A stretch of 64,000 nt of DNA, from contig CM119372.1 in NCBI GenBank assembly GCA_051294905.1, forward strand, positions 15,440,001 through 15,504,000. The letters are read 5' to 3'. Positions within the stretch are counted from its first letter, which is position 1; each line of letters opens with the position of its first letter. This document shows positions 1 to 64,000 of the stretch, in pieces. Source of the DNA: Botryllus schlosseri (lineage: Eukaryota). The notes under the pieces were generated by a model. It ran no database searches and was not told the origin of the DNA. It saw nothing but the letters and a program-made list of their open reading frames with translations. Position numbers and translations under genes: made by a program.

Positions 1-414
1 GATGGGTTGTCGTGACAAAGTCACAAGCCAATCTCACTTTTATGGTTTGGAATCAGGTTGAGTCGAGTCGAGTCAGATTGAAACTACTCGATATGAAGAC
101 GGAGATGACGAGGTGCCCCATAGAGCTTCTCTTCATTAAAGGTCAACTGCATCTTCAAAATGACTTTACCTTATTTCGTACATTATGTGGTTAGGAATAT
201 GAATAAAATAATGAAAATTTAAAATACCTTATAGTATTCAAGTAATTTAAATTATAAATCGAAAAGCTGAAAAACGGATATGAAATCATTCAGCTATGAA
301 ATGACGTCATGTGAGTTACACAGCAAAAGTCCTGGTAAGGTAAACAGATAGCTATTCGTGTTGGGATTGATTTTGATACTGGATTTGATTGTGAATATGG
401 AAGGTATGAAGAAG

Positions 415-1830
415 ATGAGGCACGGAGGTACATCTTGTGTCGCGTATGGTTGCTCCAATACGCGATATTCGGTACCCAAAGTGTCTTTTCATCGCTGTCC
501 AAACCCTATTACTGGAGAGGATTATGAAGACTGTGTGAAAGTGATATGACTGATATCCAATCCCTGTCAAGAGATGATAGCTTTCACCCAACAGAGTTAG
601 ATGGCGAGTCAGAGTGAGTACTTGAACAGTGTAATCATATTTATACCAAGTCTTCACCAATATATTGATTTGCAGGCATTCAGATTCAGAGGAATGTCTG
701 GAGAATAGCAAGACCCAGTTTGTGATTGTGTGTGGGCAGAAATAAGCTGATGGGCATTTTTCAACATTGTCCAATGTGTCAATCAGAGTCGGACGTGCAA
801 GAGTCTGGTTTGGTGCATGGCTGTTCTACAAGAAGAACAGCTGAAAGTTGTGGAAATTGTAACTGACCGGCACCCACAGATTCCAAAGCATATCAGAGAA
901 ACACATCCAGAAATAAAACATACATTTGACACGTGGCATCTTGCAAAAGGTGAGACTGGCTATCTATTCTAAACAGTCACTCTTTTCCATTCACGCATCA
1001 TACAATCCACCAGGTTTCCGCAAGAAGCTGTTGGCACTATCAAATCGAGCTGACTGCAGAAAAATTCGGCACTGGATCAAAGCTATTACGAGTCAAGTTT
1101 ATTTTTGCGCACGCCGTGGTGATGGAGACCCAGATTTGTCATTGGAAATCTGGCGAGCAGTTGCTAATCATAAATGTTCATCAGCAACCAGCACTCTACT
1201 TCGTCTGAACATACAGAACTGCTGGAACCAAGGTTATTGTTTCATCAAGGTAAGGTGATTTACGGGTGGTGTAGATGCCGTTACATCCTATAAAGATGAA
1301 ATTGCCTACTTGACTGTATCAAAAAGAAACAAACTGCTCCATTCAGCATATATACATGATACATATCTAGGCCTAAATTTAAGTTGAATGAATAGCATCT
1401 TTGATTCTGTTGTTTACCATTATGACAATCCATTTTCAGATTCATTGGCATATGAAAGGATTTTCGATGTTCTCTACTCCATGTGAATGGAAAATGACAT
1501 ACGCCATCTATCGCCGAATGGAAACACTGCTGGAAGTGAACCCTTCAATGCCCTCCTCAATCATTTCTGCCCAAAGTTATATCAATACAACCATAACAGT
1601 CAAAAAGCCAGGTAGGTACCTTGCAGTGTCTCGGCTATTCAAAACAACCTATATCAGATTTTGGCATAATTACTAGCCTCATCAATTATGCATTTTTTGT
1701 AGGATGCAGTTGGCAATTCTGCATTTCAATGAAAATTGCTCGAAAACTCGGAAAATGTCGAAAGGAGCACCGCGGTACTGTGTCAAATACCCGAAGTACA
1801 AAAATGGGAATGTACGGTCCACAAGATACT
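415..1830 (+). pseudogene. Kolobok transposase relic (THAP start plus DDE core fragments, spliced)
   Basis: THAP N-terminus MRHGGTSCVAYGCSN..SFHRCP at 415, then FQHCPMC, LKVVEIVTDRHPQI..KHTFDTWHLAKG (~840-950), WIKAITSQVYFCA..WRAVANH, HLSPNGNTAGSEPFNALLNHFCPK and MQLAILHFNEN. The sequence has frameshifts and stops, and the first catalytic-Asp region appears to be missing. Confidence 0.8.
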
Positions 1831-2159
1831 TTTAAATTCAACATTTGGTAACTGCCGTTGATATGACTGCATCATAAGATTTCGTCATATTGTTATCCAT
1901 GTTCTGGATTACTGCAATGAGCTTGTCGAAGAAGTTCAAGCACTCATCAGAACTGGACCAGAAACTGTTGAGTTGAGTGATTGTGATGAGACCGTTCCAC
2001 CTCCTCTGACTAACAGCATAATCAAAATTAGCAGAGAGGAAGCTATTGCCTGACATAAAACCCGATATGCTTTTCTGCCTGACACAGTAGTTATTTTGGT
2101 CGATTAGTTGTAGGCGTTTATTATTTGGAATAAAACTGTACATTCACAATGTGGCGTTA

Positions 2160-2840
2160 CTGAACTGGAATCCTTTGTAAGAATTTGACGTAAATTTTGT
2201 TCAGACAGCAGTAACAACGCATGCAGGCAGGATTTTCCGCTGGTTTTTGCCACAGAATTCCCGTACCCAGCGAACACAATTTCTGTAGGCAGTATGTTTC
2301 AACTTCCTGAAAAGTGAAAATAAGTGTATTAGTTCGAGATAAGTATTTGGCAACCGAATCAGAGACTCATCCCATTCATGCATCGAACTCGATGTTATTA
2401 TTCTGTGGCCATATTCCTGTTGATATCCATAGTAGGACATCTCCAATACGTCAACGTCCAGACACACTGAATTGAATCCTGGCAATTCTGTGATACACTT
2501 TAGCTCTGTCAGTAACTCTCGGAACCTCCTTACAGCACAAACTTACCAAGATACATGACTGAAACGAGCTATTACACTACAGACTATATATACAACTGTA
2601 TTTAATGTAGTCTCGACGAGTGGCTTGTGCTGAGTAAGCTAGGCTGATCATGACCCATCATATGAAGCTGCAAGGGGTTCCACTGACGTGGGATCGATCG
2701 CATCAACACCTGAACCAATCCGGCATTGAAACGGTAATTTTGTAAGTACGTGCAAAAATGATACTTACATTCGACATCCGAGTACTCGGACTCAGTTTCA
2801 ATATCACTTGGCAAATCCGTTACAATGGAATCCTCGGCTA
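2160..2840 (-). pseudogene. KolX-like accessory gene (P2X7 C-terminal ballast / nanor-like Cys-rich domain), degenerate
   Basis: Translates as LCCKEV..KCITELPGFNSVCLDVDVLEMSYYGYQQEYG..KLKHTAYRNCVRWVREFCGKNQRKILPACVVTAV*TKF..YKGF. This matches the remembered P2X7-ballast/KolX pattern; there is an in-frame stop where Arg is expected. Confidence 0.8.
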
Positions 2841-3883
2841 TAACTGACTAGAATAAAAACTGCGAGAACACAAATAGCCGCTGTGACCGGTGTTGATAAT
2901 ATGTGTCACTCACTTGACGTCACAATGCAGATTCTGCTTTTTCTGTAAACATGCCAATATTGGAACTTTCAGTCAAAATTACGGCAATTTCCGATTGAGT
3001 TGAAACACGGAAAGTCTGTAATTTCGTTATGAAAAAAAATTCTGAACATGATTCCGCAAAGTTGTCATGAAGATGCAGTTGACCTTTAACGAAAGATTCC
3101 GACACGTCTGTCAAAATTCGCTTGCTGCGCACTTACTGTTTTAGACGCTCCACGTTGAGCTTAGTTTCCGACTGTTTTTATCATCGGATACACGAACTTG
3201 GGATTTGTTTTTTGTTCTGGTCATGTGATTGTCAGTTTTCGGACCTTTCCCGCGAATATAGTATTGGATAAATGGGTATAGTAATCTTCGCTATAGGATA
3301 ATGAATCGCTTATCACTGGTTTAACTATACATAACTAACAGACGAAGGTTAGTTATCTATAGTTTAACCCTGGTCTCAATTACCGTATAAATCTGTTACT
3401 GTTGATGTGCTATGGCTTGCAGTTGCGAAGTTACACTGAAGTATGAGGCCTATGCTGATAATGTTTACGATACTGTACGTGTAAGGTATGTGACCATTAC
3501 CACCAGTTCTACTACATCACGGTTTCACGCTAGCGGTTCAGGGTCTGTAATTTGGCCTACCCGTTCCAGGGGTTTCAGCCGTTTGTAAAATTGAGTAGTG
3601 ACCAGGTGTGATTTGCTTTGGTATTGCTCGGAGGATTTCTCGTTTATTTTGTTAACTGGTTGACTGGCTGAAATATAGGCATACCTTTTGTGCAGTTATA
3701 TGGGTGAGCAGCGATGATTCCAACCTGGGAGATAGAGCTGGTGGTTGTCCCAGGAGTCTGATTCTTTTCTTAGGAGTCCCAGCCAGTTGTACGTGGGAAA
3801 CAATCACTATTCTGGGTACCGTTACCAATGAGCCGCATAAAACGAAAACAGAACTCACTATCGCAGGACAGATAAGGATATAA

Positions 3884-6344
3884 CAGTGGTTCCCAAACTT
3901 TTTCGGTGTGAGGGCCAAATTTAGAATTTCAGAGTGCGGTCGGGGCCGCACGAATACTACGGTTACGAAACGGTCCCAAACAGCCGTCATGGCTATTTTG
4001 GAGTAGTTTTATCGCCCTGACGAGATTTCAAAACTGTACACTGTTTACCACAACTTATCTGCTGCATTGGGTGTCCGGTGAGTGAATCAGCTTTCATGAC
4101 CTAAACGCGCGAAGCGCGAGAAATTTCTTTAGTTTAATAGCATGTATTGCTATTAATTTTCATCCTGTCTCTGTTCACGTAAACTGATTTACCGGTAGAG
4201 CTGAGTGAGGTGTGTTTGAAAAGGTATAGGCCCCCTCAATAGTAATTAAACATCTCCGGGGTATACCCGTTGGCCAGTATGGAATCGGTGTCCAAGGCAC
4301 GCAGGATCACGCCGACTTGGTCGCCAGTTGCACGCGGTCACGCCGTCACGGGTCGTTGATTTCATTTAAAAAAATAAATAAATAAAAATAAATTGAAAAA
4401 AAGTCAATGTTCTCAGCCACCCCAAATGCTATATTCCAGTTAGTATGTGGTATATAATGTTTTGACCTAATTCTCAAGCCAGGATCTGTTGATTACTGTC
4501 TGTTGGTAAAGTACTCGCACCTTACCAGTTGCTAACCATTAGCATCTGATCTCCTGTCACTGGCTTAACACAGTCATTTGAAGTCAGTAACCTTGCTTGT
4601 CACGCCGCAAAGTCGACTCTGTCACGCGAAAAAAGCTTCTATCACGCAGGATTTATTTCAAAAAAAAAGCGGAGATTCCAATCAGGCCCGTTGGCAGGAA
4701 TGTAACAGCACTTCGTCAGGACCCCAGGCTCCCATAGGGTGATAAACTGACCCCGCATCACGTTGTTTGCTTTTGCCACGAAATTAAAGTTGCACTGTTT
4801 AGTGAGACAGCGCGAAGCGCGAATATTTCGATAATTCTTGATAAAATCAGTGAATAAGATCGGGAATTGCATGGTTGTCCTCTTTGCCCACGTAATCAGA
4901 TTTACCGGTAGAGCTGAGTGAGAAGTGTCTTTGAAACTGCAGACACCGTAAAATTAAACATCTTTGGGCGGGCGGACCCCTATATATGACTTCTTTACAT
5001 GATGTTATTTCGTGACCTCCAGTCTGCTATATCAAAAATGTAGAATTGCCCAAACCTACTAAACTGAAAGATCAAACGATTTCAGATTGGTATTTCTTCA
5101 CTGGCGTATAATTTTCTTTCCTGCGGGATGGTATTTGTCTTGTGTGGTTCAGATTGCCAAGACAAGAACATTCGGCGCCTGTCATTTAGGCGCCTATATG
5201 GACAATTAAACCTATATATATTTTGTATATATACCGAATTTTTTGGTATTTCGAAGTTTTTTGTCAGCATAAAAGCAGTCCTTTACGGCCAAGGCTTTCT
5301 CGCTGCCGATCGTTCTGACACACTTCTTGGAGTCACATGTTGCATGGCCTAAAACTTTATATGTCTTGGTGCGGTCATGGCAAACGCTGATATGCCCATT
5401 TTTATAATCCTTGCGTATTTTTTCTGGGGGAAGAGTATACCCAATAATCAAGACATGTGGGTAATTGAAATCGCGCACCGCGCGAAAAATTTTTGAAAAA
5501 GTGGAATAGATTTTCAAAAAAATACTCTATAATTTATGCTAACTCACGAAATAATTTTTTGCCCCCTTCAAGCTCGCCCCCCTCAATTGGGGGGTTTGGG
5601 GTGCGACAGCTACGGCCCTAACTATAGGACTACTAATTATGCTGCTTTTAGCCGGCAAAGCAGTATGCATTTCGGCGCATTTAACCGCGACTCACGTGTT
5701 GCACATCTTGTTATCCTCGGGTTACCATACGTCCTCTTTTAAGATGATTTGTCCTATTTTTCGATTTTTTTAAAAGTGTCCTCGTAGGAAGCCCAAATGT
5801 CTTCTTTTTTGAGATTTCGTCTTCTTTTTTGAGGATTTTGGTCACATATAGGGGCAAATTCGACTGATATACATTAAATCAGCACTGTGGGAACGCTACG
5901 GCGACTATTTCGGGAGCTGGACCGGAAAGTTGACCTTTTTTTCAGTCAACCACCGGTTAATGTGAAAGAAAAGCTGTATTTTCCGGCAGTTGAGCTTCTT
6001 TTTCTCTTATAGTCAAGCGACCACGAAGTGGGAAAAATTTACCATTTTTTCAGGATTTTTCTCCGGTTTTGAAAGTTATCAATACCTAGTTATATCTGTA
6101 GCTACTGCCCGTTCACGGGAGAGTTAGGGCACATTGCATTGAAACAGCAATGACATAACGTTAGCAATCTATACTCACAACTATCCTGTAATAATTAAAA
6201 ACTACAGAGGCCAAGCCAAGCAAGAGAATTTTATAAATTTAAATTTTATTTTTTGTCATAAATCGATTTAATATATTTTGGGGGCCGCACGAAGGCTATC
6301 TGAGGGCCGCATGCGGCCCTCGGGGCCGCACTTGGGAATCACTG
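3884..6344. mobile_element. Non-autonomous hAT (Buster/Charlie-like) element with nested repeat fragments
   Basis: Ends CAGTGGTTCCCAA / TTGGGAATCACTG. Direct repeat ATATAACA at 3878-3885 (overlapping the left end) and 6345-6352. Internal duplication of ~4085-4250 and ~4800-4965, plus other MITE ends at ~5560-5620 and 5718. Confidence 0.7.
5718..6075 (+). mobile_element. Truncated copy of the hAT MITE at 38954-39411
   Basis: GGGTTACCATACGTCCTCTTTTAAGA.. aligns by eye with 38954 onward. No right TIR seen. Confidence 0.7.
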
Positions 6345-6761
6345 ATATAACATATATCCCTTTTGGCATCATGGCATGGTTTCAAGAGTAAAATTTCACG
6401 CAACTTATATATTATATAACTCGAAAATTCTTTCTGAATAAACGTATCCGTGAGCATAGTCGTCCTTGTTCTTCTGCATTGTCCCCTTCGTGCCGTTGTG
6501 TTGGGCCGAGATGAGCGTATAGAGTTCATGTGTATATGCAGGTGTTGCTGTGGCTCCTACGGGTTATCGTTACTTCCACAATCTGCATGACATATATCAA
6601 CAGCCTATGGTTCGGGTAGCTATAGAGGTGTGTATAATAACCAAAGCAGGGTTGGTGGAAATGTCATACTGGTCCGTTCAAATATTTAGGCCAATTATTC
6701 TAGGCAAGAAACCATTCCGTCACGCGCAACTTATCGCTGAAAACAACCACTGTTTCCGAGG

Positions 6762-7575
6762 AGGGTTGGTGCGATGACATGCAAAATAAGGTCAAAAACA
6801 TGCAAAATAAGGTCAGTCGCGACATGCAAAATAAGGTCAGTCACATGCAAAATAAGGTCAGTAGCGACATGCAAAATAAGGTCAGTCCGCACATAAATCC
6901 AAATCTATACTCCAATTACAAATCCAACTTTTTTCTCATGAAAAATAAATTCAAAATATCTTTCCTATATAGTAATTTCACGATTGGCATTCCCCATCTA
7001 TATCCTAAATCTGAAGATGTTTCAACAAAATGTAATCAGACGATTATTACAATTACGAGAGGTGAGTCGCATGTAGAATATAAAGAGTCCGCGTATAAAT
7101 CCAAATGTTTACTTCAAAACCTACTGTTTTCTTATGCCACTGACCTTATTCTGCAATCTGCATGTGGCGACTGACCGTATTTCGCATGCGACTGACCTTA
7201 TTTTGCATGTGACTGATCTTATTCTGCATGTCGCGACTGACCTTATTTTGCATGTGACTGACCTTATTTTGCATGTGACTGACCTTATTTTGCATGTCGC
7301 GACTGACCTTATTTTGCATGCGACTGACCTTATTTTGCATGTGACTGATCTTATACTGCATGTCGCGACTGACCTTATTTTGCATGTGACTGATCTTATT
7401 CTGCATGTCGCGACTGACCTTATTTTGCATGGGACTGACCTTATTTTGCATGTGACTGACCTTATTTTGCATGTGACTGACCTTATTCTGCATGTCGCGA
7501 CTGACCTTATTTTGCATAAGACTGTCCTTATTCTGCGTGTAGCGACTTATTGTGACCTTATTTTGCATATCATCA
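6762..7575 (+). mobile_element. Minisatellite-bearing non-autonomous element, copy A
   Basis: Begins AGGGTTGGTGCGATGAC. Then a short array of CATGCAAAATAAGGTCAGTC(A/GCGA) units (6778-6888), an AT-rich spacer, and a long array of the same 21/24-bp units in inverted orientation (7137-7568). Confidence 0.7.
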
Positions 7576-7609
7576 AGGCGCCTGGTTGCCGTGGTTGGGC
7601 CCAGGGGCC

Positions 7610-7938
7610 TGGCTGCCCATCCAACAAGTCTCTGCTGAAGAGATTCGGTGTCCTAAACATAGAAGATATTCAGAAACTAGAAATCACCACGAGTGACCTA
7701 TCGATCTCGATTTCCATGACATGCCGCCCTGTTTCTTGTCGCTTTCTTTTTCTATACTAGCTTTTCTACTTTCATTCAGTGTGCATGCCTTATTTTTACA
7801 TTGCCTAGGCCAAGGTGAGTGTCTGATTCCATAGACTACTCCAGGTCGCTTCGCGACATCTTCCTGTCTTTTCATAGTATCGCCTTTTTGTGGTGTATTG
7901 AACTGATAAAATTGCTGATAAATCGATGATGATGATGA
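7610..7938 (+). mobile_element. 3' end of a CR1/L2-group LINE with (GAT)n tail
   Basis: SLLKRFGVLNIEDIQKLEI resembles the ORF2 C-terminus of CR1/L2-group LINEs. It ends in GATGATGATGATGA (7925-7938). A second copy lies at 26457-27015 on the - strand. Confidence 0.6.
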
Positions 7939-8299
7939 CATATAAATTCAGGGTCTCTATTCGCGGAGAGTATATAATTTTCATCATGTTTAACGCGGAA
8001 TGAGTATGGCTGAGTATAAGATTCCTAAGTTGAAACACTCGAAACATTCCAGATAGGCAAATTTTTACAAAAAATTCCAACGAAACATTACAAAAAATTC
8101 CAACGAAACAAAGTCAGAAACAACGGATGAAGATTTTCTGACGCAGGCGGTATAATGACACAATGGCCTGACCATTTATATCCACTTTTTTCGTAACGGC
8201 TAGAACAACCCACTGCTGTAACATTGCTCCCAGTCTTCCCCTATATTTTGAATTTCAATTTTCACGGGGACATATATCAGAATTTTCATTCGAATTTTG

Positions 8300-9273
8300 A
8301 TATTTCAATGTTAAAAGTAGTGTAGGTAACAAAATTTATATTTTGATTTCCAGTAGAAAAAAGTTGGATTTGGAATTATGATTTTTGCGCGGACTGCATG
8401 CTAAATAAGGTCAAAAACATGCTAAATAAGGTCAGTCACATGCAAAATAAGGTCAGTCGCGACATGCAAAATAAGGTCAGTCACATGCAAAATAAGGTCA
8501 GTCGCGACATGCAAAATAAGGTCAGTCACATGCAAAATAAGGTCAGTCGCGACATGCAAAATAAGGTCAGTCACATGCAAAATAAGGTCAGTCGCGACAT
8601 GCAAAATAAGGTCAGTCACATGCAAAATAAGGTCAGTCGCGACATGCAAAATAAGGTCAGTCACATGCAAAATAAGGTCAATGGCATGCGAAATAGGGTC
8701 AGCCGCCACATGCAGATTGCAGAATAAGGTCAGTGGCATAAGAAAAATGTAGGATTTGATGTAAATATTTCGATTTATACGCGGACTGTTAATATTCTAC
8801 ATGCGACTCACCCCGTAATCGTAAGAATCGTCTGATTACATTTTGTTGAAACACCTTCAGATTTAGGATATAGATGGGGAATGTCAATCATGAAATTACT
8901 ATATAGGAATAATATTTTGAATTTATTTTTCATAAAAAAAAGAATTGGATTTGTAATTGAAGTGTGGATTTGGATTTATGCGCGGACTGATATTAATATT
9001 CTACATGCGACTGACTTCGTAATCAAGATAATCATGATTATCTTTTGATTGAAACATCTCAGGATGTAGGATATAGATAAGGAATTTCAATGTTGAAAGT
9101 AGGCTGCTATACAGGAAAGATATTTTGAATTTATTTTTCATAAGAAAAAAGTTGGATTTGTAATTGAAGTATAGATTTGGATTTATGCGCGGACTGACCT
9201 TATTTTGCATGTCGCGACTGACCTTATTTTGCATGTGACTGACCTTATTTTGCATGTCATCGCACCAACCCTG
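8300..9273 (-). mobile_element. Minisatellite-bearing non-autonomous element, copy B (inverted relative to copy A)
   Basis: Ends ..GTCATCGCACCAACCCTG (9273). Array 8397-8735 shows regular 21+24 bp alternation, the AT-rich spacer is present twice (~8790-8990 and ~8990-9195), and a short inverted array lies at 9193-9260. The left boundary is approximate. Confidence 0.7.
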
Positions 9274-11157
9274 TAGCTGTTTCCGGTCCGGTATATAGGG
9301 GCGGAGCAAAGTCGAGACTCCAGACACACCTCCATTACCCCCATCATCAGAAACCATGTCAACTCTCTTGTTAATGATCCCCAAATCTAACAACCATAAC
9401 CAGCGTCAAGCATCTGAGCATAGCAGTGACTGAATGATAGTGAGTAGCACATAACACTGTCATGTGTAATCCGATGGTCTTGTTGAACACTTCATTGATG
9501 TGGTGTAGTGCCAACTGATTATCAGATATTTTTCATTTGATTTTTACGCATAGGTTTAGAATATTTGCTTGGAATACATTCTATTATCATTAAAATTTGT
9601 ACGTTTGACACGTTGAAAAGAGAAAACTGCAATCATTCAAAATGGGGATATTTGGACCTGCCAGCACAGTTTTCGATGAGCAACTCGGTATGTATGTTAT
9701 GATAATTGATTCATTTGTGTAAAACACATTTGTTTTTCCGGGACGTAAACTTTGTGTCCCCTCCCAGTGGGGGTTAGCTTGCAGTGTATTTAAAATAAAC
9801 CATCCAAAATATTTAGTAATCCGTTGTACATCATAAATGAATATTTGCCAGGTAATCGCCAGAATCAAGAATCTCATCATGCCACGAAAGCGGCTTTGTC
9901 TCGCAGGGAATTTTCCCATTACATGCAAAGAATTATGTAAAAGATATTATTTTCAAGTTGAGACTTGGCTGGGGGTTGTAGCATACTCACATAGAGTGGA
10001 TGCTGATTCATGTAAAACAGGGGCGGGCAACATATGGGCCGGATCCGGCCCGTGACGGGATTTTGAGCGGCCCACAGAGAGTTTTTACACTGCAAGTGAA
10101 ATTCTAATCCGAAAGTACCGGTATTGATAATTTTATGCGTCACATAACGAATCCAAGTTTTCCAACCCGGATATGATGGCAATGGAACAATTTGTCCTGT
10201 TCGGGTCTACAATACTTACATTTGTGAACAAACATTTTCGACCATGAACTTAAACACAACATGGCTGCGTTCCAATATAACTGATGCTCACGTGCAATCG
10301 TTACGAAGGCTTTCTACATCTGACATGCAGTCAGAGTTCAAAGTACTTGTTGACAACTCTGATCAACTTCAACAGCTATTGAAGTACATTAGGGTAATAT
10401 ATTAATTAAATACTGTTTTGGGTCTATATGCTTTCAACAAACGTTTAAATTATATACGATTTATTCCTTGTATAGGTGGATAAATATGCGAATGATGTAT
10501 CGACTCCGTAATCCGGTTCGCCAAGCATTTCATTTCCCATATCAGGTCTGCCAACTGGATAAGTTGTCCGCCCCTGATGTAAAATGTAGGCTACCCTTAT
10601 ATACAGGCCTATATGACTTCACATCAAACCCAGCTTCTCATTATTCAATTGACTTAACACAAAGTCCGTATAATTTGTATTATTTTATTGTTGGTATGGT
10701 TTATTTTTGCTAATGTCGATTAGACATGGTGCTTGTTCAACTGTGCCGGCATAAGGTAACTACTTGAGTCTTTATTCATCATGTTCTGCACTACCAGATG
10801 ATAATCCTACCCACCCTGCAGCTTAGGTCCTTGGCAGTTATCTATTGAATTTCTTTCTGTGTGTTGGTTTTTACAACTGAACCTCGATTGTTTTTATATA
10901 TTGACGTGGAAAGTTTGTTTTCGTTGTGATTTTTCTGCTGCTTGCTAGTTTCATGCTACAGCAGGAGAGTTGTCCTGAGTTTTGAAACTGACAGATATTT
11001 GTATATATGGCTCTATAATACACGCTTCGTTTTATGTACATGTGTTATATATAGTAGGTGCTGTGCCATGGCAGTGCCTGAGCTGTCAACCACAATGAAT
11101 AAGAACACACAAGCAAATGTAACTCAATTACGGTTCAAGAGATATTTTTTGTTCTAG

Positions 11158-14100
11158 ATAAAGCTACAGATGAATGTAATACTAAGGAAGACTGGGGCCT
11201 CATTATGTCAATTTGCGATAAAGTGAAGACAACGCAAGATGGGTAGGACTTTGTATGGTGATCGTGTAACTAATTAAATACAGATGATTGTATAGTAGAC
11301 TTTACTTGTTACTTTTCACGTGATATTGAGATCAGCTGAGACTAATGACACAACCATATACTTCTGGACCACAGGGCATAGGTATTATCAATGGTAACAT
11401 GACCTAATTTGAATCATTGTCATAATTGATCTACTTTGTATAAAGTAGTCAAATTGAACTGCATAGCCTTTTCATAAATGTTATGCAATATTGCATTTAT
11501 AAAAAATATAGTCTATTGGTAAAGTATTATCACATCCGAATTGATATAAATTTTGCTATGCTAATCATGCCATGACCAGGGAAGGAATATCGTCAATTGA
11601 AACCAGTGATTTTTAACCTTTTGCATATTTTTGGTTTTTGCTTTTGGTTTTATGTTGGCAAATTTAGCTACAAGGTTTGCTGCTGCAAGCATGTAAGAAT
11701 AGGTATTTTTCTAATCTTTGATATAAAATTTGTTTGGTAGGAATATTTCTTCTGAAATTTTTTTCTAATCTAGATTTTATTATTTTTTTAATCTTGAGTT
11801 TTACCTAGAATATCCAAGCATTGCGCAATCCCTAATATCCAAATGCTTCCAAGATAGTGTCTTGCCTGGTTTGACAAAGTAAGCTATCGAATTGTGCCAA
11901 AGGCCATAGTTCTGTCAATCGTGGGCATAGGCTCATAATACTTATCTTGCAACCGGTATTTCTTTACCATAATGATAATAACAATCCGAGCATCAGACCA
12001 CCACCCATCTTTCAACGTTTCCCCATGTGTGTCCATAAAATTTATTGTGATTTTCTAGGTCAAAAGAATTTTGTAAAGCAATCACACGGAAAATTACACA
12101 GAAGAATCCTCACGTCTCCCTACAAGCGTTAACGGTGTTGGACTCGTGCGTGAACAACTGCGGACTTGATTTCAAAAAAGAGGTCGCATCCCAGGTACGT
12201 GTGGTTTTTAACGTCCACCGTGTCCGAGATATCGACGCGGGTTATGCCATTCTGCAACTTGATTTTCCAGGAATTCATCAGTCAGATGCGAGCAATAATG
12301 GGAAATCCCCCACATCCAAAAGTACAGCAACACTTGAAGATGCTCATCAGGCAATGGGCTGAAGATTTCAAGGATGATCCACAACTCAGGTGAGAATTAT
12401 TTTTATCCAGGACTGTAAATGTCGGTGAATCAAGCAACTCGTATGTAATGATCTCTTCATTGCTGGTCTTGGCCGGATTTTTCAGTCGCTAGACATCATA
12501 TATATATATATAAACTGGTACCATCCTGATCAGTTGTAGATATGTCAATGCACACATTTTGTCAGTTCGTAAAATTTCCACACCTGTCAATAGTGGTATA
12601 GACAATATCCGAACTCTGAGGTTCTCAGCCTTTTTTTCTTCACGGACCCCTCTACGGTTTTAGTTGAAATTTTGCTAAATTCTTGTTCAACTGTCATCTG
12701 AATTTTACCAATACTAACTGCAGGCTGGTGATAAACCGCGAAAAATGACTTTTTCTGAAAATAATATACCATTTATGTAGAAATTAGGAAGACTTTTAGT
12801 ATTTCTAAGCCAATTCTGTAGCTGCATTTCTCGATGTACACGATCATGTCTTGGTTGCCGCTACGTCGAATTGGTAATTTTTTCAGTTGACCGCTTCTTC
12901 GCGCCCCCCTTCATATGCTTTCACACCCCCCAGGTTGGGAACCACTGATCTAGCAGCTCAATGTTGGAATTATTCTTGAATAGCGGTTATGTATATCAGA
13001 GGAGAAATGGATTTCTGCAAACAATTTTTCCCAAAACCCCAACAAAACATCTCTAAACAGCAATATGTTTGTATTAGTTGGCTATTGGCAATTTTGCAAT
13101 TGAAATGAGTTTGTACAGTAGAATATTTCATCCCGAATCGCGATTTTGTTCATTTGAATCCAGATGTTTTAGCAGTAATGAAGCAAAACCGTCTCGTGAT
13201 TTTTCTAATTAAATAAATCCTAGTCTATCAACCATTTTCCAAATTTGGAGGTTTCGCGGACCCCTTAAAATGCTTTGCGGGCCCCCCGGTTGAGAACCAC
13301 TGTCCTAGCTTTTATCGATATTACTACTGACTTTTGACTGTCTCAAGTTGCCTACTGCACTTATTTTTTGCCTGTTATAATGTTGAACTTGAATATAGGC
13401 TACAATTGAATCATTTTCGTCTGACACTCGTCGGGTAATCGTCAGGTTCTACTAGTGACGAAAATATTCAGGTTTATTTCAATATGGGTTATTCAATTAT
13501 AGTAGGCCTATATAATAATATATTGAAGTTCTGTACCTCCAAGAGTCTGTTGAGCTTGAATATTATGGCTTTCCCAAAATTTGTGATTTGACAGGCTGAC
13601 AGCTTGATATTGATGGTAGGCTACTAACCTTAGTATTTTGGCATATCTTCATGCTCGCCTTGTTAATTTCACAGTTCAGAATTAGTCTATCAATTGACTT
13701 GAACAGGATTTAGTAACTGCTGATAGTTGGGTTTGGTTTTAACATATTTGTCCAAACACAATGTCTAAGACCAATTCGATGACAGCAGATGTCCTTAATT
13801 GGCGACAACATTGAAATTTCGAACTGGCACAATGACGGACATGGAATCGCATCGGTATACTGCTGGCTTTAAAAAAAATTTCATACAATGCTGTGATTTT
13901 TCAGTAAATTGACATCATTTTATCACTTCATGAGAAGTGAGGGTGTCGAATTTCCAACTCCGGAAGAAGTCAATCCGAAAAAGTCGGCTGCACCAGTCAG
14001 CAAAGATCCTAATGTCGTATCCAGCCAACAAGAAGCCGATGATATTGCCAAAGGTTTGATTATGTAGTTCCAGTTATCCAGTATATTGTCTAAAGTTGCA

Positions 14101-17100
14101 AGTTGTCGTCCACTGGGTCGGCAAGTTCTTGCTTTCTGCTCGATTATGTTCTATGAATAGCTCTCTATAGCCCTTTTATGTATTCCGCATTAACATGACC
14201 TGACACATCTCATTGAGATTAAGGGTAGGCCTACATTGACTCTGGTCATGAATTTTTTAGAATGTGTACAACAAAATTGTTATTCTGTTACTGAAGCTTG
14301 CTGATAGCCTCAAGAATACGCACACAGCTCACTGGAATGTTGATAACGGATTTGCTGGGCCTTTGCACGATCTCACCAAATAAAATCATGTTATACATAG
14401 TATGTTATTTAACTCCCTAATCACTGTGTGTTATTTGATGAAGATTGTAAATCATGATTGGTTTAGTTATGTGATAATAAACCCACAAGGTGCTACTAGG
14501 CAATTCGTCTCCAGATGGACCATGCTTCCTTTGCATTGATGATATACTGTTCAAAGTAGCCCGTTGATTACAATAATCAGATGTGGTAGCCGGTACGTAC
14601 CTCATAGGCAATCTTGGAGGAGGAAGAATGTCATTTCCCCTATTTCGAAGCATTCTGTGTCTTGACTGGTATCCTGTATTATATAACTCATGCGGCACAA
14701 ATTCACGATTTAAATTGATCGCAGTGGTAAGCTATGACTTGTCCGAAGAAGCTTGCTCATAGTCGGTATTTGCGTAAGCTGCCTGTGAAAGATGCTTCTC
14801 TCTGCGTGATTCCCTGTCACACAAATGGCATCGGTAGGGCCATGCTTTGAATTATTGAGGCTAACTGTGGCTCGGTCAGGATATTTTCCTGAACTCATCC
14901 AGTTGCCGATCAATTTCATCAAGTGTCAGTGGATATTGGAGATCGCATCAAGTTAAAATGCCTCAAATGGATTATGTTGGTTCTATATCCAAATTTGAAG
15001 CGGGTGGTACACTTTGTTCATCAATACCGCCAAGGCTTTAGAAGTTGTAGGTTTGGGTCTCGGTCTAGCACATTCTAGGTGTCGGCGGTTTATTTGGACA
15101 TCTCCCTACGTCCCTGCTCATAGGCGTTTTTACAAAAAAGTCCAGAAAAAGACGCGATACGGATAAGTGCAATGGCAGAGAATGACAAAACGAGGAAGCG
15201 TCCAAAGACATGAATGTTTTCAAATGTCACAATAATGTTGGGCAGTACATCGATGCTAGATATACATTATACAAGTAGGCCATAAGGGGGATGTGGGTGT
15301 TAGATTGATAGACGGTACTCGGTTGTTTCAACACCCTCACATGTTCATTGCATTATCTGTTCTTGTGCGGATGAGATGAATAGAATAGAACCTCATTTTG
15401 TATTGTTATATATAGTTGCCGAGTGCTGACTATTACCCCTGACGAGTATCGGCCGAAAATATTCTGGTTCATTTCAATGCGAATATAATATGCAATTGTA
15501 TATTGAAGCTCTGTCTCTCGAAGAAGCTATTGTCATTTGATGATATTCTTACACTAAATCTCGTAACCACCACAAAGAGTAGGTTATTTTTTCAAAGCAC
15601 TATATATATCAGTAATGACCTCACTGTCTTTGGTGGTCTTTATACTGGACTTACCTAGCTATGTATACAAAGCAGTCAATATCCTTGTCACTGACAATCA
15701 CCTGTGTCTGGGGCATCTGGAAATGGCTGCTAGAATAATGTGAAGATCTTACCCGGCTGCGTAGAATACATGTCTGTGTTGCTGTTTAAATGTTCACCAC
15801 AGAGTTGGTATACTTCTTTTATCTTGATCTACTTGTAGACCACAACTACAGACTACTATTTGACCACAACTAAGATCTTTTTCACAAGGTGTTTCTTTGC
15901 AAGTCACTATCATGGGGTATGCGTCACAGAAACCCCCGCAAATCGGCTTCAAGATCGAATTTGCTAGTACTATGAGCAGTTGCGGGCCAGTAATACAATA
16001 TGCTGTCGATGCCACTTACCGGTTCTTTTTGTTGATCTGTCTTTCCAGAATGAAAAGAGAGGGAACTTGTATGAAAACGGCTTGCAAATGAAACCTTAAT
16101 GGAATGTTTTTTAGATGTAGGCCTAGTTGCCCACATCATGATTGCCTTCTTCACATATAGGCCTACTTACTTTTGAAACATGGAATGCATTCAGCATTGT
16201 CGTCTTAAGGCAGGGTTCATGAACCCTTCTAGAAACTCCTACCTTATAAAATTACCCATGATCCCTCACGGTCCAGGTCACAGAAACAGATTTATATGAT
16301 ATTTAATGTGCAAAGGGGATCCCCAAAATATAACTGATTAACAATGAACACGAAAAGATAAGCTTGAAAAAACAGAATGACATCACCTGTTTGCAGTGTG
16401 CACCGCAATGTTATTATGACCTACTTATGAAGCAAATACTATGACTGCTATAAACACTTTGAACAATGTTTTGACGGAAATTTTTATAAATCAATGTTCA
16501 TCATCTTTTCGTGATCAAACTGCTGTTATTGGTATGATCGGTATATTTGTGAACATTGCGGCCTCTGCTGCTACTGTCACAGAGGATGTTCAATATATGC
16601 TTGTGGATTGTTGTGAAGTTTTTAAAATTAGTTCATAACTACTGAATACTGATGCTTTCATGGTTGAAATCTATAGCTATCGAAATGTCGCTGAAAGAAG
16701 ACAAACAAAAGAAATCTACTTCAAGCGGTATCACGAACTCCGGTGGAACAGGAAGTAGTTTGTATCCGACCGTGCTAGACAGTTCTGCCGCAACGTCGGG
16801 CAATTCTTCAACATCTGTTTCAGGTGCGATTGATTGTATTGCTTGATTTAGCAACATATGCTATTTGAAAATGTTTTCTTCTCTTACCCAACTTATTGCT
16901 TGAATTTATGTTTGATGACTATGTCCGAGTAGGAAGTGGTTCCAATGTATGAAGTCACTGGCCTCTTACTCCTGAACAAGTTAACACTAGGCTACCGATA
17001 AAATAACTTTTCAAAACCTTGAACAGTCAGCAAGATTCACACTTAAATATTTATTAGGAAAAAGTCAAAAACTGACCTCAATGCAATTAGAAATCATTAT

Positions 17101-20100
17101 ATGTGAGGTTTAGGGAAATGAAATATGCACCATTTTTCTCTCTTGACTGTTTCATCGGTTCGGTACTCTGAACTGTCGAGTGTTGATCACTAGTTTGGTG
17201 GTCAAACAGAAAAACAAAGAGCCGTTAGCTAGTCATTTTTAGTGAGAATCTGTTGAAAGTTGACTTGCCTACCTGATTTACATTCTCTAATAAATCCGAA
17301 CTGATGGTATGCAATGCCGAATTCAATCTTTCACAATATTGACGGAAGGCAAAATTTCTCGACAGTTGATATTGAAATATGTTGTTTTGGGCACTGTATT
17401 TTAGAAGAACCTTTCAATGCATAGCGTCGAGCAGTTGTCCCTGTGTAATAAGACTACACAAAGAATCGCACTCACCGAGCAGCTCTCCATGCCGTTGTTT
17501 ACACAGACTTATCTATTATTGAAACCGGCTGAATGGTGTGTACAGGCTGCAATTCGCTTTGAATATGAACAAAGCACACCGTTCGCATGTGTCACGTCTA
17601 TATGCTATTGCGAGTCATTGATGTTTTTAGTTTATGCCTGTGGTGCGCAATGTTTATATTTACATGGAGGACGTGATATTATTGAACAACAAGTGTTATT
17701 GAATTGGCATTGGTCTTTTTGTGTTTGTTATGGATGACGGCAATCACAAAGTAGCCTAACATCTTAGTTTATAACAGTCAAGAAGCGAGGGTTAATAAAT
17801 TTGTGCGAACTGATACTCTAAATCCTTGAAGCGTAGCAGGCATCTTTCCCTCATGATCACTTTCGGATAAACCTTTGTTATTTTAGGTAACAGATTATGC
17901 TTCCTAATCTGAGATAAATTGCACATTTTCTTCAAATATTTGAATACGGTATTTGACTGGCGGTACTCGGCTTGAATATTGCTTTCAGGGCTACCTTCAT
18001 TGCAGTAGAATTACTTTTCGTGTGCCCCTTGTCAGGAGTTAAAATCACAATAAGAATCATATACAAAGAGATCTCTACTGCAATGAACTTAGTCCTGAAA
18101 GCAATATTTGAGTTTAGTACTGCCTGTCACCTTCGGTGACCGAATGTGCGGAAACTCACTCATCGGACTCTTTCGTTTCTGATGCGAATTCGGCTTTCTA
18201 GGCTCATCGAATATCTCAAAAAGGACAGTCAAGGCCTTGTACGATTTCGAAGCAGCGGAAGACAACGAAGTGACTTTCAAAGCCGGCGACCTGATTTCGA
18301 TTCTTGACGACAGGTTAGCTTCCAACGCTTATATAAGACTATGTGCCGTAGCGCGAATTCTTATCCTTCTTACAGCGATGCCAATTGGTGGAAAGGACAA
18401 AACGGTAGCGACATCGGGTTGTTTCCCGCAAATTTTGTGACCAGCGATCTCGCGGTGGAGCCCGAACCTGAATTCGGAAAGGGGAAAGCGGATGATGAAG
18501 AAGGTGGGTTGGGTGCTTACCACGGCGTTTTATTTCCCCTGTGGACCGAATACCGATTTCGTTGTGTTTACATAATACATCGATAGCTTTTATCAACTGA
18601 AAAGCACGCAGCATCCAGCTTTGGGCTGATTCGCATCACTTTTCTATGAGTGCATTCGTCTTTACCGGTATTACTGAGCAATATGTTTATATCTATATGT
18701 GACATGGCGCTGCGCTTCATCGCAAACTACATAGAAGCTGCTCGAATAGACTTCTCACTGGCTTTTTGCACCAATAATTGGAAGTAGCTCCGACCTGCCT
18801 TGTATACCACTACTCAATCAACAGTAATAGGTCTTTAGTGCTTTGTATTAGTATCCTCTTTAGCCTTTTAACCTTAAACATGGGGACCCCTCCCTGCTAG
18901 ATTTGGTATCGACTTATGCAGCTTTGCCGGGAAGATGCTATCAAAGTATACTGTGTACAAGCCAATTTTTTATTTACTGAATTCTATGGCGTACGCTTGC
19001 CGATTCATTATGCTCAATCTTGCCCTGTTTTGAGAGTGTCTTTCATCATTAAACGGCTGTTTGATCGTGGTTTATCTTTTCAGAACGGGGGGTGACGTTT
19101 AACGAGGATGTCGAAGTGAGAGAAATCGACGCGATGGAACCGGTGTTGGAGATTGACGAGGTACCGATTGTGTTTTGCCGGAGCCTGTTTTAAGCAAAGG
19201 TCATATTTGCCGGACTTGTTGTCAGAATCTCATGGACGAAACCCTGATGGAGTTACAAAATACGGACCCGGAAACCGGAGTCGCGGACGGCCAAGAGCTG
19301 ATCAACAAGGAAGGTGAGTCTTGCTTGGGCATGCTCACCAGTTCTGCAAGTGTTAAGTTATTCCATCACGTACATCGCCCTTTGCGTCGTCGATTTCTTA
19401 GGACTGAGAAGACACGGAGAATTGAATTAGCAATATTTTTGAATTTTTTTATATGAAATATCGACCGATGTTGATAACCGGCAATTTTCCAAATATCGGC
19501 CTCGATGATCGGCCGTGTCGATAATCGTTCGACCTCTAGTAGAAAGTAGTTTCGGGGTATGTTTCCATCACTTCGCTTATATAAGTGAAAATATCATAGC
19601 AACTCAGTGAAATCACTCCAAATGAACATATTTTCAAAAATTTCACCTATTTGTAGTGTAATTAGTCATTTTGCGTTAGTTGCGTAGATGTCGTACACTA
19701 CCCTGCAATTTCGAAATGAAGCCCGCCTCCGATTTTCAGCTAAAAGTACATGATTCTCTGCGCAATCTACTTTTTAACACCGCCAAACACGGGCACCTTA
19801 CCGGCCTTTTCTACCTTCACTTAGAATAGCTTTGAAATGTCCTGGAAATGGCTACTTCTACTTGTAATCGAGTAGGAATTTACGGCGTTACTTTTACATC
19901 TACTTGAGTAGCAACGCTCAATACTTTGACCACCTCCGATATACTCTCGTCTCCTCGCAGAGTCTTGCACGCAAATGGGTCCGTTAATCGATCAAAAACT
20001 GGAAGAAATCGACCGGAAACACTTGGAGCTGACGCAATTGAACGAGAAAATCAAAGAAGCGCTCAACATGTATGACAAGTGAGTACATCGGTTATTTTCT

Positions 20101-23100
20101 TTGCGATGTCATGTCAGCTTATGTGACTGAGAATAGGAATCGAACTCTACATTGTGTTACTGTTACTCGTCTTCATTTAGTGACAGCCTTCGTAGCTCGG
20201 CGGTCACGCCTCCAGTCTCAACAAACCAAAGTCTCCGGTTTGCCACCATGGATTTTGGGGGCTAATGAAACCACTTTGTTCTAGGTTTCTATGACGTATT
20301 TCCATGTTAGCCGTTCTATGGTGCAACTATTCCCCACTGGAGCTATAGATTTGATGATGCCTTGATCCCTTCGCTACAGCATGGTTTTGCATTAGAATTT
20401 ACCTTCGTCTATTTTGTACGAACCGAATAAATACCGGTAATTATCTCTCTCTCCCCTGTTTATCGAACTAGGATTAACCCGATTGTATTGTTAATTGGAT
20501 TTGTTTCGTTTAACCGATTGGCGCCGGCTGCAATTTTCGAAAAATTTTACTTCAATTTTCAAAATCGAAAAACTGTACCTTAATGGGATTCGAACACCTT
20601 GAACAAGGTGTCGTTGGATTCAGAACTTCAACGCGGATCCGATTGCGCCACTCAAATCATTTCGAGCACTGTGTCTGGCCACTTATATCGAGAGCAAGCC
20701 GAGAATTCGTTGATGAGAAACGTATTACATTTACTGTACTGCTTATAAACCTTAACATGGATATCTGGTGACATAGGCTTCTTGTGAATCATATCGGCGA
20801 GGAAATCATGATCTTGGAGATGGCTCAGTCGATCTAATACGCCCTAATATCGCCATTATCCAATAGATACAGTTCTGAGGGTTTGCACAATAAACACGCG
20901 CCAGACCGCAGAGTGAATGAGTCATCGGCGAGTGAGCGAGTGACGCGCGTGTATTTATTAGGTAGCGTAGCCTTCCAGGGCATTTACAAAGCTTATAGAG
21001 CACGTAAATGGGTCACTTTAGTATTGATAAACGGATATTGTCAAGACCTAACCATAAGGACAAACCACAAACGCATATCTTACTACAACGTAAGGTTTAT
21101 GACGTTAGTTGGTAGCACTTCATACAAACATGATACACAAGTTTGCGGGGAATACACAGCGTGTAGAATTGGTCTTGTTGCGATATATACATCACTATTA
21201 GCTGTTAGTCTGATGTATAGATATAATGTTATGGGCATGTACTCTCCACAGATACAATCTAAGAATGTCTACTACCGATAAAATTCAGGATATAACACAT
21301 TATGTTACGGATATTCGTCCCTGCGTTTGACACTAGTGTGGTAGTCTGCAGGAATTCTCTTCACGATTTTTAGAAGCGGCCTTGGGGTGACATAGGCATA
21401 ACTAATGTTGTTTATTTTAGCCTTGAAGGTGGAGATTGGCTAGTTCTATTGAAAGAGACAATCCGTAAATGCCTTTCATTACTACAACGAAAGATATATA
21501 TCGTTACACGACAGCTCTTTGTATATCCAGATGAACACTTTTGCGTAGGTATATGCGCTGAGTAATATTGTATTTAGCCCGAATTATACTTGACTATAAG
21601 ACATTATTTAGAATCGTATAGGCAACAACTATTCACAGACACAATCTATGAAGGTATATCACTATTAGAACTCGATACATATCCCGTTATGTGACCAGTA
21701 TTCATCCATCTGCTTGAAGCTGGTACGGTAGGCTGCGAGAATTCTCTTCCCGGTTTTCAAATGCAACCTTGAGCGATGCAGACATAACTAGTATCGTTGT
21801 TTTAGCAAGAAAATCAGAAGCTGACAAGCACTATTCATAGAAACAAACTACAACAACTGGCTATGACGAATAAAACCAAATATACGACAGGGTATATGAC
21901 GGGTATCGGGAACGCACGTTTCCGCGAAATGATGCGGTCGGCGGATATCTTTGTCACGCGCCTATCACATAGATTTTGAACACCTTATATGTAACTAATA
22001 TCAGATACGAAGATATGTGTGAACTTGTATGGACACTAGCTTTTCACAGAAAGAAACAACTATGCTCTAAGACGGCTAGAACAAAACATACAGTACGTTA
22101 TGTGAGAGTGGTCAATGACGCGCGCGTTGCCGAAAGAGTGTATTTTGCAACATATTTATCTACGGTATTTGATATCCGATTTCGACGTCTTAGATATAAT
22201 ATATATCAAATATTATGGTATCAATGAACTTGCACAAACAATATCTATCCGTAGAAATAAACAGCAACGACCAAGCACGATTAGAACGGGATATATAGTG
22301 GTTCTGATACAGTACTCTTCCCTCTAACGGCAATGGGTAAAAATACCCACGCCGGCGCCAAACGGTTAAAGGAAACTACCGCCTATTCGACACCGATTTT
22401 TTATCATGTTTTTTCGCTGTCTAGCTTAGTGCAACACTGAAACTTCTAGTTCTACCCTGAAATGAAAGTAACTCTGGAAATACCGTCTCATCATTTCGCA
22501 GATTGATGAACGAGATGCCAGCGTATAACCCAACTCTACCTACGCCGTATATGAAACAGCCAGGATCTATGCCGGGTATGAGCCCTTATCACCCACAAGG
22601 CGTACCGGCATCCACTTATTCCACCATGTACTCTCACCCGCACATGCAGCAGGTCAACGATCTCGATATGTAGTTTGTCGGTCAAAGCTGCTAACACTTT
22701 CGATATCTTCCACAGATGGGTGCGACGTATGTGAGCAGCGGTACGCATTTATCAGGTGCCGTGCCCAATATGTATCAACAGGTAGGTTTACGATGCGACA
22801 CAAACTACCAGTCATGGAGCTTATGTACTCTTGCATTCAGAACCCGACCGCACAGATGCAAGCGCAGTATCAAGCCACCAACGGGATGGTAGCACCTAAT
22901 CACGGTTTGTTGCATATTTCAATACTACAAATGCAATTTGTTTTTAAATATCTATATCAAGGTCCTCCTATTGTCTGTAATTTTTTATCGGCAATGCGAT
23001 AAGAACCTTTATACAATGCTTTAAGATAAAGTTTTGCGTTATCATATATCCACACTTCGGTAAAGTTCTAGCTTTTGCAACTCAAGCTTACTTTGTGCGT

Positions 23101-25232
23101 AAGAGATCAATATTGTAAGATGAATTGTTGGGATGGACTGATTCAAAATGTTCTCTAAACTTTGAGGGCTTTATGCTTCCATTGACAAGAACCTTCCTAC
23201 ATAGAAAGCACCATGTCTTTTGTATACCGTTACTGTGAGTAGGGATGAAAGTAAAATCAAAGGAAATACATCGTTTGTTGTCCTTCCTATTCTTCGGCAT
23301 TTCATGATATGGAAGGAAAAGTTAATTAGATAAACAAAAAGTTTATTGACCTTGGAATAAAAACCACATTGGCCCTTCATGGACCTTTAAAACTAAGTCT
23401 TCTGAACCCAGCTTACGAATCCTTGTTATAAGAGATCAAAATGTGTTTGTTATAGTAATTGTGTAGTCTGCTGGTATATCCCCACTAGATTGAATGCATG
23501 ATAACAGACAAAAGCAATTTATGTGTGCAGCAATGTGTTTGAAGGTCTAAATTTTACTGTCTTCTGATGCTAAAAATGCCAGTAACTTCATAATGACATT
23601 TTGTAACCCCTTGCGTGACTTAAACATGTGTGGAAGAGGTGCTCATATTGAATATTCTTTTACAGCACCCCAACAACTTGGACAGCTGCCAAGTGGCCAC
23701 CAATCCGCCCCTGGGTAAGTACGGGTTTAGATGATTGCAGTCTTGCGATGTTAACCTAACTTTTGGGCAGATCCAAGGATGAGGGGAATGATACGTATGT
23801 ACAGCATGGCTATGATAGCGCACATAGCAGCCAATCAATATATCATCCGCATACCGAAAATTCTTCAGAATTGATATAATTATTGCAATATTGATGTGGT
23901 GATACAGTGATTTTTACCAGTTACGTTTCTCACAAACCTATCACCGTGTGCAGGCAGAAAATAATCAGGCAGTAAATTATCAACCTGTTGGAGATCTGTC
24001 TTTGTAATTTAGGACAGGACTAATTGTCATGATTCACTGATCACCGGTATGTTGGGTTTGATTACAAATCAATTTGGAAAATATGATTCTTTTTTATATT
24101 CTGACAAAAAGACAGAAACTCCTTTTTGGATCGAAGTCCTGTAGTGTGGAATAACTGAAAACTTTCAATATGTCTTTCCCTCAATACTTTAGAGCAGCGG
24201 TTCTCAAACTTTTTTCGACACACCCCCTTCATGACAGTCAATAATTTCGCGCCCCCCTTATTGTGATATCAAAAATAATAAAGAGAGCAATCAGTAGTCC
24301 AGGAATCGCAACGGATAGTTTGATTGCATTGAAGGCCATGCCATGACTGTTGATGAGAGAATTCTGAAAGACGAAATTCGGACAATACACAGCACTAACC
24401 ATTAAATGAGAAAAATTTTTAAGTCAACTGTGGTTTCGCGCCCCACAGTTTGAGAACCACTGCTTTAGAGTCTGAATTTACCGTAAGAGTATTAGCCATC
24501 GTTCCTGGTTCTGTCTGAAGTATTTCAGAGAAAGCCATCGAGATTTCCTACCAATTTATGGGCAGCATCTTGATTGAAACTACAGATTGATATGAAATGA
24601 ATTTGACAGTTGCCGTGGCTCAGTGGTTAGATCACTGGAAAAGCAATCTGCAAGCCAAATCTGTTGAGGTTCTAATCACATTGGCGGCCATTTCTGTAAT
24701 ACCTAGCATCTAACGAGCAAAATCCATCCGAGTGCAATGGGTAGGATAGCAACAAGAGAGCCATCTGGCGTAAAACTCTTTCCAAACTATAACACGAATC
24801 ACTTATCGGCTGTGGTTTGCACCCTGTCTGTCCAACATGGGAAAAGCTGAATGACAAAGAAAATCTATGTAAAGTGGATCATAAATGCTTTTTAACGGTC
24901 CAAACTGCCTCCTTGTGTCATAATCACGTGGAAAAGGCAACTCATCGATATCTTGTGTTTTAGGCAATACCCTCAGCAAGTTTATAGCGATACCGCTCTC
25001 CGAAATCAAGCCACGTATTCTCATCAGGTGAGAACCGCAGACTGGCTGCGCCATCACGCAACTGTGTCTTTTTTTGTCCATTTTGATCGGTTTTCAGCAA
25101 TTTCTGATCACGTCTTTTTCACAGTCCAACGTAGCACAGCAGCAGTATGCGAGCTCCGCCTATGCCCAAAGCGGACAACTGCATGCTCCGGGACAACAAT
25201 TTAATCCCGCCGCAACGCAGCCTCTTATGTGA
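11158..25232 (+). CDS. STAM: Signal transducing adapter molecule (ESCRT-0; VHS-UIM-SH3-GAT/coiled coil-Pro/Gln/Tyr-rich tail), first coding exon not located
   Basis: Exons 11158-11242, 12059-12194, 12271-12389, 13905-14053, 16677-16823, 18202-18313, 18376-18503, 19084-19160, 19226-19313, 19961-20078, 22502-22652, 22716-22781, 22841-22904, 23666-23714, 24964-25027, 25125-25232; all GT-AG and in frame. Motifs: [22 protein letters not shown] (VHS), [16 protein letters not shown] (UIM), [35 protein letters not shown] (SH3), [17 protein letters not shown], and terminal QPLM*. Confidence 0.95.
14800..15000 (-). mobile_element. Possible decayed CR1-like LINE 3' fragment in a STAM intron
   Basis: Minus-strand [19 protein letters not shown] loosely resembles the CR1-type RT tail (RLFN..LDxFLxxIPD). 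It is frameshifted and the match is weak. Confidence 0.3.
20514..22365. mobile_element. piggyBac-like non-autonomous element in a STAM intron
   Basis: 15-bp TIRs CCG(A/T)TTGGCGCCGGC with TTAA on both sides (20510-20513, 22366-22369). No transposase ORF recognised. A diverged internal direct duplication lies at ~21245-21500 and ~21635-21870. Confidence 0.8.
23040..23425 (-). pseudogene. hAT Buster/Charlie transposase 5' relic (BED zinc finger)
   Basis: [46 protein letters not shown] matches the ZBED5/ZBED8-type BED finger pattern; stops follow. Confidence 0.8.
24195..24462 (+). mobile_element. hAT MITE, ~300-bp family
   Basis: CAGCGGTTCTCAAACT...AGTTTGAGAACCACTG with a perfect 8-bp TSD CTTTAGAG. 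Confidence 0.9.
24612..24830 (+). mobile_element. tRNA-derived SINE, decayed
   Basis: A-box-like TGGCTCAGTGG and degenerate B-box GGTTCTAATC with tRNA-like spacing. The 3' boundary is uncertain. Confidence 0.45.
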
Positions 25233-26456
25233 ATCCTGAATTATTGATCGCACCGCCCACGTTAAGTTATTCTTTCGCGGATTTCCAGTGAAACATTCAG
25301 TGCAATCTACGTCCCGGTTCGTGCTTGATGTTGAACTACCTGCCGACCCCTTGAAGATCATCCATGACGTTGACTTGCTTGAGCCGTGTCTTAAGAAAAG
25401 ATGTTTATGCCTATCCCATACTTTGCATTTGGACATTGTGACACTTTTGTTTGAACATTCGTCGAACAAGTATCATGTTGTCGCAAGTTTTATAAATGGT
25501 GCAAGTCTATTTATTTCAGCCGAAAGGTAACAACGTTCACGATTATATGGATCATTTCAGGATTTGGAAGTTATTTTGCTAGGGGTCACACTCAATCCTG
25601 GTAATTTCACGGTACAACTGCGCTGAAATGCCGAAGAGGTTTATCGGTCATCATCTTCTCTAAATTACAATTTTAAAGTCTGTCATTAGTGTTTCGTTTA
25701 GTTCTGTTGCGGAATGCCATGTTATCCCCTCTCTGAAAATGGGTAGATGTCTTGTTAATGGAAGTGATCGACTTCGATGGTATTTTGTTTGGCGATTTGT
25801 GTTCTGAGGCGGCAGAAGTTAACATGAAATTTTACCGATCCCAAACTCTGATAGCGTTAGAGTGTGCCTGATTGAGATCTCAATTTCTTCTTGTCTCTGA
25901 CAGACTCTAGGTGGGTGATTTTGCGCGCTCATGCTCTTGATGAAATGTGCTGTCATCAAGAACAATACAACATGTGTTTTCTTGTAATTTGTATATCTGA
26001 TATTATTGTTTCTACGTGAAATTGTATGTATACTATTTTCATTCGATCGAATATCGCTGGTTTCATTCTTGTCTGAAGGACTTTGGGTTTCCTGAAGGTT
26101 ACATACATGTATAGAAGTGGCAGTTTACTTGTTAGCATTATTGTGTGAAGTATAAGTATGTTGGGTAATTTCGGGAACTTCTTCAAAAGTTACGGTAAGA
26201 AGACTCACGCCGGGGTAGTTGACTTCATGCATGTGTATCAGGCGTCAGTGAAAGATCTTGTGAAGTAACTGAAAGTGTGTTGCAACAATTCGACATATCC
26301 TTTCACATCCACTAATGCTGTGGACCCACGACTTGACAGCACACCTTGTGGTTTAAGATTACTACCGACTCGTCGGTTGGCAATGTTTGTAGAACGTTCT
26401 TCTGCTTGAAGGGCACATGCTAGCTCTATGATTACGAAGGGGCGCTAGTCCCAAGT

Positions 26457-27015
26457 ATCATCATCATCATTGGTTTATTAGCAATTTGATCAGTTCAATC
26501 CACCACAAAAATGCGATGCAATGAAAAGACGGGAAGATGTCGAAGCGACTTGGAGTAGTCTATGGAATCAGACACCTACCTTGGCCTAGGCCAGTGGTTC
26601 CCAACGTGGGCGATATCGCCCCCAGGAAGGGGGGGGGGAATGACGAAGGGGGTGACAGGGGGGCGATGACGCGTTAAAACGGCTGCCTTTTTTTTCTAGT
26701 CAACCCACGGAAATTTACTTACAAAAGTGTGTCAAATTAGACATCGAGCCGAAAATTTGACCTTTTTTTTTCAGTCAACCCGCCGGTGATTACAGTTTGT
26801 ATGCCCAATTTTCGGTACACAAAATTTGGGGGGCGATTGTCGGTGTTGACCTTGAAAAGGGGGCGATGGGTCGAAAAAGGTTGGGAACCACTGGCCTAGG
26901 CGATGTAAAGAGGAGGCATACACACTGAATGGAAGTAAAGAAGATAGTATAGAAAAAAACTACAAGAAATCGGGCGGCATGTCATGGGAAGCGAGATCAA
27001 TAGGTCAGTCGTGGT
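26457..27015 (-). mobile_element. Second copy of the LINE 3' end, interrupted by a MITE
   Basis: Aligns with the reverse complement of ~7685-7938 and starts with an (ATC)n tail. Confidence 0.7.
26592..26893 (+). mobile_element. hAT MITE inserted into the LINE fragment
   Basis: TIRs CAGTGGTTCCCAAC / GTTGGGAACCACTG with a perfect TSD GCCTAGGC (26584-26591, 26894-26901). The empty site is visible at 7803-7810. Confidence 0.92.
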
Positions 27016-27521
27016 CCGGTAATCTTGAGGATGGACTGTATGAATCTACTACGCGAAGCAAAGGTCTACGCGAGAAAAAAATGCCCGCACATCTTAATGC
27101 ACACACGCCAAATTGAAAAGAAGGGAGAAATGGGTCCGGCCATCCGCGGGACATACAGCGACATGCTTATTGCTAAGTGCAGACGTGTTGATCAGGTCAC
27201 GTGATTACTGCGGTTGAGTGATTTATAGAAGCGGCTCATTCGCAAACAGCTCATGCCAATTCCGGTGTACAAATCCAGATTTAGCATTCACCGGCTGCAA
27301 TGCGAAGTCGGTATTTGGGTATTTGCAGGTGGCGGGGCCTTCGCGCCTTTGAGATTACACATCGTGTGGCATAATTTCACTGAATATTGTATGTACGCTA
27401 ATTTTAATGCATTTTGTGCCGTGTGACAGGTGTTTAGGCATCTATTGGATTGATATCATATAGATGTTGCACTTGCAATGATATTAGGTCTGTTCCTGCA
27501 ATCATAGAAACTCGTTGCAGA

Positions 27522-30500
27522 ATGAGTACCGTCGCCAGACTCACTAGCCCAAGTGCAATAACATCTCTTATTACGGTTGTCGTGTTGGCTCTGTGCTGCT
27601 TGGTAGGATTTTCCTCGAGATTATTTGCTGTCATTCGATTCGAGAGCATCATTCATGAATTCGACCCTTGGTGAGTTGTAAATTCTGTTTAAATCCTGAT
27701 CGTTTGGTGGTGTACTTTTAATGAATCATTTTGGAAATTTTCTTGCCAAAAATCATTATTCAATGAATTTGCCTTCTTTGCCTGCCGAGCGAGATAGTGT
27801 AATGGTTATGCGTCCGGCTTCTCGAGCGGTAGGTCGTGGGTTCGATCCCCGGCCGGGTCATACCAAAGACTCGAAAAATGGTATCCGCAGCTATCCTGCT
27901 AGGCGCTCAGCAATCACGGATAGCATGAAGGAGAAAAAAAACGGGGGTGCAGACTAGATGACCTCATGGGCGATGGGGCCGTATCGCAACTCCGTCGCCA
28001 AAGCATCTCGATGGTGCAAGCGAGAAAGAATATCATATCTCTCTCTATATATATATATATATATTTGAGCCAATGAATATTAGAATTTGTGTATTAAGCT
28101 TTTTCTTTACGGTTGGCAATTGGATGTCAAAGTTGAAATACACCATCACACTGATGCAGTGACGTTTGCTGGAGATCAATCCAAAGTATATTTTACTAGC
28201 TTTACATCTTTAAAGGAGGTCATCCTAGCCTTAGCAGAGCTGGAAGAAAATTGGTAGCTAAGATATGAATGATCAAATCATTCAAATATCTTTCTAAATT
28301 TTATAGTAGTTCAAGTTGCTTTTGAGATTTCTTTTGTTAGGTTTTCTTTTGTCTTATTGCTGTGAGAATGAAAATGTCACAATTACATCACAGCTTTCTT
28401 GGTCTTTGTTATTTACCTCATGTGTTGTGTCAAACAAATCATGTGGAAGGTCTGGCCAGCAGACTAAATTTGCTGGCTGGCTGGTTATATCCAACAATTC
28501 CATAATGGATCCTAACTAATACATTGGTATTAACTTGAGTACTGCAGTCAGCATACCATACAGCCTAGGCTCATTCAGATTCCAGTATATTTAATTGTTG
28601 TTGTATCAATGCAATGTTATAATTGAACTAGGTTCAACTATCGTGCGACACATCATCTGAGTGAAAATGGATTTTACAATTTCCTCAATTGGTTTGACGA
28701 ACGGGCATGGTATCCACTGGGAAGAATTGTCGGAGGGACGGTATGTTCATAAGTTTTTTTTAGCAAAACAGATGTTTGTAATTTATTACCATGTCAAGAT
28801 TCTCAAAATTTTAGACTGTGGTCCGTTTTCCGATTTGTTACCTGCACTAATCTTCCAATACTCGGAACAGGTGTTTCCCGGGTTGATGGTAACGGCTGGG
28901 GCCTTGCATTGGCTATTGAACGCCCTCAATATCACGATCCACATCAGAGATGTGTGTGTGTTTCTTGCTCCCTTATTCAGCGGGTTGACGTCCATTTCTA
29001 CTTTCCTATTAACAAAGGAATTGTGGTCTCCTGGTGCTGGGCTATTCGCGGCTTGCTTCATTGCTATAGGTGAGTTTGTGGAAATAGAAAAAAATGCGTA
29101 CTCGTGTAGATTTTGCATACTTGCATTAATTAAGTGGTTATATTTTAGATTTAGCCTATCATTTTTTACGCTTTCATTTTGAAAGGAGAAAGTAGTTGAG
29201 ACAAATTTGCATAAAAACCATGTAGTCGCATCTACTTGCAACCGAGTATAAATTTATGGTATTACTCTTACTTTAATAGCAACGCTGAATACTTTGTGAG
29301 CATCTGATCGATTGTGGCATTCCTCATGTCGATATCGGGTGGTGTTTCATTATCTTAAACTCCCCATTTTTTCATGTTAGTTCCTGGGTATATCTCAAGA
29401 TCAGTTGCCGGCAGTTATGACAATGAAGGCATTGCGATCTTTGCTCTGCAATTCACGTATTTCCTGTGGATCAAATCAGTGAAGACAGGCTCTGTTTTCT
29501 GGTCGGTTTGTGCAGCCGTCTCCTATTTTTACATGGTAAGTAGCTGACGATTACAGTAACTCGTTTTAATATGGATGTGCAAGTAATTGTATTGAGTGCG
29601 GACGGGCTGAGCAAATATGTATTAAACGTTTCATCATTTTGATGTCTCTCTCTTTGAATCCTGATTTAATTTCAGTATGTGTAATTGCACATACCTCAAC
29701 ATTTTGATATTCAAAGGGTGCAAAATTTCCCAATCTACGTACAATGGAAAACACTACCAGTAATACAATTTTATTTTATGTCACAGGTGTCAGCATGGGG
29801 AGGCTACGTATTCATCATCAATTTGATTCCACTCCATGTCTTTATACTTTTACTTATGCAGAGATACTCAACTCGAGTGTATGTCGGTATGTACATGTTG
29901 GTGTTATGATAATTACGTGAGCATTTTTGATATGCGGCAGTTGGATACTTGCCATACTTTATTAGATTTTGATGAGAAGCACATATGGCAATGATCAATG
30001 ATAATGATTAACCTCTTGTCCTCTGTTGGTTGACGAACGCCATCTTGTTTCAGCATACACAACATTTTTCATACTGGGACTGTTGTTGTCTATGCAAGTA
30101 CCGTTTGTAGGTTTCCAACCCATTCGCACAAGTGAACACATGGCATCGGCAGGTAATGTTACTGATTCCGTTTTGTGGTGTGGCAAATTTTAACATTTCT
30201 AATTTTGTGTCAGGGGTGTTTGCACTGCTCCAGGCCTACTGCTTTTTTGATTACTTGCGATCCAAAATGACTGCCCAACAGTTTCGGGCGCTGTTTTATT
30301 TTGCTGTTCTGGCCGCTGCCGGGTTGGTGTTTGCCACTGTTGTCGGCCTGACTTACGCAGGTATGGAATATCTTTTCTATTTGAGGTGACGCAATAATCG
30401 TATCCGTGGAAACCGAATGAGGATATAAGAATATTATTTCAATGAACCAAATTTGATGCGACCATGTTGCAGCTAAATCTTTGATTCATCACGACACACG

Positions 30501-33500
30501 CAGGGCCAATACGAAGGGAGCATGGAATTATACCAACTTAAATTGTCATGATCCCATTGTTTTGGTGGTTTATAGTTCGGCTATATTCGATTGATTGATT
30601 GTTGTATTCTTACCAATTGCATGATTTGCAAATAAAGGTGAACTGCTAGTATAGAGCCCTAATGATCCATGATGCTGATCATGATTTTGGAAGTAGGACC
30701 AACGCCATGTCTCGAGCAAATAGCGCACAGAAATGCATCAACATATTATGTTGCCATGACACGGCAGTTAGAGCCACTGTTTTGGTGATCTATAACTATA
30801 TTAAATCAGTCAATTTTTGTGTTTGAATCAATTGCATTGTTAGCTGTTAAAGGTGTCACTAGAATAGAGCCATGATGATCCACAATAGGCTTGGAAATGA
30901 AGCATCCCACTGAAAAACGAAGATGTTGATTTAAGGTCAAATTTTAGCCTGGTTTGACAGGTGTGGCTCGCGAGCGATCAATAGGTCTGAATCCACCCTG
31001 CAACCCAAATTAAGCTTGACAAATATAATCTGATGAATATATATATACATACAAGTCTGTTCGAGCTGTCTAGATATGGGTATAACGATTGACTTCATTT
31101 CCTCATGTCATATATCAGGCATAATCGCGCCGTGGAGCGGGCGTTTCTACTCGTTGTGGGACACCGGTTACGCCAAGATCCATATACCGATCATAGCGTC
31201 GGTATCGGAGCATCAACCCACGACGTGGTCTTCATTTTTCTTCGACCTGCACATTCTGTGCTGCACATTCCCTGCCGGACTCTGGTTCTGTATCAAGAAA
31301 GTCAACGACGAGCGTGTCTTCAGTGAGTCGCTCTCGACGCGTCTGGCTATTTTTGTGCTTTACCCTCGGCTTGTGTATTTTTCCAGTCATTCTGTACGCC
31401 ATCTTTGCGTCGTATTTTGCCGGCGTCATGGTGAGATTGATGCTAACGCTGACGCCGTGCGTGTGTGTTCTATCAGGAATCGCGTTTTCCAATACTTTCA
31501 GCATTTTTTTGAAGGTGACTGATCCCGCTGACTGGCGTTTTTTTTCTCTTTTGCTTGACGGTCTTTTTGCTTTTAGGAGGAGGAAACGGAAGAGGAACAA
31601 AGAAAATCGGTTAGTGCCGTTGTTGTATTGTTCATGATAGTGTAACGCGGGACTACGCTAGTCTTTCCTGTTGCTAGGATCGTATTTCGCCGTTGTATAT
31701 ATGAACAGTTTCGATTATGTTTGCAAATGAGTGTCAACCTCAGTAATGCTGATTTCGCGTGTGATTTGCGGTCCGAGATATAATTCGATCTATCTTCACC
31801 CATACCGTAGGTAACAACACGACTAGGGTAACCGAGTGATTCTATCATAGGCGTAACCAGGAGGGAGTGAAAGAGGCTATATATATCCCCTTGAAATTTG
31901 TATGTAGACTAACATATGTAGAGTATTTCTGTACTGATTTGATCAACTTGATTTTACTATACTAAAAATGAAAGTAAAAAACACATTTTGGGGTACTGAT
32001 AAAGTGCTGCAACGGCACTGCTTAAAACAAACACTTTCCCTGAACTTGTCAATCAAGTATGAAGTTTCGAGTCGAATAGAGTAGTCAAATAGGAATAGGA
32101 CATCATATATTATTGTCCTTGATGTTTTTGTGGCATGTACACTGACTCATGCTGCACATACATACACACGGTCTGTGCATATACATACCGTGAGTTCATG
32201 TTGCGCATATGCCGCTGGACAAGGAAGGTGCAGATGTAGCCTTTTGAGACTTGCTAAGCCATAGATAACAGTTTTACCGATCACCTCTTCGGTCTGATCT
32301 GGCTGGAGATTGAACCAATGGCCTATGGATCAAGGAGCAGAACGCTCCACCGTTATGCTATCTTGTCGGCAGCATCGCCGTAACAGTGAGAAATGTCCAG
32401 ATCGGCGGTGAATCGTTAGACGGTGATGACAGCGATGACGAATCCATTCCGGAGAAGAAAGTGTCGAAAAAGAAGCGTTCGTCAGCCCCCGGTGTCGTCG
32501 TGCCGAAAAAGAAAGACGAAGACAACTCGCTCGGCCACAATTTGCGGGTGGGTGTCGCGGTTTTGAATCTCGTGATGTGTTTTTTCAACTGTCTTCCTTG
32601 CAGATGTTTGTGATTGTGATGATGCTGATGATTTTGATGATGTTCGTCGTGCACTGCACGTGGGTGACCAGCAACGCTTACTCCAGCCCGAGCGTGGTGC
32701 TCGCGTCTTACAATAACGACGGGTGCGTGTGCTCATTACCTGAGGTGGTCTGTGACGAATTTCTTCTGCATTCTGAAACGAACCCGAATATTTTCTGGTG
32801 AACGTCAGCAACTAAAAGAGATTTTCATCAAAATACACAAATCTAGTTTCTGTCAACAGGAGTTCATTCACCATCTACAAATAGTGCATTGAGCTTAAAC
32901 GATATCTTAGCCCTGATTATTTGAAATTTCAATCCGGTGACGTCATATTTGGTGTTCCGATTGTTGATATACAATGCTCCATCCAGATCTGCACCAGTTG
33001 CTGACGATTACCCCTGACGAGTGTCAGCGTTAAATATTTGGGTTGATTTCAATATGAATATACTCTTCAATCGTATATTGAAGTTCTGTACCTCCCAGAA
33101 CTTCAGCCTTTTTGAATTGCTCGAGTAGCTTTTAGCCTGCTTGTACTACTCACTTAATGAGAGGTTTTTGGATTTACTTGTGAAGAAAGTAGCTTTGAGT
33201 GAAATTGTCATTGGCAATTGACTAATTTGGTCACCTTAGTTGATTGATAGGAGTGATTTATCCGTTCATCCATTTCTGTTGCATTTTCAGATCGAGAAAT
33301 ATTCTAGACGACTTCCGCGAGGCCTACTACTGGCTGAGACAGAATACCGACGAGAAAGCCAGGGTCATGTCGTGGTGGGATTACGGTTATCAGATTGCGG
33401 GAATGGCCAATCGTACCACGCTGGTCGACAATAACACTTGGAACAACAGTCATATTGCTTTGGTACGGGATTATGATTCATATCTTGTATCGGTTCCTGT

Positions 33501-36500
33501 GTGTGCGACGGTTTTCATGCTGGGCGTCGCTATATATTTAAGTAATTCTGTAGATTTCTACTCAATTGCAAGCAGAAGTAGCAATTTTCCAGATACATAA
33601 AAACTACTCAAGTGTCTGCATCACATAACAATTTCATCCAAATACTAGCTACTTGACAAAATATAGAACGGTGGTTTGGACCTCTGCTGTGGTACTGCCC
33701 CAAGGTAATTTAGATTTTAAACGGGGCGGAAATGCAAGTTAGATACATACATAACATGTATTTTTTAGTATATGTATGCTAAAGTTGGAAACTGGGTGCA
33801 CTAATGCCTCTATTTTTCTAAAGTCTATACCTCATTTTAAGTTGATTGTCTAATCGCGTAATGCAACAAGCAAAATTCCAGGTCAAGAACTTCTTATCTA
33901 AAACGTGGAAAGTGAGCAGTGTGGCTCTGTTTAGGTCGGCAAGGCGATGTCTTCTTCCGAAGATAAAGCGATTGAGATCATGAGAGAGCTGGACGTTGAC
34001 TATGTTCTTATCATATTTGGCGGGGTCATAGGTTACTCCGGCGATGACATCAACAAGTTCTTGTGGATGGTGAGTGTTTTTGAGTATGATTATTGTTGAG
34101 ATCTTTTGTAGATATAAGTAGAAACGTTATGATACGGCGAGAGATTGTGGTTTTCATACAACAAAATTGGTTGCTTCCCTGTATTTAGAATCTTTCGGTA
34201 GCACTGTTTTGTGTTTGATTTCAAGACTTTTTGAGCATATAATCTACGCTATCCTACATAAATTTCAAGTTGAATGTCTGTTTTATGGCTGGACTTAAAT
34301 CTGCGAGCAGGAATTTAGGGTTGCTTAGATACCGAGCACCTCCGATGGCCTGAAATGGAAGATTTCTATTTCTGTGGTTAAACGGATGCAAACCACGTTG
34401 ATAAAACCATAATACGGCAGACTGAAGTCCAAATCGAAGTTTCCAACGCTGTTCAAAGTTACAGATTGTCATTTAGTTCTCTGTAGTAGTGAGACGCATG
34501 TTTGACCGGCCGTTGAAATTATACGGCTGTTACAACCCACACCGCATGCGGTACAAAGTGTGACTATCTACATATACCAGATGTTAACTAATGTTTGCTT
34601 ACGGCAAACAGTACACCGGTATCCAATTTACTCTCACAAGGAGTCTCTTGACGGATATTCCTAGTGACGGGTGTGTGCCGTACAATATGTCGACAGGGAT
34701 GGTAATTGGTCAATGTAGTCACGGTTGGTACTCAAGTAGAAATAACGCTTAAGTAAGTAGTGTAAGTAAGCAAAACATACTGGAGTACTCCGAATTTGTT
34801 ACTGACCATGACCATTTTTATATGTTAGTTATTAGCGCATGCAATTTTTGAAATAAGTGAAAGTGAAATTTCAAATGTTTTTGATAATCGGACTGATTTT
34901 TGAGTACCGCCTGATCTGCTATCTAGTATGTGCTTACCAGGTTCGCATCGCCGAAGGGGAGCATCCGAAGGATATCAAAGAATCCAACTATTTCACGCCT
35001 CAAGGAGAATTCAGAGTTGACAAGTCCGGATCGAAAACGTTATTGAACTGCCTGATGTACAAGATGAGTTATTACAGGTATGGGGTCGCGTCAACGAAAT
35101 TCTTTCGGCAGATCCGAACTTTGGCTTTTTCTATCAAGATTCGGCGACGTGCAGTTGGACTTCCGCAACCCGGCCGGGTTCGACCGAACCAGAAACGTGG
35201 AGATTGGAAATAAAAACATCAAACTGAAGCACTTGGAGGAGGCGTATACTTCGGAGCACTGGCTTGTCAGAATTTACAGGTATGTGGATTGTATCAATAG
35301 ACTGACAGGTTAGAGACTTTTTCCACCCATTTGATGCATCATTACCTGATGTAATACCTGTTGTAAACTGTCAAATGTGGCCCGTCAACATTGAAATCTA
35401 CTTTTCAAAACTAAAGTACTTTTTAGGCCTTCAGTTTCTAGTATGTGTAGTAGTGTTTAAAATTGCTACTTCTACTTGTAATTTAGTAGAAATTTATGGC
35501 GTTACTTGCACTTGAGTAACATTGTTTTGTTTACTACTTTTACCACATCTGGGTGAAAATCATTGTACTCGTCCGTTTCAGAGTGAAGAAACCCTCAAAC
35601 CGAATCAAACTGTCGCATCCGCTCACCCACAAGCACTACAAAACTAAATATATATCCAAGAAGGTGGGTGGAATTATTTCACTTTGTTTTGACAATTGCA
35701 AGTACTTTTTTGGGGCACAAAACTTTAATATACAACATATTCATAATAAAAATATGTTTATTCCTTCAATAAAAATATGATTAACCCGAAACTTATCAAG
35801 CGGACACAGTTCAGGGGAAATTGTTAGCAAATGATAATTTTAAAACCTCTGGTTTAACTACATTGCACGCAATCAACTATGGAGTCATGGAACCAAATAT
35901 AACAAAGTGTAGGCCAGTGCTTTTCGACCTGTGGGATAATACGCACTTGTGCGAATGAAAATCCGGATGAGTGTGGGTGAAAACCGTAAATTATAATTTT
36001 AAATTTTTATGACATGGAATAATCTAAATGAACCTAATAGGTAATTCAATGGCAGTGTCTCCCTAACTTTTGTAGCTGCGATGCAATTGTTGCAACTTAT
36101 TTGACTTAGGATACACCACTAATCGTAACTTTGACAATAACTTTTTCTCTCACAAGGGTATAATTTTAGGTCGACATGGTGCCAGAGCTATCTTATTTGT
36201 TGAATTTATTGCAAAAAATCCTCTGGTAGTTTTTACATATCCAAGGTCACTGTTGGGTACTACTATAGCCAATAAATGAGACACAGAAAATATGGCTTGA
36301 ACATGAGAATCTGCTGACCTTTGATTTGAATTCATGATAAGATTTGTCTGACTGGTTTTTCTGGAAAATATGGACGAAGGCCATTAGGATGAACTAGTGT
36401 AGGGGTGAGCATGCTCAGGCCTATGAGTCTCATTTATTTCGAGGCCGACCCTTTTTGCGTTGGGGCACATGAAGACGTAACATTTTGGCCAACATACTGC

Positions 36501-37900
36501 CGATAAAATGCGGTGCCAAAAACATCAGCGGAAACAAAACCTTGGCCAAAAAAATGACCGTCTCTGGATGGCCAAACCTTTCGATATGGATATGCTCCGT
36601 TGTCGGCACCGAATACTACCTTTCTTGCAATCTGAGTAGACAGTAGTACAAATACAACGAGCAGAGGAATTTAAATCATCCCTGTTTGAAAACGCATGCG
36701 TCAGACATGTTTCGTGTCATCGTAGCCTACTACTGTAATATTGTAAATGCATTCTTTTTCATGTGTGAGGCTCGGGTCGCGAGATGCCACTAAAAGTCTG
36801 GTTTTTGTCGTGGTCTAAGAAGCTGGTTACTGGTTATTGAACTGTTATGAACTTTTAAGTTAGATTGAGCTAAAGAGCCGAACACACGGTATCGCGACTT
36901 TCTCTGAGATCTTTGTGATATCTCTCAAAAACGATTTCTGCCAGCAAGCATTTTACTATATTTTCATGATGAATGTATATTTTGCGAGTTTGTTTTCTTA
37001 TCCCTTCTTTCACATCCAAATCCTCGCACGTAGCCACTTTTCACGGACGGGTAGGAAAGGAGCATTTTAGTGATTATCGCAAATACATGTTACCATGTGT
37101 TTGTATCAGTCGGTGCCTGTGATGGCCTGCGTCATATATATTTCTGTAAAAAGTTATTTTGTCATTTATCATATTTTCCAATAATAATGATCTGTCCACT
37201 ACACCGTCCTAAAAACTGATTGACCTTGTCAGCTTGGGTCAAAAAATATTGCTGATATGTCAGTTATAGGCTGATTGACACATTAAAAATTTTCGGTATC
37301 GGTCGGCCTATCACTGGATTCCGAAGATCGGTCGAAATACTCCAGGAAGCTCTTACCTGACTAGTCATAATCATTTCCAGCCATCATCTAATCCAGTGGT
37401 TCTAAATTTTTTTAGACACGCCCCCTTAATGATAGTGAAAAATGTCGCGCCCACCTTGTCGTTATATCACAAAATGCAACCACTATGCTGGCAATCTGGA
37501 CGGATAGCTTGATGGCATGGAAGATTATAACTGTTGATGAGAGAATTCCAAATATGAAATTCGGACTATACACAGAACAATAACTATGAATTAGAGGTAA
37601 ATGCCTCGGAGGTCGAAAAAATTTTCAGCTGACCACAGCTACGCACCCCCCTTCAGATGCTCTCACCCCTCCAGTTTGGGAACCACTGGTCTAATTAATC
37701 CATGTTAGGCCTATATTGCGAGCTGTGGTAACATACTCGTTAAATTCGTAGAAGCATTCAATTATATTTTGCAAATCGTATAGACCAAAAAGAAGAAGAG
37801 AGGTTTTGTGAGAGTAAAAAATATTCCAAAAGTCGTGAAAGGCAAGCGTGACCGAGCAAAGTCGACGAAACGCGTTGCAAAGAAAGCAAAGGCAACATGA
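27522..37900 (+). CDS. STT3B: Dolichyl-diphosphooligosaccharide-protein glycosyltransferase catalytic subunit STT3B
   Basis: Exons 27522-27670, 28632-28740, 28871-29069, 29381-29535, 29787-29886, 30054-30152, 30214-30360, 31119-31322, 31387-31514, 31577-31609, 32401-32547, 32604-32722, 33291-33462, 33935-34069, 34941-35077, 35139-35279, 35582-35663, 37784-37900. Motifs: [57 protein letters not shown]. The basic tail [13 protein letters not shown] is B-type. Confidence 0.96.
27784..28062 (+). mobile_element. tRNA-derived SINE in STT3B intron 1
   Basis: A-box TAGTGTAATGG, B-box GGTTCGATCCC, then GGGTCATACCAAAGACT..AAAAATGGTA..CCTGCTAGGCGCTCAGCA, which resembles a conserved central domain of invertebrate SINEs. 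It ends in a (CT)n(AT)n tail. Confidence 0.75.
32778..33100. repeat. Dispersed repeat with subterminal inverted repeats and a fixed 3' hairpin tail
   Basis: GATTACCCCTGACGAGTGTCAGC..TTCAATATGAATATA..TATATTGAAGTTCTGTACCTCC. Related pieces occur at 13416-13546, 15425-15530, 50960-51320 and 60825-60918. Confidence 0.65.
37394..37688 (+). mobile_element. hAT MITE, ~300-bp family (older copy)
   Basis: CAGTGGTTCT...GGGAACCACTG. TSD ATCTAATC/GTCTAATT has 2 mismatches; the body aligns with 42312-42627. Confidence 0.85.
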
Positions 37901-38060
37901 AGACTAGACTTGGATAGTCGATGCTCCAACTTGCTAAGAAGTCACCAAGCTTTTTCTTGCTGCTAGATCGTGTAAACTTGATAGCTGTTTTCTATGGAAT
38001 ATCTGTGTCCAATATTATTTGGAAATTGTGTCAAACAAATTATCCTGCAACATAGGATGG

Positions 38061-38066
38061 AATAAA
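38061..38066 (+). promoter_or_regulatory. Candidate polyadenylation signal for STT3B
   Basis: AATAAA 160 nt after the stop codon, followed by T/GT-rich sequence. Confidence 0.55.
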
Positions 38067-38953
38067 GTTCGAATTGAAAAACGCCAATCTTTGTTCCGTC
38101 TTGCATGGCTTGGGTGTTGAGTTGATTTTCTGAAGTGCATTGCTTGCAGTGATGTGGAGTGGACAGTAGTCCTTTCCTTGCCTAGGAATAAATATCTCGT
38201 ATGTTCTACACGTCAACTTAGGCTCGATTTTAACCAGTAGTAGCGTTAAAATTTCAATTTTTAATTTCTACCATAAAATAATTACATTGGCAAATTTCGT
38301 CACTTCGCCATGACCAAACATCATGGACATTCAGGCTTGATTGATCGTGTCAGCAGGTCGTTTGGCTATGTCGGGTCACCAACGCGGGCGCCAGGTCGCC
38401 CGTCAGGACCAAAAGAGCCGCAAACATTCAAATGAGAGCTTTGCAGGTGGAAGTGGAGAGCAGTTGGACAATGAACATGGGTCAATCGAACATGTGAACG
38501 CAGTATTCGATCTGGGCGTTGCTCGTCTTCGCTCTCGCCTAGGCGTAACGGGAGTCTAGTTAATAGTCCCGAACATAGGCGCTTCGACGCACACTGCGGC
38601 GACATAAATGAACTCGTGACTCCAGGTTGGAGTCCCGGAGAGTTGACTGTTCTTGGTAACCAACGGGAAGCCTGTCCAGTAAGTGACGAAAACCAAGACA
38701 CTAGTAACTGGTAGCCCTTCGCATTTCGCACGAGGGAGACAGTGGAGTGGTGACGATAAGCGCCACCGCCAGGGCGGCCCGGGTTCCATTCCACGTCGGA
38801 GGTTATTCTGAGCTCATCTTCCCCCCGCGTCGCTATGTTCTTACGACGACAAAAAGCCCAGAAAAAGAACCCAGAAAGAGCGCACTCTCAACAGGCTCAA
38901 GGAATGGAAAGAGCAAGGGGGCGCGGAACAGAGATGACAAATTGACTATCATT

Positions 38954-39411
38954 TAGGCTTACCATACGTCCTCTTTTAAGAGGATTTGTCCTCTTTTTTG
39001 ACTTTTTTGAAAGTGTCCTCGGAGGACGCCCTTTTGTCCTCTTTTTGGAGATTTTGTCCTCTTTTTTGAAAATTTAGGTCAGATATAGAGCAAATTGCGA
39101 TTGATATGCCGCAAATTAGCACAGAAGTGACGCTGCGGCGGATATTTCGGAGTGAAAAACGGTGAATTTAGCTCTGAGCGAAAAGATGACCTTTTTTTTT
39201 TTTTTTTTTTTTTAAGTCATCCACCTGGCAATGTGGAGTGAAAAACGGTATTTTGAGCTCTGAGCAGAAGTGATGACGTTTTTTTTTTTTAGTCAACCGA
39301 TCACAAAGTGGGAAAAATTCACCGTTTTTTTAGAATTCTACTCCAGTTTTGCATCTTGCAAATTTCTGAAAAAGTGTCCTCTTTTTACATTTTCAAAATA
39401 TGGTAAGCCTA
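38954..39411 (+). mobile_element. hAT (Blackjack-like) MITE
   Basis: TIRs TAGGCTTACCATA / TATGGTAAGCCTA, TSD CTATCATT/CTATCACT, and subterminal GTCCTCTTTT repeats. Confidence 0.9.
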
Positions 39412-40391
39412 CTATCACTGAAAAAGGAACTGTGACATCGGGCACTTCGTCGAGATGGATGCCAGTTAAGAGACTGCAACTGGTCGTTTGGCATCCTCCT
39501 ATGTTCATTACATCGCATTGTGTCTTATGACGAAAATATAATCTAACGATTTTTGATAATTAGTACTGATCCGTGCCAAAGATTGGATTAAAAACGTTGG
39601 TGTCCTCTAATCTGACATCGACCTCGACTACCGACACATGCAGCATTCATTTTTGTCCTTTATTTTTTTCCAGTGTGCACGGGCAATGCATCTTATTTAC
39701 AGGCTGTAGAGGCCAAGGTGGGTGTTCGATTAAAAGCCCACTCCAAGTCGCTTCATTATATCGCTATCGTGCGGTGTATTGATCTGATAAAATTACGATG
39801 TTAACTAAATTACACTGGCAAATAGTGAACAACCTTAAACTTAAAGTGCTACGATATTATCTGGGAGAGAATAGGTCTAAATTCACCTGATGATATGAAT
39901 CCTACATTCTGTCATGTATAGAGGATTTCGAGTTTCGCGTCTGATTTGATCAGTCACGTCGTCATAACACATCCTAGATGCTGTTATAATATGTGTTACA
40001 AGACTCCCGCCAATTCCTGACCACATAATTTAATTGAATACTGTAAAAACGAGCAATTTCTTCTCAAAAGAAGGCTCGTAACTCCATTATTCAATTAGGT
40101 TCCAGTAGTTAAATCAGTAAACTCAGGTTCATCAGTTCCGCTGGCGGCCACTCTGAAATCCCACTTCAACCCCAGACACAGACCAATAAAAATGTTTCCC
40201 ACTAACATGTTTGATTGCAAATCAAAAACGAACCATCCCGTTAAGAGCAAACCAAGAAAGAAAGATCCTGTGCAGTACCAGTGCAGAAACATGTACTGTA
40301 CACTATGTACAGTGTACACCGAAACGATCAAAAAACGAAATTGGCAATGTAGCATGGCAGACATATACACACAACTTCCCCGCTCTGATTT

Positions 40392-43300
40392 CTAATTCCC
40401 ACTCTTATAATGAAGCATAAGCCGCAGCTTATCCCCTTTTCCTTTGCCGACACTGAAAAACGAATCGCTTTGTTACGAACACGCCACGCAATTACCGACC
40501 ATCCAAACTCACGTGAGGTAATGACGGGTGCCCCTTAAAAGGTAAAGCTCTTTATTTATTTTGGCGGCAATATTTTGCTGCCTCAACTCGCCAGCCCATG
40601 AGCTGTCCACCGGGTAAAACCCATCCAGTTTGCAATACCCGTTGCTCACAGAGGAAGCCTTACTGCTATCGATTTTTGCGTGGAAACTGCAAAATAAAAC
40701 ATGGTGTAAAAACGCACTAGAGCTTGAGAATAATACTGACAATAAGTACGCCGCATTATCTTCTCTACGCAACTCGATGTACTGCAGCCCGGAAAAGACC
40801 TCCGCCCCTTGCTTCTTCATTTCAGACATGACTTGCTGCTGGAGAATCTTACACAGCTTCTTGCTATTCAGACACGCTTCTGCAAATGAGAGGGTTTTGA
40901 TTTGAAAGATGTGACTCGTGCGCGCCTTTCTAGTCATCGGCTGAACGCGGGTTAAGTACAGAGGTGGTCAGGTTTTGAAAGGTAGCTTTGCTATGAGCTT
41001 GCATCACTTTTGAGTGTGATAGTCGTAAAAAACGTCAGAAATGCTCCCTGTTTACCGGTTTCCATAAAATGTATACAAACTCTCAACTAAATCTACTTTC
41101 GCCTACTTACAATTTACTCGAGAAGTTTTCACATGTTCATTTTCTACTTCCTCTCGAAGACATGTCTTGGAAATTGCTAATACAACTTGTAATCGAGTAG
41201 AAATTTACCGCGTTACTTCTACCTCTACCTGAGGAGCAACGCTCGCTGTTTTGACCAACTCTGAGGCTTGATTCATTGTCTAGCGATGCTCCGCGATAAC
41301 AAGAATCTCGACAATGTCCGGCATAAATTATCCTTTGCCGGATCTACAGCTATAGCGGTGTATACCTAAAGCAGCGAAATAGGACTTGGTATCGTCGCTA
41401 ATCAACGAGGAATCCATGCCGTCGCTGTCATCCTCGTCGGACGAGTAAGTGTCGTCGCTAGTTTCGTCACTGCTGTAATTGATAATGCTTGAGGCCTGGG
41501 AACAGAGTTACTCAACGTCAGTGATACAAAATCCAAGCAATGCAGCGGCAGATTAGTTCAATAAGACAAAACGATATTTTATTTGAGACATGAGAAGAAA
41601 AAAAATCGTGCGATCACGGAAGACCCGCATCTTGTGAGTCGAGAAAACGTCATTCAGAAACAATACTGGCAATGTGAAAGCAGCTACAAAGCAAAATCAT
41701 TGAAGCACTGCAATTAAATGTATGGTAACATTTTGGTAGTACCCAGTTCCAGCCAGCGGCTTTCTGAAGAACATGACTGCTGGTTCTCACACTACCAACA
41801 TCAATTTGAGATCATATCATATTTAGAGCGCAGCGCCTATTTAAGGCAAAGGATACTAGCACCACTGATTTCTTAATTACCTTTGAACTAGCTGTTCCGT
41901 TCGTCAGACTCCTTGCAGTAAGTGCTGGAAACAGAAAATCGAACCGATTATGAAAGTTATCTAACATGGTAACGCGCGTAAGGACCGATACCTTGTTCCA
42001 AATGACTATGGTAATTACTAACATCGTGGTTCGTACTAACGACAGGCGGCTTCTCCGCAGAGTGCAGAAAAGATAGACGGGCTTCGTCGCTGAATACGGA
42101 AGCACGGTTCGGATAGCCTGCAAGAAAGGATGGCCGTGAAGAGAAAACATTTGGGTCAGGTTCTGAATCTTTAGCATCATAACAATGCGCAGTCACAACA
42201 AGGAAGCAAGTGATAATAAAAAATATGCAACGAACGGAGGAGCTGTTAACATACGTATAGAAGTATATACCAACAGAAAATTTTATGATTGCAAAAGGAC
42301 TCCTTCTATCGCAGTGGTTCTCAACCTTTTTTCAGACACGCCCCCCTTTATGATAGTGAAAAATTTCGCGCCTCCCTTATCGTCATATCACAAAATCCAA
42401 TCGCGATGCTAGCAACCCCAACCGATTTTTTGGTGGCATGGAAGGTTATGACTGTTGATGAAAGAATTAAAAAATATGATATTCGGTCTATATATAGATA
42501 AACACGCGTGAATTGGAGGTAAATTGCGCAGAGCACGAAATATTTTTCAGTTGACCGCTTCTTCGCGCCCCCTTCAGATGCTTTCACGCCCCCAAAGGGG
42601 GCACGCCCCCCAAGTTGAGAACCACTGTTCTATCGACATAAATCCGAACACCAGAGCAGAGTATCTAGTAATGACAAGCATTAAATTACCCGACAATCCG
42701 TGCTGAAGAGGAAATGGGTAAGGGTAGCCATCTGCCAAATGCGGTGTATTGATCCCTGAGATGTAACTAGACGTGCTCGCTAAAAAGAAATAATGGAAAA
42801 CACATAAGATTAAACGGCAGCCGTGAGGACAAAGTAACCGAAATTACCTCTACCGGTTGTGCTTGTCGGGGACGCCAGTGTAGCGGTTGCGCCCGAGACT
42901 GTCCCGTTAGTGACAGGTCTACTTTGGCCTTTATTACTGACGGGGGAAGAGAAGCCGGACGTCATGATATCCTCAATGACGACGACATTTCCAAGGCCGT
43001 TATGTCTTGCATGCACACTCTCCAATCCCATTTCGCCATCTAAAGCGTCGTACGGTAGCGTAACAAAACGATCGGCTTATATGGAGAAAATGACAGCAAT
43101 CAGTGTTTCTATGCGTGCCTACGGATTAAGCCCAGTGCTGCGGAGTCAGTACGATTTGCAAACGACTCTGATATTTTCAATATGCCAAGTTCAGCTCTTG
43201 ACTCCTAACCTTTTTTAAACATAACTCCGAGACTCGGACATTCTTACAGCTTCACTTTGAAAATCGTAAGTCGATAACTTGATAATTTGTTTCCGAGTCA

Positions 43301-46300
43301 CAAGACGTTTTGTAACTCGTAATTTTTCCGACACGTGCATTCATCTCGTTGCGCGACACTGCATAAAACTTCCACTTAGCAGTCAAGTTCAATCACTTGA
43401 TTTCAAGATATGCTTTCTATTTCGCCTAGCATCGTTTTTCATGACTAGAACGCAAAAAGTTAACAGCAAAAACATTTTAAATAAGGGGTGTCAAACTCAA
43501 TCGGCAACGGATTCAAACCTTCGTATAGTTCGCAGGCCAGACCAGTCAAATGATTCCAAAATGTTACCTCGATATCCATGCCCTTGTTTCTCACTTGAAT
43601 ACTCCATTGTCAAGCGTGCATACACAATAGTATATTTTACAGTATATAACGGATCATAGATGTTCGATTAATTATACCATAATTCGCAAACAATGGAATT
43701 GGCTAAAATACAATACAGTTAAAAAAAAGGCTAAAACAGTGGCTCTAAATATGATATAAGCTGGCATATTTCTATGCTCCGTTTGTTTTATTCGTAATCT
43801 GGCGCTGGTCCTGCATATGCGTTGTGAGGAATACAAGAGATTTAACGGTAAACACAGATAACACGACGATATTGTTGCGTCACAATAGCAAACTTCGTTA
43901 CAATGCAAAATTCGAGGATGATTTTAGGGGGTTCCAGGACGACGAGCAGAATAAAATTTATACTTTCGCTATCAGTAACGCGGTACCTTTCAATTTATAC
44001 CAATTATCAATTTTAGTGCTCGGCAAGCCCGCTAAAAAATACCGCAAAATAGCCTTTGGCCAAATAAAAAGTATGACGTAAATCAATTGCAGTAAGCCGT
44101 GAGATTTGCTAGTCAGCTAGTATCCACACCATTGTAGGACACTATGATATAACGAAGCAGTGGGGCGATGCCCTTTTTAGCATATTTCCCCCGTCTACGT
44201 AAGCCCGAAAAAGGTATCGTCACATTCGCATCAGATGCCATGGTATTTAGATCACGCGCGAGTTGGTTTTTGTCAAGTTTGTTATCAACAAACATTTAGA
44301 ACATGAAAATCACAATTGTGCCAAAGCGAATTTCACAACAATCGCATTCAAACGGCGATACATAATGTGCAAGAATATTTGCGACGAAATCCCGCGAAAC
44401 ATCCGACTTGGATAATTCGATTTCTCGGTGCATATGCATCAAAGCCAGGCCGTTTAGTCGATCTGATCTGATTGCACTCCGTCATTACATGATTGCTGAT
44501 CAGCATCACTTCCCAGAGCGCCACCAAGATGTATGTTTTCGCGACCGCAAAATGCAATGGTTTCGATAACGGAATTTAAAGCTTTGCAATTGGCAATGGC
44601 CTTCCTCTCCCTAGTTGTATCCATTCTTTTCACTATCGTACCCGTTTTGTGCGTTCTTTCGAAACCGTCTGCTCGCAGGAGAGCCATAGTGTGATATTCT
44701 TTTGTAGCGTGATGTCTGCAATTCTCACTGGCCTTCTTCCAGTTTTGCATTGGCTCAGTGACGAATTGTCTTAATTGCTGGCCGTTAACTGTATCAACGG
44801 CAAACAGCCGACAAAACACGCAGTATGCCCCTTCTTGAGACGGACTGTAGGCTAACCACTTGAACGCGTCGAGCCAACTTCTCTGAAATTTAAGCCGAAC
44901 GACTTTTTTTGCGTAGCGATATTCTTTCGGCGGAAACTCGAAATAACGATCTGGTCTCCAATGACCAGTTAAATAATTGAATTTGATTTGGTCCTCAACT
45001 TTATTACCACGCTTATAATATCCAATATCATATTCAAAATGCGAATGGATGAATTGTTGCGACGAGCATGGTCCTTCGGCCTGACTTGAATCGACTCGCC
45101 TGCGTCCAGATGAGGAATTGAATTCGGGTGTATCGGCCATTTGGCTGACATGTTGCTCAGTAATGTTCGGCGATGAGGACTTGAAAAATGATGTAATAGA
45201 TCTCTGTCCGGCCTTTCCGCTCTTCTTCATAATCGAAAAACGTCCCTAGCCTGATCTAAATCGATACCGTGCCTAGCCTCACTCGAAGAATAAAGAAGCC
45301 TTCACCCAATAACAGCGTGAATAAATAATACCTTCGCAAATTGTTTCTCACGCCGTGGTTATGCACTGACCTCACTCTTTCGAATATAATTATCCACTCG
45401 TCATACTAGATTATGCCCTACATAACGGGTAGCCAACCGGCATCATCAATAGCAGCATCGAAATTTGTTTGCTACTCGCATAAGATACATTGTGATTCGT
45501 GAGATCACCTGCTGCGTTGTGTCATGATTCGCGCGGGCTTTTTATCAAGATTCGCGCGCATGAGTCTCGCTGTCGGTAATTAGTAGTGCGAAAGACACAA
45601 GCGAACTGGCATACGACTGTGCATAATGGAGCTATATTTTAATATAACTGGCAAATGTTTATGTGTATACAGACGTTAACACAAGCGAGATTATTTTACC
45701 CTTGTTTTAACGGCATTTGTGCATATATTTAAAACGCAATAAAGCGGTTATAATTAAAAACATCCTAATTTTTAAAAAATATACCGTTTTGTTTTTCCCA
45801 CTGGCTACGCTTCTGGATATAGCATTGTATCATAGTGTCCTATATGGTGTGTGGACACAAGCAAATCTCACGGCTCAGTGACATTGTATACGTCACATTT
45901 TCCATTTGGCTAAAGGCAATTTGACAGTAATTTTTGACCGGCTTGCCGAGCGCGAAATTTGATAAAAAACGGGTATCAATCGGAAGCTACCGCGGTACTG
46001 ATTGCGAAAAAATAAATTTTATTCTGCTCGTGGCCCTGGAACCCCCAAAAATCAGCCTCGAATGTTACATTGTAACAGACTTTGGTATTGTGACACAACA
46101 ATGCCGTCTGGGCAGCTCAGGAGCAAGTGCGCACGAGAGTGAGGATGCTCCATCGGTTGCGCAGCAATGGCCAATACGCTTGCGGTTTGCGCTGCAACTC
46201 ACCTGCTCCCAGACGGCATGGTTGCGTCACAATACCAGATTCCGTTACAATGCAACACTCGAGGCTGATTTTGGGGGGTTCCAGATCCACGAACAGAATA

Positions 46301-49300
46301 AAATTTATATTTTCGCAATCAGTGCCAGGGTAGCTTTCGATTGATACCCGTTTTATCAAATTTCGCGCTCGGCAAGTCTATCAAAAATTACCGTCAAATT
46401 GCCTTTAGTCAAATAGAAAGTGTGACGTACACCAATTTCACTGAGCAGTGTCATTTGCTGGTGTCCAGTCCACAAAATATATGACACTATGATTGTATTA
46501 TTATATTCTCCTTTTCCTCCTGCATATAACGGTTTCACATTCGCGTTTTCTATTCTGTGAATAACGACTTTTTGGACCACTTTTCCATAAACTGTGAACT
46601 CGGTGTGTGCACTTTTTTGCCTTCTCGGAATAGGTGTCAATATCAGCTAATGGTGACTAGAGTGATACCATAACCAGGGTTGCCATCGACATGGACCCAA
46701 AATTAAGGACGGTCGAAAAATTTAACAAGCATGTTTCTAAGTCAAGTGTGAGGCGCTATGATCCCTTCTCTGCTGCATTATGCAAAATATGAACAGGGCA
46801 ACCGACTAGGATCAGATACAATGTTCGCTACGTTGTTTTTTCACTATGCTGTGATCCTTCAAAACTCACTCGTGCATTATCGACAGAAAAGGATGACAGC
46901 TGCTTCATGTCGAGACCGTTCTCTTGAATAGAGGAGAGAATGAAGTTTGTGATCTGTGCCGAGGTCTCGCCTACGCCTGGCATCAATCGCAAGACTGACT
47001 GACTGCACTGCGCCCTTTTTCACAACGCAATAAATTCTGCCTTCTCCGTCGCTTATTAGCTGCAGACTAATTAACAGCAGTTACCTGTTACAGCCGAAAC
47101 TGCTATACCACTCACTGCCCTAGCTATCTCACAACTTAGAACTCAAATCCTGTGGTGTGTACGCCTTTCATTTATGATGCTAAAATCTCGTCGCAAAAGG
47201 ATAATTTTAGAATATTATGCAACACAGATACCCGCGGAAAACGATCGAAGTTCTGTAGTTGTCGAAAATAAGACTAAATAACGACGCAAGTCGAAAGCAA
47301 GGACATTTCTTAGAAATAAGGACAGTCGAGTTTTATAAGACCTGGCCCTTGAAAATTAGGACAAATCTTAGAAATAAGGACGGTATTGCAGCCCTGACCG
47401 TAACGCTGCTATCGGGTGGTTATAATGTGGCCTGGACATACTCGGCATATAATGTCTTGAGACGTTATTCAATGAAAGCTAAAAATCTCAACAGTTTTTA
47501 GAAATGTGCAGGATAATACAACCATATTTCATACTAATCAGCATTGCTTCTTGGGTCAGATGAAATCCGGGGCAGCAGCCATATGTTTAACATCCGTTTT
47601 AGATTTTCAATGTGAGTGATTCATACAACGTAATATATACGTCTCCCGTTAGCTAAAGAGTGGAAAGGCTAATGAAAGCACCAGAATTCTAATGCTTTTG
47701 CACGAGTCACGGAGCAACTCAACAGAAAACAACACACATACTACAAATGTATTATTACGCTGTTTATGACACATACGCTCTCCCTCTGAGCTGATTACAA
47801 CTACAAGCATGCACTGCCTTCAATAAACCCTAGCTGTGGTAAGTTTTGCCAAATGTAGGTTCTCTAAACAGATAGATAGATATATCTGGTAATCTATGCA
47901 AGAAACTTATTAAATTGAGTAAATAGAAGCGATAATCAAAATTATTAGTCAGTATTCCAGGAATTTTGGCAGTTTTCTAGTTCATAGTTTGGCCACCATT
48001 GTCAAAAAGGTCACAAAGATTTGAATAATACTCACTAGCAGAATCTTCCCTAGCTTTAGATATCCTTTCTTCATCACGATCTACTGTTGCAGGAGGCGGA
48101 GTAGCCGAGAACCTATAGTCAAATCGCAAGTCACATCGCTGCCGAGCTGCAAAAACGTCGACATTCACAAACTTACTTCCAAACCTTTTCGGCTCTTAGC
48201 TTAGTTTTCGCAAAGTCCACGGCTGCTCTTTGCAGCACATAGCACACCTGAAAATCACACAGGAAGCGATTAGTAACGGGAAAACAATAATGATATGAGA
48301 TTGAGGTGAAATTGAAAGCAAAGTAGCCTACTAATTATGGGAAATCCTAGCCCTACATTATTATCGAGCCAAATGCACCAAACCTTGGAGGCTAATCTCC
48401 TGCTACTTTCATATTACTATGCAGGTCATTTTACAAATGAAGCATCTTCTATCATTTCGTTCCTTACAACATAATGCCATTTTGTCACATAAATTGTAGT
48501 TTGGCAGACCAGGCATAAGTCTAAATAAGAGTAACACTATCAACTGGGCCTGTACCCATAGCTGTATTATCCTCTTCCTTGCCTGCCCATATTATGATAA
48601 TTGTATGTGTAAGCTATTTCTCCTCGCATGTGCAATGTGGTATGTGCATGCTTTTCTAACATGTTTTTCCTTTTTTACTATATTTGCAGTCAGTTTCGTC
48701 GACTGAATTCATCAAGTCGTTTGGACTTTTTCCTATCAAACTGAAAAATTGTAAAACGTAGCAAGAAAAATGTCTATTTGTTTTGTTTGACTGGTTACCA
48801 AATGTGTTTCTATTTTTATTCATTCAACACATTCCGCTGCGCTTTTCGTGAGAGTTGGAGTCGATATCAACGGGCAATTAACCCATGTGCGAGAGGTGGG
48901 CCATCCAACAAGTATACCAAAAATATCCACCAACCTTTTCTCCGTGCGATAATTCACCCAGAAGACTAGTCACGTAACCGGACTGCGGCCTGTACTCTTT
49001 CAGCGAGAAGTAAATGTTGCTCTCGAAATCGCTCATCTGCTTGTGTTTTTGGATGAACCCAAACTTTTCTTTCAAATTATGATGGATATATCCTATCTCT
49101 GAACAGAAAAAAAGTGAATTGCTTCGCTGCCGGGATCTTCACTTCAAAGAGCGCCAACCGTAGTCAGGTTTTCGCGCTACTGGTTTCTTAACGATTGGGG
49201 TGATTTTGTTGATGGCGGGAGGAGCTTTTAGGAGTTTCGATGACCAGCTGAAATGAAAAAATAACGAATTGAAGACTTAAACTGTTTGCCTTGTTGAGGA

Positions 49301-52300
49301 AATAAGTCTACATACCCTGAAAGAGACGGCGCAGTCACAGCTTTACTGCCGGTAGCCAAGCTTGGAAATTCAACGCCAGCAGGAGGGGCCGTTGTTCTGA
49401 ACAAAATTCATTTTTACAAAAATGAACGGTCCAGCCGGAGGTGAAAGATTTAAAGCCAATTACTTGAACTGGAACGCATTTTGTCCATTGCAAACTCAAC
49501 TGCATGAGGAATGCATATACATTCTGAGCGTGGACGATAAAAGAATATGGAAAGTCCAACAAACACAGAAGCAAATCATGGCATGGAATTACGCTGCGTC
49601 GGATATGGGATTGTTGGTAGTCACACACACCCTTCGGCTCATTTTACTACTAACTCCAGACATTTTCAATACACCAACTCCGGTTACAATTCTTACTTTT
49701 TTCTTCACAGAACTCTGACTCTACCATTCCTGTAAACCTACTCGGAAAATTATATGTGAGTTACATTTTAGGTAATATTCTACTATGTGAATCAACCTTT
49801 TTTTCGAATTTAGCAGAAAAGGTGAGAATTTAGCAAAAATTAGGTTTGTGAAAATTCACATACATGAAAAGCTTCACTTCGTAGAAAAATTTGAAAACAA
49901 TTGGTTCGATTTTAAATCAGTTGGCATCGGAGCATTTTCATAAACTCCGACTCCAAAGAGTTTGTTTGTTACAAAATTTTTCTGAGTTCAAGTGTATTCA
50001 TAAAATTTCATCATTTCAAAACATCACAAGACTGCCATACAATGAAAGATAGGAAGCTGTCGAAACAACTTGGAGGTGGCAACTGACGGGACGCGAGATC
50101 GATATGTCAGGTATTGGCCCGGTAAATGGTAGAAATGGTAGAAATTGCTTGCATTTGAATGTGGACATGCTCCACGACTGTGGGATAGCCGGCGAGATAC
50201 TGTTTCACAAATCAGGTCCGGCATATTTGATGGAGCGATGATCTTTTTTGTCCACCTTATGATAGTTGGACGACGTGAACGCACGTGTGTCGTACTTATG
50301 CACTTTTGGTACCGAGGTAAAGAAGTCATTAAAGTTTTCATCCATCCGCATAAAATGTAATGAAACTCAAACTTCGACTCCACAGACCTGTCTTTTATGA
50401 CTAGGCCTACTTTTTCATTCTTAAACAATTTTGTAGTAAAAACTACTCAAGTCGTTTTAAGACATGTTTCCATCAGTGTTTATACCGAAATTGTCATTAC
50501 GTCATGGCGAAATACCCCCTTTAGCACGATCAGCTGTATGAGAATATATTTTTGAAAATGGCACCAATTTGCGACGGCATAATTATTTAGGGTTTGCACC
50601 CTGCAATTTCGACCAAATCCACTTTTTGAAACTACTTGATTTCTTTTCACACCTCCATTTTCTACTTTCACTGACGACGTCTGGATAGGCGCGTGTCAGT
50701 AGCTTACCAGCATGATGCTAATGTATAATGATAAAAATCTCAACTCACAGCATATCTTCTGCAGCAGCGTAGTCGGGAAAACCTTCTAACGGTGAGCTAC
50801 GGTCCTCTTCCATTCGTTCCACTTTCTGAGCTCTCCATTTGGATTTTGCGTTCGGGTTTGTGGACGGTAGCGCGTAGGCGGCGACCCTGAGAAAATCGAA
50901 AACTCAAACTCAGGGGGAGCAATTTGACCCGAGATCAGGTATATTCATAAACAAATAAACTTGTCCCGAATATCTACAGCTGACACTCGTTATAGGTAAT
51001 CATATATATCAGCAATAGTATCACCTAATATGACGTCGCACGCATGAAAATTCAAATAACCGAGGTGAAAAAATAGTTGAAGCTTAATATACTGTATTTC
51101 GATGATGCACAAACAATTAAGTTTCACAAATTTTGATAAAAGTCAACTCCAAGGCACACAAATGACAAAAACAATCATCACTCCTAAGGAAGCGAAATCT
51201 GTCAACGTCGTCTTCCACAGGAGTTCATGTAGTCTAAAAGGAGTAAATTGAGCTTACGCCATCGGTTGGCCTGCAGATGATTACCCCTCACTAATGTCAG
51301 CCGACAATATTCGGGTTTATGACATAAGTGACAACAATATATTATTCAAATCACTTGATCAATCTCCTTCAGAAATGCCACATACTTTCCACCAGTGTAA
51401 TGCCTAGTCGTATGGTCAGAGGTAGATATTGGCAACTAACAAAGCGAAAGCAACACAGATCAGAAAATGACATGGATAGCCATTACTTTCAGCCCAAAAT
51501 TCTGTGATCTTCTTATATCAAGTATTTTACAGAAATTCAAAATTTATACATTATATCCTCCATATAAATAGGTGAACAAAAATTTTGTGCACAGGGTTGT
51601 TGTTGACGTTACGATAGACCGAGTTACTGCATTGTTACACAAGAAACTTGCAAGCGGTTTGACTACCTTGGGCCAGGGATTCTCAACTGCCCAGCTTAAA
51701 CTGGCCGTATTTTACCAAAATCAGATACTATGTAACGGAGCCACAAAACATTGTTACCATGTATTTGTACTATTTGATTCACTGTATTTACCAGTCCTAT
51801 GCTGATGCTTAATTCATAGTTATGCATTAATGGATATCAATCGTAAGTTTGCAAACCCAGCTTCTTACCAGCGAGAATTTTACCTAACAACAATAATATT
51901 TGGTCAATGATTACAATATAAACCCGGAATACAATTGTTAATTTATTCTGAATGAGAGCTATGAGTCTGCATTCTGTTCATGAGTAATTTAAAATCTGGA
52001 GCTCCCTTTTGATTTTATCATTCCAATGACAGAGCTATAGGTTTCACATAAACAAGTAGATATTAAACAGGCAAGAGTTTTATGAGCAAACGAGTGTGAA
52101 GTATAATCAGGTATCAAAACATAACACAGTTTCAACTAGGGCATATATACAGAAACCAGAACACATCAAAGAATGAGTCATCCAAATAACAGAAGCATGC
52201 ACTGTGCAACACATAGGCCTATGTCAGTTGAACTAATGTCTTCAAGTAATAGAAAATCACCATTTTCAACAGAGAGACTATGCGATGAACAAGCTATACC

Positions 52301-55300
52301 AGTAACTCAATTATTTATGCAACAATACCATCCAGTACAGTACTTTAATAATTGGGTTCATAAAATTAAAGATGTTGACTGGTTGAGCTTTGCAAAAATA
52401 TGCAAAAATTCGATGGGCATTGCATGCAGAAAACCTAAGATGTCTTGAAAATTGTAAAGAGGTCGGATGTGAGCAGCTTGGCAAATACTTCTCTACTCTT
52501 CCCACGATGACCCGATGCACGAATCTGCACTTGGGGACATTGAATGACTATTCATAAATCGGGTTTCACTACTAGGAATCATATATTATAACAAAAGACA
52601 AACGTTAAAACTTTCTTTATAGCAATATCTCGTTCGAAATTTGTTGTCCTGGTGGCGAAAGGCACAAAACCGATCCGATCAAGTCAAAATCTGCCGTACC
52701 TGTCTCCATTATTAAACTCGTCCCTGAGGTCGCAGTAAGGCTCGAGTCCGCAGGCATCCAGATCGAAAAACACGTTCTCCTCAAACTTATTCGGGGCGTC
52801 GTCTCTCTCGATGAAGGAATAGCCTTTCTCGATACGCCTGGCCACAATTCCTGTCGGGATGAAAGGTAAGTTTCACGACGACGCAATTAATCCTACGCAG
52901 GACTGTGTACCCGTGATATTAATTCCTCCGGCCGGATCCGGCGTTGCTTTCGTAATTCTCTTTGCTTCGACTGACAAAAGAATAAGTGATATGGAGATAA
53001 AGTTTAGCGCAATAACGGGTAAGTTGCTTTTACCGTATTTTTGTCGGTATTGGAACGGTACGTTAATGATTTGATCGGCGCGTTTGCTCCTCCGGTCACT
53101 ATGATATTGTAGGATGTGGCTCTGAAGGAGAAGGAAACCGCTGTAACACCGGGTCAATTCAAGTTACGAGCCCGGCATTAAAATAAAAATGGAACAGGAT
53201 TTGCTACTTTGTCAAACTAATGAATGTGTCTTATATGGGATTCAGGTATTCAGTGACGAATTATGCCCACGACCACATGTACTATTTTGGAGTGCTCAAG
53301 TAGCTCTGGCCTACTTCCGCTACTTCTCAAGCGGTTACATTTCTAGACTACTCCCACTTCTACTAAACATTTATGTGGGATATGATATGGGATGTGTTTG
53401 CGTCACTTTTGTGATGGACATTGTCGTAACAACTGGAGGAAAATATTTGAACATCGGAACCTATTTGTGACGTTTCAAGTCGTTTGGTGTTACTCGCAAA
53501 GATGCATTTTTATAGCAGTATCTTCCGACTGCTAGTACGCAATACGCATCCCTTCGACCGAATTTCCTTTTACTTGCGGACCAACACTCACTACTTTGAG
53601 TTTGACCATCTCTGCTTGTACGCAAATAATCAGTTTGCTGGAATATGGAGGCAAATATGAAAGCACAACGAACAAATCCGTGGGCAACATGTAATGTGAC
53701 TTCCAATCTGCTACTACTCGAACGATCCAATTGATTCATCACCATTCACCAGTCATGGGTCAAAACTAATTCAACATATTGTTAAGTCTTTCCATTAGAG
53801 ACATGGCATGACGCTGACAATTAGCGTCAGACTGCATCTTCAAGCAGAGCTCATACATTGTGTTGCATCAGCAACATTATGACAGGCATCAACGTCGCAT
53901 GAGGATGAGAGTTTAATTTAACTACACCCACTATTACTTCTGAAAGATAAAATATTTGGTATTGATATTATTGACGTCATTTTCATGATGAAAATTGAAA
54001 GGAGAAACGCATATTAAATTGCCAGAATACCAATTAAAATTATCACACATATTATGACGGGTGAGTTTACACTATATATAGATAACTTCTATAACAACAC
54101 AACGGTTCAACCTCATGGCCGTGAAAGCTTTTTGGATGAACTCGGATGAAATTATTCTCGTCATCTCGGAGGTTATATAAAATATGATAAATACATGCTG
54201 TGCTCGATTGCAGAACATTTTCATGAAGATTTATCAAAGCGAAACAATCCAGCCTGTTCACAATCGGAGTTAGTGAAGGTATTCCCCATTTCTGCCGCTG
54301 AATTACACCAAGGACGTCAAAATAGTATAAGTTCAAGGCGTGCTTTCTATTAATAGTCATAGATAAATTCGCTACATTATATTTATTTACCGATCAGAAG
54401 CCCACATAATTAAGACAGAACGTATCACAACTCAATAGGTCATATTAGGTGACTTAATGCAAGAAGCTGGACTACACAATGAATGTAAACACTCGAGCAG
54501 TTGCATCAGTGATACAGCGACATATTAGCAGCATAAAAATATATGTACCTACAATGTACAAATACTTGATTAACACATGTTACAGAGGAAAGTAAACAGT
54601 ATTCAATCCAATGAGCAGATGTGCGAGTGGCATCAACACAGAGATCTGTATCAAACTAAAAGATTTGGTGAGACTAGTGCGCAAGTGCAACGTTAGAATT
54701 TTACGGAGCACACACGGTAATGTAAGAATGTAAGCCTCTCTCAGAAAACTGCAATACACCGAGTGAAAAATTGCGTTTGTAACAAAAAAAAACACATCAT
54801 CAGATATTGCGGTCCACACAGTTTTTGAGTATTTCAACGTTGAAATGGAAGAATTTGTCAATGCACTAAGGCAAATCTGCCAAAACATGTAAATTTCATA
54901 ACAGGAAACTTTAGCCTTGGGGCACAAGAAAGGGGAAATGCAGGTTTAAGCAAAGCTACAAAATTTGTGCTACTTCATGGTCGAGTTTCATCTATAAATC
55001 GCTAAAGAGACAATCCAATTGCTCACTTGCAAATCTGCCAAAACATGTAAATTTCTTAACAGGAAACTTTAGCCTTGGGGCACCAGAAAGGGGAAATGCA
55101 GGTTTAAGCAAAGCTACAAAATTTGTGCTACTTCATGGTCGAGTTTCATCTATAGCTCGCTAAAGAGACAATCCAATTGCTCACTTGCAAATCAATTTCG
55201 TTCTTGTAAACCGGGACCATGTCATCATCCATGCAGTCCGGGTGTTCGCACGGATAGTGCTGTTCTTTCTGATGGTCCAGAAGCGAATTCTTATCGCTGA

Positions 55301-58300
55301 CAACACAAACGTCATTGTCGAAATCCGCGCGAAAAAAAAAAAACGAAATAGAAAACGTGACTTACGCGTAAAACTGGTAGTTCTTCCGATCCTCGTTATC
55401 TTGATCGCAGATCCTACACGAGCAGTGATGCATCCGCAAGTGCCGGAGCAGCTCGTCATTATCCAGGTATCGATGGTTACAGAATCTAAAGATTAGAGAC
55501 TCAGTCAGTGCAGTACATTAGGAATTTCATCGATTCATCACGAGATTGCAATACAATGAAAGGAGCCCAAATGACTAGGTCTGCAGTTCCCATTGTGGGC
55601 GCTAGCTACAAATTGGGTGATTGGGGGAGTTGAAAGCAAATGTAGACGGTATGAACTATGGGAAACCGATTTGGTTGTACAAGGCGCATTAAATCGTAAA
55701 TCGTCATCGCATATATTCATTGTGACACCTTGCCTTGAGCCTTCTAACTAACCAACCAAACAATCAATCCAACAACGAATAGAGTAATTATTCGGTGATA
55801 CTTATTGAAGGCAAGTTATGAGAAGTCATTAAAACAAATGTACGAACAAAATACGATGATTTGGAAGAGAAATTACTAGGGCAAGTTTTTGCAACTTTTT
55901 TTTACAGCTTCCGGCAGCTTCCTAAATACTCGTAAGATATGTAGGATGCTGTTTTAAGCTGTTTGAAAGAATCTTATAGTGAAACTTTTTGCAACTTTTG
56001 TGCCTATTTTTCATGCAACTTTTTCGATTTTTCATGAAAGTATTTTCGATTTTGGTGAAATACACGGCCAAATTCGACTGAAACACTGTAAATCAGCACA
56101 GAAGTAACGCATTTACAGGTATTTCGGGAGCTGAGCTGGAAAATTGACCTTTTGTTTTTTTAGTCAACCGAGCAAAATGTGGTCAAAATGCAACTTCTGC
56201 AACTTTTTTCGAAAATAAATGAATAAATGCAACTTTCCACGGATTTAACTGCAACAAAAACTTGCCCTAGAAATTACCTTATACGATTGATCTCACTGAT
56301 TGTGTATGTCCTAGAATTCGTACAAAATGTGACTCCAACATGGCGTACGTAATGTATTCATCACAAATATTGCAGTTGAGAAATAGAAAAATACTAACTC
56401 ATTTGAGAACGAATTCACCACGGAATCGTCTGCCTTGCATATGATGGACATCTAAATCCGTACTGATCTGTCTAGGCTTGAGATATGTTCCAACTCGGTA
56501 ATAACAGATTAATGCACACAGCATAGCATACAGTGAACCTGTTCAGTGTTCATACAGGGAATGATTTCTATCCTACTATTATCAGGAAATCACTCACATC
56601 GTTAGAAGACCAGTAAGGTACATCACAACAAAACCTTATGGTAGCTGCTGAGAATTGGGTCACTGGAATCAATTAGTCATGGTCACTCTCAGCAGTCAGC
56701 AGTGATTATGGTTAGCTACCAAAGTTTAAGAATATTACAATAACACAAAGCCAATAATATAAACAACAATCAATTAGAGTGAATTGTACTGTATGTGTAC
56801 AATACAGTGTACACAAGTTTGATAGTCTTCAGTAACAGAAAATCATTCTTTCCAACACTGAAATCAACATAGTTTGAGTGAAGTCAGTCCTTTGGAAAAA
56901 GTATGGTGAGTGAAACAGTAGGCTCGTTGTACTTGCAAAAAAGAATTTATGGTTTTAGATTTGAATCTTAAATAGGATCTTGAAGTGTTCAATCAGCTCA
57001 TCTCCCAATTAGGAGCACCCTACCCAGCAGGATGGAAGGGCAGATCATAAATCATTTCAAGTGTGGAAATCTGATAGATTGAGCTTTCATAAGTATCTAA
57101 TACTAAAGGCATGTATTCAGATAGCGTAGTATCCCTGGATTGAATACAAAATACAGCATACTCGCATAGCGGGTGTCCGCCAGGGGCCAGACCCGCGCTA
57201 TCTCCATTTTCAATATGCTTCTCTAATTCTTTGGCAGTAAATATTTTTCGTTCTTCCGTGAAGATCTAAAACGTTAGAGCTGAAACGTTTTCGACGAACA
57301 CACCATCGCAATAAGCAAATACCTTGCATTGCTGCACGCATATGTCACAATAGAAGAGCTGATGCTTTGACCGAGCGTGGGCTTTCAAATCATCAAATTC
57401 CTTAAACGATGTTTTAGGACACTTGGGACAGACATGACGCATTAAGGCTCTGCAAAATAAAATTACGTTAATATTGAGTTAAAACTCATAAAAATCTTCT
57501 CGGATGGTTACTTCTTCTGGTCTTGTATGGATTGTGTTTCGAAGGCAATGCCGTATTCATCATCTTTTATGTATCTGTTTATATCGTGTTCATCTATAGG
57601 TAGTAGCTTCCTCGAAAATACAACCTGAAAACAAAGCGCTAATTTTGATTGTTGGTAACTATTGTATCAGTCAACATTTGGTTTGGGTACGAACTCACAA
57701 GGTTAGGTAAACAGCTAAGTCAATTCGCTTACTTCTAAATCAATGACCAGTTATTTACATTGCTGAATGAAATACAGCACTCGGTTGCACCATACGCATG
57801 ACGCAATCGCTTGTGGGCGTGCCTGGAATTCCCCTTAGGTTACTACCGTAAAAATACCATGGTAAATGAATATTAATGTATAGACTGAATATTATTGATA
57901 AATACAAGTACCCCTGGTGAACAAGTACGATGCAAAAGATACTCACTGCAGGCAATGGTGGTGATATGCTATCATATCGATTAAAAAGAACTAGCCTACC
58001 AGTATGCAATTTCCGTTTCCCTTACACTTGAATGATAAGAACAACAATTCACAGGAGGGAGGCACATAAGAAACAAGTCTGTTCAAATAAGTAAAGAGAT
58101 AAAACGTTAAACAGTGCTCCTGTAAAATTCCACAACAATTCAAGCCAGGAGCATACTGTTTGTTCATTTAGAAAATGGGTTGGGATTTCAAAAAGTACAC
58201 CTGACATATTTACAAAATTATGCAACAGTAGCTACACTGCTGAAGAAGCTTTTTAGGTCACAAAACCATAAAACTATACCTGTCCAGCAAGACACCTAGT

Positions 58301-61300
58301 CCTTTCTGAGATCATAAATGATGAAAGGCATAACTCATGAGAATAGTTATACCAATACATATAGAGCTGTCTGGTAAGAGCAATGGGATGAGATATGGCC
58401 ATAGCTAAAGCCTACCAATGTGGAAATAATATACAGGTATCTTATGGTTATGTTTCATAAGCTATATACGTGTGCACTGTGCAGTTACCAGTCATCCATA
58501 CAAACATTATAAATGACTTAGTCAAATATTTCATATCAGGCAATAAATGAAATACTTTGGAAGCAAAATCTGTCAGCAGAAAACACCTAAAGGTAGGCCT
58601 ACCTAATTAGTGTTATTGTTGATGATACCAACTACCAATGCGGAGCTGAATAAGACTAATTACTTACCATATCTAGAGTTTGTCGGCATACCGGGCAATT
58701 CTTGTCTTTACATAGTACTCTTAGTTTGGTGCTACATCTGTAAAATAACATAATTTCATGAAATCCCTTATAAAATATGGTAATTTATCATAATAAAGCA
58801 AGAAAACAATGAGAACTCTGGAAAGAGTATGACTGCGCTGCAACAATCAAGACAGCTTACTTGAAACAGATGGGATGGCGACATTTTCCAATCGCATACG
58901 TCTCTATAGGATCCGAACAAACCGCACAAGGGTCGTCTTCTGAAAGAAGTATAATTTTTGTTTAGAATCGTCAATTGTCAATATTCATAGCAGATTGGTT
59001 AAACAACGCAATTTCAAGGAAGCACCTGAACAACAGTTCAATCGAGTTTCATTTCAATCGCTAATGAATGATCATTTCAACTTCCAAGTTGAAAAACGAG
59101 TATATGCTACTGACACAACACACAAGATATTGTAAACAATGGTAAAAATATACCCCCCACTGACTAAAATTTGTAACTGCAAAACGTTTTTGACATATCG
59201 ATTTTGACAAGTTTTTATCAAAGCTTTTCATTCGGATTTTATACATGATTTTGCCTATTTTAGGCGATTATTTCTGTACTGTCCCACTGCACGTCTCATT
59301 TAGAACTATCCTTTAATGTTCATCGTCCTTATTGTGGCCTGCGAATTTATATACCTCGCAAAGTCATTTTAGAGATCTTCCCACCCAATCGTGATGTGTT
59401 TTGAAATGATCAATAATCAAGTTACGGTACCGTAATTATTGTATAATGCATAGACAAAATAAGGAACATAGCTGGTAAATACATACGCTTCACTATTGTA
59501 ACCCGAGTAAAATTTTGTAATCACATCAAAAAGAGTATTAAGGCTGGCAAGACTGCATCAATGGTTTTGTTTAGGACCAAGTGTAACAGTATTTACCGGC
59601 GTTCATATTGACAGATAAACTAATACTAGAGTCTATCAGATAGCCTGCCAGAGCTGTCTTGATATTAATAGTGTAGGCACCTATTTTCTGAAAATTTAAA
59701 ATCCAAGCGATGAAATGTCATGTGCATCATGTCATAATAATATGTTTGCAGACTACAATTAGGCAAAAGCCTACTGACACGTAACAGTAAGTCAAGATAA
59801 GAAGCTACATTTTTAAGCAAATTTATACAGCGATACTGATACTGAAATGTGATTACTGACTGGTTTTGACTAGCTAGATTTCAAAAACATGGCAAGATTT
59901 GGTTCATGGGCATGGATAACATGTATAGTACAAGAGACAAAATTCGATAATATGTCTATCGGTAAATGAAAAAGTAGCTGGGATTTACCCAAAATGCTTG
60001 CTGAATAAGGTGATGAAGAATTAAAGTTCAGCTCACGGTTGGCTCAAATAATTATGAAGTTTAGCGATAACACTTCAGTGAAATAGAAGATGGCATCTTC
60101 TATCTTAGCCGATGCATCTCTCTGGATACTGTGGATAGTCTACTTAACTGTGTAAATAGGTGGGACTACTCTCCCATATGCGCCTAAGAGCACATAATAT
60201 ATACCGGTATACGATTTGCAATTTATTTAGCAGTAACTAGGCTACGGTACTATATACAAAACCTCACAGGAAAACACCAGGCTGAAAACAAACAAGAGAT
60301 AAACTTACTTGCACTCTCTAAATTTATAGCGGACTTCTTATCGGAACCAATGCGTCTTACAGCAAGATCTGATTTACCAGACTTTGCCCGCGCCACATGA
60401 TTTTCAATCAGATAGACTGCATCCCCGTCAACCATAAACGACTCCGGATGCCGCTTAATAAATTTTTCAAGTCCACCAATTTGCTGAAAAGAATGAGCAT
60501 GCCAACGATTAGTAGTCTACCTGAGTGATTCGATTCTGAATAATGTCTTAGGCTTCGAGTCGAGTATCCGAGTAGCATATCAATCATTTTGACGCCATAA
60601 GTGTATAAAAGACGTGGACAATTCAAATACGCACCTTTTATGCTACGTCACAGAATATAATGGCGGTTCTACATCACATTTATGATCAGCTAGTATATTT
60701 TCAACTATGTCTATTTCATTGCATTTTATGACAATACCATGGGTTCATCATGACTTCATATAGATTTGTCACTTCGATCAAAATGCGTATAGCTTTGTAG
60801 GCTACTGCATATGTTGTTAAATAGTATATTCATATTGAAATGAACCCGAATTCGAATATACTATTTATTCGAATATACTATTTAATTGTATATTGAAGTT
60901 CTGTACCTCCAAGAAGCATATGTTGTATGCTGCAATACGGGCAATCGAGGCTTCAGGGCTGCCACAGTAGAAAATACTTTCGAAATTATAATATTCGTTG
61001 ACAAATTTCACTACTCAGTAACGGAATAAATTATCTTTAACTTCTTGACTCAAATCATTAGAATTAATAGTCGAGTTGATTCGAATACTCAAATCATTGA
61101 GTCCCGTCCTACACATGACCACTCAAATACAAAGGTCGGTCACTGAAAATGCAAGGTTCAAGATATCTTTCACGACCTACCCTACAATCTACATTGAAAT
61201 TGAAGTCTTGACATCACAAAAGACATATCTATATAGATCTATTTAGGGAGAATCCAATAGTTTCATACCGATTCCAACTCAGAGAATACGAAGTCGCTGC

Positions 61301-62015
61301 TAATCAAAAAAACTGAAATGTATAGCCTTAGAAAATTATCGTCATGTCATTAACCCAATCAGGTAATTATAATGTCAATAGGCTGATATCGTTCATCCCA
61401 AAATTGAAACTGTAATCCATTACCGCTATGTAACATATTTACGATGTCGTAACATCTGTTGCGTAAACAGTTATTGGATTGCGTATGAACACTTCACAGG
61501 CCTCATTTTCTAGCAAACAACCAGGCGCAATAGGTCTATCACTCTATTATGAAAGTCTACGTGTAACCATGACATGAGAATGACTGACTGATGAAATATC
61601 GTACCAATAGCATATTATAAAGTAAGGCGGAATGAGTCCACAAGTGCATCAGTTACATTTTACATCACTTAGGTATTACAACAAATGTAATCATTAATGG
61701 AAAAGGACAATTAAATAATGCGAATACATTCATGGTGCCAAGACAATTTAAAAATCACTGACTCATGTAATACCATATTGCAACTACGACGAAAAGTAGC
61801 ATTCAGGTTGGTGTGTTATTGTTCATGATGTATAATAAATTATAAGCAAAGTCAATTATTATCAGTCTTACTTTAACATGCTTTCTTTCTTGCAGGGTGA
61901 GCTCGGACAGATGACCGATCAATGAGCTCATAGACAGGTGTCCCCCTTTGTTCCTAAGTATCCCAGTGAAATATTCTACGACGGCTATATCCATTCCCGA
62001 CATTACGATAACCAT
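40392..62015 (-). CDS. ZNF598: ZNF598/Hel2-like RING-C2H2 E3 ligase fused to an N-terminal Egalitarian-type winged helix and two cold-shock/OB-like domains (924-aa manual model; orthologue versus paralogue unresolved)
   Basis: 24 GT-AG exons in transcript order: 62015-61872, 60483-60309, 58939-58861, 58737-58668, 57624-57512, 57449-57323, 57265-57162, 55485-55366, 55296-55185, 53121-53034, 52970-52911, 52850-52700, 50886-50749, 49247-49159, 49098-48935, 48247-48177, 48112-48036, 43075-42848, 42117-41992, 41924-41881, 41495-41366, 40879-40750, 40686-40513, 40452-40392. Total 2775 nt, open to TAG. The segments CAVCSDPIETYAIGKCRHPICFKCSTKLRVLCKDKNCPVCR, IFTEERK..GHPLCEFCNHRYLDNDELLRHLR and EIDLQSH are clearly ZNF598-like. 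Confidence 0.8.
40959..41263. mobile_element. MITE with CAGAGGTGGTCA / TGACCAACTCTG ends
   Basis: Imperfect TIRs and internal CTACTT/GAGTAG motifs. Partial relatives at ~19840-19938 and ~35460-35551. No clear TSD. Confidence 0.55.
42312..42627 (+). mobile_element. hAT MITE, ~300-bp family
   Basis: CAGTGGTTCTCAAC...GTTGAGAACCACTG with a perfect TSD TTCTATCG. Confidence 0.92.
43870..44146 (+). mobile_element. Right half of a diverged copy of the palindromic MITE at 45831-46491
   Basis: Aligns with ~46215-46491 and ends GGACACTATG. Confidence 0.7.
44454..45230 (-). pseudogene. hAT Tip100/Zaphod-type transposase, 5' part only (TTF zinc finger plus start of the DUF4371-like region)
   Basis: 258-aa ORF with QRSITSFF, KFQRSWLDAFKWLAYSPSQEGAYCVFCRLF, NWKKASENCRHH..YH and IETIAFCGRENIHL. 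It breaks off before the catalytic core. A TIR-like CTGGCTACGCTTCTG lies upstream at 45801-45815. Confidence 0.88.
45831..46491. mobile_element. Palindromic MITE with ~280-bp TIRs, P-superfamily-like
   Basis: Ends CATAGTGTC / GACACTATG. The arms 45831-~46112 and ~46207-46491 are inverted copies, flanked by the 7-bp direct repeat ATTGTAT. Confidence 0.8.
46675..47396. mobile_element. Non-autonomous hAT element (Blackjack-like)
   Basis: CAGGGTTGC...GCAGCCCTG, TSD ACCATAAC/ACCGTAAC, and subterminal AATAAGGAC repeats. Confidence 0.8.
54871..55193. repeat. Recent 158-bp tandem duplication overlapping a splice donor
   Basis: Two near-identical units start at 54871 and 55029, bounded by GCAAATC microhomology (54871, 55029, 55187). 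Confidence 0.92.
55877..56269. mobile_element. hAT MITE
   Basis: TIRs TAGGGCAAGTTTTTG / CAAAAACTTGCCCTA, perfect TSD GAAATTAC, and subterminal GCAACTTT repeats. Confidence 0.92.
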
Positions 62016-63062
62016 AAAGTTCGCTAGTTAACTGCTGCAGTTCGTAGAGCGGTAAATTTGCGAAAGATGATACCATTCACATTTGAGATTAGATTCGCCA
62101 AATTAATTTTACACGTGGCACGAGGTTGGCGTACTACGTTTCGTTAAGTATATAGTTATATGAAAGCACGGAACTAAATTCGGGTTGGAGAACTCATCTA
62201 GGAATATCGAATATAGCTTGAAACGCATCGCCGGAAGCAATATTTTCGTATCTGACCATAAATCACAGATAACAACACCACGAACTGGCTTGGCGAGTTC
62301 ACGTTTCGCTGTCTTTTGTTTTCTTCGACCGCGCTCAACCGGATACTTTCCCTCACAGGGGACTCCCCGGTAGCGACACGAGTATCGACTAAACGAGTCC
62401 CTCCCTCGCGAAAAGCATACATTTTCCAGATGAGCATGACCGGTGACCGCGATAGCTTTCTCCGGATAAGCATCATGTACATGTCAGTGTAGCATATTAG
62501 CCGTATAAACTGCCATACACCGTTTGATGAGTTTCGAAACATATGATCTCATAGTTACATAGTATTCGGATATCATAATCATCATAATTATAAACATATT
62601 CCCCAGCAAAATACGATGCACAAAGCAAAACACAATATGATGTATTGAGCAGATAGGAGGATGTTGAGACGACTAAGTATTCTGTTTATTAATCAAACAT
62701 CCCCATCGGTCTACTAATAATACTACTGTCAAGTGTTAATGTATGACAGGGGTTCCCAACATAGGGGCCGCGTCCCCAACAGGGTCGTTTGCCTATTCCC
62801 TGGGGGTCGTGGAAACGAAAACTAAGTACCAAGGACTAATACAAGAATGTACATTAACCGGTGCTCTCGTCGGCTCATTTCTGAGAATTTCAGTTCATTT
62901 TCAAATTTTAAAAAAGCGACCTTTGAGGAATGTGACGGGTCAAACAAGGTGATCAGTGCAGTCGAAGTCACTTTAAAGCGCCACCTACTTCAAGGTAAGA
63001 TTGGTCCTAGCCACCGGTATGAAGTTTGAAGTGTCGGGTGAATAGAGATTATAGGTACAAGC

Positions 63063-63600
63063 ACTGGCGTAGCAGCATTGTGCTGCCGCCCCTGGCTCTC
63101 TTGAAAATGCCGCCCCCCTAGGTAGACCGCATCAAATTTCGACATAGATTGATGTTCAAGTAATCTTGTCAATAGGAATAATTACAAATAATATGCCGCG
63201 TCTCAGCCTCACCGTCTCGACGTTAATGACGCCAAAAATAATAAAGACAAGAAATAGCGAACGAATGTATTGTACAAATAGAAAATCAATGGCCGCCTCA
63301 AAGCAAAAGCAGCGATAATATCCTCAAATTCAAGTTTTTGAACGTAGTCTCTTTCTATAGACAGAATGGATAGAGCTGATAGCCGATCATTATTCATGAT
63401 AGAACTAAATACTAATCAGTTTGAGCTCACACAGCTCGCAGTTGAAACACCAATGTTCAGATAAAGTTTCAGACACGATCATAAATACGGTGTCGAATCA
63501 AGTAGCTTTGCATTAACCAACCACTGTAAAACATCAAACGTTGTTGCACTACGACCAAACGTGGTTTCACGGCTCCGCACCAGCCTCTTAACCCTTTTAA
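63063..63600 (-). pseudogene. hAT transposase 3' relic (hATC dimerisation domain) with one TIR
   Basis: MNNDRLSALSILSIERDYVQKLEFEDIIAAFA matches the hAT C-terminal motif. A TIR-like CACTGGCGTAGC lies at ~63062. Confidence 0.8.
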
Positions 63601-63656
63601 AAACTCAAGTTGAACAACTTCATATGATTATAGCTTAATTTGTGTTCATCCTAGAG

Positions 63657-63971
63657 CAGTGGTTCGCAACTTTTTATTAGACACGCCCCCCTTTAGGATA
63701 GTGAAAAATCCCGCGCCCTCGTATCGTTATATTACAAGATCCAATCGGGATGCTAGCAACCCTAACGGATTGTTTGATGGCATGGAAGGTTATGACTGTT
63801 GATGAGAGAATTCAAAAATAAGAAACTGGGTCTATATATAGAGAAACACGCGTGAATTGGAGGTAAATCGCGCATAGCGCGAAAAAATTCATTTGACCGA
63901 TTCTTTGCGCCCCCTTAACATGCTTTCACGCCCCCCCAACGGGGGCGCGCCCCCCAGGTTGAGAGCCCCTG
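63657..63971 (+). mobile_element. hAT MITE, ~300-bp family
   Basis: CAGTGGTTCGCAAC...GTTGAGAGCCCCTG with TSD TCCTAGAG/TCCTAGAA; the body aligns with 42312-42627. Confidence 0.88.
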
Positions 63972-64000
63972 TCCTAGAAGCCTCATATTGGTTTGTACGA

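Follow-up and report, generated by a model that had tools for sequence, protein, structure and literature searches.

The question raised by this locus is whether a 64,000-nucleotide stretch of the Botryllus schlosseri genome (the window) contains one gene in which a ZNF598-type ubiquitin ligase core is combined with winged-helix and cold-shock-like domains, and what such a protein would do. This architecture (winged helix, ZNF598 RING/C2H2 block and two OB folds) was proposed in a sequence-only reading of the window, and it is now borne out by Pfam matches, a profile of the OB modules and, from exon 2 onward, RNA. The gene is intact and transcribed and encodes a second, divergent RING E3 ligase of the ZNF598 type, an extra ZNF598 copy with an added winged helix and two cold-shock-type domains that is common to several sea squirts and for which our searches found no published study.

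Gene model and transcript

The coding span occupies positions 40392..62015 of the minus strand and comprises 25 exons with 966 codons and a stop codon. In the window DNA, all 24 introns of this model have GT-AG ends, and the frame is open over the 966 codons. RNA joints were taken from spliced contigs of two public RNA runs, X1 and X2, which come from separate studies. The exons, with the parts of the protein they are predicted to encode and the evidence for their borders, are:

Exon 1, 61872..62015, minus: start codon region and winged helix, first half
Exon 2, 60309..60483, minus: winged helix, second half, and linker; covered by contig X1 rec1
Exon 3, 58861..58939, minus: RING, first half; RING_ZNF598 29.5 bits and contig arithmetic
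Exon 4, 58668..58737, minus: RING, second half; RING_ZNF598 39.3 bits; joint 57622>58666 (cut +2)
Exon 5, 57512..57624, minus: end of ZNF598 RING domain; joints 57622>58666, 57449>57512
Exon 6, 57323..57449, minus: C2H2-type fingers; joints 57449>57512, 57265>57323; aligns to canonical copy
Exon 7, 57162..57265, minus: finger block; joint 55483>57160 (AT..AT ends as listed); canonical GT-AG pair 57162/55485
Exon 8, 55366..55485, minus: finger block, most conserved ZNF598 stretch
Exon 9, 55185..55296, minus: finger block; joints 55296>55366, 53120>55184 (TC..CA ends); canonical pair 55185/53121
Exon 10, 53034..53121, minus: last finger and linker; RNA joints and alignment
Exon 11, 52911..52970, minus: linker into cold-shock-like module 1; joints 52970>53034, 52849>52910
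Exon 12, 52700..52850, minus: cold-shock-like module 1, strands 1-3; RNA joints, alignments, module profile
Exon 13, 50749..50886, minus: module 1, strands 4-5, and linker; joints 50885>52699, 49396>50749
Exon 14, 49316..49396, minus: linker; joint 49396>50749; lower border from 'side' number and GT site
Exon 15, 49159..49247, minus: linker; borders from 'from_end' numbers, GT/AG sites and frame
Exon 16, 48935..49098, minus: cold-shock-like module 2, strands 1-3; module profile match
Exon 17, 48177..48247, minus: module 2, strands 4-5; joint 48110>48175 (cut +2)
Exon 18, 48036..48112, minus: start of low-complexity region; joints 48110>48175, 43039>48036 (latter in X2 only)
Exon 19, 42848..43039, minus: low-complexity region; joints 43039>48036, 42779>42848
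Exon 20, 42690..42779, minus: low-complexity region; joint 42779>42848, shorter side 91 letters
Exon 21, 41966..42117, minus: putative; one of several GT-AG exons restoring the reading phase
Exon 22, 41366..41495, minus: acidic Ser/Asp-rich stretch; splice sites and phase
Exon 23, 40741..40879, minus: conserved C-terminal domain, first part; tblastn with Styela P0031
Exon 24, 40513..40686, minus: conserved C-terminal domain; Styela homology
Exon 25, 40392..40452, minus: conserved C-terminal tail and stop codon

At least 13 of the 24 introns are represented by joints in spliced contigs (12 in X1, 13 in X2). The contigs carrying them, X1 rec1 (2050 nt) and X2 rec6 (1560 nt), hold 13 joints together, 11 of which have CT..AC ends, equivalent to GT..AG on the minus strand. 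The two remaining joints, 55483>57160 and 53120>55184, would fit canonical GT-AG sites 1-2 bases away if the individuals that provided the RNA have G, not A, as the first base of the exon. The contigs of the two studies link exons 2 to 18 and exons 17 to 20; from exon 2 onward the winged-helix segment, the RING/finger block and both OB repeats belong to one minus-strand transcript, which for exons 2-20 contradicts the possibility, considered earlier, that the blocks are separate genes. Of the junctions singled out in the sequence-only reading, 53034>52970>52850 are seen directly in RNA contigs and 60309>58939 is deduced from contig arithmetic, the 495 nt between record positions 309 and 805 being equal to exons 3-7. 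Introns 14-16 were placed from 'from_end' numbers, GT/AG sites and the reading frame; both joints of exon 15 are absent among the RNA joints listed, and the acceptor of exon 17 is the sole open-frame acceptor with a pyrimidine tract. A processed copy as the source of the spliced contigs was rejected, since both OB exons match this locus alone in the 495.5-Mb assembly. In two raw-read RNA runs, of which 6% and 13% were read, most bins with exons had zero depth, and depth was confined to bins whose coverage in the contig runs was very high and derived from repeats; expression of the gene may therefore be low or restricted.

Exon 1 was placed by homology. The N-termini of orthologues align to 62003/61994..61872 and end exactly at the predicted donor (tblastn queries P0007, P0029 and P0031 all end at 61872), and the orthologue start corresponds to the third ATG, 61994. 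The joint of exons 1 and 2 (61872>60483) is absent among the RNA joints listed, and contig X1 rec1 extends beyond the exon-2 acceptor to 60617, that is, into intron 1. At the other end, a long stretch of low complexity separates the OB modules from a conserved C-terminal domain of about 120 aa. Exon 21 is a phase-compatible guess with neither RNA nor homology support, and the last four exons (41495-41366, 40879-40741, 40686-40513 and 40452-40392) were placed solely by homology to the Styela protein. Residues 883-982 of Styela P0031 match 40877..40512 in tblastn (E 3e-18), a comparable acidic stretch precedes the C-terminal domain in the Styela protein (cf. exon 22), and the Styela, Clavelina and Phallusia proteins end in a stretch that aligns with the tail motif of exon 25. 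The 54-nt intron upstream of exon 24 is in frame, and its retention is possible. The start at 62015 and end at 40392 are those first proposed, and all peptides quoted at that time were found on the minus strand at the positions given, but the original 24 exons and 924 aa have become 25 exons and 966 aa with a different 3' part; a length of 924 aa can be reached by 39 different GT-AG paths below 42690.

It is very improbable that the model joins separate genes or describes a decaying one. The missing joint of exons 1 and 2 with the contig entering intron 1, the putative exon 21 and the raw RNA runs, in which most bins with exons had zero depth and the covered ones were rich in repeats, would be compatible with an artefact or pseudogene, but against this stand the spliced contigs of two studies, collinear full-length predicted proteins in four other species, and a frame that is open across 25 exons with every zinc ligand kept.

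The ZNF598-type core and its ascidian family

Residues 107-373 or so are assigned by sequence to the ZNF598 RING and C2H2-type finger block. The profile RING_ZNF598 (PF25447) gives a split match in exons 3 and 4 (scores in the exon list), and in an alignment of five family and four canonical sequences none of the 28 invariant Cys/His columns in the RING and fingers is lost, in agreement with the full ZNF598-like block recognized earlier. The canonical ZNF598 of the same genome, whose existence had been left as a point to check, sits on another contig, C7. The window gene is collinear with the C7 copy, has 24-50% identity to it across the aligned pieces (model aa 104-373) and shares one intron position with it; the intron before exon 8 is missing from the C7 copy. 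Despite this likeness to ZNF598/Hel2, the window protein adds a winged helix at the N-terminus plus two OB modules and has neither PAH_ZNF598 (PF23202) nor the terminal ZNF598 finger (PF23208), both present in canonical proteins. In the tree, the five sequences of the family cluster together (support 100/100), set off from 11 canonical ZNF598 rows by long branches. Orthology to canonical ZNF598 was rejected because of the canonical copy on C7.

ZNF598 acts on collided ribosomes, where its RING passes ubiquitin to 40S proteins, according to the available part of the source (PMC13510032). The window gene could be a second collision sensor with unchanged chemistry that still recognises such ribosomes, a case of subfunctionalisation without new targeting logic in which the added domains just raise general mRNA affinity or restrict the protein to a tissue (e.g. 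germline). Conservation of the core with all zinc ligands and the apparently low or restricted expression are consistent with this, but we consider it unlikely, as the core has diverged much further than the canonical copy of the same genome (40-69% identity of C7 to ray ZNF598 across aligned pieces, versus the 24-50% above), long branches separate the family from the canonical rows, and the C-terminal PAH domain and terminal finger are gone.

The same architecture was found in four other ascidians, Styela, Clavelina, Phallusia and Ciona, the only other carriers in profile searches that included 1.84 billion representatives. By sequence comparison the window gene belongs to a family that is so far restricted to ascidians, which supports the earlier description of it as lineage-specific and places the fusion in related species. 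Its orthologues are LOC120342774 (Styela clava), LOC143469989 (Clavelina lepadiformis), LOC104266457 (Ciona intestinalis) and CAB3263219.1 (Phallusia mammillata). Styela P0031 has 54% identity over aa 8-633, and the Clavelina, Phallusia and Ciona proteins are collinear at about 35%, in each case across nearly all of the verified part. Domain order, C-terminal domain and tail motif are common to the ascidian proteins and the window protein; OB modules number three in Clavelina and Phallusia and two in the window, Styela and Ciona, and the Ciona models are shorter (560 and 650 aa). The orthologues were predicted automatically and carry the name 'uncharacterized protein' or 'RING-type E3 ubiquitin transferase'. 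The earlier statement that no such protein had been described holds for the literature, where our searches found no description of the architecture or of these ascidian proteins, but not for NCBI and UniProt, which already contain the predicted orthologues.

Winged helix and OB modules

An Egalitarian/LOTUS-like winged helix is predicted at about aa 8-75, N-terminal to the core, with borderline scores. The match to WH_Egal (PF23713) is divided between exons 1 and 2: profile positions 2-30 of 69 match in exon 1 (E 0.011) and positions 36-68 in exon 2 (27.6 bits against a cut-off of 27; 27.7 bits in a second run), in line with the Egalitarian-like motif noted before. Orthologues score 29.0 and 27.6 bits, above the cut-off, and 23.7 and 23.2 bits, below it; the Phallusia orthologue has no WH_Egal match at E <= 0.001. 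The Egl domains of Egalitarian, which are winged helix-turn-helix, LOTUS-like domains, belong to the same profile, of which positions 2-68 are matched here. In the accessible part of the Egalitarian study (PMC13186709), three Egl domain copies precede an exonuclease-like domain, ED1 and ED2 contact minor grooves of dsRNA, and ED1 additionally binds BicD, whereas here a single N-terminal copy is carried by an E3.

Two cold-shock/S1-type OB modules are predicted to follow the core at aa 394-477 and 553-632, where a module profile made with all window rows left out gives 58.3 and 19.5 bits, respectively, on the spliced protein. Repeat 1 is related to repeat 2 (z 13.2) and to modules of other genes (z 6.3-8.1), and the observed score was reached in 0 of 300 shuffles each time. 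The Pfam CSD model has no match to the window repeats at E <= 1, none of its 15 matches in the genome falls inside the window, and a profile of the genome's true CSDs gives just 2.9 bits on the spliced protein. In hhalign, however, the module is related to these true CSDs with a probability of 95.7% (E 1e-8). The module profile also matches solved CSDs of Unr (7zhh_A, 5.2e-7), CSDE1 (2yty_A, 4.8e-5), YBX and CspA, and five true CSD proteins are among the 21 matches of a module-type profile in 1.84 billion representatives.

The window's own repeats are split by introns, and the module of the Phallusia orthologue was modelled by AF2, giving a five-stranded barrel with pLDDT 89.4. In VIA this model is similar to the Lin28B CSD (Z 8.9; rmsd 2.5, 75 aligned) and to CspA (Z 8.7); in Foldseek against the PDB it has no match at E <= 0.001 (best 2.3e-3). 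The S1-like domain of DBC1, a protein-binding OB module by entry title, is among the best structural neighbours. The cold-shock domains first proposed are thus upheld as OB folds by module profile, hhalign and AF2, but since the Pfam CSD model misses the repeats, the term is valid at the fold and superfamily level only. Compared with the CSDs of Unr/CSDE1, YB-1/YBX2, Lin28 and CspA, the window modules share the predicted five-stranded OB barrel, the profile-level relation and the RNP1- and RNP2-like aromatic positions, kept in both repeats. They differ in falling below the Pfam CSD threshold or going undetected; in addition, strands 3 and 4 are separated by a longer loop, the last strand carries a conserved Lys-Trp/Tyr-Arg-Ala motif, and the canonical RNP2 His is replaced by Asp or Ser, which may alter nucleic-acid binding. 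A separate set of genes in the same genome combines OB with winged-helix modules, and those of the window protein are similar to them.

Proposed function

The protein is most likely an RNA- or RNP-tethered RING E3. With the OB modules bound to single-stranded RNA and the winged helix to either structured RNA or a partner protein, the two would together keep the protein on particular mRNAs or RNPs; the RING/finger core would then recruit an E2 and ubiquitinate 40S ribosomal proteins, or neighbouring RNP proteins, on the bound RNAs. Taken as a whole, an intact ZNF598-type E3 with this RNA-addressed mechanism has in our estimate a probability of roughly 0.5. If true, it would represent an RNA-addressed form of ZNF598-type ribosome marking or translational repression.

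Alternatively, the winged helix and OB modules could be protein-binding adaptors, and the bound partner would be ubiquitinated without RNA guidance. We regard this as rather doubtful. LOTUS-like domains can bind proteins, as Egl ED1 does BicD in the portion of PMC13186709 available, the RNP2 His is lost, and the DBC1 S1-like domain (a DBC1/SIRT1 interaction entry) heads the Foldseek rows (E 2.3e-3) and in VIA is tied at Z 8.7, with the highest identity of the list (26% over 65 residues). However, the nearest solved sequence relatives are the RNA-binding CSDs of Unr/CSDE1, YBX and CspA, both repeats keep the aromatics, and ED1 and ED2 of Egl bind RNA too, by the same partial account.

A pairing of a cold-shock domain with a RING was absent from the eight papers listed for RNA-binding E3 ligases. 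MKRN1, Roquin and Not4 likewise combine a RING with RNA-binding modules and are functional analogues only, being unrelated RING families with CCCH, ROQ or RRM modules, not OB. MKRN1, as far as the available portions of the reports describe it, acts in ribosome quality control of poly(A) translation (PMC6805484, PMC4614863, PMC5970261).

The ZNF598 core and its ascidian relatives

Ribosome-associated quality control begins with ZNF598, and ubiquitination of eS10/uS10 on collided ribosomes is a trait of the ZNF598/Hel2 family. The gene on the minus strand at 40392..62015 encodes the core of such an enzyme. Its RING domain (RING_ZNF598, PF25447) is split over two exon pieces that score 29.5 and 39.3 bits against a cut-off of 27; a scan of the genome with PF25447 returned the window RING at 39.3 bits, and the orthologous proteins score 80-91 bits. 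In an alignment of five family members with four canonical sequences, all 28 of the 28 invariant Cys/His columns of the RING and fingers are retained in the window protein. With the RING above cut-off and every zinc ligand kept, the ZNF598-like RING and zinc-finger block proposed in the sequence-only reading is confirmed.

ZNF598-type RINGs occur at two loci of the genome, the window gene and C7:19141772-19142787; the second is a canonical ZNF598. Exons of the C7 locus are 40-69% identical to a ray ZNF598, and by sequence it is classed as the orthodox ZNF598 gene. The window protein and the C7 copy share 24-50% identity over the pieces aligned by tblastn (aa 104-373, collinear). Both genes have the intron that follows the first RING half; the one separating exons 7 and 8 is missing from the C7 copy. 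A single ZNF598 homologue is reported for almost all eukaryotes scanned (PMC3701560).

Relatives of the window protein were found with a five-row profile of its cold-shock-like modules, two rows of which are window pieces, searched against 1.84 billion representatives. The 21 matches comprised three proteins with a ZNF598 RING, eight with winged helices and no RING, five proteins with true cold-shock domains (CSDs), two S1 proteins and three others. The three RING-bearing matches, from Clavelina lepadiformis, Phallusia mammillata and Ciona intestinalis, are predicted proteins, and the databases call the RING-bearing relatives 'uncharacterized protein' or 'RING-type E3 ubiquitin transferase'. 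A further search added Styela clava LOC120342774; 117 of the 120 matches listed in that search were canonical-type ZNF598 proteins with 24-45% query cover. The species of the family span three ascidian orders. With the Styela protein the window protein shares 54% identity over aa 8-633, and with those of Clavelina, Phallusia and Ciona about 35%, collinear throughout; the same fusion is present in all four related species.

A maximum-likelihood tree built on the RING and finger region unites the five family members (100/100) and sets them apart from 11 canonical sequences, among them this genome's own. The tree is unrooted and has long branches, and for this reason the age of the duplication cannot be read from it. 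We also considered the window gene as a single-copy ZNF598 orthologue; this was ruled out by the C7 copy and by the grouping with the ascidian family.

Canonical ZNF598 differs from the ascidian family at the C-terminus, where it has a PAH domain and a terminal finger that the family lacks. PAH_ZNF598 (PF23202) and the finger (PF23208) are carried by the canonical proteins P0052 and P0141 and by most of the 117 canonical matches listed. Neither was found in P0007, P0009, P0011, P0026, P0029 or P0031 (the last from Styela), nor by Pfam in the 3' open pieces of the window.

The sequence-only reading knew of no described protein with this architecture. Literature searches by family accession and LOC names found nothing, those on ZNF598 and Ciona found nothing on a paralogue, and those pairing ZNF598 with either of the added domain types showed no such protein among the matches listed. 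To that extent the claim stands, although the architecture itself is already deposited in sequence databases, unnoticed.

Winged helix, cold-shock-like modules and C-terminal domain

The Egalitarian winged helix (WH_Egal, PF23713) is divided between two pieces that lie 1.4 kb from each other and together cover profile positions 2-68 of 69. The exon-1 piece matches positions 2-30 (E 0.011, 16.6 bits) and the exon-2 piece positions 36-68, with 27.6 bits against a cut-off of 27 (27.7 bits in a second search). The Egalitarian-like winged helix predicted at the N-terminus is thus recovered above the cut-off, if narrowly. Two of the orthologues score above the cut-off (29.0 and 27.6 bits) and two below (23.7 and 23.2 bits); no WH_Egal match was obtained for the Phallusia orthologue at E <= 0.001. 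Egalitarian winged-helix domains are described as resembling LOTUS domains (PMC13186709), and the borderline match suggests a LOTUS-like domain in the window protein.

Are the two repeats that follow the zinc fingers cold-shock domains? Neither repeat piece matched a Pfam family at E <= 1, and none of the 15 matches of Pfam CSD (PF00313) in the genome lies inside the window. The orthologue P0007 reaches 22.5 bits with Pfam CSD, under the cut-off of 27, and a profile of this genome's true CSDs gives 2.9 bits on the spliced window protein. A word-based search with the repeat-2 open frame among longer proteins found no match. Between the two repeats the similarity is clear (Smith-Waterman z 13.2; in 300 shuffles none scored as high). 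Repeat 1 is also related (z 6.3-8.1) to the N-terminal modules of two single-exon genes elsewhere in the assembly, to which repeat 2 showed no direct relation by Smith-Waterman:

L006:2819-4999 (= C4:11776318-11778498), minus strand, OB and winged-helix gene, 727 aa, single exon
L007:3430-4731 (= C13:3247429-3248730), minus strand, OB and winged-helix gene, 434 aa, single exon

In both genes the divergent OB module comes first and is followed by Egalitarian-type winged helices, which alone are recognised by Pfam. Relatives of these genes were seen only in Logan transcript assemblies. The finding points to an undescribed OB and winged-helix gene family in these genomes, from which the modules now joined to ZNF598 seem to derive.

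Comparison of profiles brings the modules close to CSDs. By hhalign, three modules aligned with nine true CSDs of this genome at a probability of 87%, and 14 modules at 95.7% (E 1e-8 over 50 columns). The 14-row profile, in which 2 of the 14 rows are window pieces, matched PDB entries for Unr (5.2e-7), CSDE1 (4.8e-5 to 1.3e-3), YBX2 (1.9e-3) and CspA (5.9e-3). In ESM Atlas, a paralogous module retrieved CSD clusters only, at 0.81-0.85, values below 0.9 being leads at most.

AlphaFold2 modelled module 1 of the Phallusia orthologue with five strands (pLDDT 89.4, pTM 0.80), which predicts a five-stranded antiparallel beta-barrel for the OB module. Foldseek with this model found nothing at E <= 0.001, and its top rows were all OB folds. 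VIA placed the model near the Lin28B CSD (Z 8.9, rmsd 2.5, 75 residues), CspA (Z 8.7, 68 of 70 CspA residues aligned) and the S1-like domain of DBC1 (Z 8.7). The window repeats are tied to the modelled Phallusia module by a profile built without window rows, which scores 58.3 bits (aa 394-477) and 19.5 bits (aa 553-632) on the spliced protein.

By the usual RNP1/RNP2 motif definitions, the repeats keep the aromatic positions (Tyr-Ser-Phe-Ile and Phe-Gly-Phe-Ile; Val-Phe-Phe and Ile-Tyr-Phe), and Asp or Ser takes the place of the RNP2 His. From the profile, structure-model and Pfam results together, the repeats are read as cold-shock/S1-type OB modules of a divergent subfamily, not as Pfam-defined CSDs. 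The proposed cold-shock/OB repeats are upheld in their CSD relation by profile and in the OB barrel of the orthologue model, but not in any Pfam CSD match.

A C-terminal domain of about 120 aa with a tail motif (40395-40871, minus strand, exons 23-25) is kept in all family members. With the C-terminal parts of the Clavelina and Phallusia proteins, tblastn found no match in the window at E < 1, and the relation to them is visible solely in a local MAFFT alignment. The model of this domain, of moderate quality (pLDDT 67.9, pTM 0.61), has two helices and a sheet. Its best Foldseek match is an archaeal RuvB-like helicase domain (2.7e-3), and a wide VIA search gave the same RuvB-like chain (helicase N-terminal-type, Z 7.0) and the VirB11 N-domain (Z 5.3); these modelled similarities are tentative. 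A weak SAM_PNT match (E 0.084) appeared in the Pfam scan of the window pieces, and the full-length family profile, searched against PDB sequences, returned nothing at E <= 0.01.

Possible functions

One question raised by the gene is whether RNA recognition, in place of collisions, can steer ZNF598-type ribosome marking; since an orthologue exists in Ciona, this is testable in an established laboratory model. The solved proteins nearest to the OB module by sequence are RNA-binding CSDs. The ascidian proteins are a conserved second ZNF598 with the full catalytic and finger core, in which RNA-binding-type modules replace the canonical C-terminus. This second copy amounts to a natural experiment in giving a ribosome ubiquitin ligase a new address. 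Most parsimoniously, it would be a ZNF598-type E3 tethered to RNA or RNP. In Egalitarian, two of the winged-helix domains touch the minor grooves of dsRNA, and one of the two has BicD as a further partner (PMC13186709). The RING of ZNF598 ubiquitinates 40S proteins on collided ribosomes, and ZNF598 can recruit GIGYF2-4EHP (PMC13510032). A protein-directed E3 and a tissue-restricted second collision sensor are the rival readings.

A bolder form of the RNA-tethered reading, which we consider improbable, is a programmable ribosome marker: the OB modules and winged helix would read particular mRNAs, and the core would ubiquitinate 40S subunits without a collision. If so, ascidians would possess mRNA-selective translational silencing or decay, acting for example on localized maternal mRNAs or foreign RNA.

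Gene model, transcripts and other features of the window

The window (G+C about 40%, eukaryotic) is part of contig C2 in an assembly of 495.5 Mb. The peptides quoted in the sequence-only reading were located in short open pieces on the minus strand, from 62015 to 40392; 24 stop-to-stop pieces of the window entered the Pfam scan. At the 5' end, the Clavelina, Ciona and Styela N-termini match 62003/61994..61872, stopping exactly at the predicted donor, and continue in exon 2. The C-terminal 100 residues of the Styela protein match 40877..40512 (E 3e-18). Two further exons are in phase: an acidic one (41495-41366) and the tail exon, which ends at 40392. The current homology-guided model has 25 exons and 966 codons, with GT-AG ends at 24 of 24 introns; exon 21 (42117-41966) is one of several phase-compatible choices. 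The 24 exons and 924 aa first proposed were not reproduced: below exon 20, 39 GT-AG paths give 924 aa, so that the tail of that model cannot be singled out.

RNA was mapped on 42100-62099, upstream of the last exons (40392-42099), with two runs of assembled contigs from different studies (X1 and X2) and two raw-read RNA runs. A 2050-nt contig (X1) and a 1560-nt contig (X2) both map to the minus strand in many pieces. The 15 joints listed include 13 from the window gene, 12 of them in X1 and all 13 in X2, and two repeat chimeras. Eleven of the gene joints end in CT..AC, which reads GT..AG on the coding strand; at the other two, 55483>57160 and 53120>55184, canonical GT-AG pairs lie one or two bases off. 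In both contig runs these joints are shifted as if the RNA had G where the window has A, at 55485 and 53121. We infer that exons 8 and 10 begin with G instead of A in the individuals sampled for RNA, which would make both joints canonical; the apparent difference could be a polymorphism or A-to-I editing. For exon 8, the frame and adjoining residues are unchanged with either base.

An interval of 495 nt in one contig (record positions 309 to 805) equals exons 3-7 exactly, and this supports the junctions 60309>58939, singled out earlier for checking, and 58861>58737. For exons 14-17, borders were set from distance-to-end numbers, GT/AG sites and the reading frame, and exons 17 to 20 are joined by another X2 contig. 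Each OB exon occurs once in the whole assembly, so the spliced contigs are not explained by a processed DNA copy. The claim that all the blocks belong to one gene is backed by spliced contigs in X1 and X2, but the exon 1>2 joint (61872>60483) is absent among the 15 joints listed from RNA mapping, which yielded 26 more besides. The X1 contig reads unspliced for 134 nt beyond the exon-2 acceptor into intron 1 (60484-60617), and low-depth contigs lie in introns 1 and 2 in both runs. Either pre-mRNA or an alternative start skipping the winged helix may account for these.

In the raw RNA runs most exon-bearing bins are at zero depth, and what depth there is falls in bins where repeats give the contig runs very high depth. 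Four intronic stretches (60776-61442, 42100-42766, 49437-50770 and 55440-56773) reach summed contig depths of up to 6488 (X2), with many loose ends and chimeric joints; they are dispersed, transcribed repeats. The 4996-nt intron 18 holds a 263-aa open frame (44457-45245, minus strand) with no Pfam match at E <= 1, which presumably resembles transposon-derived zinc-finger proteins. The gene next to the ZNF598-type gene lies on the opposite strand:

28664-35213, plus strand, oligosaccharyltransferase STT3 subunit gene (Pfam STT3, 57.6 and 83.6 bits; STT3-PglB core, 26.4 bits)

Minisatellite-like arrays at 6704-9405 contain long open frames on both strands, with a repeat unit of about 8-9 residues.
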